Assembly: GCA_965231145.1 (NCBI GenBank)
Contig: OZ246420.1
Coordinates: 660,001 to 692,000 of the forward strand
Origin: Candidatus Saccharimonadota bacterium
GTDB taxonomy: Bacteria > Patescibacteriota > Gracilibacteria > Absconditabacterales > Absconditicoccaceae
DNA length: 32,000 nucleotides
Reading direction: 5' to 3'
Part shown: piece after piece, positions 1 to 32,000 of the stretch
How positions within the stretch are numbered: the stretch's first letter is position 1
Layout of the letters: every line of letters starts with the position of its first letter
The notes under the pieces: model-generated
The model's database searches: none
Told to the model about the DNA's origin: nothing
Seen by the model: only the letters and a program-made list of their open reading frames with translations
Translations under genes and position numbers: made by a program

Positions 1-144
1 TTTCCACTTCCCGATCAGCACCCCCAACTTTTCAAAAAGTAATGGATCAGTAATGATCCACTTACCGTACATATTGATGAGTACGGTAGAATGACCTGCC
101 AGCGCGAAACTTATATGATTATCATTCCAATTATATTTATGCAT
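1..144 (-). CDS. MBL-fold metallo-hydrolase, N-terminal fragment (gene runs off the left edge)
   Basis: ATG at 144..142. Translation is MHKYNWNDNHISFALAGHSTVLINMYGKWIITDPLLFEKLGVLIGKWK. The GHSTVLI..G..IITDP block resembles the N-terminus of NAPE-PLD-like MBL hydrolases. Only 48 codons are visible. Confidence 0.45.
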   Translation of the reverse strand, partial: MHKYNWNDNHISFALAGHSTVLINMYGKWIITDPLLFEKLGVLIGKWK

Positions 145-270
145 GCATTTGCTCGTGTAATAAATTATGTAATATAATAAGACACCTTTAGTGGATATTA
201 ATTTGGTATCTTATTGCTATATAAAATTTTACATAAAAAAAAATAACCTTCAGGTTACTTTGTTTTCAAT

Positions 271-342
271 CGGTCCCACGGGGAATTGAACCCCGATTGA
301 CGGATTGAAAATCCGCTGTCCTAACCATTAGACGATGAGACC
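271..342 (-). tRNA. tRNA-Glu(UUC)
   Basis: Cloverleaf on the minus strand. Acceptor GGTCTCA/TGGGACC plus G73, anticodon loop TTTTCAA, T-loop GGTTCAATTCC. No encoded CCA. Confidence 0.9.
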
Positions 343-343
343 A

Positions 344-420
344 TGGCGGAATCGACGGGGCTCGAACCCGCGACCTCCCGCGTGACAGGCGGGCGTTCTA
401 GCCAGCTGAACTACGACTCC
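344..420 (-). tRNA. tRNA-Asp(GUC)
   Basis: Acceptor GGAGTCG/CGATTCC, anticodon loop CTGTCAC, T-loop GGTTCGAGCC. CCA is encoded. Confidence 0.9.
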
Positions 421-461
421 ACAAAGGCTAATTATCTGTATATCTTGCATTTTTAGTAGAA

Positions 462-536
462 TGGAGCCGGTTGCTGGACTTGAACCTGCGACCCACTGCT
501 TACAAGGCAGTTGCTCTACCACTGAGCTAAACCGGC
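462..536 (-). tRNA. tRNA-Thr(UGU)
   Basis: Acceptor GCCGGTT/AACCGGC, anticodon loop CTTGTAA, CCA encoded. One mismatch in the T stem. Confidence 0.85.
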
Positions 537-543
537 ATAATAA

Positions 544-620
544 TGGTGGACGATACTGGACTTGAACCAGTAACCCCCTGCTTGTAAGGCAGATGCTCTC
601 GCCAATTGAGCTAATCGTCC
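544..620 (-). tRNA. tRNA-Val(UAC)
   Basis: Acceptor GGACGAT/ATCGTCC, anticodon loop CTTACAA, T arm ACTGG-TTCAAGT-CCAGT. CCA is encoded. Confidence 0.9.
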
Positions 621-633
621 ATCAAGAGCAATA

Positions 634-900
634 TTACTTGCTCGAAGATTTATTAATCATTTTTGTCAGTCTTGATTTTTTTCTTGCTGCATTGTTCTTG
701 TGAACTATATTATGCTTAGCAGCCTTATCAATAAGCTTGTATGCAGAAGTCAAAAGAGCTTGCTTGTCTCCTTCACCCTTTACTGCTGCTTTCTTGAGCG
801 ACTTGATAGCGTTCTTCATAGCAGTCTTGTGCTGGAGATTTACTTCTCTCAGTTTCTTTGATCTTCTGTCGGCCTTCTTAGCAGCCTGTTTAATTGGCAT
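634..900 (-). CDS. rpsT: 30S ribosomal protein S20
   Basis: 88 aa, basic. MPIKQAAKKADRRSKK...HKNNAARKKSRLTKMINK matches the S20 pattern (KSAxKRxxxxxxR...HKNxAARxKSxL). TAA stop, no internal TGA. Confidence 0.9.
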   Translation of the reverse strand: MPIKQAAKKADRRSKKLREVNLQHKTAMKNAIKSLKKAAVKGEGDKQALLTSAYKLIDKAAKHNIVHKNNAARKKSRLTKMINKSSSK

Positions 901-967
901 TTCAATATAATTAATAATAATAAATGTTCTCTATAATTGCTAATGCTTCATGGGTAATTTATTTCTC

Positions 968-1039
968 CTCCGGGGGTCGGGTTCGAACCGACGGCCAATT
1001 GGTTAACAGCCAACTGCTCTACCGCTGAGCTACCCCGGA
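968..1039 (-). tRNA. tRNA-Asn(GUU)
   Basis: Acceptor TCCGGGG/CCCCGGA plus G73, anticodon loop CTGTTAA, T-loop GGTTCGAACC. Confidence 0.9.
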
Positions 1040-1125
1040 ATAACCGAGCAAAACGTAAGGGAATTTATATATATCTACTTATGCATTTCAAGGTTTTATT
1101 TTGCATAAACGATATAGTTGTAGTC

Positions 1126-1206
1126 TACCAGGAACAGGACTTGAACCTGCACGCACGAAGCACTGCGTTCTAAGCGCAGCATGTCTACCAGTTCCATCAT
1201 CCTGGC
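1126..1206 (-). tRNA. tRNA-Leu(UAG)
   Basis: Class II tRNA with a long variable arm. Anticodon stem-loop CTGCG-CTTAGAA-CGCAG. G1-U72 wobble, A73. Confidence 0.85.
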
Positions 1207-1218
1207 ATGGATGTAATT

Positions 1219-1291
1219 CTCGGGGACTAGGGGTCGAACCTAGGACCTACAGATTCAGAGTCTGTCGCTCTACCAACTAAGCTATCCCCGA
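1219..1291 (-). tRNA. tRNA-Gln(CUG)
   Basis: Acceptor TCGGGGA/TCCCCGA with U1-A72 and G73 (Gln identity set). Anticodon stem-loop ACAGA-CTCTGAA-TCTGT. Confidence 0.8.
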
Positions 1292-1345
1292 ATAAACTTA
1301 ATTATATAATGTATGGTTAATGACCTCTCTTCATACTATTTTTAT

Positions 1346-1420
<75 letters not shown>

Positions 1421-1433
1421 TCTACATTGTTAT

Positions 1434-1461
1434 GATTTTGAATTTTGCTCTTTGCATTTTA
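1434..1461. repeat. Degenerate heptamer array (4 units)
   Basis: gattttg aattttg ctctttg catttta, between two tRNA genes. Confidence 0.6.
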
Positions 1462-1475
1462 AATTATTGAGCTCC

Positions 1476-1546
1476 CTGGGGAACTAGGATTCGAACCTAG
1501 ATAGACGGAGTCAAAGTCCGGAGTCCTACCATTAGACGATTCCCCA
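1476..1546 (-). tRNA. tRNA-Gln(UUG)
   Basis: Acceptor TGGGGAA/TTCCCCA plus G73. The body resembles the E. coli tRNA-Gln (TGGGG.ATCG.C.A..GGTA.GGC). Anticodon loop CTTTGAC. Confidence 0.85.
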
Positions 1547-1548
1547 AT

Positions 1549-1574
1549 AAAAAAAACCCACGTAGCGTGTGGGC
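1549..1574 (-). terminator. Rho-independent terminator after the ferredoxin gene
   Basis: The minus-strand RNA reads GCCCACACGCUACGUGGG followed by U8. Confidence 0.6.
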
Positions 1575-1639
1575 TTTGTATAGTGATTTGCTTGTCTATT
1601 TCAAGCTCAATATTAGATTTATCCGGCAAATCAAATAAC

Positions 1640-2044
1640 TTACATAAATTTCTGTAATATGATCTCATGTTTTTTTCCATCGGTAAAGCACTCATCCTTT
1701 ACACCTGCGATGCAACACAGTATCTGATCAGGATCCGTATCGATAAGTTGTACCGATATTTTTCCGATATCTATATCTTCCATACCCTGCTGCACTCTTG
1801 CTGCACAGGTGAAACATGCTCATGCCTGACATGAGACGGGTATCTCTACACCGGCATCCTCACCGTTTTCTACGATACTTCCTTTATCTTTTGCAGGAAA
1901 ATAGGAGATCACATCTCATTGATCATCTACTATTTTTATCATTACATTGCTTTCTGGTTCTTCAGGCAAAACTCCGTCTTGCGAAGGAACCAATGGGTCA
2001 TCTCCCATAGGTGGCTGTATATCTGTCATGCAGCCATTATACAT
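1640..2044 (-). CDS. 2Fe-2S (plant-type) ferredoxin
   Basis: Absent from the standard ORF track because of 2 in-frame TGA codons. With TGA=Gly it gives 134 aa containing VSCQAGACFTCAARV (C-x4-C-x2-C) and a later CC. The Gly of the cluster motif is the TGA at 1820..1822. TAA stop at 1640..1642. Confidence 0.8.
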
Positions 2045-2110
2045 ATTATCACGCACTTTTCAACAGACAAGCCTTCTACATAGAAACGCCCTACAATTGA
2101 ATTACATATT

Positions 2111-2139
2111 AATAAAAGGACGAGGCAATGCCTCGTCCC
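2111..2139 (-). terminator. Rho-independent terminator after the S41 peptidase gene
   Basis: 9-bp stem GGACGAGGC/GCCTCGTCC with a 3-nt loop, followed by UUUUAUU on the minus strand. Confidence 0.7.
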
Positions 2140-2151
2140 TACAATTCCGAT

Positions 2152-3438
2152 TTATTTAATCATTTTTACTATTTCGACTTTTGCTCTTTCTAACTGATTG
2201 TCTGTCTTGTTGTTCTGATAGCCCGTGACATCAAACGGTACATCTATATCAGGTATAAGTCCCGTACCATTCACATTTTCATCTTTTGGCGTATACCACT
2301 TTCCGATAGTATATTTAATAGCGGAACCGGAACCAAATTCAGTAATAGTCTGGATAGATCCTTTTCCATATGTCTTTATTCCTATGATCTTTGCTCCCTG
2401 TATTTCCTGCAGCGCAGCTGCAATAATTTCACCAGCCGACGCAGTCAAGCTATCCACAAGAACTACGGTAGGCGTTGTGATAAACTCTGCAAATCCATCT
2501 GAATAATACACTTCATTGTATCCCGTGTCACGATATTTCGTTGTCGTCACGATCTGCCCTTTTGCAAGGAAATGCGATGCAACCTTTACTCCGATATCAA
2601 GAAACCCTCCGCCATTTCCTCTCAGATCAAGAATGAGTCAACTAATTCACTGTTGCTGCAGTTCTGTTACCACCTTCTTCATAGCATTTTCTGTCTGCTG
2701 TCCGATGATCGAGATATTTATGTAACCGATCTTTTTGTTTGCGACGGTAAAGACATTGCTCGTCACCGATGGGATGACAACCTTCTTTCTCACGATCTTC
2801 AACGTCAATACTCTTTTTGCCGGGTCTGTTTCTGACGGACGAATAACTGTTAGTTCGACCGTGGTATCTTTTGGCCCACGGATCTTCGATACAGCAACAT
2901 CGGTAGTCATATCGATTGTCTTTTCACCATTGATCTCAGCGATAAGATCAAGCGGACGAAGTCCGGCTTCAAATGATGGCGTTCCCTTATAAACTTCCTG
3001 CACCTCTATCGCATCATTTTTCTTGAGGACCGCTGCACCGATACCTTCAAAGTCCTGCTCACCTTTAAGTTCTTCAGTAAAATTGGTATTTTGTTCAACA
3101 TCCAAAAATGTCGTATAGGGATCGTTGAGAGAAGCTACCATGCCTTTCAATGCCCATTCGAGCATCTCGCCTGTCGATATTTTTTCCTGATCGTAATACT
3201 GATTTTTCAACAGTGAATATATTTTTTCAAACTGAGTGTAATCTAAAATTCACTCTCCTGCGGTAGAAGTTTCAGAGCCGTTGCTCCAATTATTTCGCCA
3301 GTTCTGGAGCGTCACCGTCGCAGTTTCCGGCAGCATAGCTGCCGGGCGGACCATTCCGCTGGCATATACCACAACCATAGATGCTGCTCATATAATAATT
3401 CCCAAGATTCATACTCATCGATAGTGTTTCTTTTCCAT
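2152..3438 (-). CDS. ctpA: S41 family C-terminal processing peptidase with N-terminal membrane anchor
   Basis: Track fragments 2152..2550 and 2647..3210, plus an upstream TM segment, join in one frame through at least 6 TGA codons (428 aa). Motif (TGA)LILDLRGNGGG. N-terminus MEKKHY.GVGILGIIIGAASMVVV. Confidence 0.85.
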
Positions 3439-3540
3439 GTTTTGTATACGTAAATAAATATATGATCATAGTAAGTATTATATTCTTATTCTCAATGAAA
3501 AACGCTCAATGCTTAATGTTATATTATGGTTAATTATCTT

Positions 3541-3753
3541 ACCCGCCGATTTTTCCGCGCCTCCTCTCGCTGAAAGTGAGTGAATAATTAATCGAAGAGG
3601 ATCGAACCGGAGTCGCTGTGAAAGTGCGCGATGGTGAGATTCTTTCGTAGTCAATATATGAATAATAAGTCAGTCCGTATGCACTAAAATCGGCTAGCCG
3701 TTTTTGCCTACTTTTTGAGGCAATGACCAAAAAGTAGGTCCCCCGGAAGGGAG
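3541..3753 (-). ncRNA. Unclassified structured-RNA-like element, copy A
   Basis: Shares a 22-nt identical core (3644..3665) and the block TCGCGCAC-n3-CACAGCGACTCC with copy B. A 10-bp hairpin pairs 3707..3716 with 3729..3738. A long-range helix pairs 3545..3553 with 3686..3694. Both helices differ from copy B by compensatory changes. Confidence 0.45.
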
Positions 3754-3773
3754 AAAAAAGAATATATGCTTAA

Positions 3774-4328
3774 TTACTCAATTCTCTGCAGATTATAAAA
3801 CTGCTGTAAAAAGCCATCAACATTTCGGATCCAATCATTGGCATTGAAATTATTGAGCTGCATGTGAGCAAAGAGCCGAAAGCCGGGATGTTGGACGTCA
3901 AGAAATGCCGTAGCAGGAAGCGAACCTGCGGCAAAAGGTATAATAATAAATGCGCCAGATGAAATTTTTGCTGCGCCAGATGAAAGAAGCGCCGTAGTAT
4001 TTCCACCATGCGTTCGCAATATGTTTCCATCTTTCATGTGCAATGTTGCGCCCGTTGTTCCATTTCATGTAAAATAGATAATATCTGTATGCCCGCTTGC
4101 AGCAGCGAGAGCACCTGTATATTTTGCGAAGTCGATCTGATATGCATCTGCAATATTTTGCACAGTCTGTGTCACATAGAGAATCTCTGCATTGAGTTTT
4201 TTCTCATTACCAAGCCTTGCAGTAATTTGTGTAATGCTCACATATGCTTTAAAAATGAGCGTGAACAAAATCCCCGCTATAACGATAGCGATAAGGATCT
4301 CTATTAACGTAAAGGCTTTTTTTCTCAT
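3774..4328 (-). CDS. type IV pilin-like protein (prepilin-type N-terminal methylation domain)
   Basis: N-terminus MRKKAFTLIEILIAIVIAGIL. The TGA at 4065..4067 fuses track ORFs 4065..4388 and 3774..4043, giving 184 aa. Confidence 0.75.
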
Positions 4329-4408
4329 ACTATAACTTAATTTTACATGTTGAAGGTTAAAGGAGCAATACAATATTATACTTAACATTTAACATTTCAA
4401 ATTGAGCA

Positions 4409-5032
4409 TTATTTTCTGATGGCTCCTATGAAGCTTTCAAGGGTCACTTCTCCTTTGATAGATCATTTCTGATAGAGAACATGTGAAACGACCTTCAGTA
4501 ACTTTGTCGTATCAAGCTTTACGCCCGACTGATAGACTGGTTCAAAGTGTATGTATCTTGCAAAAAATGATGGAGTTCATGCGTCGTGCATCAGCACACC
4601 GCCGTTGTAAAGACCTCATGTATAATTGAGCAATCTATTACCACTCCATGTGTCCATGAAAGTAGCACCAGTAGTCGTTGCAGCAATAAAGATCTTATGT
4701 GCCTTACTCATCGCAACGCGAAAACGAGCTCATTCAGTAAATGAACCTCCACAGACTTCCCCATTGTACAGCATACCGTTTTCTAAGGCAGCGATAGCGT
4801 CGGGCTTCAGAAATGCACATTGCCGATCGACTCCTCTTTCAAGATTGGTATCACGTATATTGAAAATCAAATCAATTCCCTCCTTCGCAAGCGACTGAGC
4901 CTGCGTTCTTACCTTCATCGTATCGATGATAGAAATATTTGTCGTAATCACTCTTATGACGGCTAAAATACCGACAGCAAAAACCATCAAGGCAATCAAT
5001 ACTTCGAGTAACGTCATTCAACGTTTGAACAT
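4409..5032 (-). CDS. type IV pilin-like protein
   Basis: Leader MFKR(TGA)MTLLEVLIALMVFAVGIL. The cleavage-site Gly at -1 is the TGA at 5018..5020. Four further in-frame TGA codons extend track ORF 4730..5017 to a TAA at 4409 (207 aa). Confidence 0.8.
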
Positions 5033-5114
5033 ATTTTCTTATATTTTATTAAAAGATACAGATACGAGATACAGATGCTTTTTGTATCAGTATCAGTCAA
5101 CAGTATCTTGTTTA

Positions 5115-6023
5115 TTAATGAATAGAATTAATCTTCGTTGCAATACCAAGTCCGTCCCACTGCGCCTGTTCCCAGAGATATTCCGGCAAAATAGTATTTA
5201 TCTCGTCAATCTGAGGATAAAGCACATGTACTTCTGTATCCACGAGTCCCGCATCCCAGAGCTTTGCTTTGACTATCGAAGGATAGTGAGTTCCATATCT
5301 TTGCTCCAACAAGAGGATAACGTTTTCGGTCTTAATAATACTTTCTTTCAACGCCTTACCTATTTGAAAATCATACTCATCGAGCGCAAAAAGGTCATAC
5401 GTCTTTCCCTCATTTTGCAGATGCTGGAGCGCATGGATCGTATTTACCAGTACCCCGCCAGGAGCAATAACTGTTCCCGCTACACCTTCAAATCCAAGAG
5501 TTCTCAGATCAGTGATACCTTTGTCTGATTTTACTTTCTTTTCAAACACAGTACTATTTGTCTCCCCGTGAGGAACCCTGACATATTTTTTCCCACCTTC
5601 TGAAAGTGTATGATCTAATGATGTTTTGTCATAGACTTCACATACAGACATATATGGCATAACCATCGCTACATCCATCATCTCTGGCTGGCTTTTTATC
5701 GCATACGATGCAACACCCGCGCCAAGAGTGACTATCGTCACATTTTTCTTCTCATCAAGCGATGAAATCCATGGAAGCAGATACATCGTGTTGATCGTTT
5801 TTACGATAAGCAATACGCGATCATGCTTTTCTGTGACTGCAGCCATTTTTCCTGATAGTCCAAAATCATAGCTTACATCCGCAAGGGTCATATGAGTATA
5901 TTTTCCTTTGCTTATGGAGATATCAGCTGGTTTTTCTTCCCAGACAATCACATCAAAAGGCAAGATATCATCATGCAAAAAAAATCCCTGTTCTATATGC
6001 GACACTAAGTGTACTATTTCCAT
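5115..6023 (-). CDS. hypothetical protein, weak resemblance to the transketolase/DXS C-terminal half
   Basis: Uninterrupted 302-aa ORF. Spacing of Gly-rich and hydrophobic blocks (TLGAGVASYA, VRVPHGE, IAPGGVL...LQNEGKTYDLFAL) recalls Transket_pyr plus the C-terminal domain, but the catalytic Glu motif was not found. Confidence 0.35.
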   Translation of the reverse strand: MEIVHLVSHIEQGFFLHDDILPFDVIVWEEKPADISISKGKYTHMTLADVSYDFGLSGKMAAVTEKHDRVLLIVKTINTMYLLPWISSLDEKKNVTIVTLGAGVASYAIKSQPEMMDVAMVMPYMSVCEVYDKTSLDHTLSEGGKKYVRVPHGETNSTVFEKKVKSDKGITDLRTLGFEGVAGTVIAPGGVLVNTIHALQHLQNEGKTYDLFALDEYDFQIGKALKESIIKTENVILLLEQRYGTHYPSIVKAKLWDAGLVDTEVHVLYPQIDEINTILPEYLWEQAQWDGLGIATKINSIH

Positions 6024-6120
6024 CGAATAAACTTACCGGCTAAAATAATTGTAAATGTTGAATTCTAAATTCTAAATATAATACGGTATCTATCTTTCAT
6101 TAACTCATAATTCATAATGC

Positions 6121-6678
6121 TTAACTCGTAACTGTTTTTAAGAACGTTTCTATCTTCGAGTGGAGCTCTTCCATCGTCCCATCATTGGTGATGATATAGT
6201 CAGCTCTTTCCAAACATCATTGCAAATTAATCACAGCAGGATCATCACTATGCATTTCCTTTTCTTCGTCCTCCACAAACTTCTCAAAGGTCACGTTGTC
6301 AGTACTACTTCATCTTTCTACAATTCTATGATATCTTATCTCTCTGGGAGCATCTATGCCCAAGAGAACTATATCCTTATTTTTACGAAGCGTTTCTATC
6401 TCACCCAATGTGCGAATAGACTCAATCACAGCAGACTTATCTTGTTTTTTTGCTTTTTCATAAAGTGTATGCAGGATATAATCTCCTCCATATTCTCTTC
6501 TCATCTTTTGAGCTACTTCATACATATTTTCTCTTGTATGAGGTTTTTCCTCTTTATCTAATTGCTCGATAATAAGAGATCTTGCTGAAAGATGCACAAA
6601 TCATCTTGTATGCACAAGATAGTTCACCACCTCTCACTTTCCCGCACCGATCGTGCCCGTGATACAAATGATTGACAT
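6121..6678 (-). CDS. P-loop NMP-kinase-like protein (dephospho-CoA kinase / dNMP kinase-like)
   Basis: Walker A ITGTIGAGK(TGA), with the TGA at 6634..6636. Four TGA codons join the frame into 185 aa. Also carries ESIRT.GE..L and the RIVER(TGA)SSTD block typical of this small kinase family. Confidence 0.6.
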
Positions 6679-6779
6679 GCTTCACATAGTATAATTATGG
6701 TGCTCAGATACAACAGAAATTTAGAGCAATATCCCCCCACTATAAAATTTTAAATCTCGCAAGAGATTTCACCTTGTTA

Positions 6780-7844
6780 TTACTCTTCTGGATTATCTGA
6801 TCTCAATCCTCCCTCTTGTTGTATAACTGTGCTCAAGAAATTATACTTCTCTCTCATGCTCTCCGATGTGATATATCTCGCTTCATTATCTTCTACCTCC
6901 TCAATATAGTCAGCTGCTTCTGCGAAAAGAGTAGAAAAGACATACTCTTCGTTCGTTTCATTTTCATCTATATCACCAGATCGCTCATCATACCTTGCTT
7001 CAATATTGCCTCTACAATAGAAAGCGAGTTCACATATTTTTTGCCACAGCCAGTAAGAATATGCATTTAAGGCTCCTAATCTATATTCTGGCATCAGATT
7101 GTCTTTGAGCCAATGTTCATATGTTTCAGACATATTTACTTCAACATCATCGATAATCTCGATCGCTTTTTTTAGTTCTGCTAGCGTGGTAGACTTCCAG
7201 AGCATAAGAGCTGCAAGCGTGTGAGCTTCCCATAGGGGGGTCTCGCTATCATCTACTAGCTGCATCAGGAAACTATCCTGATCTTCTTCATCAATTGGCG
7301 CACGAGAATAAACTAGTTGTTCTAACAACAATGGTGTGATATCTTGATGTTCGAGCACAAAATCCCTAAATGCCTCTGCAGTAGGAAATGCCCTTGTATA
7401 AGACTGTAAGACATATCTGTCTCATATTTCATATCCTACCGTTTCGAAATCATATTCTTCCTTACTTCTGCGCCATTTCTTCCCCTTCTTTACATATGAA
7501 CGACGCATGTTCTTATCTTTCATATCATGCACTATATTTTCTTCCATTTTTCTCATAAAATAGTCAGATCAAAGAAATAATGCCGCTAACTCCTTTTCTG
7601 TTTGCTGAGTTGCACGATGGCGAGACAAGATATTTTTTATTTCTTTAACTAATGGAGCGTGTAAAAGGGACTCTGCCTCATTAAAGCGTATAGGATGAGC
7701 ATTGAACACCAATGCACATGCTTCCTTGGTAAAGAAATTGACGTTATCGAGGCCTTTTTTCTCTATATCAGGAAACGAACCATAACTGGCTGGCAGCAAC
7801 TGTTCTTTCTCCTGCTTTGATTTCATATCTCCTCTTTTTCTCAT
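6780..7844 (-). CDS. hypothetical protein (354 aa, acidic C-terminal half)
   Basis: Track ORFs 7569..7844 and 6780..7358 lie in the same frame and are joined through the TGA codons at 7569..7571 and 7422..7424. No domain recognised. Confidence 0.55.
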
Positions 7845-7926
7845 ATGTCACTGTGTAATTAACCATTGACAAATAGCCTTTGACGACTATTATATTGCCA
7901 TCTGTTTACATTGCAATATCAATTAT

Positions 7927-8439
7927 ATGCTCGAAAAAGAACTTAAGATACTCAATATAGAACCTTTGAAACTAATACCACAACTTGAGGCACTTGGTGC
8001 TCGCAAGGTATTTGCTGGGGTGATCGCAGATCAGTATTATGATTTCCCAGAAAATGCCCTCAAGGAAAGAGGTTATTCTTTGAGAATAAGAACAATAGAT
8101 GGGACAACACATCAACTCTGTTTTAAAGAGAAGGTAAAAGATAAGAAGTTCAAAATAAGAAAGGAATACGAGATCGATCTCGTATCTCGCGCGCAGGGCG
8201 AGTATTTTATAAAAGGATTTGGTTTGTTTCCATGTTTTTTTAAGGAAAAAATGAGACTGAGTTATGAGCTTGACGAGATAAAATTTGATATTGATTGGTA
8301 TGATGGTATGAAACCAATGCTTGAGATAGAAGCGCCGAAGAAGAAAAATATCGCAAAGTGGATCAAGAAACTTGGACTCGAGCAACATGAAACATCGAAG
8401 AAAGGAGCAAGAAAACTCTTTACGCAGTTAGCGTCATAA
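7927..8439 (+). CDS. CYTH-domain protein (class IV adenylate cyclase / triphosphate tunnel metalloenzyme family)
   Basis: 170 aa. Opens with E.K; also LRIR...K.K...R.EYE...K.R..Y.LD....D.D...G...LEIE, the alternating charged beta-strand pattern of CYTH. Confidence 0.55.
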   Translation: MLEKELKILNIEPLKLIPQLEALGARKVFAGVIADQYYDFPENALKERGYSLRIRTIDGTTHQLCFKEKVKDKKFKIRKEYEIDLVSRAQGEYFIKGFGLFPCFFKEKMRLSYELDEIKFDIDWYDGMKPMLEIEAPKKKNIAKWIKKLGLEQHETSKKGARKLFTQLAS

Positions 8440-8445
8440 TTTCTT

Positions 8446-9597
8446 ATGAATAAAGCTTCGCTATCCGCAGATCATAATAGTATCAATAATCAATTATCTG
8501 CAGACACTCAGATTCAACATGCAATTGCATGCATTTTCAGTTCTGATAAAGCCCGCAATGAGGCTTTTTTCAAAAATAACGTATTGAAACTTCCGGAAGC
8601 GAAAGTTATTTTTTTAGAAAATGATTATGACAGACTTATTCCTTCTTTTGTCTGGGATAGTCATAGTCATCACAATGCAAGCGCTGGATATATTGAAAAA
8701 GATGGACTTTGGTGATTTATCGATCAAGATGGAAATGAGATAACCCCACCAAGATATACAGAGCGTCCTTTTTATCACATCACTGCAGATGTGCAAGACG
8801 CCGCTACGGGAAAATATGGTACTGTAGATATTAAGGGACAGACATACAATGAGTGTAAATATGAGTACATTACGAATAGTGACTATAATGTCGCTAAGTT
8901 AGATGGTAAGCGAGGTATTGTCGGTGCACATGATAAAGAGCTACTACCTTTTATCTACGATGATATTTACATAACCCAAGCACACGAAGAACATAAGGAT
9001 GAATTAGCAATTGCTCTCGTGAGAGAAGGAAATAATATCTATTGTATTGATGCGATAACGAAACAACCCATAGCAGTTCCTGAAAAGCGAAAGACGCATG
9101 AAAGGCAGTTTAAGTGAGCTGACAAGAAGTATGGCTTCATCAGTAAGCAAGGATATATTATACCTGCTGAGTTTGATGAACTTTATACATCTGCTAAAGA
9201 GAACAAATATCTTGTCTATCAAAACGATCTACGAAAAAGACTCACGTTAGATGCTATGGGAAATATGCATCTGGATATACTAGATGATGCTATGCAAGCG
9301 AGCTGTCATGAGCGTTATCATCATAAGCAAGAAAGCACAAGTAGTATCCTAGACGAGAAGAATGATTCCACAATAGAATGGTCTATGCCACAAGACCACG
9401 CCGCTGAACTGGAAAATTATAGATGAATAAAAACCGATGATAAGCGAAGCATTGTGAATGAAGGAACAAATGAAATAATATTGCCTGCAAAATTTGATGA
9501 GATCCATCTGCATTATGGCTCTCGCAAAGCATGGTGATGGATAAAACAATGGAATGCTCTTGTAGAAGTTTCATTACCCAAAAAAGCCATGCCATAG
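8446..9597 (+). CDS. WG-repeat protein
   Basis: Four in-frame TGA codons join 8446..8715, 8791..9117 and downstream sequence into 383 aa ending at TAG 9595..9597. Repeats: KDGLW(TGA)FIDQDGNEITPPRY, GK(CGA)GIVGAHDKELLPFIYDDI, KKYGFISKQGYIIPAEFDEL, DK(CGA)SIVNEGTNEIILPAKFDEI. Confidence 0.8.
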
Positions 9598-9629
9598 CGG
9601 CGGGCTTTTTTATTATATATTTTCTTTTA

Positions 9630-9838
9630 CTCCTGCCGGAGGGGCGTCACTTTTTGGCATATCCCTAAAAAGTAACCAAAAAGGTCTAGTCGGATATAGC
9701 ACTACGAGCCTGTGAGTTATTCATATATTGACTACGAAGTATTTCGCTGTCGCGCACATCACAGCGACTCCAGCTCAATACTACCATTCCTATCATCCCT
9801 CAAGACCGTAAAGAGGAGACGTGGGGTATATCCGACGA
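9630..9838 (+). ncRNA. Unclassified structured-RNA-like element, copy B
   Basis: Same architecture as copy A. 5' hairpin CTCC-TGCC-GGAG. Hairpin pairing 9646..9655 with 9667..9676. Long-range helix GTCGGATATA (9689..9698) with TATATCCGAC (9827..9836). Identical 22-mer at 9717..9738. Preceded by a TATATT box and followed by a terminator. Confidence 0.45.
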
Positions 9839-9867
9839 ATAAGAATAGATTTTCATGTTAGGTATAA

Positions 9868-9895
9868 CAAAAAACTCGACATATGCCGAGTTTTT
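9868..9895. terminator. Bidirectional hairpin terminator
   Basis: AAAAAACTCG-acatatgc-CGAGTTTTT. An A-run and a T-run flank a GC-containing stem. It lies between ncRNA copy B (+) and the VTC gene (-). Confidence 0.5.
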
Positions 9896-9903
9896 CCTTC
9901 CTT

Positions 9904-9938
9904 AATTTTGCTCTTTGATCTCTGCTCTTTGAATTAAT
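9904..9938. repeat. Degenerate heptamer array (5 units)
   Basis: aattttg ctctttg atctctg ctctttg aattaat. Its first 14 nt are identical to 1441..1454. Confidence 0.65.
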
Positions 9939-10822
9939 TAGAAATCCTTGAGCTTCACATGTGGTACACGTGCAAGCTCTTCTTTGACTTCAAGAAGTTT
10001 CTTTTGTACTTTTTCCACTGTGTTGATTTCTTTATGATGGTGCTTATCGATAAACTTAATCGTTTTCTCAAATTTGTCATGGCTCTTCATTCTACCGAAA
10101 TAGTAGACACCAAGACAGTATTTGCTACAACCTGAAGCAGCTTTAATCTTCATCTTCTTCATGAGCTTTGTACTATATCCATTTGCTGTAGAAGATTTAC
10201 TTTCAACAATAGCCACATTACTAAGTTTTATGGTGCGAGCTGAAGGATCTCTGAGATCGTTGAGTTCTACATCGAAGTCGATCGTCAATCTTTCGTCGTT
10301 CGTCTTAGAACAAAGCGTAATACGCTTACATTTTGTCTTAATAGATGGCATGATCTCTTCCTTAGCAAAAGGAAGCCCCATAGACTGACACAAAGACGTA
10401 TAAAATCTCTTGGCGTCTTTGTTCATTACACCGTGCCCCTCTACTCCACATGGATAACGGAACTTACGAATCACTTTTCCTTCTTTTTGCTTCATTTCAA
10501 AGTATGCAAGATCTCCGCTATCAACATAATGTCTCGTTCTTATCTTAATTCTATTTTCTTCTCCCTGCTCATGTTGCTTATAGAAAAGATAATCTTTCGT
10601 ATCCATATAGATGCTATCGTACGTGAAAATATTAACATCTTTGATCGTCAATACATAGAACTTATCCTGAAGCGCAGAAAGAATCTTATCGAGCTGTGTG
10701 AGGTCAATAAGGTATTTTGTATCAATACGCTCCAAAAAACTCATAGAAGCATTGAGCTGATCAAGAGAGATAGTTGTATACTCCTGAAGAGCCTGTGCAA
10801 AATGTTTCATTTCCTTATTCAT
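9938..10822 (-). CDS. VTC-domain (polyphosphate polymerase-like, CYTH-related) protein
   Basis: Start taken at MNKEMKH (ATG 10822), inside the longer track ORF. ERIDTKYLI, IRTRHY and YFEMKQK strands fit the VTC/triphosphate-tunnel pattern. 294 aa. Confidence 0.6.
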   Translation of the reverse strand: MNKEMKHFAQALQEYTTISLDQLNASMSFLERIDTKYLIDLTQLDKILSALQDKFYVLTIKDVNIFTYDSIYMDTKDYLFYKQHEQGEENRIKIRTRHYVDSGDLAYFEMKQKEGKVIRKFRYPCGVEGHGVMNKDAKRFYTSLCQSMGLPFAKEEIMPSIKTKCKRITLCSKTNDERLTIDFDVELNDLRDPSARTIKLSNVAIVESKSSTANGYSTKLMKKMKIKAASGCSKYCLGVYYFGRMKSHDKFEKTIKFIDKHHHKEINTVEKVQKKLLEVKEELARVPHVKLKDF

Positions 10823-11045
10823 GGTCGTCCTTTTGTTTACCCATATAAAGCAGTTTCGTAACAATAGCTTATTATATAGGAAGATCTTGGCGCATGCGAA
10901 AAAGAGACAAGAAAATGAGGGAAGCACAGAAAACAACCATTGACATATCATATTAAATATACAATGATGTTATTTATTCTCAAAAATGGCTAAAATCAAT
11001 CTACAAAAAAAGCCCACCTTTATAGTGTAGCTTCTTATTATTGCT

Positions 11046-12848
11046 TTATGAACCAATAAGTCCGTTCTTCTTTGCGAGCGCTCTCGCTGACTCCGTGAGA
11101 TATTTCTTTCTCAGACGGATATTTTTCGGGGTGATCTCTACGAGCTCATCCTGACCAATATAGCCGAGCGCATCTTCTAATGTAAGATGCACGATCGGCT
11201 CGAGGCGCATCGCCTCGTCATTTCCACTGTTACGTACATTTGTCAGCTGTTTATTCACCGTAAGATTGACGACCAGATCTCCACCTTTGAGATGTTCTCC
11301 TACGATCATACCTTCGTAAATCTGCTGAGCTGGATCCACGAAGATAGGTCCTCTTTCCTGAAGTTTAAAGATACTGTAATTCATGACTCCTCCGGTATTT
11401 CCTGAGATCATTGAACCAACATCACGCTTCGCAATTTCACCTCTAAAAGCATCATACTGAGCAAATGATGAGTACATGATACCCTCTCCTCTGGTAACAA
11501 GAATAAACTCACCTCTCAGACCGAGCAATCCTCTCGTAGGAATATCAAATTCTATCGTCGTGAGACCATTTTCTGAGTTCATAGATTGCATCATCCCCTT
11601 ACGGTTTGCAATCATCTCGATAATCGCTCCTGAAAGATGATCTTCCACATTCACAATAAGCTGTTCAATCGGCTCGAGTTTTTCACCATCCACCGTCTTG
11701 AAAATCACCTGTGGTGGTCAAACCTGAAGCTCCCAGCCTTCTCTACGCATCGTTTCAATAAGCACCGACAAGTGAAGCTCTCCTCTTCCTGATACGATAA
11801 AACGACCATCTTCATTTTCCACTTTCAGTCCAACATTTGTCTCAAGTTCTTTATCGAGTCTCTCTGCAAGATTTCTTGTCGTCATATACTTTCCCTCCTT
11901 CCCCGCAAATGGACTGTCATTTACCAAAAATTCCATACGAAGAGTTGGTTCATCAATAGAAATAGCTGGCATCGCTTCAAATTCTCCTACTCCAATAGTC
12001 TCTCCTACGAAAATATTTGGTATCCCTGAAATAGTGATGATATCACCGCATCTGGCCTCAGATGTCTCTACTCTCTGGAGTCCAAGCGTTGTAAAGATCT
12101 TCACGATTTTCCCTGTTCTTTTCACACCATCATTTCCAATGATAGAAACCTGCTGACCTGCTTTCGCTGTCCCTTCATACACACGACCGATACCAAGTCT
12201 TCCTAAGAAATCATCATATCCAAGATTTGCGATCTGCATACGAAACGGCTTCTCCGGATAATTTGGCGCTTCTGGCACATAGGTGAAAATAGCATCAAAT
12301 ACTGGCGTGAGGTCTTTTGGTTCATCACCAAGCGCCTTGAGAGCATAACCGTTTTTCGCGCTTGCGTAAACAACATGAAAATCTGCCTGCTCATCACTTG
12401 CTCCAAGCTGGATGAAAAGATCAAAAAGCATATTGATAACTTCCTGAGGTCTCGCTGTAGGTTTGTCGATCTTATTGAGAATCACTATAGGCTTGAGCCC
12501 GAGCTCGAGAGATTTCTTCAACACAAACTTCGTCTGCGGCATAGGACCTTCATAAGCATCCACCACAAGAAGTACGCAGTCAACCATACGAAGTACGCGT
12601 TCTACCTCACTTCCAAAGTCAGCATGGCCCGGGGTATCGATAATATTGATCGTATTTCCCTCGTAAGTAACTGCTGTATTTTTTGCATAAATAGTAATAC
12701 CTCTTTCGCGCTCCTGATCGTTACTATCCATAACAAGATCCTGACCTTCGATAGTCTTAAGTGTTCAAGACTGCTTCAAAAGCTGGTCAACGAGAGTCGT
12801 TTTCCCATGGTCAACGTGAGCAATAATAGCAATATTTCTAATAGCCAT
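11046..12848 (-). CDS. typA: translational GTPase TypA/BipA
   Basis: 600 aa after joining through the TGA codons at 12765..12767 (LLKQS-G-T) and 11718..11720 (ELQV-G-PPQVIF). Carries AIIAHVDHGKTTL and DTPGHADFG, and is colinear with E. coli BipA to the C-terminus. Confidence 0.95.
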
Positions 12849-12898
12849 TCATTTAAACTTAAAAGTAAAATCTCAAAACTGAAAATTATTTTTAGTGT

Positions 12899-12925
12899 TG
12901 AGAAAAGCCCTCCGAGAAGGGCTTC
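12899..12925 (-). terminator. Putative terminator after the antiporter gene
   Basis: Stem AAGCCCT/AGGGCTT with a 6-nt loop, then a U-rich tract on the minus strand. Confidence 0.4.
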
Positions 12926-12989
12926 AAGAACCAATACACATTGATTGGTTTGATTATAAGAAAACCAAGGTGAAAAGCAATGTGTTTGT

Positions 12990-13919
12990 TTATATTTGTA
13001 TTCCACCTAACGTATATATTACATACACCACATACAGCAAAATAAACACTATTCCCTGCCACCTTTGTAAGACTTCTTTTTTCCCAAATATAAATGCAAG
13101 CCAAAGTAATAAAGTCACGCCCACACAGATCAGGATATCAATCCATCCATGGTAAGGAATTGAAAGAGGGACAATAAAGCCTGTAATAGCAAGTATAACA
13201 ACGATATTTAATACATTTGAACCAACTATATTTCCAATAGCTATATTATTATTGCCTTTCCATGCTGCGACAACAGAAGTAACAAGCTCTGGCAAAGATG
13301 TACCTACTGCAACTACAGTCAATCAAATCACTCTTTCTGTCATACCAAACAATTGTGCCAATGCTATAGCTCCATCAACAACCCGTTTACCACCTACAAC
13401 CAGCAATGCAATTCCCGCCAATATATATAAGATTGTTTTCTTTGTTCCTATAGAGGAAACATGCTGATCTTCAACATTTCCTGCTCTAAAAATATAATAG
13501 ATAAATATAATAAGAAACAAAACCAAAACGCCTGCGTCTGCACGACTTAATAGCCCGTCATAAGTCAACAATGCCAATCACACAACTATCATCAAAGCAA
13601 GAGGAATGTCTCATACTCTTGTCTGACGATTAATAACCAAGGGAATAATAACTGATGTTATACCTAGTATAAGCAAAATATTTGCAATATTACTTCCTAT
13701 AATATTTCATACAGCCATATCTGTAACTCCATGGGTTGCAGCAAGTACATTTACGACAAGTTCAGGCAGTGAAGTACCCAATGCCACTAATGTTAACCCT
13801 ATAATCATGGGCGAAATACGAATTTTATTTGCCAATGAAGAGGCACCATCGACGAGCCAATCTGCACCCTTTACCAAAAATATAAAACCAATAATGAATA
13901 ATATATATACCATACTCAC
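12990..13919 (-). CDS. CaCA-family Na+/Ca2+ exchanger (YrbG-like)
   Basis: The three track fragments plus the sequence between them join into 309 aa. Two alpha-repeats GTSLPEL. (TGA)NIIGSNI with the TGA at 13707..13709, and ERVI(TGA)LTVVAVGTSLPE. Confidence 0.85.
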
Positions 13920-13948
13920 TCTATAAGAATAAAAACGTCTGAGAGTAA

Positions 13949-14512
13949 TTATTTTGTATATCTAAAGCAAGAAACAAGATGATCATTAACTACCCCTATG
14001 GCTTGTAGGTGTGCATACACGGTTGTAGAGCCAAGAAATGAGAATCCGCGTTTTTTCATGTCTTTTGCTATGGCATCGGAAAGTTCACGAGTTGGTTTAT
14101 AGTCGCTCATGTCTTTAATTTTATGATCAATAACCTCACCATTGGTAAAGGACCAAATATATGCATCGAATGAGCCAAACTCTTTTTGTACCTCCAGAAA
14201 TGCTTTTGCATTTTTGACTGCAGCATGGAGTTTTGCTCTGTTACGAATGATGCCCGCATCATGCATCAGTTCTTCTATTTTTGCTTCATCGAACTTCGCA
14301 ACTTTTTTCGCGTCAAATGACGCGAAAGCCTTACGATAATTTTCACGCCTGCGCAGTATGGTTAGCCAAGAGAGTCCTGCCTGCATGGTTTCGAGTAATA
14401 AAAATTCGAAATGTTTCTTTTCATCGTGCATGGGCACTCCCCGCTCTTCATCGTGATAACGGATATACAAATCGTCTTTTAGACATCGAGAACAACGGCT
14501 CACTCAGTTCAT
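13949..14512 (-). CDS. tag: DNA-3-methyladenine glycosylase I
   Basis: 187 aa, aligning without gaps to E. coli Tag: RC..-x-...LYI.YHD.E-x-GVP, QAGLSW, IIRNR, NDH..C. The two x positions are CGA (14486..14488) and CGG (14441..14443), opposite Tag W6 and W21. Confidence 0.85.
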
Positions 14513-14640
14513 AAAGTAGAAAGTTAAAGGTTTATAAAATAGATAGAGATTCTAGACAGAGATATAGGTCTTTCCTCTGTCTCTATCTCGCATCTCTATC
14601 CGATAAATATAGTCTATCAGAATATATATTTCTTTATTAA

Positions 14641-14666
14641 TAAGAAAAGAGAGATTGCTCTCTCCT
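14641..14666 (-). terminator. Rho-independent terminator after the DUF1761-like gene
   Basis: The minus-strand RNA reads GAGAGA-GCAA-UCUCUC followed by UUUUCUU. Confidence 0.5.
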
Positions 14667-14709
14667 TTATTGATTTACGTTCTAAGTTTTTAGATTTTAG
14701 TGAGTAAGA

Positions 14710-15099
14710 TTAGATAGTCACGAGAACTGCTGCTGATGCAAGAAGGCAAACGAGATTGCAAAATACGGTGATCCACATACCTGTTACGTTTCTGTTTTCC
14801 CAGACCTGAGTACTCCATGCAGTGATAAGAGAGAATCCAAGCCACAAGATACCAGCTGTCATAAGTGCAGGATTCATGGTTGTTACGCCCTGTGAGTTAA
14901 GTACCCATGAGAGAGCCCATACCTGGATGAGTCCAAAAATAAACTGAAGAACCATAGTAAATGCCATACCACCTTTGTTACCATCGTGATGAGGCATAGA
15001 TTTCATGTACATCTTTCCGAAGAGTACTGGAGAGTACCAAAGCATACCGATAATAAATGACACTACTGCTGCAACGATTAGCGCTGTATAATTCATCAT
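14710..15099 (-). CDS. small integral membrane protein (DUF1761-like)
   Basis: 129 aa with 4 predicted TM helices. The N-terminal LWYSPVLFGKMYM block resembles DUF1761. Confidence 0.45.
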   Translation of the reverse strand: MMNYTALIVAAVVSFIIGMLWYSPVLFGKMYMKSMPHHDGNKGGMAFTMVLQFIFGLIQVWALSWVLNSQGVTTMNPALMTAGILWLGFSLITAWSTQVWENRNVTGMWITVFCNLVCLLASAAVLVTI

Positions 15100-15210
15100 A
15101 TGATATATAAGGATAAATGATAAAACGGCTTCATTTCCCTTGACCTTACGCTTTGTGCTATTTCCTTATTGTATAGTAACTTTATAGCATTGTGCAAGAG
15201 ATTCTTATAA

Positions 15211-15245
15211 ACTAAAATCTTAATACTAAAAACTTAAAACCTCAT
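15211..15245. repeat. Degenerate heptamer array (5 units)
   Basis: actaaaa tcttaat actaaaa acttaaa acctcat. Confidence 0.55.
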
Positions 15246-15271
15246 AAGAAGCTTTAAGTTTTAGATTTAAA

Positions 15272-16063
15272 TTATTCTATACCATATACCACATTGACTG
15301 AAAGCGTGAATACCATCTGCCCAGGAGCAAGCTGTGAACTTTCAGGTCCACCGCCCATACCTGCAGCCATATCCATCTTAGCATTTTGTGCATACATAGG
15401 GATAGGCTGATAGCTCATAACTACATCACTAATAGATGATACTTTACCGAGACGAACATCTGCGAGATCTGCAAGTTGGTCTGCTTTTTCTTTTGCCTTT
15501 GTATATGCGAGTCTTCTTGCTTCTTCATAGATCTTATCCTTGTTATCGATATCATACTGCGTTGAGTTGATCTGAGCCCCTTCTACAGCAGTCACCGCAT
15601 CCATGATCTTTCCGCTTTCCTCAAGCTTTCTTACTGTCACTGTTAACTGTTGGTTTGCATCGTATCCTTTTGGAATTGATCTTTGTCCATCATACTCATA
15701 GTGAGGATACATAGAAATATTTGTTGTCTGGATATCCTTATCAGCGATACCGGCGTCCTTGAGTGCTTTTCTGATAGACGAGATTTTTACGTTAGCGTTT
15801 TGAAAAGCCTCCTTTGTTGTCATAGCAGTCTCATTGACTGACACATTGAAGATGAAAATATCCGGTGTTGCATAGACTTTTCCTTCACCATTTACCGCGA
15901 TACTATTTGTTACAAATGGTTGGTTACCAACATTGCTTGTGGTGACATTGTTCTTCGAACCACCTGCGGTGATTGCAACGATCACAATAATAACAATAGC
16001 AAAGATGACACTCAAAATAAGATTATTTCTCATAACGTTGCTTGTAGAAGTTGTCTCGTTCAT
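15272..16063 (-). CDS. SIMPL-domain (BP26/DUF541) protein with N-terminal anchor
   Basis: 263 aa. One TM helix, then GEGKVYATPD...V......T..EA...N...I..I...L...GI..KDIQT......P.Y and a C-terminal ...V.V.Y.I, typical of SIMPL. Confidence 0.7.
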   Translation of the reverse strand: MNETTSTSNVMRNNLILSVIFAIVIIVIVAITAGGSKNNVTTSNVGNQPFVTNSIAVNGEGKVYATPDIFIFNVSVNETAMTTKEAFQNANVKISSIRKALKDAGIADKDIQTTNISMYPHYEYDGQRSIPKGYDANQQLTVTVRKLEESGKIMDAVTAVEGAQINSTQYDIDNKDKIYEEARRLAYTKAKEKADQLADLADVRLGKVSSISDVVMSYQPIPMYAQNAKMDMAAGMGGGPESSQLAPGQMVFTLSVNVVYGIE

Positions 16064-16177
16064 GGGTAAACATACATATAAAAGATAAAAGAGTGATTGA
16101 TGACCTTATAGTCATCTATAGAACGACGTGCAAGAGCATTATGTGACAACTTTTAACTTACTTACTAATTATAGCAG

Positions 16178-16240
16178 TTAGATGTTGGATTTTAGATGTT
16201 AGCATTTTTTTGCTATAATCTAACATCTATAATCTAATTG
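16178..16240. repeat. Degenerate heptamer array (9 units)
   Basis: ttagatg ttggatt ttagatg ttagcat ttttttg ctataat ctaacat ctataat ctaattg. Confidence 0.7.
16191..16219 (+). promoter_or_regulatory. Candidate promoter with extended -10 (TGCTATAAT)
   Basis: TGcTATAAT at 16211..16219, with a weak -35-like TTTAGA 17 nt upstream. It sits upstream of the plus-strand membrane protein gene. Confidence 0.3.
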
Positions 16241-16306
16241 CCATTTTGGATGGATTTAAGACGAATTACATATATAAGTAAATATTTAGATGAGCAAGAT
16301 AAAACG

Positions 16307-16759
16307 ATGAAAGAAAAGATAGCGCAAGCAAAACAACTGACAAAGCAACATATCGACAAGAAGCTCAGAAATAAGATGATCGTCTATTTTGTGGTATCGC
16401 TGATTATGCTTGGAGTTATGATCTACGAGATCACCATAGATGGCGTCGATGCATGGATGACACTTCTTGCGATGGTTATCTGAGTATGACTCGGATCTAT
16501 TACTCATCGTATCTTTCATATCTCCTGGCATGAGGATGAACAAAAAGTCGTTTCTCGCGTCGATCGCACATGAGCTATCATCCTCGTGGTCTATATACTC
16601 TTTTCTATTTTCAGAAGCCAAATCATCGCTTACTTTTTCCAGGGGCCCACTGTCCTTGCTGTTACCATCTCTCTCGTCTTCGGTCTCATGGCCGGCAGAA
16701 TCTATGGCATGAGAAGAAGAATCATCAAAGTTCTGAAGGAACAAGATGTTTTAGGGTAG
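16307..16759 (+). CDS. 4-TM membrane protein (hypothetical)
   Basis: With 3 TGA=Gly codons the frame runs to TAG 16757..16759 (150 aa) and gives four clean hydrophobic helices (VIGVGLGSI, GAIILVVYILF...). The start is uncertain: ATG 16307, or ATG 16250 upstream. Confidence 0.5.
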
Positions 16760-16762
16760 TTT

Positions 16763-17041
16763 TTACTTATAAATGTTTTTTCTATGTCCTATAAGCCCAA
16801 CTATAATCATCCTCCCCTGTTCATCAAAATCAACTATGATACGATAGTCTCCTATGCGATATCTATATGATCCGTATGCAAAATTTACTACTGCTTCTGC
16901 GTAGGCTTTAGGATTTGGCAACGAAGCATAGTATTCTATCTTTTCTTTTATTCTTTTTTGCGTTGTTCTTTCAAGTTGTTGTAAATACCTTAATACTTTT
17001 GGTTTTATTTCTATTTTTCGAGGCATTGATTTTTTAGTCAA
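16763..17041 (-). CDS. relE: RelE/ParE-family type II toxin
   Basis: C-terminal YRYRIGDYRIIV....G...I..IGHRKNIY is the RelE/StbE signature. The maximal ORF starts at TTG 17041. ATG 17026 is an alternative start. Confidence 0.75.
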   Translation of the reverse strand: MTKKSMPRKIEIKPKVLRYLQQLERTTQKRIKEKIEYYASLPNPKAYAEAVVNFAYGSYRYRIGDYRIIVDFDEQGRMIIVGLIGHRKNIYK

Positions 17042-17279
17042 GACCTAAAATCTTTTTTGCTTCTTCCCGAGGTATACTAGGTTCTTTTCTCGCTTCTTCT
17101 AACTCTTTCCAAAAATTCTTTGAATTATACATTTCCGCATCTTCCTTGCTTAACCTAGGAATAATCACGAAATCCGGATGATTTCTTTTACCCAGCAAAA
17201 GTGGCTTACGTTTATATTTCACCTCGTCAAGATACGTAGCCATATTTTTACGGAACTCTGCGATAGAAATTGTGTTCAT
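17034..17279 (-). CDS. Phd/YefM-family antitoxin
   Basis: 81 aa. MNTISIAEFRKNMATYLDEV....PLLL is the Phd/YefM N-terminal pattern. It lies immediately upstream of relE and abuts or overlaps it. Confidence 0.7.
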   Translation of the reverse strand: MNTISIAEFRKNMATYLDEVKYKRKPLLLGKRNHPDFVIIPRLSKEDAEMYNSKNFWKELEEARKEPSIPREEAKKILGLD

Positions 17280-17303
17280 GGTAGTTAATAAGCCAATTAA
17301 ATA

Positions 17304-17327
17304 TGTACATTATGTACATAATGTACA
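17304..17327. promoter_or_regulatory. Putative TA operator: three TGTACA palindromes at 9-bp spacing
   Basis: TGTACA at 17304, 17313 and 17322, 25 to 48 bp upstream of the antitoxin ATG. Confidence 0.5.
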
Positions 17328-17452
17328 ATATTGCAAGAGAAAAGAAATCAGAAAATATCTATTAATGTAAAAATAGCTCATTACAAGATAACGTAATGAT
17401 TAAGGATAAATAATTTAAAATAGTGAGAATATGCAAAGAAATGTATTTATTA

Positions 17453-17809
17453 TTATGAGTTTATAGCATCTTCACTGATCTCCTGCACAAGATCTCGCAT
17501 CTCTACGATCTTATCATCAGCAAATTTGAGAATATGTATTACTTTCAATCCTTTATGCTCAGGAGTAAACTTCAACACACCATAGACCATGACGCGTCCA
17601 TCTTCTTCGATGATCATATCGATCGTATACTGCTTCTCTGGAAAGTGATCTTGGTTTCACTGCATTCCTTTGATGAGCTCTTCTCTTCCTGGCTTTGTGT
17701 ATTGATTATGATGCACAAAATCCTGAGCAACATATACATCAAATGCCTCCTGTATCTTTCCTCCTATGATCATAGTCAGAAACTGCTGTGCAATATTTTT
17801 GTGTGTCAT
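17453..17809 (-). CDS. NTF2-like (SnoaL-like) family protein
   Basis: Not in the track because of one in-frame TGA. 118 aa: MTHKNIAQQFLTMIIGGKIQEAFDVYVAQDFVHHN......G...........IDMIIEEDGRVMVYG......H....V.HILKF.DDKIVE, the SnoaL fold pattern. Confidence 0.55.
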
Positions 17810-17830
17810 ACTTTCTCTCATCAATAAAAA

Positions 17831-18247
17831 TTATTGTGCAGTACTCTCTGCATGCATCTTAAAGTTATCTAATATAGCTTGCCAACCTGCTTTCTGTTGT
17901 TCTACCGGATAGACATTTTCTGCGTCGAAAATTTCTGTTACCTTAGTTGCATCTCCCATGTCTTCAAATGAGACAGTTACTTTTCTTCCGTCTGCCATAG
18001 CGTACTCTATGCGCTCATTTTCTTCTACTACAGAATAAACACCACTAAAATCAAAACTTGCGCTACCATCTTTTGCGGCCATAGTGGTGACAAATGTTCC
18101 ACCGACACGAAGATCATTTGTAGCAGCTGGTGCATGCCAGTCATCAGAAGCAAAAGCCCACTGCATGATATCTTCAGGATTATTCCATGTAGCCCATACA
18201 TGATCTACCGGAGCTTGTACGATAGTTGAGACGGTGATTTGGGTCAT
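17831..18247 (-). CDS. SRPBCC-superfamily protein (AHSA1/START-like)
   Basis: 138 aa. I.AP...VW..W..PE....W, then GG.F......DG.....F.G.Y..V..NERI.Y, typical of the Aha1-like domain. Confidence 0.65.
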   Translation of the reverse strand: MTQITVSTIVQAPVDHVWATWNNPEDIMQWAFASDDWHAPAATNDLRVGGTFVTTMAAKDGSASFDFSGVYSVVEENERIEYAMADGRKVTVSFEDMGDATKVTEIFDAENVYPVEQQKAGWQAILDNFKMHAESTAQ

Positions 18248-18275
18248 AGGAATTCTTACATTATAAAATAAAAGA

Positions 18276-18794
18276 TTATTGTAACTGTTTAGATTTAAAC
18301 AAAGATAGCTTTTGTTTAATAGATTCTATTCTTTCATCTTTCTCATCTAACGATTCTATTATTTTACCATATTGATATATTACTTCACTATAGTTTCATT
18401 GTTTTTCATATTCATTCGCTAAAATCACCCTCTCAGTAATGCTAACTCAAGGTTGTCTAACTAAAGAAAGCAAATGATTGAAACTAATAAGTATGAATAT
18501 TGCTATTCCTGAAATAATCTGAAGGAAATAGGTCGGTTGTACAAATAATAAAATTACTATAAAAAGTGCCATAAATAGATAAAAGCCATATACGAAAACA
18601 TGATTGAATGTAAGTTTATAAGATTTGATTTCGACTTTTTTATGAAACAAAGAAATAATTAATCCGATCACTAGTCCTAAACAAATAAATCCTCCATATA
18701 GAAGATATTGACTATACTGAGGAAAGGCGTCTTTGAATCATAAAAAGACACCTATCGTACCGACTATTCCTGTAACAATCGAGAATGCATTCAT
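18276..18794 (-). CDS. membrane protein with C-terminal coiled coil (hypothetical)
   Basis: Three TGA codons extend track ORF 18447..18671 in both directions to 172 aa. Four hydrophobic helices, then a charged helical tail. Confidence 0.5.
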
Positions 18795-18820
18795 TTTATA
18801 AGAATTATATAATAAATTGA

Positions 18821-19282
18821 TTACTTCCCCTTCTCACTGATCTCCTTCAACACTTCTAACGCCTTAGGCCACGCACCTTCCATAAAGATCTGGAAACTTT
18901 CATCTATATCAATATCTACGCCTACTGTTGTTACTCCTTCCTGTTCTGAAAAAGTATAATTTTCATGTGCTCCAATCCATGATGCGTTCTCACCAGCAAT
19001 AATCTCACCATTGCTGATCTCGGCTTCATGTCTGAGTGAAATAAACTCATATGGTTTATTTTCTTCTACTACTGCCAACATACCTCCGGTCTGTGTTGGA
19101 TCTTTTGGATCTGGTCAGATGAAACGCATTTCTGATCCTTTTGACCAGTCACCTTCGTACCAAGAACCTGCTGGATTGAACGGAGCCGTCCACTGCTTAT
19201 ATGTTTCAGCACCGAGCATCATATCCCAAACTTTTTCTTTAGGAGCATTAATTTCGATTGAGAAGTGTGTTTTCTTCAGCAT
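18821..19282 (-). CDS. SRPBCC-superfamily protein (AHSA1-like)
   Basis: ATG 19282. One TGA (MRFI-G-PDP) joins it to track ORF 18821..19081, giving 153 aa. I.AP.EKVWDMM......WT.PF......EGDWS.GS..RF. Confidence 0.6.
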
Positions 19283-19362
19283 GTATATATAAACAAAAGA
19301 TAAAAGATATTTTCATTCGTAATTCGATGTTCGAGTATCGAATCAATGGTTACTCCTTGCTT

Positions 19363-19397
19363 AATTTAGCATTTCGAATTTATAATTTAGAATTATT
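19363..19397. repeat. Degenerate heptamer array (5 units)
   Basis: aatttag catttcg aatttat aatttag aattatt, directly 3' of sufB. Confidence 0.6.
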
Positions 19398-20791
19398 TAT
19401 CAGACCGATCCTTCCATCTCCATCTCCACTAATCTATTCAGTTCTGCTGCATACTCCAGTGGCAACTTCTTCACAATAGGCGAAATGAATCAGTTCACAA
19501 TCATCGCCATGGCTTTTTGTTCATCGAGACCACGAGCCATCATGTAGAAGAGTTGGATTTCATCAACTCTTCCAGCACTTGCTTCATGTGCAACTGTCGC
19601 GTCATCTGTTCATACATGGATATGCGGGATTGTTGTACTGACTGACTTATCATCGAGTAGTAATGCATCACACTCGGTCGCGTTCACTGCTCACTCTGCT
19701 GTAGCCTTGATATCCACGATACCGCGATAGGTAGAAATACCTCCGTCTTTACTGATAGATTTTGAAATAATCGTCGAAGACGTGTGTTTACCCAGGTGAA
19801 TAATCTTACTACCGGTATCCTGATTTTGTCCTTCGTTCGCAACCGCAACGCCAATATGATCAGCCTTTGAGTAATCTCATTTGAGTATCGAACACGGATA
19901 GAGCATGGTCGTACATGAACCAAGATTTCCCCCGATCCACTCCATATATCCATGAGTTTCTACAAGTGAACGCTTGGTATTCAAATTATACGTATTGAGC
20001 GACCAGTTCTCGACCGATGAGTAACGCATATGACTGTTCTTGCCTACAAAGATCTCCACACAACCTGCATGCAGCGACTTGCTATCGAACTTTGGCGCGC
20101 TACATCCTTCGATGTAATCGCCTGTAGCATCATCATCGATAATAATAAGCGTATGCTCAAACTGTCCGCCACCATAGGTGTTCATACGGAAGTATGCTTG
20201 GAGCGGTTCTGTCACTTTCACGCCCTTTGGCACGTAGATGAATGTTCCACCAGACCAGACGGCTCCGTGAAGTGCCGCAAATTTATGGTCCTTACTCGGA
20301 ACCAGTTTCATAAAATACTTCTTCACAAGCTCCGGATGCGTGAGCAATGCTTTCGACATATCCTCAAAGATTACTCCTTTCTCTGCCCATTTCTCTTTAA
20401 TATTATGATAGACTACCTCAGCATCGTACTGCCCTCCTGCTCCGGCAAGATATTTCTTTTCCGCTTCAGGTATCCCGAGTCTTTCAAATTTTTCCTTAAT
20501 CTTCGGATCAATCTCATCCCAGTTTTTCGTATACCCCTGAAAACCTTTTTCCGGGCGTGCATAGTAGACGATCTCATCAAGATTCAATCCTGACAGATCC
20601 GGTCCCCGGCTCGGCATCGACATCTCATGGAATATCTTCAGCGATGCCAATCTATGTTCCAGCATCCACTCTGGTTCTCCGAGATCTGCAGAAATTGCCC
20701 TTACATTCTCCTCAGAAAGTCCTGTGAGATGAATCGCATAGGGTATCGTATCGTGTGAATCTATAGCTGATTTGAGTTCGTTTTCGGTCAT
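19397..20791 (-). CDS. sufB: Fe-S cluster assembly protein SufB
   Basis: 464 aa, colinear with Bacillus and E. coli SufB. Five TGA codons, four at family Gly positions (CSILK-G, AE-G-A, MIVN-G-F, C-terminal EMEGSV-G). The last TGA is followed directly by TAA (19397..19399). Confidence 0.95.
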
Positions 20792-20803
20792 GATTTATCT
20801 AAT

Positions 20804-21646
20804 CTAAAACTTATCCTGTCTTTCATTTTCATTAAGCGTCTTATTATTATCATCATACCGCTCGTTGTATCCATTCGAATTCCTTCAAAGAATAATATTT
20901 GATGCTCAGCTTGGAGACTTGAATGTATAGTTTTGAGTAAACTCAAATGATTGATCATCTATCATTTTAATAACTCACAAATCAAATAGTTTTGTTTGCT
21001 GATTTTGCACATAAGGAATAGAAGCTTTAGGAATATCTTTTCTTCACTTAGATCCAGCAAGAACTACTACTCATTCTGCAGAATATATTCATTTTCCCGA
21101 TGCTGACGGTCAAGTGCAATGATATATTTTTAGCTGCTTCGTATCAACATCCGGCGTCTTGAGAATAGGATATCCTACGCTTGAAATAAGTAAATCTATG
21201 TCTTCTATAAAATCATTTAACACCGATTCTTTATGCAAAGATAGTTTTTTATAAGTAGGTTCTGTTTTATTCATGAGCTGATATCTTTTTGCTTCTTTTG
21301 CCTTAAGTATAGTTTTATATTCTAGATAAGTCACATCTCCAAGATCTAGTGTATTATTATCATATACAAATCATATAGCCACATCTCGATAATCCTTCTT
21401 CATAACATGATCTTTCCACCTTTTAGCAAGATTATCTGTTTGTCCAATGTATACAATTTCGTCAGCATTTTCATTAGATCCAAACAAAAAGTATAATCCG
21501 GTATGCGATGCTCATTCTACTTCAGCAAACTCAGACAATTTTTTTCTTGGCACGACAAAACACTTAATAGATTTTCCTGGCATATCCAGTATCTTTATTC
21601 AGGAATATGTTCCATCAATGAGAAATGTGATCAGTGTTTTTGCCAT
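20804..21646 (-). CDS. GIY-YIG nuclease family protein with DUF4357-like C-terminal domain
   Basis: 280 aa after reading at least 12 in-frame TGA codons. GLYFLFG....EIVYIGQTDNLAKRW.DH (GIY-YIG). C-terminal GS..R......SPSGASNIILGRNSNGY.E.Y...NKTL matches my recollection of DUF4357. Confidence 0.7.
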
Positions 21647-21719
21647 ATACTCACCTAAGAAATAAATATACTTACTATAATATAAAATAACGTTCTATTT
21701 TCTACTGTTTTATGGGAAA

Positions 21720-22292
21720 CTATACCTCCACAATCAGCTTCTTTTTTCCATCTACTTTTCCCCATATCTGAACTTTTGAGGTATCAACTTCCAATGCTGT
21801 TCCTATTGGCAATGCTTCACAGACCTCTTGCCAGATGATACCAAGTCTATCAAGATTGAGCGTAAACCATCGAAAGAAATTCCATGAGTCTTCTATCTCA
21901 AGTAAGCTGACATGCATTGCTTTGGGTTTATCTAAGAGATAGGGGATCTCAATGCCTTTCTCAAGTTCGAGATGAGGAATGTTTTTTCTATCTACATTGC
22001 TTGTCCAGGCATTCATCTTTACCAGATCTAATGTATTTCCATGTTGTTTCTTTGCTAAAACACTAGCAATATATGCTGCTATATCTGCGACTTTCCCTTT
22101 ATACTCCAATGTCATATGATAGTTTGGAATCGTCACACGAGCTTTTTCTTCTGTCGGAATATCATTCATAGCGTCTATAATGCTTTGTGAAATTTCACCA
22201 AGAATCTTCAGAGACTCTGGCGTCACAGCATAACAAGCATACACTCCTTCTATTGTTTTTCCTTCATACTCTTCCATGGCGATATTATACAT
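21720..22292 (-). CDS. hypothetical protein, possible 2H phosphoesterase fold
   Basis: 190 aa. Two H-x-(T/S)-x tetrapeptides, H59-M-T-L and H137-V-S-L, 78 residues apart as in LigT-type 2H enzymes. No other support. Confidence 0.3.
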   Translation of the reverse strand: MYNIAMEEYEGKTIEGVYACYAVTPESLKILGEISQSIIDAMNDIPTEEKARVTIPNYHMTLEYKGKVADIAAYIASVLAKKQHGNTLDLVKMNAWTSNVDRKNIPHLELEKGIEIPYLLDKPKAMHVSLLEIEDSWNFFRWFTLNLDRLGIIWQEVCEALPIGTALEVDTSKVQIWGKVDGKKKLIVEV

Positions 22293-22327
22293 TTTTCCAG
22301 AGCAATGTCTAGAAAGCTTTTTTAATT

Positions 22328-22348
22328 AAAAAAAACTCCCGAAGGAGC
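22328..22348 (-). terminator. Rho-independent terminator after the holin-like gene
   Basis: The minus-strand RNA reads GCUCC-UUCG-GGAGU followed by U8. The UUCG tetraloop forms only in this orientation. Confidence 0.6.
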
Positions 22349-22439
22349 TTTTTCGCACGTTTTTTATAAGTTATAGTGAAGCGCCATGAAAACACCAAAA
22401 ATCACATTTTTTTAGATTTGTGTAATTATTAATTGGTAG

Positions 22440-22784
22440 TTAAATTTTCTTGTGCTTATCAACTCCAAATACCATATTGACCAAAGCAAGCACGATGGCA
22501 AAGATAGCTGTAGTCAGAAATCCACCTGTCTCAAATCCATCTACCAAACTATCAGCAAGCATAATCATCAGCACAGTGATGATAAATGATACCAGCCCAA
22601 GTGTGAGGATGTTAATGGGGAAAGTAAGTACACGTAAGATAGTTCCGATGATACCATTGACTATTGCAAGTACTACGGCAACTACGATAGCGGTCCATAA
22701 ACTGTCAATTACAACCCCAGGCACAATATATGCTGCTACTGCGATCGCTATAGCACTTACTAAGATTCTTAATATTACTGTCAT
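22440..22784 (-). CDS. phage holin family IV-like / YvlD (DUF360) membrane protein
   Basis: 114 aa with 4 TM helices. The Gly/Ile/Val-rich pattern (IVPGV.I.S...A.....VLA.VN..I..IL..LT.P...LTLGL) is typical of PF04020. Confidence 0.6.
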   Translation of the reverse strand: MTVILRILVSAIAIAVAAYIVPGVVIDSLWTAIVVAVVLAIVNGIIGTILRVLTFPINILTLGLVSFIITVLMIMLADSLVDGFETGGFLTTAIFAIVLALVNMVFGVDKHKKI

Positions 22785-22855
22785 GGTTTTTTTAGGTTAG
22801 GAGATAAAACAACTCTACCTTACAACGAAATAACAAAAAAACAAGAGCATTGTAC

Positions 22856-23176
22856 TTACTCCTGTCTTCTTCGACCAAATTTTTTCATGTCAACAGTATC
22901 ATTTATCACAGGAATTTTTTCTTTTTCAAGCAGCATTTTATGTCTTAGTCCCCTTTCTCCAAGTTTCAGTGTCGGTAAATATCATTCTTTATTGATAACA
23001 CGCCACCATGGATAACGCACCTGTTCTTCTGCATTCATGCCACTTAAAATCTTTCAAACCATCCGGCCAGATGTTTTGATGCCATAGTCGACATCTAAAA
23101 GCTCCGCAACATGACCATAGGTCGTCACACGGCCATATGGTATAGATGTCATGATTTCCATGATCTCTTGTTTCAT
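22856..23176 (-). CDS. MGMT-family DNA-binding protein, alkyltransferase-like (no active-site Cys)
   Basis: Not in the track (2 TGA codons). 106 aa: IPYGRVTTYGHVA......MV-G-KIL......YPWWRVINKE-G. PWWRV replaces the PCHRV active site. Confidence 0.65.
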
Positions 23177-23205
23177 CTTACTTCTATTAACTAAAAACAT
23201 TGCAA

Positions 23206-23261
23206 CTAGCATCTAGCAAGTAGCATGCTATATGCCAATTGCTATTTGCTACCTGCTGATT
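23206..23261. repeat. Degenerate heptamer array (8 units)
   Basis: ctagcat ctagcaa gtagcat gctatat gccaatt gctattt gctacct gctgatt. It overlaps the last codons of uvrC. Confidence 0.7.
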
Positions 23262-25272
23262 TGGGTTTCGGTTTTTTCGTTGTCCGCTCACTGCTCATCT
23301 GTTTCTTTCTATATGCATTTGCAAATCTATGAGCTTCATCGCGAAGCGATGTCAAAATTCTATCTGCATCATCGTAACAGAGCTCTTTTTCTACTATGCG
23401 AAATGAGTCATCGAACATATATATCTTCTCTTTCGCTCACTTTGTCTTTCCTCTCCTCTCTCTCGCTTCTCACTTTCCAAGTGATACGAAATGCACCTGC
23501 TCATATATCTGACGAAATGCAGCAGAGCTTTCATATAACTCTTTCACAATACCTAACTGTCCCTTTCCTCCGTCGATCACAAACACATCGGGCAAAAACT
23601 CTGGATGTTCAACATTACTATCGGATGATTCTTCTGTATTTGATTTTGAATTCTGAACTTTGAATTTTGCATTGCCGACAAGGCCGAATCTTCTGGTGAG
23701 TACTTCTGTGAGTGACGCATAGTCGTCTGATTGCAAAAATTCTCAATTCTCTGTGCTCAATTCTCAATCCTTATTTAATTTAGAATCTAGAATTTCGAAT
23801 TTCGAATTATTTTTAGTTCATTTAATCTTATATCTTCTATAGCCCTTTTTATTGGGAAGCCCCTCTCTCATGGCGCTTAGTCCTCCACTCACCCATCATC
23901 CTGACAAGTGCGAGATATCTAGACACTCCACATTGTACGGAAACTTTTTAAACTCATATCTCGTGTGCAACGTCTTCAAGAGCTCATTCATCAGATTGTC
24001 TTTCTCAAATGCACTCGTGAGCACATACGCATCGATACTCCTTTCGAGTAATGCTATGATCTCCTGGAGCGGTTCGTTTAATATACGCTTATCCGTTTCG
24101 ATACCAATCATCGCACCATCCTGTTTTTGTTCATCACATGTCACTATATCCGGGCAAGGCGTCAGCTTGCCATCCTGCCAGTAGTTCCAACTCAGTTCAC
24201 CGATCTCACGATTGAACGCACTCATGAGTGAGGAAACATCACCATCATTTTGATGTTGTTTATAACGAATAATATCAATAATTTTTCCCTCATACAGCTT
24301 AACCACACAGCACACTCGCCGTTCACCGATCTCTTTCACTTCCACGATATTTCACGTCACTGGACGTGACAGAACAACGTTCTGTTTTTCTGTTACCAAG
24401 TCGATCTTGCTATACATATCTCTTATCTGCGCAGCGTATTCAAAGCGCTGTTTTTGCACAGCATCTTCCAAGCGTTCAAGGATATAATCTTTTAATAGTT
24501 TGATTCTTCCTCCAAAAAAGTCTGTCAGTAATGCAACTATTCTCTTATATTGCACCTTCGATGCTGGATAATCATATTTTTCTATAAATCATATCCTCTT
24601 TGCTTCCTGCAAATACTTATTCATCTCACCGGACGCAATATATTGCGTCCCTACATCATCGGCATTTTTTATTTTTCATTCTTTATTTTTTATTTTTAAT
24701 GCATTAATATCTATCATCTTCAATTTCTCATTATTTATTTTAAGTTTATTGTAGACGCACCAACCTTCACAGAGACCAAAGAAATAGTCAGAGCAGAGTT
24801 TTCCTTCGTGAAACTGCACTTTTTTGCAACCTCTGTATTGAAATAGTTGGCGAAAAAAGTGGAGCATCTCGCGAACATGTCTCGTGTTACTCTTCGGTCA
24901 AATATATGTCGATCCGTCGTTGTCGCGAAACCTTGTCAGAAATATTTGCGGATATTCTTCATTGGTAATCTTGATATATGCATAACTGTTATCTGCTTTG
25001 AGCAGGCTGTTATACGGAGGCGTATGTTTCTTAATAAGATTGTCTTCCAGAAAAAGTGCTTCGCTTTCTGTCGTAACGATATGAAATTCAACTTTGATAG
25101 CATTGAGCAGCATATCCTGTTTCCAGACCGATCACTTTTGAAAATACTGAGCAAGTCTATTTTTTAAGTTCTTCGCTTTTCCGATATACAAAATCTTCCC
25201 ATGCTCATCAGAAAAGATATAGACGCCGGGCTTTGTAGGTATATTCGTAAGATCGGTCAGACGAAGTGCCAT
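23242..25272 (-). CDS. uvrC: excinuclease ABC subunit C, with low-complexity inserts and no C-terminal (HhH)2 domain
   Basis: At least eight in-frame TGA codons, one frame, 676 aa. GIY-YIG ([26 protein letters not shown]), UVR-like (FEYAAQIRD), [31 protein letters not shown]. Ends about 25 aa after RDEAHRFA. Confidence 0.9.
23642..23676. repeat. Degenerate heptamer array inside uvrC (5 units)
   Basis: gattttg aattctg aactttg aattttg cattgcc. Same word family as 1434..1461 and 9904..9938. Confidence 0.6.
23742..23811. repeat. Degenerate heptamer array inside uvrC (10 units)
   Basis: ctcaatt ctctgtg ctcaatt ctcaatc cttattt aatttag aatctag aatttcg aatttcg aattatt. Confidence 0.7.
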
Positions 25273-25307
25273 AAGTATTATATAATGATATTATCGGAGA
25301 AAACTAA

Positions 25308-25341
25308 TAAAAAAAATCTACCAGTAGGACACTACCAGTAG
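25308..25341 (-). terminator. Rho-independent terminator after the 111-aa membrane protein gene
   Basis: The minus-strand RNA reads UCUACUGGUAG-UGUC-CUACUGGUAGA, an 11-bp stem including two G-U pairs that exist only on this strand, followed by U8. Confidence 0.65.
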
Positions 25342-25371
25342 ATGTAAGAAGAATGTTTTTATCTAAGGCGC

Positions 25372-25707
25372 TTAGCCTGCATGAATGATAGCCCACACGA
25401 ATGGTATGAGCATAGTAACCATGAGAACACCATACAGTGCTGCTCTCCAGTTTTCTATGTTCCTTATCATCTGAGTGGCAAACAGGCCGGCCATACACAG
25501 ATGACCACCTACCACCCATTGCTGGATAGGAGTGAGTGAAGAAGTACTGGTTTGTGTAAGATACAGCACACCGGTGTGCAGCAAAGCCGCATATCCATAG
25601 GCGTATACAGCAAGTAGCGCCATAGTAATACCCATTACATTGAGGACAACGCGAGGTAGTCTTGATGCGTCATCAAATCCGTAGTTTTTGTTAAATGGAA
25701 TAGTCAT
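25372..25707 (-). CDS. small membrane protein (hypothetical, 3 TM)
   Basis: 111-aa ORF with ATG start and TAA stop and three hydrophobic helices. No family recognised. Confidence 0.5.
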   Translation of the reverse strand: MTIPFNKNYGFDDASRLPRVVLNVMGITMALLAVYAYGYAALLHTGVLYLTQTSTSSLTPIQQWVVGGHLCMAGLFATQMIRNIENWRAALYGVLMVTMLIPFVWAIIHAG

Positions 25708-25829
25708 TTTTTTTCGTTTTATTTTGGCGAGGTGTTATTATAATCGCGAGAAGCCATTTGTCAACATATGCATAATATTGTTTTTCAAGCCATTTTCCTT
25801 ATATTTCTGCTAGATATTAATAAAATTGT

Positions 25830-25857
25830 AGTTTTAAGATTTTAGTTTTAAGTGTAG
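25830..25857. repeat. Degenerate heptamer array (4 units)
   Basis: agtttta agatttt agtttta agtgtag, just upstream of prmC. Confidence 0.55.
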
Positions 25858-25860
25858 TAT

Positions 25861-26760
25861 ATGACTATCCGAAATTTACTCGCAGACCAGAAATATCAGC
25901 AAAAGAAAGTGATTGAAAAGATACTTTGTCACCATACATGACTGACGAAAGAAAGTCTGATCATGAATTATGATACCGAGCTCGACGCGGAGACTCTCGC
26001 AAAAATACAACATGATTATGATGAGTATGCGCTGAAGGATAAACCTTTAGAATATATTTTCTGATACGTAGAGTTTTTCCAGAGAAAGTTCAAAATTGAT
26101 GGTCGTTCGCTTATCCCCCGTCCAGAGACAGAATATATGATTGAAGCGGTCAATGAGGAAGTTGCAGCGCAAAAAATAGTGAATAACGCCAACAAGAAAG
26201 TAATGCTCGACGTAGGAACGGGTACAGGTGTATTGGGGATGTCTGTACTCATGGAAAATCCGACTTTTTTTGATAACGCCTATTTGACTGAATACTATGA
26301 AGACACGCTTTCCCTGGCAAAAGAAAATTTTGCACAGCATAAGTCTTCTTTGGGAGATCATACAAAGATAGCTCTTGTGCATTCAAACTTGATACAGTTT
26401 ATGGGAGAGCAAAATATTGTAACAAGTGATGATAAGCCTCAGAGTATTGATTATACGCTAGTAGCGAACCTGCCATATATACCTGACGAGGTCTTTGATA
26501 CACAAACAGAAGACAACGTGAGAAAATGGGAGCCACGCCCTGCATTTGTATGAGGTCATGATGGACTCGATTTTTATAGAGAGATGTTTGCTCAGATATT
26601 TGCGTATCAAAAAACATCGCCACAAAGCTGGACGATGTTCTTAGAGATGATGACCTGGCAGGTCGATATCTTACGCAAAGAGTTTGGCGACAAGATCGAG
26701 TTTGAAGAGATCAAAACTTTCCACTTCAATATTAGGATCGTGAAAGGGACTTTGAAATAA
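25861..26760 (+). CDS. prmC: peptide chain release factor N5-glutamine methyltransferase (HemK/PrmC)
   Basis: Three TGA codons join it into 299 aa. PLEYIF-G-YVEF, LIPRPETE, MLDVGTGTG, VANLPYI (an NPPY variant), EPRPAFV-G-GHDGLDFY. Confidence 0.85.
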
Positions 26761-26776
26761 GCGATAGCGGTAAAAT

Positions 26777-29761
26777 CTAAATCTTTGGAAACACATCTAT
26801 AACAAAGTACCTTCTGAGTGCTGCATTAAAAGCATTATAATCCAGTTTTCCGTCTTTCACAACTTTGTCATATGGTATCTGGATATTTTTATACATATCC
26901 TGGTTCACACCGTCGTTATCAAGAGTCAGCTGGATGTATTTCGTTTCAACCTTTGTTGCTGGATCTACTCTTCTTACGATTGCTGCATCTTCGATCTCCA
27001 TACGGTTACTAGATGTGCCAAAATAGTATTCTGAGTTAATAAAAAATGTTCTTAATTTATCAATTTTTGCTTTTAACTTTGCATCTTTCCTATCTTCTTC
27101 TGTAAAGATTCTATTTATTATAATGCTCTTATTGATAAAGTTAGCATCTATAAGCTGCTGATCTGCGTTCTCTTCTGCTGTTTTTTTAGCGAGCTCTGGA
27201 TTTGCTGGTGCTGGCTTTCCTTTGGCTGTATCTGTCTTAGGGGCTGGAACCTTTGGCTTAACGCCTGGAACTGCATTATTCTTTTTTGCTTCTTCAGCCT
27301 TTTTCTTATCAGCTTCTGCCTTCACAGGCGCCATAGCTTTTCTAAGATATGAAAGCATATCATCACTATCTTGTCTGACATCTATAACATAAGAAGAATT
27401 TCCATCATTGCGTTTTATTATCCCATTTGCTTGGTCAAGAAGTATACTTTCTTCTTTCATAGGATATCCTTCTTTTTTCAGCTGAGCCGTAACGCGGGTT
27501 ACTTTATCTACAGTAATTTTATTCATATACTCATTGAGTCTTCAAGCTGTCCAGACTGAATTCTGACTTAGCTTTACTTGATACGGCAGAAGTGCTTCAA
27601 AAGTCTTCTGTGGTATAAATTTCTCTGTAACATCCGCAACATTTTTATTGAGATAGTTCAATAGCGCTTGCTTATTTTTATTATTCTTTTCTCCTTTCAG
27701 TGTTGGAAAGTTAGTATAGTCTGTTACTAAATCCTTAGTCATCCCAAGACTACCCGCTCCTCTTTGCTCTATTTCACCTGTAGAAGAAAGCTCAAAACGC
27801 GTTTCTGTTTTGTCTTCTGGTCTATAGAGATCTTTTATTCTATTGATAAGATTTGCTACTCTTATAGCCTCTCCCTGGTCGGCAAAAGTTATGTTGAGAC
27901 CATCAACTTTCTTTTCTTTCATATCAAGCGCTGTTTCATTTCCATAAGAGGAAAGCTTCACCTTACTCGGATCATTATAATAAAGTATATTCATCTTGAA
28001 AGTTTTCGTATCAATCTTTGTCCCTGCAAATGCCTTATTGATATGATAACCCATGTATTTAGACAACTGCTTATCTATGTCTAAGACAAGGTTTGTCAAT
28101 TTTCCATCGCTCCAAGCGAAACGAACGACGCCAGAAACAACATCGTTATTGAGCGTTGTGACTAATGCGTTTTTATATTTTGCCAATTTTTCATAGTTTT
28201 CCTGAAATTTCTTAGCACCTTCAGGAGTCCCAGTAGGTTCAGCAAATGACATGGTCGTAATTTCTGCTCTCGCGCTTTCAAAAGCTTTCTCTCTTAACAG
28301 AGCGAATCTAGAATTCTCCTTTGGCATATCTGATTGTTCTACATTTATAAGTGTTTTTAACACCTCTTTTTCTATCAGAATACACTTATCAACTACATTA
28401 TACTTTGGATCATTGATATATGACTCAAAAAGGTCAGCAACTTTGTCATACTTTTTATCAAGCGCTGTTACCGGAACATCCGCTTTTGTTTCTGGTGTAG
28501 GCGCGGGAATTGGCGCTGTTTCAGTTGATTTAGAAGTAGTTACTTCTTTCTTTTTACTTGCTTTTGGCTTTGTAGCAAAATTATCAGGATTTGTTCCATC
28601 ATCAGCCCATTCATAATCAGGATCTACGTTAGGCACATTATTGATAATCTTTACATGATGTTTCGCAGGATCTTTCATAAGCTCCTCTTTTGTAACAACT
28701 GGTATCGTAGGAGTTACTTCCTTTGCTTTTTTTGTCGCTTCTTTTTTAGGTGTTGCTGGTTTTTCTGTCTTAGCTGCAGTAGTTTTCTTTACTTCTTTCT
28801 TTGGCTCCTGTTTTGTATCTGTATCTGCCTCCGTATCAGTATCTGTTTCCATAAGCTTCGTCGCATAGTTATCTGTTGCTTTTTCGTCTACCCAGTCGTA
28901 TCCATCTTCAGGTTGTATCTTAAGATGATTAACGTCAGAATCAAAGTCTGCTAGTGCTTCTTCACGCGTTATTTCTGTCTCATTTTCTGCTTCTTCTCCA
29001 ATTTTCTTTACTGCAACATTATCTGGATTTGAAGCATCAACAAACTCATACCCATCTTGTGGCACTAAACGTAAGTGATTTTTCTCCATAGACTCAACAC
29101 TAGCGAGCGCCTCTTCAGCAGAAAGTGTTTTTACTTCATCACTCTCAGCAGCATTCTCTGTTTTATTATTAGTATCTGATTCTGTGGTATTTGTTGCTTT
29201 TACCGCGACAATATTATTTTTATCCCAACTTGTATCATCAAGTGCAGAAATAATCTTCGTAAGTGTCTCTTGTCCTGCCCATCCATCAACAGCGATCTGA
29301 TCATCTGCATGAGCAGTATTCCATGCATTTTGAAATTCTTGTATTCTCTTATTTGTATCTTTACTACCATAGATACCATCTATACCTTGCTCAAATTTAC
29401 ATCCAAGCTTAGCCAATGCAAGCTGCATATTAAATACTAATCCAGCACCCATAGCACTATACACATCCATAAATGCTATATGGTCATCTGGGTTTGCACT
29501 GTTTTTTGCAGCTTCAAACTTACCGACAGCTGACTGCAAAACCATCTTCACGTGTTCTACCGTGAGATCTTTTTCCAGCATAGCTTTCAGAGTCTCGCCC
29601 GAAAGATTGTTCATTACCTCTTTTTTAAGGTCCTGAAGCTCTCCTTTCGTTTCATAGATCTCCTTATAGCTATCCTTGATTTTATTTTCGAGCCAATTGA
29701 TCTCTCCGATTTTCTTCGAGATCTGATTGTCACCGATTTCGTTTTTGATGAGTTCTGCCAT
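26777..29761 (-). CDS. large PG-binding-domain protein with novel ~45-aa repeats (994 aa)
   Basis: Track ORFs 27542..29761 and 26777..27526 share one frame and are joined by the TGA at 27542..27544. Helical N-terminal domain, PG_binding_1-like segment (MQLALAKLG....GIDGIYG..T...IQEFQ......DGWAGQETL), 3 HL-x-P-x-GY-(E/D)-W-x-D...DN-x-A-x-K repeats, then a long unrecognised C-terminal part. An internal restart at 27526 cannot be excluded. Confidence 0.6.
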
Positions 29762-29785
29762 GGTAGTACTCTAAAGATGTATAAA
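29222..29785 (-). repeat. Paralogous block 1 (leader plus N-terminal ~180 codons)
   Basis: About 80% nucleotide identity by eye to 30890..31147 over the first ~230 nt of the CDS plus ~25 nt of 5' leader (..TATACATCT....ACTACCATG). Protein-level similarity continues through the PG-binding segment. Confidence 0.7.
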
Positions 29786-29800
29786 TTTTACATAAACGTA

Positions 29801-31123
29801 TTATGAAATAGTTTTTCTTCTTTGAAGTGACGTTGCATAATTATCTTCACTACTCTTATCTAACCAATCATATCCTCTCTCTGGCTTGATATCTACTGGG
29901 TAATTTCCTTCCTTCAGATATCTCAATACATCTGCATGACTTATCATAGGAGCATCTTCAACCATAGTTCCTGTTTTTCTCACAGCAAGATTATCAGGAT
30001 AGTTCCCAGCCCACTCGTAACCCTCCTGAGGAACAAAACGTAAGTGATTTCTTTCCATCGTTTCTCTATCTTTTATGGCATCATTATAACTCAACGTCAT
30101 GCCTTCAAGTGGTTCTTCTGGTCCATACACATTTTGTGCAGGCATTGGCTTCTCTTCTACTACTGGGAAATCACCTTCTACTGCTTTGATTTTACTCTTT
30201 CCATCAGCAGATGTTATGGTTCCACTATTATTCTCATCTTCTACATCCGTATTATTTTCTGGCTGAGCTCATCCTTCGCGCAACTTCGTTGCGTAATTTT
30301 CACTATCCTGCCCATCTGCCCATTCGTAATTTTTTACAGGCTTAAGACCAAGATGGTATTTATCCATATTTGGATCTTTAAAGAAATCTTCATAACTCAT
30401 AAAAGGCGTATTCATAAGTCTCTTTCCTTTTACCTTCATAGCAATATTTGCCGGATCTGTAGGATCCACAAACTCATACCCATCTTGTGGCATAAACTCG
30501 AGATGATTATCTATCATCGCTTGTCTATCTTTAATAGCCTCTTGTGCTGTGACTTTAGGCACTTCTGTTACGACATTCTCTCCTTCTTGTCTTTCTACTT
30601 TTCTCCCACTCATGCGAGATACATCCCACTTTGGATCATCAAGTGCAGCTACAATTCTGACGAGAGTAGCTTCTACGTCTGATGTGTCGATAATAGTATC
30701 TTCAGGATGAGTAGTGTTCCATACTTTCTGAAATTCTTGTACTCTTTTTCCTGTATCTGATGTACCATACATACCATCGATACCCTTATCAAAGTGACCT
30801 CCAAGCTTAGCAAGAGCGAGCTGCATGTTGAATGTAATACCCGCATCTAGATTACTATAGGTAGCTTGCTTTATAGATGGATCATCAATTCCTGCCTTAA
30901 GGACATTTTTTACATGATCAACCGTAAGCTCTTTTTCAAGAAGCTCTTTCAACGTCTTACCCGAAAGATTATTCTTTATTTCCTTTTGCAGATCCTGCAA
31001 TTCTCCTTTCGTCTCATAGATTTCCTTATAACTATCTTTAATTTTACTTTCGAGTGAATTGATATCTCCGATTTTTGTAGAGATCGTGTTATCACCGATT
31101 TCATTTTTGATAAGTTCAGTCAT
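29801..31123 (-). CDS. paralogous PG-binding-domain protein with 4 copies of the same repeat (440 aa)
   Basis: Track ORFs 30269..31123 and 29801..30145 are joined in frame by the TGA at 30269..30271. The first ~170 aa are paralogous to the 994-aa protein. TAA stop at 29801. Confidence 0.6.
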
Positions 31124-31147
31124 GGTAGTGATATAAGATGTATAAAG
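30623..31147 (-). repeat. Paralogous block 2 (leader plus N-terminal ~167 codons)
   Basis: Counterpart of 29222..29785. Confidence 0.7.
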
Positions 31148-31150
31148 TGG

Positions 31151-31894
31151 TTATGCGTTTGCTCAGGGATAGAGTTCAAACTTTCTCTGAAATGCTTTCT
31201 GTCTTTTTTCTAAGTTATTTGCTACGGCATCGACTCCATCTTGCAAAGATGCATATTTCCTTGTACTTCCGTCGTCGGTATTACCGACATTTCCAGGATT
31301 ATTGGTTCGTACGGCTTTACCCTTCGTGGCCATCGAGCTATCAAGTGCAATAATGGCAGCAACAGCATATGGATCCACATTATGTTTCTTTGCGGCGGTT
31401 TCTATCATCTGAGTATTAAGTGGCGTGCCTTTAAATCATTTGATGAACTTATTGAGTCATTTTTGTTTCGCAGTTTCATGGATTCATTTTACTTTTGTTC
31501 CATATTTGTCTCATGTAGAGTACGCTCATACAAAGAACTTCTTTCACTGGAAGTGTCATGAATAAAGAACTTGCAGATAGTCAGAGCTGTTTGCTATTCC
31601 CTGTGGATAGAGATACTCATACTTATAGGGTCATCTGTAAGCAGGCTGCGGTGGTGTTTCTATTTTTGGAGCAGCTTTTGCTGCCTGCTTCTCCGGCCCG
31701 CCAGATCAAAAAAATGATTTGAATGCGTTTCCCAGTATATTTGTAAAGTTGGTCACAGTTGCTTTTATCTGATCAATAAATTGCTGCAGTGAATTAAGCT
31801 CACCACGGCTGCCTTTGAGTACTTTGTCTATTTCCTGTTGTTTCTGTTCTTCTTTTGAAAGAGGCTGTTTCTCAGGAGAGTTTTTTGGAGCCAT
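31151..31894 (-). CDS. hypothetical protein with C-terminal lysozyme/lytic-transglycosylase-like segment
   Basis: Eleven in-frame TGA codons join 31706..31894 and 31163..31408 into 247 aa. The C-terminal block HNVDPYAVAAIIALDS....G......NNPGNVG......Y.S...G resembles SLT-like murein hydrolases, but with DS where those have ES. This is recalled from memory of the family and is weak. Confidence 0.35.
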
Positions 31895-32000
31895 ACAACA
31901 CCATGCACAAAATAAAGTATCTCCAGTATATGGGCTGTTTACCTCAGGAGCAAAAATCTTCGGGCATGTATCATTATAGAAGAGATATTATATTTGACAT

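Follow-up and report, generated by a model that had tools for sequence, protein, structure and literature searches.

Evidence for UGA as glycine and for CGA and CGG as tryptophan in a probable Absconditabacteria chromosomal window

Gene content and stop codons

The stretch of DNA analysed here in full, to which we refer as the window (positions 1..32000; 38.5% GC), raises the question of which genetic code its genes are written in. If TGA is read through, as the preliminary description had proposed in treating UGA as a sense codon, 34 colinear protein genes are obtained, 30 of which lie on the minus strand, and Pfam domains of the encoded proteins span the TGA positions. With TAA and TAG as the only stop codons, these genes cover 85% of the window. 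They contain 83 in-frame TGA codons, which are spread over 22 of the 34 genes; the earlier wording that almost every gene is fragmented holds for these 22 and was too strong for the set as a whole, since 12 genes carry no TGA. That stops are restricted to TAA and TAG, which had also been claimed, agrees with the ends of all 34 genes (28 with TAA, six with TAG and none with TGA). Removing TGA from the stop codons extended the longest open reading frames (ORFs) from 742, 348 and 343 to 997, 682 and 635 amino acids; ORF lengths were barely altered when TAG was removed, and the gain upon removal of TAA was smaller than with TGA. The C-termini of TypA, SufB and the 3-methyladenine DNA glycosylase I (Tag) fall at the same place as the ends of the E. 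coli homologues. One ORF, 16286..16744 on the minus strand, was discarded as spurious, and a membrane protein encoded at 16307..16759 on the plus strand was preferred there.

Both the identities and the coordinates previously assigned to TypA/BipA (600 aa; 11046..12848), SufB (464 aa; 19397..20791), UvrC (23242..25272), a CtpA-type S41 peptidase (2152..3438, six TGA) and a CaCA exchanger of the YrbG/NCX_Mj-like type (12990..13919), all encoded on the minus strand, proved to be right, and Pfam domains run across TGA in these proteins. Three further minus-strand genes, which encode a plant-type [2Fe-2S] ferredoxin (1640..2056), a SnoaL/NTF2-like protein (17453..17809) and an alkyltransferase-like (ATL) protein (22856..23176), had been described as missing from the standard-code ORF track; they are indeed present, and the standard code leaves pieces of 31-67 aa of them.

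The in-frame TGA codons might also be regarded as true stops, as would be the case in pseudogenes, after assembly errors, or with selenocysteine insertion or programmed readthrough. Nothing beyond the presence of these codons speaks for this explanation, which we consider extremely improbable: 83 TGA codons occur in 22 genes with intact frames, the domain matches are full-length across them, and the same positions hold TGA or GGN in independent assemblies. Furthermore, tRNA was the only Rfam family detected in the window, and no selenocysteine tRNA was among the matches.

The amino acid at UGA

The window was compared codon by codon with three syntenic relatives, L004, L005 (GCA_030429145.1) and L006 (GCA_017992195.1), which share 49-91% amino-acid identity per gene with it; TGA, CGA and CGG were masked during alignment. 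TGA codons of the window were paired with TGA (25 times), GGN (23 times) or other codons (three times) and never with TGG, and GGN codons of the window stood opposite TGA in the relatives 39 times. TGG and TGA were not paired in either direction in this comparison. Among standard-code homologues, Gly was the most frequent residue at 16 of 26 anchored TGA sites and Trp at none. The remaining ten sites align to Ser, Asn, Arg, Glu, Lys, Phe, Thr, Gln or Ala, all of them in variable columns. In three Pfam comparisons (SufB core, WG repeat, pilin N_methyl motif), translating TGA as Gly gave a better bit score than translating it as Trp. The earlier assignment of UGA to Gly and not to Trp is thus borne out.

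This assignment had been based on individual conserved sites, and all seven TGA coordinates given for them are TGA on the strand indicated. In the ferredoxin, TGA 1820..1822 corresponds to the Gly of the cluster motif SC(Q/R)A-G-xCxxC, which is Gly in all four PDB ferredoxins compared; a second TGA is located at 1916..1918. The TGA at 2638..2640 of the S41 peptidase aligns to the Gly preceding LV(I/L)D(V/L)RGN of B. subtilis CtpB, and the neighbouring TGA 2647..2649 stands opposite Glu of the same protein. In the type IV pilin-like protein (4409..5032, minus strand), TGA 5018..5020 encodes the -1 Gly of the prepilin cleavage/methylation motif; the N_methyl profile matches at 23.8 bits if this codon is read as Gly and not at all if it is read as Trp. 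The Walker A motif GAGK-G-T of the AAA_17/18 nucleotide kinase (6121..6687, minus strand, five TGA) contains TGA 6634..6636, which is Gly in 77 of 81 standard-code homologues; a second TGA (6601..6603) lies in a Gly column as well (67 of 81). A residue other than Gly in the Walker A motif, as suggested by Ser in the nearest solved structure, 3lw7, was overruled by these 81 closer homologues. TGA 8713..8715 of the WG-repeat protein (8446..9597, plus strand) is the G of a WG motif (42.8 bits with Gly vs 29.3 bits with Trp), and in TypA the residue aligned to TGA 12765..12767 is Gly at 47 of 54 standard-code loci. Another TypA column, that of TGA 11718..11720, is occupied by Ser in 34 and by Gly in 20 of these loci. 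In the CaCA exchanger, each of the two alpha-repeat motifs has its Gly encoded by TGA (13707..13709 and 13323..13325), with the first of these aligned to Gly in NCX_Mj.

E. coli SufB has Gly at the TGA of the MIVN-TGA-F motif of SufB; the TGA sites with Gly in this homologue are 19877..19879 and 19490..19492. The terminal TGA (19400..19402) is directly followed by TAA, as previously noted; the two relatives compared there have GGG-TAA and GGC-TAG. Gly is also found in T. maritima HemK at the positions of TGA 26062..26064 and 26551..26553 of a PrmC/HemK-like release-factor methyltransferase (25861..26760, plus strand, with CGA 25870..25872), and in both Atl1 and the Vibrio ATL at the positions of TGA 23054..23056 and 22982..22984 of the ATL protein. 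The occurrence of a PrmC/HemK homologue in the window is uninformative with regard to prfB.

In some genes, UGA makes up a large share of the Gly codons. It accounts for half of them in the gene of a GIY-YIG/DUF4357 protein (20804..21646, minus strand, 32% GC), which carries ten TGA, one CGA and one CGG and is missing from the corresponding stretch of L005 and L006; the DUF4357 profile scores 59.5 bits with Gly and Trp at these codons vs 40.7 bits with X. In the gene of a glucosaminidase-like protein (31151..31894, minus strand, CGA at 31307..31309), ten TGA represent 43% of the Gly codons.

UGA is likewise a sense codon in NCBI table 4, where it encodes Trp, as in Mycoplasmatales, Entomoplasmatales and several insect endosymbionts, and ORFs fuse on readthrough under that table as they do here; the amino acid in the window, however, is Gly and not Trp. 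Relatives have been translated with table 4 in the public protein database, which yields full-length proteins, but a Trp reading of UGA has next to no probability in view of 23 pairings of TGA with GGN and none with TGG, of TGG never standing opposite TGA, of Trp at no anchored TGA site in standard-code homologues, and of lower Pfam scores with Trp.

CGA and CGG codons

UGA as Gly, with UAA and UAG as sole stops, is also what NCBI table 25 prescribes, and the preliminary description had concluded that the window matches this table. The conclusion stands for UGA and for the stops and does not stand for CGA and CGG, which in the relatives interchange with TGG and never with other Arg codons. The window contains 18 CGA and 10 CGG, together 28, distributed over 17 of the 34 genes, which corresponds to 20 CGA and 11 CGG per 10,000 codons, compared with 103 TGG. 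At the 22 sites aligned to the three syntenic relatives, these codons were paired with TGG (11), CGA or CGG (10) and TAT (1), and no pairing with AGA, AGG, CGT or CGC occurred. Taken separately, CGA was opposite TGG three times, CGA five times, CGG once and TAT once, and CGG was opposite TGG eight times, CGA three times and CGG once, with no Arg codon in either case. Conversely, 26 of 69 TGG codons of the window were opposite CGA (16) or CGG (10). In contrast, AGA, AGG, CGT and CGC paired within this group of four at 179 of 207 aligned sites and never with TGG, CGA or CGG (Fisher p = 4e-13). These four codons evidently stay Arg, as they also occupy Arg/Lys columns in Tag and interchange among each other in the relatives. 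In a screen of all codons, the top partner encoded another amino acid exclusively for TGA, CGA and CGG; the 58 other sense codons showed no deviation.

Standard-code homologues point in the same direction, as Trp columns hold CGA or CGG in four proteins of the window (Tag, SufB, the WG-repeat protein and the SnoaL-like protein). In Tag (13949..14512, minus strand; TGA at 14504..14506), CGA 14486..14488 and CGG 14441..14443 align to W6 and W21 of the E. coli enzyme. Among representatives clustered at 50% identity, which were retrieved with a TGA-free stretch of Tag as search query, 139 of 141 have Trp in the CGG column and 82 of 101 have Trp in the CGA column. At CGG 20606..20608 of SufB, the E. 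coli protein has Trp and the relative L005 has TGG. In the WG-repeat protein, CGA 8911..8913 (GK-W-GIV) and 9445..9447 (DK-W-SIV) fall on the W/Y position in other WG repeats, and further CGA codons are found at 9088..9090 and 9232..9234; the WG_beta_rep profile reaches 49.5 bits with the Absconditabacteria code, 42.8 bits with table 25 and 29.3 bits with table 4. The SnoaL/NTF2-like protein, which has TGA at 17657..17659 and CGA at 17495..17497, scores 46.5 bits with Trp vs 43.1 bits with Arg at CGA. In the CaCA exchanger, CGG 13383..13385 corresponds to the W in the GADW-LVDGA motif of the first repeat, where NCX_Mj has Leu; another CGG is located at 4823..4825 in the pilin-like gene. Replacing Arg by Trp at CGA and CGG raised the Pfam scores of four of the five proteins tested, namely Tag (+11.8 bits), WG repeat (+6.7), SnoaL (+3.4) and CaCA (+1.0), with ATL as the exception (-4.9).

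UvrC carries 11 TGA as well as CGG 24319..24321, CGA 24316..24318 and CGG 23284..23286, and its relatives show mixtures of Gly and TGA at TGA columns and of Trp and "Arg" at TGG columns. The latter were the first hint of a change of CGA and CGG. As independent anchors, UvrC homologues were considered unfit and dropped, because the best 120 matches appear to stem from the same clade and are translated with table 4 in the database.

The exception, ATL, requires separate consideration. S. pombe Atl1 and the Vibrio ATL, both of which have solved structures, carry their Arg finger where this protein has CGG 23063..23065, and the Pfam score of the protein is 4.9 bits lower with Trp than with Arg at this codon. 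The site is TGG in two relatives and Gln in one distant homologue. For plain table 25, in which CGA and CGG would remain Arg codons and all else except UGA is standard, this site and its score are in favour, along with the full support for UGA as Gly, but we hold this reading to be highly unlikely, given that there are 11 pairings of CGA or CGG with TGG and none with other Arg codons, that TGG of the window stands opposite CGA or CGG 26 times, that the Tag columns and the SufB site are Trp, and that four of five Pfam comparisons prefer Trp. Somewhat less improbable, though still quite unlikely, is a lineage in transition, in which UGA is Gly and CGA and/or CGG are decoded ambiguously as Arg and Trp. 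The CGG at the Arg-finger position and the continuing rarity of CGA and CGG (20 and 11 vs 103 for TGG per 10,000 codons) would fit such a state, and according to the literature experiments are needed to rule it out (PMC8629427). On the other hand, both codons are freely used at conserved Trp sites and swapped with TGG there, which would be costly if Arg were often inserted, none of the 22 aligned sites interchanges with a true Arg codon, and two relatives have TGG even at the ATL site. We keep to Trp for both codons. A further idea, to which we give a low probability, is that the ATL CGG represents a molecular fossil, i.e. a functional Arg codon that was kept through the code change, is now read as Trp and later became TGG in relatives. 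If this were true, CGA and CGG would have changed via an ambiguous intermediate and not via complete disappearance of the codons, and a DNA-repair protein would tolerate or exploit an intercalating Trp instead of the Arg finger.

Decoding tRNAs, taxonomic neighbourhood and known codes

A nine-tRNA array (270..1547, minus strand; Gln-UUG, Met-CAU, Gln-CUG, Leu-UAG, Asn-GUU, Val-UAC, Thr-UGU, Asp-GUC, Glu-UUC), within which the bS20 gene is located (634..900), does not include the anticodons UCA, UCG or CCG, from which it follows that the decoding tRNAs are encoded outside the window. The array finishes within the window: tRNA-Glu is followed by a terminator-like hairpin with a T run and then by an unrelated gene, so that no further tRNA is hidden in it. 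Neither tRNA(UCG) nor tRNA(CCG) was found among 31 further loci that were scanned, and the sole tRNA(UCA) in these loci (7825..7903) belongs to L019, a more distant relative in which UGA is Gly; it has G1:C72, C2:G71, G3:C70 and U73 and adjoins a tRNA-Gly(GCC). Drawing on this relative and on the literature, we propose that UGA would be read by a tRNA-Gly with anticodon UCA, with release factor 2 probably lost, and that CGA and CGG would be read by a tRNA with anticodon UCG, possibly also CCG, and tryptophan identity. CGU and CGC would be kept by tRNA-Arg(GCG), and AGA and AGG by Arg tRNAs of their own.

When contigs were scanned with TypA, the nearest loci were L009, from a Candidatus Absconditabacteria metagenome-assembled genome, and L010, at 77% identity and with none higher. 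In the TypA alignment, the TGA codons of these two loci fall in Gly columns and their CGA codons in Trp/Phe columns; in more distant Gracilibacteria and Peribacteria, CGA is still found at Arg columns. No synteny beyond TypA was detected in the Patescibacteria loci L009-L034. The named UvrC homologues among the best matches belong to Absconditicoccaceae, Absconditabacterales, SR1 and Gracilibacteria. As far as these best matches go, the closest UvrC and TypA relatives are thus Absconditabacteria/SR1, in line with the placement in Gracilibacteria/Absconditabacteria suggested earlier.

Taken together, the window is very probably chromosomal DNA of an uncultivated member of Absconditabacteria (candidate division SR1), in which UGA encodes Gly, both CGA and CGG encode Trp, and UAA and UAG are the only stops. 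The sequences compared here appear to establish what the three codons encode, which codons act as stops and in which taxonomic neighbourhood the window falls. To our knowledge, no NCBI table translates this DNA correctly.

The code itself is already known biology, and the value of the finding is practical, for annotation. UGA as Gly is known for SR1 and Gracilibacteria (PMC8629427), and table 25 is the Candidate Division SR1 and Gracilibacteria code, for which Campbell et al. 2013 and Rinke et al. 2013 are the references as given in PMC8629427; it keeps CGA and CGG as Arg, unlike the 28 Trp-like codons in 17 of the 34 genes of the window. With Codetta, Shulgina & Eddy 2021 (eLife 10:e71402; PMC8629427) inferred UGA as Gly and both CGA and CGG as Trp in Absconditabacteria. 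The latter assignment was computational only, with consistent tRNAs reported, in genomes with a GC content of 0.26-0.38 (PMC8629427). The window resembles this code in the three codon meanings, the taxonomic group and AGA as main Arg codon, and also in the order of codon frequencies, with UGG ahead of CGA and CGG last. Its CGA frequency of 20 per 10,000 lies inside the published Absconditabacteria range, and its GC content of 0.385 is low, as are the published values of 0.26-0.38 (PMC8629427). A comparable change, of CGG to Trp, has been described for Anaerococcus and a clade of uncultivated Bacilli (order RFN20) (PMC8629427). In these low-GC lineages an Arg codon of the CGN box has likewise become Trp; they differ from the window in that CGG alone is changed, tRNA(UCG) is reported missing and UGA is still a stop (PMC8629427).

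For annotation, table 11 would fragment 22 of the 34 genes of the window, and table 4, evidently the choice of public pipelines for this clade, would turn 83 Gly residues into Trp. Because CGA and CGG behave as Trp, table 25 gives Arg instead of Trp at 28 positions, which are spread over 17 genes and include the two N-terminal Trp residues of Tag, almost invariant within its family. The window offers clean sites for both changes, namely residues 9 and 24 of Tag, residue 62 of SufB and the terminal Gly-UGA of SufB before UAA. The published reading of CGA and CGG as Trp in Absconditabacteria is supported by the window through a different method, namely synonymous codon interchange between syntenic relatives.

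Reading frames and the reading of UGA as glycine

With the standard stop codons, the longest open reading frames of the window, which has a GC content of 38.5%, measured 742, 348 and 343 aa, and they extended to 997, 682 and 635 aa once TGA was dropped as a stop. Dropping TAG left the lengths almost unchanged and dropping TAA gave a smaller gain than dropping TGA. Using only TAA and TAG as stops, we obtained 34 non-overlapping genes that cover 85% of the window and end in TAA (28 genes) or TAG (6 genes), as the preliminary description had stated for every stop it could place. All seven TGA codons for which it gave coordinates are indeed TGA on the strand given. Its statement that the standard code fragments almost every gene was worded too strongly: the 83 in-frame TGA codons are spread over 22 of the 34 genes, but the other 12 have none. 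Pfam matches cross the TGA positions at full profile coverage and identify, among others, TypA, SufB, UvrC, a CtpA-type S41 peptidase, a CaCA exchanger, the 3-methyladenine DNA glycosylase Tag, a PrmC-like methyltransferase, a plant-type ferredoxin, a SnoaL/NTF2-like protein, an alkyltransferase-like protein (ATL) and two pilin-like proteins. Genes identical to those of the window are carried by the runs ERR4405439, ERR4405440 and ERR4405441.

Next to this, TGA was masked as X and the window proteins were compared with homologues of standard-code organisms (sites are numbered by residue of the window protein). Among the 26 TGA sites anchored in this way, the top residue was Gly at 16 and Trp at none. 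Gly was found at TypA residue 28 in 47 of 54 standard-code loci, at SufB residues 305 and 434 (E. coli), at both ferredoxin sites, one of which lies in the SCxAGxC cluster motif (4/4 structures), at PrmC residues 68 and 231, at CtpA residue 267 (CtpB), at CaCA residues 71 and 199 (NCX_Mj) and at ATL residues 53 and 77 in two structures. In the kinase, the P-loop site was Gly in 77 of 81 homologues, the next site in 67 and the third in 36, and the fourth was Ala in 31, Lys in 17 and Gly in 12. Other residues were met at TypA residue 377 (Ser 34, Gly 20), SufB residues 367 (Asn) and 394 (Arg), CtpA residue 264 (Glu), CaCA residues 103 (Lys) and 114 (Phe) and at three UvrC sites in variable stretches (Thr/Gln, Lys and Gln). 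Gly instead of Trp at TGA also gave the higher Pfam scores for the SufB core (254.5 vs 244.6 bits) and the WG repeat (42.8 vs 29.3 bits), and the pilin N-methylation motif gave a match with Gly alone. SufB has its last TGA immediately before TAA, two relatives show GGG-TAA and GGC-TAG at this place, and the C-terminus would read ...EGSVG under this code.

For codon pairing, we used the DNA of the three syntenic relatives L004, L005 (GCA_030429145.1) and L006 (GCA_017992195.1), aligned the orthologues with TGA, CGA and CGG masked on both sides and counted pairs solely where the flanks were well conserved. TGA of the window was paired with TGA (25), GGN (23) and other codons (3) and never with TGG, and GGN of the window was paired with TGA at 39 sites. 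The claim that UGA encodes Gly is therefore borne out by standard-code anchors, Pfam scores and codon pairs alike.

CGA and CGG as tryptophan

The named matches among the best UvrC homologues (P0001-P0120) are Absconditabacteria, Gracilibacteria and SR1, in agreement with the proposed placement of the contig in Gracilibacteria/Absconditabacteria. The public database translated these UvrC relatives with table 4 (UGA as Trp), giving a Trp content of 3.3% and Gly/Trp mixtures in conserved Gly columns. Trp/Arg mixtures appeared in three of the four columns in which the window carries TGG, which pointed to a second reassignment.

The same pairing analysis supports it. Window CGA was paired with CGA (5), TGG (3), CGG (1) and TAT (1), window CGG with TGG (8), CGA (3) and CGG (1), and window TGG with TGG (39), CGA (16) and CGG (10). 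At the 207 sites with AGA, AGG, CGT or CGC, the partner was one of the same four codons in 179 cases and never TGG, CGA or CGG (Fisher p = 4e-13 for the share of TGG partners at CGA/CGG vs the other four Arg codons). In a screen of all codons, only TGA, CGA and CGG had a top partner encoding a different amino acid.

Standard-code homologues provide further anchors. The CGA (residue 9) and CGG (residue 24) of Tag align with W6 and W21 of the E. coli enzyme; a set of 150 representatives, clustered at 50% identity, has Trp at the CGG site in 139 of 141 and at the CGA site in 82 of 101, and the remaining Arg codons of Tag fall mostly in Arg/Lys columns. With Trp at the reassigned codons, the Tag peptides would read CSWCLK and YHDEEWGVPMHDEK. 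The CGG of SufB (residue 62) is matched by Trp in the E. coli protein and by TGG in L005, and with Trp at this codon the stretch would read ...MPSWGPDLSGLNLDEIVYYAR. In the WG-repeat protein, two CGA codons occupy the W/Y position of repeats. Replacing Arg by Trp at CGA/CGG changed Pfam scores by +11.8 (Tag), +6.7 (WG repeat), +3.4 (SnoaL) and +1.0 bits (CaCA).

The sole discordant site among the CGA/CGG anchors lies in the ATL gene (22856..23176, minus strand), whose CGG at 23063..23065 (residue 38, numbered from the start at 23176) aligns with the Arg finger by which S. pombe Atl1 and Vibrio ATL intercalate into DNA; Trp at this position lowers the Pfam score by 4.9 bits. The codon is TGG in L004 and L005 and CGG in L006, and the distant homologue P0126 has Gln. 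From CGG here and TGG or CGG in the relatives we conclude that the ATL of this clade has Trp where solved ATLs have Arg.

In a TypA survey of 26 Patescibacteria loci, one gene per genome, the two closest loci (L009 and L010, 77% identity) resemble the window in having TGA where the column is Gly and CGA where it is Trp/Phe, and most other loci keep CGA at Arg columns. In three Gracilibacteria/'Peribacteria' MAGs (L022, L023 and L031), TypA has TGA at 15-25 conserved Gly positions and no CGA or CGG, a pattern consistent with lineages that avoid both codons, although a single gene from each genome is too thin a basis for any conclusion.

Uneven use of TGA and further genes of the window

Per 10,000 codons, the window uses CGA 20, CGG 11, TGG 103, TGA 92 and GGN (all four) 583 times. 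The TGA share of Gly codons varies strongly among its genes (chi-square p = 8e-7). It reaches 50% in a GIY-YIG/DUF4357 gene (20804..21646; GC 32%), which is absent from the matching stretch in two relatives, and 43% in a glucosaminidase-like gene (31151..31894), amounts to 3% in two large paralogous proteins and falls to 0% in 12 genes, among them bS20.

These tandem paralogues (26777..29761 and 29801..31123, minus strand; 994 and 440 aa) adjoin the glucosaminidase-like gene. Their N-terminal ~170 residues are near-identical, with a weak PG_binding_1 match, beyond which no Pfam family was found in them, and both bear repeated 'HL+hxPxDGYE(F/W)xD...DN(F/Y/V/L)A(T/V/M)K' units. Both could be surface proteins that associate with the cell wall. 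At 16763..17041 and 17034..17279 (minus strand) lies a type II toxin-antitoxin pair made up of a Phd/YefM-family antitoxin and a ParE/RelE-family toxin with an 8-base overlap. The antitoxin gene contains a single reassigned codon (CGG), as does the toxin gene (CGA). The WG-repeat gene is flanked by a CYTH-domain gene (7927..8439, plus strand) and a VTC-domain gene (9938..10822, minus strand), neither of which contains TGA, CGA or CGG. Both domains are tied to triphosphate and polyphosphate chemistry.

Decoding machinery and relation to known codes

The codon meanings follow directly from the comparisons, and the machinery that decodes them we infer. The tRNA array is complete inside the window, and anticodons UCA, UCG and CCG are absent from its nine tRNAs; the bS20 gene (634..900, minus strand; Pfam Ribosomal_S20p, 66 bits) lies within the array between tRNA-Asn and tRNA-Val. 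A tRNA(UCA) with the glycine identity elements G1:C72, C2:G71, G3:C70 and U73 is found at 7825..7903, within the stretch 7825..7995 of the relative L019, a TypA-survey locus from a MAG labelled 'Candidatus Peribacteria'. It lies directly downstream of the TyrRS gene and precedes tRNA-Gly(GCC) by 15 bases, and ARAGORN labelled it tRNA-SeC. In L019, TGA stands for Gly in both TyrRS (ELG-x-NDQ) and glucose-6-phosphate isomerase (GIGGSYL-x). Going by the literature, RF2 would have been lost and a tRNA(UCG) with Trp identity would take part in the decoding.

Judged from sequence comparison, the window reads UGA as Gly and both CGA and CGG as Trp, and its stops are UAA and UAG. The preliminary observation is thus confirmed and its interpretation partly supported: the reading of UGA as Gly and the taxonomic placement are correct, but the asserted match to table 25 is incomplete, because that table would insert Arg at 28 Trp codons spread over 17 genes, and codon pairing and Trp-column anchors assign CGA/CGG to Trp. 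The three codon meanings are the same as in the Absconditabacteria code inferred with Codetta by Shulgina & Eddy (2021), who also reported tRNAs consistent with it, a low GC content and a predominance of AGA among the Arg codons (PMC8629427). Since both the UGA and the CGA/CGG reassignments have been published, the finding is already known.

Database sequences for the clade contain systematic errors, as the available translations indicate: table 11 yielded fragments of 87-95 aa for other Absconditabacteria contigs in the public protein collection, and the public table-4 proteins of many such contigs show Trp in Gly columns and Arg in Trp columns. The worth of the finding lies in a correct annotation and in the independent confirmation of a reassignment that had so far only been predicted computationally.

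What the first reader, a model, noticed from the sequence alone, without database searches (positions are those of the whole stretch)
3541..9838. Two diverged inverted copies of a ~210-nt element with compensatory base changes: candidate novel structured RNA
Copy A (3541..3753, minus) and copy B (9630..9838, plus) are roughly two-thirds identical by eye, but they keep the same layout.
1. A small 5' hairpin. A is CUCCC-UUCC-GGGGG with a U-G pair; B is CUCC-UGCC-GGAG with U-A at the same position.
2. A 10-bp hairpin. A pairs CCUACUUUUU with AAAAAGUAGG; B pairs GUCACUUUUU with AAAAAGUAAC. Two base pairs are swapped in a compensatory way.
3. A conserved CAAAAA..GG..CUAG linker.
4. A long-range helix closing about 130 nt. 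A pairs GCCGAUUUU with AAAAUCGGC; B pairs GUCGGAUAUA with UAUAUCCGAC. Almost every position differs, yet pairing is kept.
5. A 22-nt identical core, UUAUUCAUAUAUUGACUACGAA, and the block UCGCGCAC-n3-CACAGCGACUCC.

Both copies lie just 3' of a gene on the same strand. Both are preceded by the same ATATATT-(T)CTTTT-(N)CTCC leader, a possible -10 box and start site. Copy B is followed by a terminator. I could not match the element to tmRNA, RNase P, SRP, 6S or common riboswitch or ribozyme cores from memory.
Basis: seen in the sequence. Interest (0 to 1): 0.7.

Follow-up and report, generated by a model that had tools for sequence, protein, structure and literature searches.

The report
Widespread structured intergenic repeat element
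The two look-alike 210-base segments are real and fold as described. They are two members of a very large, unannotated family of structured intergenic repeats that shares an almost invariant 45-base hairpin module across three bacterial phyla, so they are more likely a REP/MITE-like repeat than a unique RNA gene.

Summary
Copy A (3541-3753, read on -) and copy B (9630-9838, +) are 69% identical. They share a small hairpin, a 12-bp hairpin, a CAAAAA..CUAG linker, a 9-10 bp closing helix of different sequence, and an exact 22-nt core. Rfam 15 has no match.

They are not a private pair. Hosts are code-25 Gracilibacteria, Bacteroidota and Xanthomonadales.

All copies share a near-invariant module: hairpin with loop CAUUGCC, an A-tract, then CUAG. 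A variable helix starts at the G of CUAG. Both helices covary strongly.

Copies are multi-copy and sometimes tandem or in alternating orientation. In Xanthomonadales they form the arms of 650-900 bp palindromes. They are present or absent at orthologous sites in relatives with 73-91% identical proteins, and assemblies break inside them. No protein gene travels with them.

The transcribed strand is unresolved; several indicators favour the strand opposite to the one proposed.

Best reading (about 0.5): a REP/BIME/MITE-like structured repeat, transcribed passively or as small RNAs. A true sRNA family with a conserved handle remains possible (about 0.3).

The parts
3740..3753 (-). Copy A, P1: small hairpin CUCCC-UUCC-GGGGG (one U.G pair), followed by a U-rich run
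   Evidence: Read directly. Flagged as terminator-like. Recovered by RNAalifold.
3707..3738 (-). Copy A, P2: the conserved hairpin CCUACUUUUUGG / loop UCAUUGCC / UCAAAAAGUAGG
   Evidence: Covariance model R1 scores 58.5 bits over 3692-3740. P2 covariation across the family is shown.
3694..3706 (-). Copy A, linker CAAAAACGG plus CUAG. The A-tract repeats the 3' strand of P2.
   Evidence: CAAAAA and CTAG columns are invariant in the alignment, but that is partly forced by the search pattern.
3545..3694 (-). Copy A, P3 domain. The closing helix pairs GCCGAUUUU (3686-3694) with AAAAUCGGC (3545-3553). It encloses the variable domain, which holds the 22-nt core (3644-3665) and the hairpin UCGC..GCGA (3613-3631).
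9630..9641 (+). Copy B, P1: small hairpin CUCC-UGCC-GGAG
9646..9676 (+). Copy B, P2: GUCACUUUUUGG / loop CAUAUCC / CUAAAAAGUAAC. It has one C.A mismatch and one G.U pair.
   Evidence: Model R1 scores 59.7 bits over 9644-9691.
9677..9689 (+). Copy B, linker CAAAAAGGU plus CUAG
9689..9836 (+). Copy B, P3 domain. The closing helix pairs GUCGGAUAUA (9689-9698) with UAUAUCCGAC (9827-9836). It encloses the 22-nt core (9717-9738) and the hairpin GUCGC..GCGAC (9749-9768).
9869..9895 (.). Bidirectional terminator AAAAAACUCG..CGAGUUUUU, lying between copy B and the 3' end of the VTC gene. Relatives lack it, so it came in with copy B.
   Evidence: L010 and L135 have only the ancestral terminator, which corresponds to window 9580-9611.
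3761..3766 (-). TATATT box 7 nt upstream of P1 of copy A. The matching box for copy B is at 9616-9621(+). It is a possible -10 element, but part of it is ancestral flank.
   Evidence: L013 has GCTTATATT at the same place without the element.

Best explanation
The two segments are members of a large family of short, strongly structured, multi-copy intergenic repeat elements. The family is of the REP/BIME/BOX/MITE kind.

Each unit has two parts:
- A nearly invariant module of about 45 nt. It is a hairpin with a U5:A5 stem and a 7-nt loop CAUUGCC, then a second A-tract, then CUAG.
- A variable domain. Its first helix always starts at the G of CUAG. The helix sequence differs from copy to copy.

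Shown:
- The family exists, and both helices covary.
- Copies are numerous, and sometimes tandem or inverted.
- Copies are gained and lost between close relatives.
- Copies sit mostly near gene 3' ends.
- No protein gene travels with them.

Inferred:
- Units multiply as DNA. An enzyme encoded elsewhere would recognise the folded hairpin plus the CTAG tetranucleotide, as RAYT and IS200-type enzymes do with REP hairpins plus GTAG. Duplication and recombination are the alternative.
- Units are transcribed passively with neighbouring genes, or from chance promoters.
- In those transcripts the stable hairpins, flanked by U- and A-tracts, would act as 3'-end barriers or terminators.
- The near-identity of the module across phyla means the hairpin sequence itself is read by a conserved partner that has not been found.
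For: Family size and hosts:
- Host contigs range from 27% to 69% GC.
- Hosts are Xanthomonadales (GltX neighbours named Rudaea, Tahibacter, Dokdonella), Bacteroidota (T9SS and TonB-type proteins) and code-25 contigs.

Conservation not forced by the search pattern:
- Loop CAT(T/C)GCC occurs in nearly all of 125 distinct copies.

Covariation:
- P2: 95.7% of cells pair. 68 cells changed on both sides, against 17 in shuffles (0 of 500 shuffles reach it). The loop-closing pair is GC 30, UA 9, CG 6, AU 5.
- P3: 56 of 110 distinct copies have a helix scoring at least 8 that starts exactly at the G of CUAG, against 2.1% of shuffles. These helices use 38 different 9-mers.
- Inner hairpins change by compensation between close copies, for example CCCGC..ACGGG versus CCCAC..GUGGG in L036/L043.

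Repeat-like behaviour:
- Model R1 finds 2 copies in the window, 0 in L010, L011 and L138, only an E of about 1 chance-level match in L137, 1 in L013, at least 7 in the 6.6-kb L043 and at least 5 in L098.
- Four exact-pattern copies lie on one 124-kb contig.
- Contigs of the source genome and of L135 end inside copies.
- Tandem or nested copies occur in L105, L053, L054 and L070.
- L043 has a 570-nt array alternating two unit types in opposite orientation.
- Xanthomonadales units are arms of 650-900 bp imperfect palindromes. The second arm of L047 carries the true reverse complement of P2.

Insertion polymorphism:
- Copy B plus a new terminator lies between the VTC stop codon and the ancestral terminator. 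That site is empty in L135 (91% identical VTC), L010, L011 and L013.
- The pilin-S41 spacer holds copy A here, a 109-111 aa gene in L011/L013, and nothing in L137/L010.
- L013 has a short copy between BipA and its terminator that L010 lacks.

Position:
- In 30 Gracilibacteria copies the downstream gene is convergent in 23, and only 3 copies lie between divergent genes.

No partner gene:
- Two all-against-all comparisons of flanking ORFs gave only a chance ABC-F cluster.
- No canonical Bacteroidota -7 promoter box sits at a fixed place in 53 of 59 Bacteroidota copies.
Against: - No transposase, RAYT or recombinase is linked to the family. The one RAYT seen (L131) is flanked by a different REP.
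- The window copies have no terminal inverted repeats.
- Target-site duplication is not shown. A 9-bp direct repeat ATTAAGCAT flanks copy A, but copy B has only ATTTTC.
- Known REP and MITE families are lineage-specific. A 45-nt module kept almost unchanged across three phyla while everything else diverges is not what selfish repeats usually show. It fits a functional RNA or a conserved protein-binding site better.
- The two window copies keep a 22-nt identical core, and a TATATT box lies 7-9 nt upstream of P1. Copy B arrived with its own downstream terminator. This is what a small RNA gene would look like.
- The first 150 nt after CUAG have a consistent strand asymmetry (C>G in 90 of 112 copies). 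That implies a strand-specific constraint.
Confidence: 0.5

Rival explanations
1. A true family of small non-coding RNAs. The invariant hairpin, A-tract and CUAG module would be a handle for a conserved RNA-binding partner or a stability cap. The variable P3 domain would carry the specific function.
For: - Covariation in P1, P2, P3 and inner hairpins.
- Cross-phylum conservation of the module.
- A 22-nt core identical between two otherwise 69% identical paralogues.
- A TATATT box upstream of both copies, and TATAAT-like boxes plus a T-run upstream of many Gracilibacteria copies.
- Copy B came with its own terminator.
- Most Gracilibacteria copies are not 5' leaders of genes on the proposed strand. 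Only 7 of 30 have a same-strand gene downstream.
- Consistent strand asymmetry.
Against: - There is no synteny, and relatives with 73-91% identical proteins lack the copies.
- Tandem, nested and alternating-orientation arrays and palindromic pairs are odd for RNA genes.
- No promoter motif sits at a fixed position in most Bacteroidota copies.
- The strand is unresolved. After correcting for composition both strands fold equally well (z -3.83 versus -3.78). G.U and A.C counts in P3 are equal (24 versus 26).
- AT-rich spacers give TATA-like boxes by chance.
Confidence: 0.3
2. The functional strand is the reverse complement of the one proposed. On that strand the module reads U-tract, then U-tract:A-tract hairpin. 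It would form a compact three-tract structure, either a U.A-U triple helix or a two-state alternative pairing. This would cap the 3' side of the variable domain, as an ENE-like stability element or a switch in 3' UTRs and small RNAs.
For: - The three tracts change together. They are 4/4/4 in L043/L095 and the right arm of L047. They are 6/6/6 in L037/L093/L098 and L130. UUUCUUU, UUUCUUU and AAAGAAA occur in eight Xanthomonadales right arms. UUCUCUUU, UUUCUCUU and AAGAGAAA occur in L113.
- 12 of 52 cells at one P2 pair are C.A on the proposed strand, which is G.U on the other strand.
- The opposite strand is purine-rich.
- Between co-directional genes the opposite strand is the gene strand in 13 of 16 cases.
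- Bacteroidota group 3 has a TAnnTTTG box on the opposite strand in 6 of 8 copies.
- A near-threshold TwoAYGGAY match lies on the opposite strand in L118 (41.2 bits, threshold 43).
Against: - The outer P2 pairs covary and sit between the first U-tract and the helix. That leaves no linker for a simple intramolecular triplex.
- The tract data fit direct repeats (alternative pairing, or repeated binding sites) as well as mirror repeats.
- U5/A5/A5 were forced by the search pattern in most copies.
- On the opposite strand no terminator follows the module.
- Window copies A and B carry G.U pairs on the proposed strand.
Confidence: 0.15
3. A DNA recombination or transposition site. The P2 palindrome has two 9-11 bp arms around a 7-bp asymmetric spacer, followed by a third direct arm. 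It would be a core site for a tyrosine recombinase or an HUH enzyme, with CTAG as the cut or target site.
For: - The arm-spacer-arm-third-arm layout.
- CTAG lies 9-10 nt from the hairpin foot in all copies.
- Near-perfect Watson-Crick helices with as many A.C as G.U pairs.
- Insertion polymorphism and inverted pairs.
- Background knowledge: IS630 targets CTAG, and IS608 cuts 10 nt 3' of its right-end hairpin.
Against: - No recombinase or transposase is nearby in about 120 loci.
- The loop-closing and outer pairs of P2 covary through four different Watson-Crick pairs. That fits a folded single strand, not a duplex site read by one protein.
- Nothing conserved lies beyond P1, so the module is not the end of a longer element.
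- What follows P3 is not TA or TAG, so P3 is not an IS630-type insert.
Confidence: 0.05

Closest known systems
REP / BIME elements of Proteobacteria (mobilised by RAYT Y1 transposases)
   Same: Both are short extragenic hairpins next to a conserved tetranucleotide. Both are present in many copies per genome. Both lie mainly at gene 3' ends and between convergent genes. Both occur singly, as inverted pairs and in alternating-orientation arrays. Both are transcribed with neighbouring genes. Neither has coding capacity.
   Different: In REPs the hairpin itself is species-specific and GC-rich, and the tetranucleotide (GTAG) is 5' of it. Here an AT-rich hairpin is kept across three phyla, the tetranucleotide is CTAG on the 3' side, and a second, variable helix follows. 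No RAYT flanked by these units was found. The one RAYT seen has another REP.
BOX elements of Streptococcus pneumoniae and other modular repeats (ERIC, RUP, Correia/NEMIS MITEs)
   Same: Both have a modular build of a conserved module plus a variable middle. Both fold stably, are intergenic and multi-copy, and vary in presence between strains. The Xanthomonadales form has long terminal inverted repeats like a MITE.
   Different: Those families are confined to a genus or family and have recognisable TIRs and often TA duplications. The window copies have no TIRs, and no duplication has been demonstrated.
TwoAYGGAY RNA (Rfam RF01731, Csr/Rsm-like clan)
   Same: In one gammaproteobacterial-type copy (L118) the inner domain, read on the opposite strand, has two hairpins with AGGGA(U/C) loops. 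It scores 41.2 bits against a threshold of 43. Xanthomonadales copies carry several GGAU-loop hairpins.
   Different: The score is below the threshold. It applies to one sub-lineage only. It does not cover the conserved module, and the window copies give no match.
ENE / MALAT1-type RNA triple helices
   Same: On the opposite strand the order is U-tract, U-tract, A-tract, and the three tracts change together.
   Different: There is no stem-loop between the U-tracts, and the A-tract is not at a known 3' end. The geometry is doubtful because the outer stem pairs form. No bacterial example is listed in a 2026 review of RNA triple helices (PMC13541005).

Membership tests
Any Rfam 15 family | Covariance-model score at or above the gathering threshold | tested here: not met
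   The window at gathering threshold gave only 9 tRNAs. Region 3300-10100 at E up to 10 gave nothing on the copies. Fifteen further loci at gathering threshold gave only tRNAs. Sixteen more at the E-value threshold gave only a sub-threshold TwoAYGGAY match in L118.
tRNA / tmRNA | ARAGORN detection | tested here: not met
   One search found 9 tRNAs at 270-1547 and none at the copies.
MITE | Terminal inverted repeats | tested here: not met
   The ends of copies A and B, and of Gracilibacteria group 4, share no inverted similarity. Long TIRs exist only in the Xanthomonadales composite form.
MITE | Target-site duplication | tested here: inconclusive
   The 9-bp direct repeat ATTAAGCAT flanks copy A, whereas copy B has only ATTTTC. 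Empty sites in relatives are too diverged to place the junctions.
MITE | Many copies, small, non-coding, presence/absence polymorphism | tested here: met
MITE | A related autonomous IS with the same ends | tested here: not met
   No transposase cluster was found among 685 flanking ORFs. There was no match in the plasmid or phage collections, though the low-complexity filter may hide the module.
REP / BIME | Extragenic palindromes in high copy number, at gene 3' ends, in alternating-orientation clusters | tested here: met
REP / BIME | GTAG head plus a species-specific hairpin, and a RAYT gene flanked by the same REP | tested here: not met
   The tetranucleotide is CTAG and lies 3' of a cross-phylum hairpin. 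The only RAYT found (L131 5026-5575) is flanked by a different REP.
Independent small-RNA gene | Own promoter and terminator on a defined strand | tested here: inconclusive
   A TATATT box lies upstream of both copies, and a terminator follows B. There is no fixed Bacteroidota promoter box in most copies. Strand indicators conflict.
Independent small-RNA gene | Expression as a discrete transcript | not testable with these tools
   No transcript data are available here.
ENE-like triple helix | Third-strand U-tract that covaries with a U:A helix and can reach its major groove | tested here: inconclusive
   The tracts change coordinately. The data do not separate mirror repeats from direct repeats, and the paired outer stem leaves no linker.

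The most novel reading that the evidence does not exclude
The 45-nt module is an RNA element, probably on the strand opposite to the one proposed, that is kept almost unchanged in Gracilibacteria, Bacteroidota and Xanthomonadales. It would be kept because it folds into a three-tract structure, either a U.A-U triplex or a two-state hairpin, that is read by a universal partner or protects RNA 3' ends. The many units would then be a new class of bacterial structured RNAs with a common cap or handle and variable bodies.
Probability: 0.2. Interest if true: 0.85.

Novelty: new variant of a known kind. Interest (0 to 1): 0.6.

Why it matters
If the family is a repeat element, it is an unusual one. 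Its recognition module is conserved across phyla that share little else, including small-genome, recoded Gracilibacteria. That implies a widespread and still unknown mobilising or binding factor. It would also give a handy marker of genome plasticity and of assembly breaks in these lineages.

If it is an RNA family, it would be one of the most widely distributed unannotated bacterial RNA motifs, and possibly a first bacterial RNA cap of the triple-helix kind.

Either way, covariance model R1 and the module pattern now make a census, transcript mapping in cultured Bacteroidota or Rhodanobacteraceae, and a search for the partner directly feasible.

Tried and rejected
- Known RNA families (tmRNA, RNase P, SRP including the Alu-domain layout, 6S, Y RNA, riboswitches, ribozymes): no Rfam or ARAGORN hit.
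- TnpB/IscB omega-RNA, retron, tracrRNA or bridge RNA: none of the required proteins is next to any copy.
- Protein-coding reading: the 63-aa ORF in copy A is broken in B. The frame that ends at the TAG of CTAG has no upstream ORF.
- Sigma-54, sigma-70 or Bacteroidota promoter inside the module: the spacings do not fit. This was checked by eye on the alignment.
- Exact-core scan of species-representative genomes with TTCATATATTGACTACGA: only 6 chance hits in unrelated bacteria.
- Viral contigs, plasmids and phages: no copies.
- Literal sequence and keyword searches of papers: nothing.
- Strand call from folding energy: the opposite strand is more stable in 45 of 58 copies. This vanishes after dinucleotide-shuffle normalisation.
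- IS630-type insertion of the P3 domain at CTAG: the base after P3 is never TA or TAG (listing).
- Strict mirror-repeat proof of a triplex: the L113 tracts share a self-mirror 7-mer, so they do not discriminate.
- Inverted partner modules as a general feature: found only in the Xanthomonadales form, L043/L095, and the window pair itself.

Full report
**1. What is in the window**

The window is AT-rich (38% GC). It uses UGA as a sense codon: ORFs of 100 aa or more total 7,580 aa with table 11 and 16,170 aa with table 25/4.

With that code, copy A (read on the minus strand) lies between a pilin-like gene (3774-4388, N_methyl motif) and an S41 peptidase gene (2152-3438). Copy B lies after a WG-repeat gene (8446-9597) and faces the 3' end of a VTC-domain gene (9938-10951).

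The sequences are as described. Identity is 69.4% over 222 aligned columns. The 22-nt core occurs exactly twice, against none in shuffles.

Three details needed correction:
- B's hairpin 2 has a C.A mismatch.
- The second block has a 2-nt spacer in B.
- The closing helices end at 3545 and 9836.

Single-sequence folds recover the closing helix in both copies, with z-scores near -2. RNAalifold on A, B and the closest relative found later (L070) recovers P1, P2 and P3, with four compensatory pairs in P3.

**2. Not a known RNA**

Rfam 15, searched on both strands, gives only nine tRNAs in the window at gathering threshold. At E up to 10, nothing matches the copies. ARAGORN finds no tRNA or tmRNA there. 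The neighbouring proteins are ordinary: pilins, a kinase-like AAA protein, CYTH, VTC and BipA. None belongs to a guide-RNA, retron or transposon system.

**3. Relatives of the genome**

Homologues of the VTC protein led to syntenic contigs with 69-91% identical proteins. Gene order is conserved, but the elements are not.
- In L011 and L013 the pilin-S41 spacer holds a real 109-111 aa gene instead of copy A.
- In L137 and L010 that spacer is short and empty.
- VTC and CYTH are adjacent, with one shared terminator, in L010, L011 and L013.
- In L135 (91% identical VTC) the WG gene is present, but copy B and its extra terminator are absent.
- Conversely, L013 has a short copy between BipA and its terminator that L010 lacks.
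- The L135 contig begins and ends inside other copies.
- The source genome's own Logan contigs also break inside copies A and B.

The elements therefore turn over quickly and behave as repeats in assemblies.

**4. The family**

The L013 copy shares only the small hairpin, the 10-12 bp hairpin, the CAAAAA-NNN-CUAG linker and a closing helix around just 47 nt.

I scanned metagenomes with a pattern built from what the three copies share: CTTTTTG-N8-13-AAAAAG-N4-CAAAAA-N3-CTAG. The fetched loci held 134 copies, besides the two in the window.

Hosts fall into three groups:
- Contigs of 27-46% GC with almost no table-11 ORFs (code 25).
- Bacteroidota, recognised by T9SS sorting domains and TonB-type receptors.
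- Xanthomonadales of 62-69% GC, whose GltX matches Rudaea, Tahibacter and Dokdonella.

Features the pattern did not force are nevertheless conserved:
- The 7-nt loop CAT(T/C)GCC.
- Pairing of four more base pairs outside the U5:A5 core.
- A helix that starts at the G of CUAG.

On a 52-sequence alignment, P2 pairs in 95.7% of cells. It has 68 double-sided changes, against 17 in shuffles (0 of 500 shuffles reach it). Slid controls pair at 44-60%.

For P3, 56 of 110 distinct copies have a helix scoring at least 8 anchored at that G, against 2.1% of shuffled sequences. These helices use 38 different 9-mers and span 27 to about 230 nt.

Inner hairpins also change by compensation between close copies. 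Sub-families share further motifs. One is a GC hairpin followed by ACUCAC-UUC-RGYUCGAU. Another is GAAACUCG-hairpin-CUCAAACAG.

Rfam has nothing for 31 further loci except a sub-threshold TwoAYGGAY match in one of them. The module is absent from viral contigs, and BLAST found it in neither plasmids nor phages. The literal sequence is not in the paper library.

**5. Repeat-like behaviour**

A covariance model of the module (R1) finds the following:
- 2 copies in the window.
- None in L010, L011 or L138, and only an E of about 1 chance-level match in L137.
- 1 in L013.
- 2 truncated copies at the ends of L135.
- At least 7 in the 6.6-kb L043.
- At least 5 in L098.
- An inverted second copy in L047.

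L105, L053, L054 and L070 carry tandem or partial duplicates. L043 is a tandem array with a 570-nt period that alternates two unit types in opposite orientation.

In Xanthomonadales the unit is one arm of a 650-900 bp imperfect palindrome. The other arm is a diverged inverted copy, down to P1 and the outer flank AGTGCAGAGCTTCC / GGAAGCTCTGCACTT.

No protein family recurs next to the units. Two all-against-all comparisons gave only ABC-F ATPases by chance. Motif screens found one RAYT-like gene (L131), and it is flanked by a different REP.

In 30 Gracilibacteria copies the gene downstream of the proposed strand is convergent in 23. Only three copies lie between divergent genes. Elements that sit at gene 3' ends show this pattern.

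**6. Which strand?**

The evidence is mixed.

For the proposed strand:
- TATATT boxes lie 7-9 nt before P1 in A and B, and similar boxes plus a T-run occur in many AT-rich copies.
- Copy B's inserted segment ends with its own terminator.
- A and B carry G.U pairs on this strand.

For the opposite strand:
- 12 of 52 cells at one P2 pair are C.A on the proposed strand, which is G.U on the other.
- Xanthomonadales P1 stems likewise show A.C.
- The first 150 nt after CUAG are C- and T-rich on the proposed strand in 90 and 88 of 112 copies.
- Between co-directional genes, the opposite strand is the gene strand in 13 of 16 cases.
- Eight Bacteroidota copies of one group have a TAnnTTTG box on the opposite strand in 6 cases.
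- The TwoAYGGAY near-match lies on the opposite strand.

Folding energy favours the opposite strand, but this is a composition effect: z-scores are -3.83 and -3.78. G.U and A.C counts in P3 are 24 and 26. Most Bacteroidota copies show no promoter box at a fixed place on either strand. Arrays with alternating orientation mean that both strands are co-transcribed somewhere.

**7. A structural clue**

The 3' strand of P2 (CCAAAAAG) and the linker (CCAAAAAG) are direct repeats. On the opposite strand the order is U-tract, U-tract, loop, A-tract.

In copies that escape the strict pattern, the three tracts change together:
- Four residues each in L043/L095 and the right arm of L047.
- Six each in L037/L093/L098 and L130.
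- UUUCUUU, UUUCUUU and AAAGAAA in eight Xanthomonadales right arms.
- UUCUCUUU, UUUCUCUU and AAGAGAAA in L113.

Left and right arms of one element can differ, and two tract types coexist in one contig. The coupling therefore looks internal to each unit rather than set by one protein's specificity.

It fits either a U.A-U(C+.G-C) triple helix or alternative pairing of the A-tract with either U-tract. The data do not separate mirror repeats from direct repeats. The covarying outer stem also leaves no linker for a simple triplex. I therefore treat this as a lead only. A 2026 review lists no such bacterial element.

**8. Interpretation**

The family's copy number, turnover, arrays, palindromic pairs, 3'-end location and lack of linked genes fit best with a REP/BIME/BOX/MITE-like structured repeat. 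The hairpin plus tetranucleotide would be read, probably in single-stranded form, by a factor encoded elsewhere. The hairpins would act in transcripts as barriers or terminators. These last steps are inferred, not shown.

Cross-phylum near-identity of an AT-rich hairpin, while all else diverges, does not fit a routine selfish repeat. That is the main reason to keep the RNA-family reading alive. It is also why the finding is more interesting than an ordinary MITE.

Their interpretation is partly supported: the element is structured and unannotated. It is not unique to this genome, it is not shown to be an RNA gene, and the strand is uncertain.

Noticed in passing
window 270-1547 (-): An array of nine tRNA genes (Glu, Asp, Thr, Val, Asn, Leu, Gln, Met, Gln) at the start of the window.
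   Followed up: no
whole window: UGA is read as a sense codon. ORFs of 100 aa or more total 7,580 aa with table 11 and 16,170 aa with table 25/4. Many genes appear fragmented in public table-11 gene calls of the same DNA (L001-L003).
   Followed up: partly
window 3439-3773; L011 15348-15867; L013 15337-15897; L137 about 9495-9640: The pilin-S41 spacer is a variable spot. It holds element A here, a 109-111 aa gene with its own promoter and terminator in L011/L013, and nothing in L137/L010.
   Followed up: yes
window 8446-9597 (+): The WG-repeat gene is absent from L010, L011 and L013, where VTC and CYTH are adjacent. It is present in the 91% relative L135. It is therefore a separate, older insertion than copy B.
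   Followed up: partly
window 9898-9935: A short direct repeat, CAAAGAGCA-GAGAT-CAAAGAGCA, lies on the minus strand between the VTC stop codon and the new terminator. Similar low-complexity CAAAG/GATCAAAAC text occurs in the BipA-DUF4142 spacer of L010.
   Followed up: no
window 20804-21646 (-): A 280-aa protein with a GIY-YIG-type nuclease motif (IVYIGQTDNLAKRWKDH). Not examined further.
   Followed up: no
window 26777-29761 (-) and 29801-31123 (-): Two adjacent large genes share a nearly identical N-terminus (MAELIKNEIGDN.. and MTELIKNEIGDN..), so they are tandem paralogues.
   Followed up: no
L019 2100-2750; L113 8400-9100; L047 400-1020: In Xanthomonadales the unit is one arm of a 650-900 bp imperfect palindrome. 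The palindrome is packed with hairpins whose loops read GGAUG on one arm and CAUCC on the other, which resembles Csr/Rsm sponge RNAs. L118 gives a TwoAYGGAY match just under threshold.
   Followed up: partly
L025, centre of the palindrome: A long (GGCTCTTGCTTT)n-type microsatellite fills the centre of the palindromic element.
   Followed up: no
L043 1700-2560 (and L095): A tandem array with a period of about 570 nt. It alternates a unit with four-residue tracts and loop GGUCAUG with a canonical unit in the opposite orientation.
   Followed up: partly
L131 5026-5575 (-): A RAYT-like Y1 transposase gene (..MPNHVHLL.., ..YIHNNPV..) flanked on both sides by its own inverted REP, GCGCGAGCTTGAA / TTCAAGCTCGCGC. 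This REP is unrelated to the module.
   Followed up: partly
L098 2500-10600: The Bacteroidota contig with five or more units also carries a run of defence-type genes (DUF4238, putative AbiC, a non-specific endonuclease-like gene).
   Followed up: no
L109 2253-2287 (+): A sub-threshold Whalefall-1 match (30 bits, threshold 37) lies about 90 nt from a unit, on the other strand. It is a CCCCC-UUUGG-GGGGG hairpin resembling P1 of copy A.
   Followed up: no

Follow-up and report, generated by a model that had tools for sequence, protein, structure and literature searches.

CGA and CGG are very probably read as tryptophan, alongside UGA as glycine, in a genomic window from the SR1/Absconditabacterales group

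The question raised by this locus was whether the arginine codons CGA and CGG have acquired a new meaning in its host. The window, a stretch of 32,000 nucleotides (contig OZ246420.1, positions 660,001 to 692,000), had been proposed to use both codons for Trp instead of Arg, on top of UGA for Gly, based on seven flagged codons. All seven were indeed CGA or CGG, and each was located on a Trp (or Trp/Tyr) column. As expected from the original prediction, both codons were rare in frame, with 21.8 CGA and 12.6 CGG per 10,000 codons. Together they reached 34 per 10,000 in frame versus 92-265 in the other five frames, showing that they are depleted, and the number of in-frame UGA codons was 83. The Arg motifs that had been cited use CGC and AGA (RDEAHRFA), CGC (YRG) and CGT (IPRPETE). 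UGG was still the main Trp codon, and CGA and CGG make up about one in five Trp codons.

The tag gene (13949-14512, minus strand) contains two of the flagged codons, CGA at 14486-14488 (residue 9) and CGG at 14441-14443 (residue 24), which are both read as Trp. The alignment with E. coli Tag (1lmz) was ungapped, as had been claimed, and placed CGA on W6 and CGG on W21 ('YHDNEWGVP'). In the relatives L004 and L005 the first codon was TGG, while the second was CGG in L004 and CGA in L005. Each Pfam domain was scored with all CGA/CGG sites set to Arg and with all set to Trp, and the score of Adenine_glyco on Tag rose from 253.7 to 265.7 bits (+12.0 bits) once both sites were Trp. The next example was SufB (19397-20791, minus strand), in which CGG at 20606-20608 (residue 62) is also read as Trp. 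It was found opposite the Trp of 'EPHW' in E. coli SufB (5awf), in agreement with the prediction, and in 80 related loci the column contained TGG 52 times, CGA 16 times, CGG twice and TTY ten times. Outgroups with the standard code had Trp here 41 times and Phe nine times. The GIY-YIG/DUF4357 protein (20804-21646, minus strand) has CGA at 21386-21388 (residue 87; 'KDFW' in homologues) and CGG at 20858-20860 (residue 263). Trp had been proposed for both positions, and it was present at both in 39 of 39 homologues; the DUF4357 score increased from 44.8 bits with Arg to 56.2 bits with Trp (+11.4 bits).

The remaining two flagged codons are CGA at 8911-8913 (residue 156) and 9445-9447 (residue 334) of a WG-repeat protein (8446-9597, plus strand), for which the Trp of the repeat anchor had been claimed. 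Both indeed coincide with the W/Y anchor when the internal repeats of the protein are aligned with each other, but this evidence points to an aromatic residue and not strictly to Trp. The WG_beta_rep scores were 31.9 bits for Arg, 35.1 for Trp (+3.2 bits over Arg) and 35.8 for Tyr. A third CGA (9232-9234, residue 263) is possibly a degenerate repeat anchor, as weakly suggested by its repeat position alone, and a fourth (9088-9090, residue 215) had no informative homologue.

Further CGA and CGG codons, all on the minus strand, were also found on Trp or aromatic columns. In UvrC (23242-25272) CGG at 24319-24321 (residue 318) is read as Trp, and TGG was present in five of five aligned relatives (L004, L005, L072, L007, L009). 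The adjacent CGA at 24316-24318 (residue 319) is in an aromatic column (CGA in L004 and L005, TAT in L007 and L009, TAC in L072), and CGG at 23284-23286 (residue 663) is in a Trp/aromatic column (TGG in L005 and L072, TTT in L007 and L009, CGG in L004). CGA at 22871-22873 (residue 114 of an Atl-like protein, 22856-23212) is read as Trp, with TGG in both L004 and L005. The same reading applies to CGG at 17067-17069 (residue 71 of a Phd/YefM antitoxin, 17034-17279), where P0310, 79% identical, has Trp ('PSIPWDEAKKILGLE'). In the ParE-family toxin (16763-17041) CGA at 17018-17020, the third residue past the likely Met start, is in an aromatic column when the N-termini are aligned by eye, with Tyr in P0312 and P0313 and an ambiguous P0314; L004 also has CGA. 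CGG at 13383-13385 of a Na/Ca-exchanger family protein (12990-13919, residue 179) is probably Trp: the surrounding 'GGK?VVDGAIALA' is matched by 'GADWLVDGASSLA' in the first internal repeat, L005 has CGA, and the Na_Ca_ex score was 206.7 bits with Arg and 207.8 with Trp (+1.1 bits). Trp is also probable for CGG at 4823-4825 (residue 70 of a pilin-like protein, 4409-5032), based on TGG in L007 and L009 in alignments of merely 30-32% identity.

Other sites gave little information. CGA at 25870-25872 (plus strand), residue 4 of PrmC (25861-26760), is kept in L005, L007, L009 and L072, and the PDB alignments stop short of the N-terminus. The following codons are again on the minus strand. CGA at 21870-21872 (residue 141 of a hypothetical protein, 21720-22292) is CGA in L004 too and uninformative, and no informative alignment was obtained for two CGA codons of the Ctp S41 protease (2152-3438; 3418-3420, residue 7, and 3295-3297, residue 48). 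A second pilin-like protein (3774-4388) has an uninformative CGA at 4014-4016 (residue 125; ACA in L007 and L009 at merely 25-27% identity), CGG at 3876-3878 (residue 171) and CGA at 3825-3827 (residue 188), and CGA at 6981-6983 is residue 288 of a hypothetical protein (6780-7844). Three codons are probably not translated. CGG at 12912-12914 is in a long open reading frame 5' of the TypA/BipA start; the alignments of relatives start at 'MAIRNIAIIAHVDHGKT', and in L009 the region before this point is interrupted by a stop codon. CGA at 10856-10858 is 5' of the probable start of a VTC-domain gene, and homology to L007 and L009 starts past it, near an internal Met. CGA at 16262-16264 (plus strand), near the 5' end of the open reading frame 16238-16759, probably precedes the real Met start, as suggested by the TTG start of the frame and an internal 'MKEKIAQ'. 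In total, 16 of the 30 codons in open reading frames had Trp or aromatic support (one mixed, one weak), one was discordant, three were upstream of probable true starts, and ten were uninformative or suggestive at most.

L004 and L005, the closest relatives with conserved synteny, served for a comparison of codon pairs. Window CGA/CGG codons were opposite CGA/CGG 11 times, opposite TGG nine times and never opposite an Arg codon. Window TGG codons paired with TGG 54 times, with CGA/CGG 21 times and with Arg codons not at all, and AGA, AGG, CGT and CGC of the window were opposite Arg codons in 160 cases and opposite CGA/CGG or TGG in none (Fisher p = 4e-15). In a wider comparison across 27 loci of the reassigned group, window TGG was opposite CGA 98 times and opposite CGG 30 times. 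The split between loci was clean: all 27 loci with CGA/CGG on window Trp codons have UGA at Gly columns, three Gracilibacteria-labelled loci have UGA as Gly yet CGA/CGG on Arg columns, and the remaining 50 loci use the standard code. In these 50 outgroup loci the columns of window CGG contained Trp 41 times and Phe nine times, and those of window UGA contained mainly Gly (239 times). The nearest SufB relatives were metagenome-assembled genomes labelled Absconditabacterales/SR1. Among the species representatives of the GTDB collection, the one closest to the host was 90% identical in SufB.

ARAGORN and Rfam detected nine tRNA genes in the window (270-1547, minus strand; Glu, Asp, Thr, Val, Asn, Leu, Gln, Met, Gln), and neither program found an Arg, Trp or Gly-UCA tRNA in this cluster. 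The cluster matters here since the tRNA that decodes CGA/CGG is absent from the window. A search for a Trp-like tRNA with anticodon UCG or CCG, as had been suggested, was successful in part: a tRNA(CCG) was found at four related SR1 loci of the reassigned group (L016, L020, L022, L074), but a UCG or CCG tRNA of the host was not found in the window, 9.4 kb to its left or about 3 kb to its right, and a Trp-like tRNA(UCG) was not recovered from any source. The four tRNAs have A1:U72, G73, U20 and A37 and resemble tRNA-Trp(CCA) of L069, in contrast to one Thermotogae tRNA-Arg(CCG), which has G1:C72, A20 and G37. We infer that the host itself has the same Trp-like tRNAs, charged with Trp. In the proposed mechanism, low G+C would have made CGA and CGG rare and both codons open to capture. 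The tRNA(CCG) and, according to the literature, tRNA(UCG) would bear tRNA-Trp identity (A1:U72, G73, A37), with U20 in place of the ArgRS determinant A20. TrpRS would charge these tRNAs, which would read CGG and CGA, and no Arg-accepting tRNA would read either codon.

Two sites were at odds with Trp. The discordant codon, CGA at 31307-31309 (minus strand), is residue 196 of a glucosaminidase-like protein (31151-31894), with the peptide 'GKAV?TNNPGNVGNTDDGSTR' across it. It is on an Arg column, which in 152 family representatives contained Arg 94 times, Lys 25 times, Ser 13 times and Trp once (read as residue); Arg or Lys was present in 119 of 152, and Ser, Gly, Asn, Tyr and Thr are tolerated too. 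Four SR1-type homologues have AGA at this column and CGG or CGA at the family Trp column, and the CGA recurs in the independent assemblies L207 and L208. The second site, CGG at 23063-23065 (minus strand; residue 50 of the Atl-like protein), gave mixed evidence. It is opposite the Arg of ...SYARQVG... in Atl1 (3gva), which we take to be the intercalating Arg39 finger, and Pfam favors Arg (48.9 bits versus 43.9 with Trp). The nearest relatives have TGG (L005, L072) or CGG (L004), and other SR1 loci have CAG or CAA, with AGA in L017.

Both sites would fit an incomplete or ambiguous reassignment, in which CGA, and perhaps CGG, is mostly Trp and sometimes Arg, either by a tRNA(UCG) charged by both synthetases or by competing tRNAs, and some CGA could persist at Arg positions. 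Ambiguous translation is excludable by experiments only (PMC8629427). This explanation is nevertheless improbable: L004 and L005 had CGA/CGG at 0 of 188 aligned Arg-codon positions of the window, none of their 35 CGA/CGG codons was opposite a window Arg codon, and among the 27 reassigned loci a single CGA (in L009) faced one. TGG in closest relatives at the Atl site also argues against it, and the discordant CGA is explained by one mutation from AGA to CGA that became fixed and replaced Arg by Trp in a tolerant column.

The standard meaning, with CGA and CGG as Arg and many conserved Trp residues swapped for Arg in this lineage, is the default expectation, and apart from that it is favored by the same two sites and nothing more. 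Exchange with AGA, CGT, CGC and AGG would be expected between close relatives and was never seen, while exchange with TGG was seen 30 times. Family-invariant Trp residues, like those of Tag and of both DUF4357-protein sites, would all have become Arg, and the clade has a tRNA(CCG) with Trp features and without A20. The standard meaning is therefore scarcely credible and is refuted as far as the comparative data reach. C-to-U editing of mRNA from CGG to UGG, as in plant organelles, would account for CGG at Trp columns, so that CGG would be Trp in appearance only, but it is extremely unlikely, because CGA would become UGA, i.e., Gly, yet CGA is on Trp columns in Tag (W6), in the DUF4357 protein and at 22871-22873, because the clade has a dedicated Trp-like tRNA(CCG), and because no such editing system is known to us in bacteria.

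[quoted passage not shown] Very probably, the host belongs to the SR1/Absconditabacterales group and uses a code with UGA as Gly and CGA and CGG as Trp, decoded by Trp-like tRNAs. Under this favored reading Arg is encoded by CGU, CGC, AGA and AGG only.

Translation table 25 (NCBI; SR1 and Gracilibacteria) has UGA as Gly like the window and retains CGA and CGG as Arg, which fits the three Gracilibacteria-labelled loci, but not the window and the 27 other loci. The original prediction had referred to a Codetta report, and Shulgina and Eddy (eLife 2021, PMC8629427) indeed predicted with Codetta exactly this change of CGA and CGG to Trp in Absconditabacteria. The window shares with their code CGA and CGG on Trp columns, UGA as Gly and CGU, CGC, AGA and AGG as Arg, as well as the low G+C (0.385 versus 0.26-0.38 reported), the rarity of CGA/CGG with AGA as main Arg codon, and a tRNA(CCG) in the clade with G73 and without A20. 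In contrast, its organism is absent from the table of the paper, and in-frame CGG was about 12 per 10,000 versus less than 7 in all but one of the species, although the counting methods differ. In the low-G+C genomes of Anaerococcus and RFN20 Bacilli ('Onthovivens'), a tRNA(CCG) bearing features of Trp identity has likewise taken over the Arg codon CGG (PMC8629427; PMC13092985), and in a metagenome scan many Trp-like tRNA(CCG) genes directly adjoined tRNA-Trp(CCA) in Firmicutes-style tRNA arrays. Unlike the window, these bacteria retain CGA as Arg and UGA as a stop codon, and they lack tRNA(UCG). In Mycoplasma capricolum CGG is unassigned (Oba et al. 1991, as cited in PMC8629427). Its rare CGG, low G+C and lost Arg decoder resemble the situation in the window and are a proposed intermediate of codon capture (PMC8629427), whereas CGG of the window is in use with a new meaning.

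The phenomenon was thus already published for the clade in 2021, later papers take it as documented (PMC13092985; bioRxiv 10.64898/2026.05.03.722492), and a literature search found no peptide-level confirmation of CGA/CGG as Trp. The window is a valid further instance of this known code. As had been predicted, standard and table-25 translations carry wrong residues: in table-11 and table-25 translations of the window, Arg is wrongly placed for Trp at about 27 positions.

The interchange of codons between close relatives indicates that CGA and CGG very probably encode Trp in the window. A SufB-based scan, in which each species was represented by a single genome, gave 80 loci. The closest were L004 (JAGOPC01, 90% SufB identity to the window) and L005 (JAUIDC01, 87%), and both share synteny with a large part of the window. 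Every window gene was aligned to these two loci, and the aligned codons were read off. The CGA/CGG codons of the window were paired 11 times with CGA/CGG, nine times with TGG, and never with an Arg codon. The TGG codons of the window were paired 21 times with CGA/CGG and 54 times with TGG, and again no Arg codon was found. AGA, AGG, CGT and CGC were paired 160 times with Arg codons, but with neither CGA/CGG nor TGG (Fisher p = 4e-15). CGA and CGG thus act as synonyms of TGG, unlike the remaining Arg codons CGU, CGC, AGA and AGG, which retain their Arg meaning in this comparison and do not exchange with CGA/CGG. Opposite UGA codons of the window, standard-code outgroups have G in 239 cases, and members of the clade have TGA/GGN. 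The reading of CGA/CGG as Trp, which was made in the original prediction from the sequence, is therefore supported by the interchange with TGG as well as by conserved Trp columns.

The seven codons named in that prediction are indeed CGA or CGG at the positions given there, five of them on the minus strand. In Tag (13949-14512) an ungapped alignment with E. coli Tag places a CGA on W6 and a CGG on W21. In SufB (19397-20791) the CGG is opposite the Trp of the E. coli motif 'EPHW', and over the 80 related loci this column contains TGG (52), CGA (16), CGG (2) and TTY (10). Residues 87 (CGA) and 263 (CGG) of the GIY-YIG/DUF4357 protein (20804-21646) are each W in 39 of 39 homologues, and the two flagged codons of the WG-repeat protein (8446-9597) occupy the W/Y anchor of its internal repeats. 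TGG is also found in relatives at CGA 14486-14488 and at CGA 22871-22873, and in all five relatives at the CGG of UvrC (23242-25272) residue 318, and the homologue of Phd has W at residue 71 (CGG). Some sites look Arg-like by eye, namely the tandem CGG-CGA in UvrC, the CGG in the basic UvrC tail, and the CGA towards the C-terminus of the Atl-like protein, yet their columns are aromatic in relatives (TGG + TAY, TGG/TTT and TGG, respectively). As predicted, in-frame CGA and CGG are rare, three- to eight-fold below the other five frames, and the Arg motifs cited in the prediction are encoded by CGC, AGA and CGT; conserved Arg motifs use CGC, AGA, CGT or AGG.

A Codetta-style profile test was performed, in which all CGA/CGG sites in seven proteins were set to R, W, F, Y, K or G, followed by Pfam rescoring. 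W was best for Adenine_glyco (265.7 bits, R 253.7 bits), DUF4357 (56.2 bits, R 44.8 bits) and Na_Ca_ex (207.8 bits, R 206.7 bits). For WG_beta_rep the scores were 35.1 bits with W, 31.9 bits with R and 35.8 with Y. R was best for DNA_binding_1 (48.9 bits, W 43.9 bits), and the weak Glucosaminidase match scored 22.4 bits with R, 20.9 bits with W and 23.2 with K. A census of the 30 ORF-level CGA/CGG codons revealed support for Trp or an aromatic residue at 16, including the Atl site, which is mixed, and a pilin-like site based on low-identity alignments. One codon, WG residue 263, is no more than suggestive, and nine lacked an informative comparison, two of these being kept as CGA in relatives; residue 4 of PrmC is located outside the PDB alignment. 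Three codons are probably located upstream of the true starts of TypA, the VTC gene and ORF 16238 (the last case by inference), and one is discordant.

Discordance was seen at CGA 31307-31309 (minus strand) in the glucosaminidase-like gene 31151-31894, the sole CGA/CGG of the window on a clear Arg column. Among 152 family representatives, found with a 90-residue UGA-free fragment, the column contains R 94 times and K 25 times, and the peptide across the codon is 'GKAV?TNNPGNVGNTDDGSTR'. An assembly error was rejected, as the identical codon is present in two further assemblies from the same population. Four homologues on SR1-type contigs with UGA=Gly (L084, L209, L210, L211) all have AGA at this column. 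The same four have CGG or CGA at the Trp column of the family (W in 128 of 152), confirming the code in those organisms. In the window protein, which lacks TGG altogether, this Trp column is occupied by Leu (TTG). CGA 31307-31309 is thus either the result of one AGA-to-CGA change, by which Arg was replaced with Trp, or a hint that some ambiguity persists. The second site to be considered is CGG 23063-23065 (minus strand) in the Atl-like gene 22856-23212. It is opposite the Arg of Atl1 ...SYARQVG..., the intercalating Arg39 finger. At this column L005 and L072 carry TGG, a further four SR1 loci carry codons for Gln, and one carries AGA; Arg is not conserved at the finger position within the clade.

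These two sites bear on the principal remaining alternative, namely that the capture of CGA is incomplete and decoding is partly ambiguous between Arg and Trp. It would explain why CGA 31307-31309 is kept where the four SR1-type homologues have AGA, and why the Atl-like CGG is located at the Arg-finger column of the family. This alternative is very unlikely, and there is hardly more than a slight chance that CGA capture is incomplete in this lineage, with CGA 31307-31309 and the Atl CGG read partly as Arg. If it were true, the organism would still be at an intermediate stage of sense-codon reassignment, a living example of codons decoded ambiguously as Arg or Trp. Two other explanations, C-to-U editing and the standard code with W-to-R substitutions, were rejected.

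The probable decoding of CGA/CGG as Trp extends to related loci. Per-locus counts separated the 80 loci cleanly into 27 reassigned, three UGA-only and 50 standard loci. The 27 reassigned loci, which include all those labelled Absconditabacterales or SR1, have CGA/CGG at Trp codons of the window and UGA at Gly, and together they contain a single CGA opposite an Arg codon. In L023, L028 and L035, which are labelled Gracilibacteria, UGA is on Gly columns and CGA/CGG are on Arg columns. As these loci show the first change only, they fit an order in which UGA was reassigned earlier than CGA/CGG, an order that has been discussed before (PMC8629427). According to the record titles, L004 and L005 are labelled just 'Patescibacteria group bacterium' and 'bacterium', and the next SufB matches are MAGs labelled Absconditabacterales/SR1 at 65-72%, with RAAC1_SR1_1 at 68%. 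The window organism is not identical to any retrieved species representative (top SufB match 90%). In several Peregrinibacteria/Peribacteria loci (L024, L029, L033, L036, L047, L049, L061 and others) the SufB match is longer, at about 2.0-2.1 kb as opposed to 1.38 kb, which suggests an insertion, possibly an intein.

Next, the decoding tRNA was considered. ARAGORN and Rfam revealed no Arg, Trp or Gly-UCA tRNA within the cluster of nine tRNA genes at 270-1547, and a search for Arg, Trp or YCG tRNAs was negative for the window and, on Logan contigs, for 9.4 kb to its left and about 3 kb to its right. Four of the reassigned loci carry a tRNA(CCG), namely L016 (3714-3787), L020 (3877-3949), L022 (2498-2570) and L074 (2232-2304). 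All have A1:U72, G2, G3, G73, U20 and A37 and are similar to the tRNA-Trp(CCA) of L069, while a Thermotogae tRNA-Arg(CCG) has G1:C72, A20 and G37. As G73 and the lack of A20 are criteria for Trp identity and A1:U72 is supportive (PMC8629427), the four tRNAs are predicted Trp acceptors. In the SR1 loci the tRNA(CCG) neighbourhood is kept: the tRNA gene immediately precedes the genes for endonuclease III (nth) and a membrane protein, adjoins pilB/pilC-like genes and lies 6-8 kb from sufB. Neither the window nor L004 or L005 shows the tRNA(CCG)-nth arrangement, and none of the 120 matches listed in an Nth homologue search was assignable to the window lineage. Clade membership and the table in PMC8629427 suggest that the window organism would carry the same tRNA(CCG) and, for CGA, a counterpart with UCG. 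A scan of metagenomes with a pattern for Trp-like tRNA(YCG) yielded 103 CCG tRNAs, with A1:U72 in 91 and G73 in 97, many of them from Firmicutes-type tRNA arrays; the pattern fixes U20, and hence the scan is not an unbiased survey. Its 20 UCG matches were heterogeneous, and none was a convincing Trp-like tRNA(UCG). In six Firmicutes-style arrays (L106, L113, L117, L125, L132, L172) a Trp-like tRNA(CCG) is located about 130-210 nt from tRNA-Trp(CCA), which fits an origin by duplication in lineages with reassignment of CGG only.

The 32 kb have a G+C content of 38.5%, and codon usage per 10,000, for the window and not the genome, is 21.8 for CGA, 12.6 for CGG and 191.5 for AGA. ORF calling with UGA as a sense codon yielded 30 genes, which are predominantly on the minus strand and contain 83 UGA in frame. 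Pfam identified a Ctp S41 protease, two pilin-like proteins, a CYTH protein, the WG-repeat protein, a VTC-domain protein, TypA/BipA, a Na/Ca-exchanger family protein, Tag, DUF1761, SIMPL, a Phd/ParE toxin-antitoxin pair, two AHSA1-like proteins, SufB, the GIY-YIG/DUF4357 protein, the Atl-like protein (MGMT DNA_binding_1), UvrC, PrmC and, as a weak match, the glucosaminidase-like protein. The nine-tRNA cluster encloses the gene for ribosomal protein S20 (rpsT, 634-900; cluster and gene on the minus strand; ARAGORN, Rfam). Beyond the left end, a Logan contig of the same population (locus L085) carries a metallo-beta-lactamase-fold gene and a tRNA-Met gene, followed by two integrases, a PemK toxin and a large N6_Mtase/Eco57I/Methylase_S restriction-modification gene, which looks like an island adjoining the tRNA cluster. 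The overlapping genes for the Phd/YefM antitoxin and the ParE-family toxin (16763-17279, minus strand) have counterparts in L004, whereas the syntenic position of L005 lacks them. ORFs 26777-29761 and 29801-31123 (both minus strand) are neighbouring large paralogues of 994 and 440 aa with a common N-terminus and no Pfam match. Their 1434 codons include no CGA/CGG and only two UGA (window means 34 and 95 per 10,000). Such codon usage is atypical of the window, and recent acquisition or high expression are possibilities.

Exactly this code has been predicted for Absconditabacteria based on tRNAs, low G+C and rare CGA/CGG (Shulgina & Eddy 2021, PMC8629427), in agreement with the Codetta report to which the original prediction refers. 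That code and the window share CGA and CGG at Trp columns, UGA at Gly, low G+C, rare CGA/CGG and AGA as the main Arg codon. It is cited as established in a 2026 NAR paper (PMC13092985) and a 2026 preprint (bioRxiv 10.64898/2026.05.03.722492); no proteomic confirmation of Trp at CGA/CGG was found in the literature. As the code is already published, the window is a further instance of it and no new phenomenon. It contributes a clean, independent confirmation, i.e., interchange between close relatives, beyond profile columns.

As anticipated, translations of the window are affected. Table 11 fragments genes at UGA, and table 25 places Arg instead of Trp at about 27 codons of the 32-kb window, about one Trp in five, including the family-invariant positions W6 and W21 of Tag, that of SufB and both sites of the DUF4357 protein. 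The database proteins of the clade carry these errors, and homology searches, structure prediction and conservation analysis are affected. Sense-to-sense reassignment is very rare in free-living bacteria, and here it is stacked on the reassignment of a stop codon.

Follow-up and report, generated by a model that had tools for sequence, protein, structure and literature searches.

A putative wall-lysis and surface-protein module between pnp and prmC in an Absconditabacteria-type bacterium with UGA as a glycine codon

Three genes that continue through UGA codons

The window analysed here is a 32,000-nt stretch of contig OZ246420.1 (positions 660,001 to 692,000). Scanning the region for open reading frames with TAA and TAG as the only stops recovered three minus-strand genes, A, B and C, encoding proteins of 247, 440 and 994 amino acids (aa), at the same coordinates as in the original prediction, which held that each frame becomes whole only when TGA is read through (Table 1). 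The in-frame TGA codons number 10 in A and one each in B and C. Under translation table 11, the C region splits into 26777–27541 and 27542–29770, the B region splits into 29801–30268 and 30269–31150, and A yields only fragments, called as 62- and 81-aa pieces. These calls, and protein P0001, which is C cut at its TGA and ending at 739 aa, would be explained if the frames truly ended at the internal UGA codons and the long proteins were artefacts or pseudogenes, but this is scarcely credible: the frames continue past UGA, with the segment 3′ of each TGA conserved in frame in the orthologs; TGA in the SufB gene of the window lies opposite a conserved Gly of Escherichia coli SufB; seven TGA codons of A align with the ortholog at the related locus L004, where five of them are GGN, and TGA285 of B is GGT in the L006 ortholog; and the genes of the window together carry 82 in-frame TGA codons. 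Read-through of TGA740 in C is further supported by the domain encoded 3′ of it, conserved by eye in L003 and L006. UGA is thus read as Gly, as proposed, whereas the accompanying proposal that CGA and CGG encode Trp is nearly irrelevant to these genes, which lack CGG and have CGA only once, at codon 196 of A, where the L004 ortholog has AGA (Arg).

Given intergenic gaps of 27 nt (A–B) and 39 nt (B–C) and no terminator found between the genes, their proposed co-transcription as an operon is plausible from sequence. However, B and C are preceded by a conserved −10-like motif that may act as an internal promoter. The two leaders have about 20 of 24 bases in common, and the B/C-like genes in L006 likewise have a similar motif, TTTATAC[AT]T ... 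ACTAC[CT]ATG, in front of them, which is weaker in L003 and L004. The promoter-like TTGCTC/TATACT pair upstream of A recurs with identical 17-nt spacing before the A-like genes in L006 and in L003; a generic promoter scan was overall not above chance.

Table 1. Features of the A, B and C genes (window coordinates).
Feature	Position	Strand	Remarks
Promoter-like TTGCTC-N17-TATACT	31925..31953	-	~30 nt upstream of A start codon; consensus match only
Gene A	31151..31894	-	247 aa, 10 in-frame TGA as Gly; N-terminal helical module, linker, C-terminal lysozyme-superfamily domain
A conserved N-terminal module, aa ~15-65	31700..31852	-	EIDKV..GEL..L.QF.D.IK.T.TNF...LG....FK.FF.GG; kept in L006, L003 and L002 A-like proteins
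A lysozyme-like (Glucosaminidase/GH73-like) domain, aa ~155-240	31175..31432	-	invariant motif D185-S186 ... T.NPGNVGNTDDGS
Asp185 codon GAT of A	31340..31342	-	position of catalytic Glu in lysozyme-like enzymes
B conserved leader	31124..31146	-	TTTATACATC..ACTACC, immediately 5′ of ATG
Gene B	29801..31123	-	440 aa, TGA at codon 285; helical N-domain, degenerate PG_binding_1-like, 2 x 2 repeats
B helical N-terminal domain, aa 1-80	30884..31123	-	78% identical to C domain
B PG_binding_1-like domain, aa ~95-165	30629..30841	-	degenerate, second DG.xG motif lost; aligns with C, P0002 and P0003 domains
B repeat 1, aa 190-235	30419..30556	-	HMM core 210-233; model pLDDT above 90
B repeat 2, aa 243-284	30272..30397	-	HMM core 260-284; structure model
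B repeat 3, aa 345-386	29966..30091	-	HMM core 364-384; homologous to P0011 and P0025
B repeat 4, aa 394-435	29819..29944	-	HMM core 414-429
C conserved leader	29762..29785	-	TTTATACATC..ACTACC, immediately 5′ of ATG
Gene C	26777..29761	-	994 aa, TGA at codon 740; helical N-domain, PG_binding_1, 3 repeats, linkers, middle and C-terminal domains
C helical N-terminal domain, aa 1-80	29522..29761	-	shared with B; basis of profile search
C PG_binding_1 domain, aa ~105-180	29222..29449	-	PF01471 20.4 bits, under cut-off 23
C repeat 1, aa 212-257	28991..29128	-	HMM core 232-255
C repeat 2, aa 264-304	28850..28972	-	HMM core 281-302
C repeat 3, aa 353-402	28556..28705	-	HMM core 383-400, weakest copy, domain i-E 1.9
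C middle domain, aa ~552-700	27662..28108	-	motif IRVANLINRIK; present in L004 and L006 orthologs
C C-terminal domain, aa ~870-994	26780..27154	-	conserved in L003 and L006 ortholog C-termini (judged by eye)

Domains and repeats of the encoded proteins

The C terminus of A had been predicted to be murein-hydrolase-like, and the similarities that we found are weak but consistent with that assignment. All four members of the family (A, P0005, P0006 and the L004 A-like protein) match PF01832 (best E 2.7e-6), with A scoring 27.1–28.5 bits, just under the cut-off of 30.2. In a PDB profile search, the segment AIIALDSS of A was matched to the catalytic helix in MltC (IMQTESSF) and in goose-type lysozyme (IISRESRAG), at an E value of about 0.1. 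Whereas lysozyme-like enzymes have a catalytic Glu, A has Asp185 at that position, in a column that is invariant in the four-sequence family alignment. Given this residue and the sub-threshold Pfam score, A may be weakly active, or binding only.

B and C share an N-terminal header made up of a helical domain followed by PG_binding_1. A common helical domain of about 75 aa, roughly 80% identical in DNA together with about 25 nt of leader, had been predicted; DNA identity is indeed 80% across the initial 150 nt, with 77% across 231 nt, and 60 of 77 N-terminal residues are the same (78%). Purifying selection acts on both paralogs, the header showing 28 synonymous and 17 non-synonymous codon differences. 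An AF2 model of the B domain contains long helices at residues 13–52, 55–65 and 68–79, at low confidence (pLDDT 38–68). The predicted PG_binding_1-like segment is upheld by relatives more than by the two proteins themselves: a Pfam search returned no PG_binding_1 match in B and only a sub-threshold one in C, but proteins with the same header pass the PF01471 cut-off (P0032, 51.5 bits; P0033, 36.4; P0057, 28.8), and the assignment in B and C is made on this basis. AF2 models the segment of B as three helices (pLDDT 68–85). A profile of the helical domain retrieved 28 protein-cluster representatives, from UGA-recoded lineages and always with the domain N-terminal; in full-length proteins it begins within the first ~21 residues and is followed by PG_binding_1, and none of the 28 has a hydrophobic N terminus or a preceding signal peptide. 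The regions C-terminal to the header are variable. HExxH and calpain-like Cys motifs can be seen by eye in some of them.

The header of B and C is followed by copies of a previously undescribed small repeat. An HMM made only from unrelated proteins of other bacteria found four cores in B and exactly three in C, in agreement with the seven copies originally placed there, at whole-protein E values of 1e-13 for B and 2.8e-10 for C, compared with 1.4 for the best of 1000 shuffles. The third copy in C has a longer loop and is nearest to the single copy of the L002 and L003 orthologs. The repeat is modelled as two short helices and three short strands (pLDDT 92.4, pTM 0.76). It had been described as unrecognised, and it matches no family in Pfam, NCBIfam or PHROGs and, despite a pLDDT of 92, no fold in PDB or BFVD; it is not confined to this lineage, and a tandem repeat of 33 aa in proteins of other bacteria is homologous to its core of 26 residues (hhalign 98.4%, E 4.6e-15). 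That homolog is found in proteins with hydrophobic signal-like (Sec-type) N termini, which argues for an extracytoplasmic role. The repeats are probably multivalent ligand-binding units for glycan or protein, a role that, as no fold match was found, we propose from composition and context.

B has no C-terminal domains after its repeats, and its 492-aa ortholog in L006 (B′) has five copies. C, the ortholog of a single long gene in L003, L002 and L004, continues through Pro/Thr/Lys-rich linkers into a middle domain, three copies of which are present in P0004 (BLASTP E 2e-10), and a C-terminal domain; neither domain matched Pfam or PDB.

Conserved position and exchanged lytic domains

The genes lie among those for UvrC, PrmC, SufB, BipA, an S41 protease and a tRNA array. 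In five related genomes the locus is found between pnp and prmC/uvrC. The order pnp, A-like, B/C-like, prmC, uvrC is shared by the same genome (L001), L006, L003 and L002, and L004 shows the first part of it, pnp, A-like and C-like, after which its contig ends. This synteny is insertion-free even where the proteins are only ~50% identical. The original prediction had suggested looking for pili or secretion genes beyond the right edge, but the gene upstream of A is pnp, and in none of the five genomes, with these flanks, does a secretion-system gene adjoin the locus.

In every related locus the first gene is muralytic, and its catalytic domain differs between loci: it is glucosaminidase-like here and in L004, SLT in L002 (31.1 bits, above cut-off) and, in L003, a transglycosylase domain like those of phage baseplate-hub and transglycosylase families (phrog_196, 1.3e-23), with a weak SLT match in L006. 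L006, L003 and L002 all retain the N-terminal module of A; in L004 it is far more divergent. Repeat copy number runs from zero in L004 through one in L002 and L003 to seven in the window and eight in L006; together with the Pro/Thr/Lys-rich linkers, this variation is the pattern expected for surface-exposed binding regions. More distant header proteins adjoin a giant PKD surface protein and not a lysin.

Export and possible roles

As predicted, none of the three proteins has a classical signal peptide, nor a transmembrane segment, by hydropathy: their maximum Kyte–Doolittle values over 19 residues are 1.05–1.24, compared with 2.2–3.3 in two exported controls from the same window, and the N-terminal module of A is too weakly hydrophobic for either. 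We infer that the proteins are extracytoplasmic, exported by a non-Sec route, and that A cooperates with B and C. The reading we favour, and consider reasonably likely, is that they form a conserved chromosomal cell-wall module, combining wall lysis with wall-anchored surface proteins, of an Absconditabacteria-type bacterium in which UGA encodes Gly.

It is possible, if rather unlikely, that a dedicated non-Sec pathway instead exports them as effectors or adhesins in epibiotic predation. On this view the helical N-terminal modules would be tags for export or for chaperone binding, comparable to the helical domains at the N termini of T7SS LXG toxins. Cultured Absconditabacteria are predators, and it has been proposed that their wall hydrolases act against the wall of the host (PMC8080830). 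Wall-directed domains without a Sec signal would fit such a role, as would a header that in 28 clusters is found only at the N terminus, ahead of variable C-terminal parts, A-like proteins that retain their N-terminal module while swapping lytic domains, and the best PDB match of the family profile of the PG-binding segment, the corresponding region of 4nso_A (E 0.004), which is deposited as ‘Effector protein’. Yet no secretion-system gene lies beside the locus in the five genomes, Pfam at E ≤ 1 gave no match to LXG, WXG100 or other known secretion domains, the known prey is Gram-negative, with its peptidoglycan beneath an outer membrane, and an N-terminal PG_binding_1 fits anchoring in the producer’s own wall equally well. 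If predation were the role, the envelope of the prey would be the target of PG_binding_1 and the repeats, and its wall would be breached by A.

A housekeeping autolysin system acting on the cell’s own wall, for daughter-cell separation or to make space for surface structures, in which a coiled-coil header would control the lytic enzyme or place it at the site of division, seems improbable. Architectures that join a coiled coil to a wall hydrolase are established in division autolysins. The conserved place among housekeeping genes and the muralytic gene in every closely related locus also speak for it, and the lineage produces its own peptidoglycan (PMC8080830). But the fast turnover of repeat number and central regions among close relatives is atypical of core division enzymes, as is catalytic-domain swapping; no division gene adjoins the locus, and the neighbour of the more distant header proteins is the PKD protein instead of a lysin.

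The locus is not a mobile element. Origin as a prophage, or as a lysis or tail-lysin cassette derived from a phage (an endolysin with tail or tape-measure proteins), is very improbable: although PG-binding and lytic domains without a signal peptide are typical of phage lysins, the L003 lytic domain matches phage PHROGs and a PF04020 ‘phage holin 4_2’ frame lies 4 kb away (22440–22796), A, B and C have no PHROG match at E ≤ 0.01, 2.9 million IMG/VR contigs contain 0 relatives (by header-plus-repeat profile and by repeat alone), BFVD gave no fold match, the window has no capsid, portal, terminase or integrase genes, and the pnp–prmC interval is free of insertions across divergent genomes. The phage tail or tape-measure similarity within a prophage that the original prediction named as contrary evidence was not seen.

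In the chromosomal cell-wall module that we favour, A would be a small member of the lysozyme superfamily with muralytic activity, GH73/glucosaminidase-like and with Asp at the general-acid position, and B and C would be non-catalytic, modular wall-associated proteins. The coiled-coil-like helical domain of B and C would probably drive oligomerisation or partner binding, PG_binding_1 would fix each protein to peptidoglycan, and the tandem repeats, rich in conserved Tyr/Trp, Asp and Asn, would probably bind ligands multivalently; in C alone, spacers rich in Pro, Thr and Lys and another two domains would reach outward from the wall.

Genetic code and setting of the three-gene locus

Read with the standard bacterial code, the minus strand at 26777–31987 is fragmented, and with only TAA and TAG as stops it resolves into three consecutive ORFs, A, B and C, with intergenic gaps of 27 nt (A/B) and 39 nt (B/C). 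In alignments, a TGA codon of the window SufB gene falls opposite a glycine of E. coli SufB, GGN replaces five of the seven aligned TGA codons of A in its ortholog from L004 (a comparison locus of a 'Patescibacteria group bacterium'), and TGA285 of B is GGT in the ortholog from L006, a closer relative. The SufB, A and B alignments thus all place in-frame TGA at conserved glycines, as in genetic code 25 of Absconditabacteria and Gracilibacteria. That the ORFs end at their internal UGA codons and the long proteins are an artefact is a vanishingly improbable reading, excluded by the glycine opposite TGA in SufB and by the ortholog GGN and GGT codons.

The codon pattern of the window agrees with the published Absconditabacterales code, in which CGA and CGG are recoded from Arg to Trp (PMC13092985). 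CGG at codon 62 of the window SufB lies opposite Trp in the E. coli alignment, and at four conserved ortholog sites TGG in B and C faces CGG in relatives. The original prediction had assumed both reassignments: UGA as Gly is borne out by the SufB and ortholog codons, and CGA/CGG as Trp barely affects A, B and C, which contain no CGG and a single CGA (A codon 196, 31307–31309). The counterpart of that codon is AGA (Arg) in the L004 ortholog and Lys in P0006, a protein homologue of A; read as Trp, it places Trp beside the NNPGN motif. Other CGA/CGG sites in the window (8440–9597, plus strand; 13949–14551 and 22856–23212, minus strand) gave mixed signals by eye. In the ORF at 8440–9597, CGA appears to replace the TGG of 'WG'-type repeats ('LWGFID' versus 'K[CGA]GIV'); a CGG is located at what we take, by eye, to be the 'EWG' of a Tag-like glycosylase, and codon 50 of an MGMT/ATL-like ORF is CGG where, on the same basis, a conserved Arg finger would presumably be expected.

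Codon style contrasts sharply between neighbours: TGA supplies 10 of the 23 Gly codons of A, which has neither TGG nor CGG, against 1 of 30 in B and 1 of 40 in C, which have five and eight TGG codons, respectively. The locus cleanly illustrates how gene calling with table 11 splits such proteins and conceals them in databases; billions of predicted proteins yielded just a few homologues, several of which are cut short or carry Trp where Gly belongs.

The window is cellular chromosome: besides an S41 protease and two pilin-like genes it carries housekeeping genes such as those for BipA, SufB, UvrC and PrmC. The type IV pilin-like genes lie ~22 kb away from the locus.

Features of the window, with positions and strands
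Feature	Position	Strand	Remarks
Nine-tRNA array	270–1547	−	Glu, Asp, Thr, Val, Asn, Leu, Gln(CTG), Met, Gln(TTG)
Two adjacent type IV pilin-like genes	3774–4388, 4409–5038	−	N_methyl prepilin motifs, 28.4 and 23.8 bits
GIY-YIG + DUF4357 protein, 280 aa	20804–21646	−	10 in-frame TGA; adjoins sufB
PF04020 'Phage_holin_4_2' membrane protein, 114 aa	22440–22796	−	Full-length match, 97.6 bits
Gene C	26777–29761	−	994 aa from first ATG, 1 TGA
Gene B	29801–31123	−	440 aa from first ATG, 1 TGA
Gene A	31151–31894	−	247 aa from first ATG, 10 TGA

A lysozyme-like protein and two proteins with a common header

Only three homologues of A were found (P0005, P0006 and the A-like protein of L004), and in all four proteins the C-terminal ~85 aa resemble GH73/PF01832 wall hydrolases of the FlgJ, AcmA and LytB type. 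Residues 163–236 of A match PF01832 (Glucosaminidase) at 27.1–28.5 bits (E 2.7e-6 to 7.3e-6), below the curated cut-off of 30.2 bits (whole-protein HMM score); all four members match at E ≤ 1, with a score on record for A only. In a profile of the four sequences, 'AIIALDSS' lies opposite the MltC catalytic helix 'IMQTESSF' and the goose-type lysozyme segment 'IISRESRAG', each at E ~0.1. Because it aligns with both catalytic helices, the C terminus of A is predicted to be a lysozyme-superfamily domain (SLT/GH23 and goose-type); orthologous loci carry genuine SLT-type domains at the equivalent gene position. Asp185, invariant in the four-sequence alignment, stands opposite the Glu of 'TESS' (MltC) and 'RESR' (goose lysozyme), which belongs to the E-S/T motif closing the N-terminal helix and is the established catalytic general acid of lysozyme-like enzymes. 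A differs from GH73 enzymes in this Asp at the position of the general-acid Glu, in its sub-cut-off score, in its short domain and in the fusion of that domain to a lineage-specific N-terminal helical module without a signal peptide. The N-terminal ~65 residues of A form a separate conserved module.

B and C share a header consisting of a helical domain of ~80 residues (78% protein identity) and a PG_binding_1-like segment. Their 5′ ends are 80% identical in DNA over 150 nt and 77% over 231 nt, the codon differences in the helical domain comprise 28 synonymous and 17 non-synonymous changes, and ~20 of 24 leader bases are the same. The leader, TTTATAC[AT]T-N8-10-ACTAC[CT]ATG, lies at 29762–29785 (C) and 31124–31146 (B); the motif also precedes B/C-like genes in three related loci (L006 and, in weaker form, L003 and L004) and was not found before other genes of the window. 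The conserved leader contains no Shine–Dalgarno sequence. It could act in transcription, as the −10 element of an internal promoter followed by a very short leader, or in translation, as an initiation context. A generic promoter and terminator scan gave no result above chance, so the promoter proposal is based on conservation across genomes instead.

The PG_binding_1-like segment claimed for both proteins falls short of the curated PF01471 cut-off of 23 bits in each: C reaches 20.4 bits, and for B Pfam gives no match. The assignment is supported by relatives with the same header that align over this segment and exceed the cut-off (P0032, 51.5; P0033, 36.4; P0057, 28.8; P0027, 25.3; P0039, 24.9 bits). 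As in PF01471 domains, B and C carry the signature L..LG...G.DG.YG..T...V..FQ ... DG.aG..T, partly degenerate in B, over three predicted helices (residues 94–106, 124–138 and 150–162 in an AlphaFold2 model of B 1–284, pLDDT ~68–85), and the family profile matches the corresponding region of PDB 4nso_A ('Effector protein') at E 0.004. PG_binding_1 anchors occur in spore-cortex and other wall hydrolases, and N-terminally in some phage endolysins. The domain in B and C is set apart by being always preceded by the ~80-aa helical domain at the extreme N terminus, and by not being fused to a catalytic domain, the lysin being a separate gene.

Word-indexed protein searches returned four matches for C, two for A and one for the repeat profile, and the wider families were reached only by an exhaustive HMM search, which gave 87 profile matches among 1.84 billion representatives. 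The helical domain is present in 28 of the 87. In the full-length header proteins it begins within the first ~21 residues and is followed by PG_binding_1, no hydrophobic N terminus occurs among the 28 representatives, and the downstream parts differ widely. In many of these proteins Trp is abundant at positions where Gly is expected, which means that their genomes read UGA as Gly and were translated with an unsuitable code table. Scans with the header alignment found one locus in genome contigs and one in metagenome contigs. The arrangement is analogous to the LXG toxins of type VII secretion systems (T7SS), in which a strictly N-terminal helical domain without a signal peptide is likewise followed by variable C termini (28 clusters here). 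Here, unlike in those toxins, the helical domain is joined to one that binds PG, residues 1–80 of B and C give only chance coiled-coil matches in Pfam at E ≤ 1 (no LXG or WXG100), and there are no nearby T7SS genes.

A PDB sequence search with C residues ~426–994 returned nothing at E ≤ 1. P0004, a 1215-aa protein that by eye apparently has two hydrophobic segments, contains three copies of C's middle domain (motif ANLINRIK), which has no family assignment. Some of the distant header proteins (among P0027, P0039, P0057 and P0029) show, by eye, an HExxH motif ('HELRHAEFE') and some a calpain-like 'GNCYLVAALRSL' motif; Pfam gave no match at these motif regions.

The GYEW repeat

The seven copies of the repeat align well, and an HMM built solely from unrelated proteins of other bacteria recovers exactly the four copies in B (E 1e-13) and the three in C (E 2.8e-10), against a best value of 1.4 in 1000 shuffles; the repeat is therefore no chance pattern. 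A Foldseek search of PDB with the whole B 1–284 model gave only insignificant helical-bundle matches (best E 0.9). The repeat region was already confident in that model. The search was dominated by the low-confidence N-domain, so the repeat pair was modelled again alone (B 186–284, 13-row alignment; pLDDT 92.4, pTM 0.76). Each unit is predicted to consist of two short helices followed by three short strands. The best Foldseek matches of the pair were at E 3.4 in PDB and 0.5 in BFVD, a weak negative as two-unit models are hard for Foldseek. As the original prediction had it, the module is unrecognised: no repeat family matches in Pfam, NCBIfam or PHROGs.

The exhaustive search carried the repeat beyond this lineage, to five distant proteins of other bacteria (P0040, P0041, P0052, P0066 and P0086) with 3–7 tandem copies of 'GL(I/V)...DG.L.PA.GYEWV.P.D..N..V(K/R).K' at a period of 32–33 residues. 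The four full-length members have signal-peptide-like N termini; Pfam and NCBIfam recognise no repeat family in these unannotated proteins, some of which match peptidase (M48/M78) or PDZ models weakly and below threshold. Profile–profile comparison (hhalign) aligns the window repeat with the 33-aa repeats over 26 columns at 98.4% probability (E 4.6e-15), identifying a homologous 26-residue core, P..GYEW.D...P.N.A.K. The window repeat adds a helical segment, giving a period of ~45–50 aa against the strict 32–33. The proposed ~45-aa module is thus real, and the homology of the core redefines it as a lineage-specific elaboration of a wider, undescribed short repeat.

Gram-positive surface proteins bind the wall through short tandem repeats rich in aromatic residues, such as choline-binding CW_binding_1, GW and ChW modules. 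By functional analogy only, the GYEW repeat resembles these modules in its small tandem units, its conserved aromatic and acidic residues, a copy number that varies between relatives and its presence in wall-associated proteins beside lytic enzymes. It differs in its ~45-aa unit with an added helical N-terminal part, its predicted helix plus three-strand topology and the absence of a fold match, and B and C have no Pfam match at E ≤ 1 to LysM, SH3b, CW_binding_1/2, ChW, GW, SPOR, SLH or MORN; known wall-binding and surface repeat families were also absent for B in NCBIfam and for the 33-aa repeat proteins in Pfam and NCBIfam. Wall hydrolases and PG-binding surface proteins are of an already known kind; the undescribed pieces are the repeat and the helical header.

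Conservation and possible function of the locus

The order pnp(−)/A-like/B/C-like/prmC(−)/uvrC recurs in the same genome (L001) and in L006, L003 and L002; L004 shows pnp, an A-like and a C-like gene before its contig ends, and L002 and L005 appear to be one organism. C corresponds by orthology to the one long gene of the other genomes, and B is an older paralog, present in L006 too, where the counterparts are A′, B′ with five repeats and C′ with three repeats plus MORN-like repeats. Repeat copies per locus number 0 (L004), 1 (L002), 1 (L003), 7 (window) and 8 (L006). The N-terminal module of the first gene is kept in L006, L003 and L002 and is far more divergent in L004, and its lytic domain is glucosaminidase-like in the window and L004, SLT in L002 (31.1 bits), a weak SLT match in L006 and, in L003, a transglycosylase domain also found in phage baseplate-hub families (phrog_196, 1.3e-23). 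Distant header-bearing genes (L007, L009 and L011) lie in conserved synteny in three genomes between a ~1415-aa PKD protein and groEL/ES. No constant partner gene was found there: the neighbours are the giant PKD protein, a coiled-coil protein and groEL/ES, with no lysin, and the lysin link is therefore confined to the close clade.

The central region of the C family turns over fast. The L002 ortholog (10001–12679) has four copies of another internal repeat, 'D(I/V)PGSGAW.KKH', one with CGG in place of the Trp codon, and the L004 ortholog (7953–11027) lacks the GYEW repeat and has ~16 perfect VKTPAVDT copies plus MORN-like repeats. A further gene of the L002 locus (13066–14193) encodes 375 aa, comprising a PG_binding_3-like segment (22.7 bits) and what by eye appears to be a transglycosylase-type C terminus.

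We consider it probable that the locus is a conserved wall module. Judged from sequence, A would be a lysozyme-like enzyme, atypical in its Asp, and B and C would be modular proteins anchored through PG_binding_1, their tandem aromatic and acidic repeats serving as multivalent binding units and their helical headers probably mediating oligomerisation or partner binding. We infer an extracellular location, a binding role for the repeat and cooperation of A with B and C.

The lack of a classical signal peptide in all three proteins, as proposed, holds by hydropathy: their maxima are 1.05–1.24, against 2.2–3.3 for two exported proteins of the window, and no transmembrane segment or signal peptide was detected. 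A predation toolkit secreted independently of Sec is possible but unlikely; no secretion genes adjoin the locus, and no T7SS machinery (EssC-type ATPase and others) was found in the 32 kb of the window or ~17 kb of L001. It is a distinctly unlikely extension that the helical header domain and the A N-module are recognition tags for an undescribed, Sec-independent pathway of export or surface assembly in UGA-recoded CPR bacteria (Absconditabacteria and Gracilibacteria), which would bring a family of polymorphic PG-targeting proteins and exchangeable lysins to the predator–prey interface, with the GYEW repeat recognising the prey envelope. The PF04020 protein, whose ORF has an equivalent relative position in L001 and L006, could be relevant to the export of signal-less wall proteins. 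Holin-assisted export was considered and rejected: the ORF lies 4 kb downstream, with prmC, uvrC and others between, and no specific link was found. Generic wall hydrolases and a holin are reported in the Vampirococcus (PMC8080830) and Gracilibacteria (PMC11452946) papers, which do not mention the A/B/C family.

A division autolysin system acting on the cell's own wall seems quite improbable. A phage cassette, with tail or tape-measure modules in a prophage, is extremely improbable: none of A, B and C matches a PHROG, IMG/VR holds no relatives of the header-plus-repeat profile or of the repeat alone, the BFVD fold search gave nothing better than E 0.5, and no phage genes flank the locus, whose neighbours are housekeeping genes in conserved synteny.

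Cultured Absconditabacteria kill other bacteria on contact. The locus offers a compact, conserved and testable gene set, a lysin with a swapped catalytic domain and two modular PG-binding proteins. It also yields a new small repeat domain with a confident predicted fold and without relatives in curated domain and structure libraries, which recurs in proteins of unrelated bacteria with signal-peptide-like N termini and is a candidate for domain databases. Finally, the lineage-specific, signal-less header poses a concrete question about how wall-directed proteins are exported in CPR bacteria.
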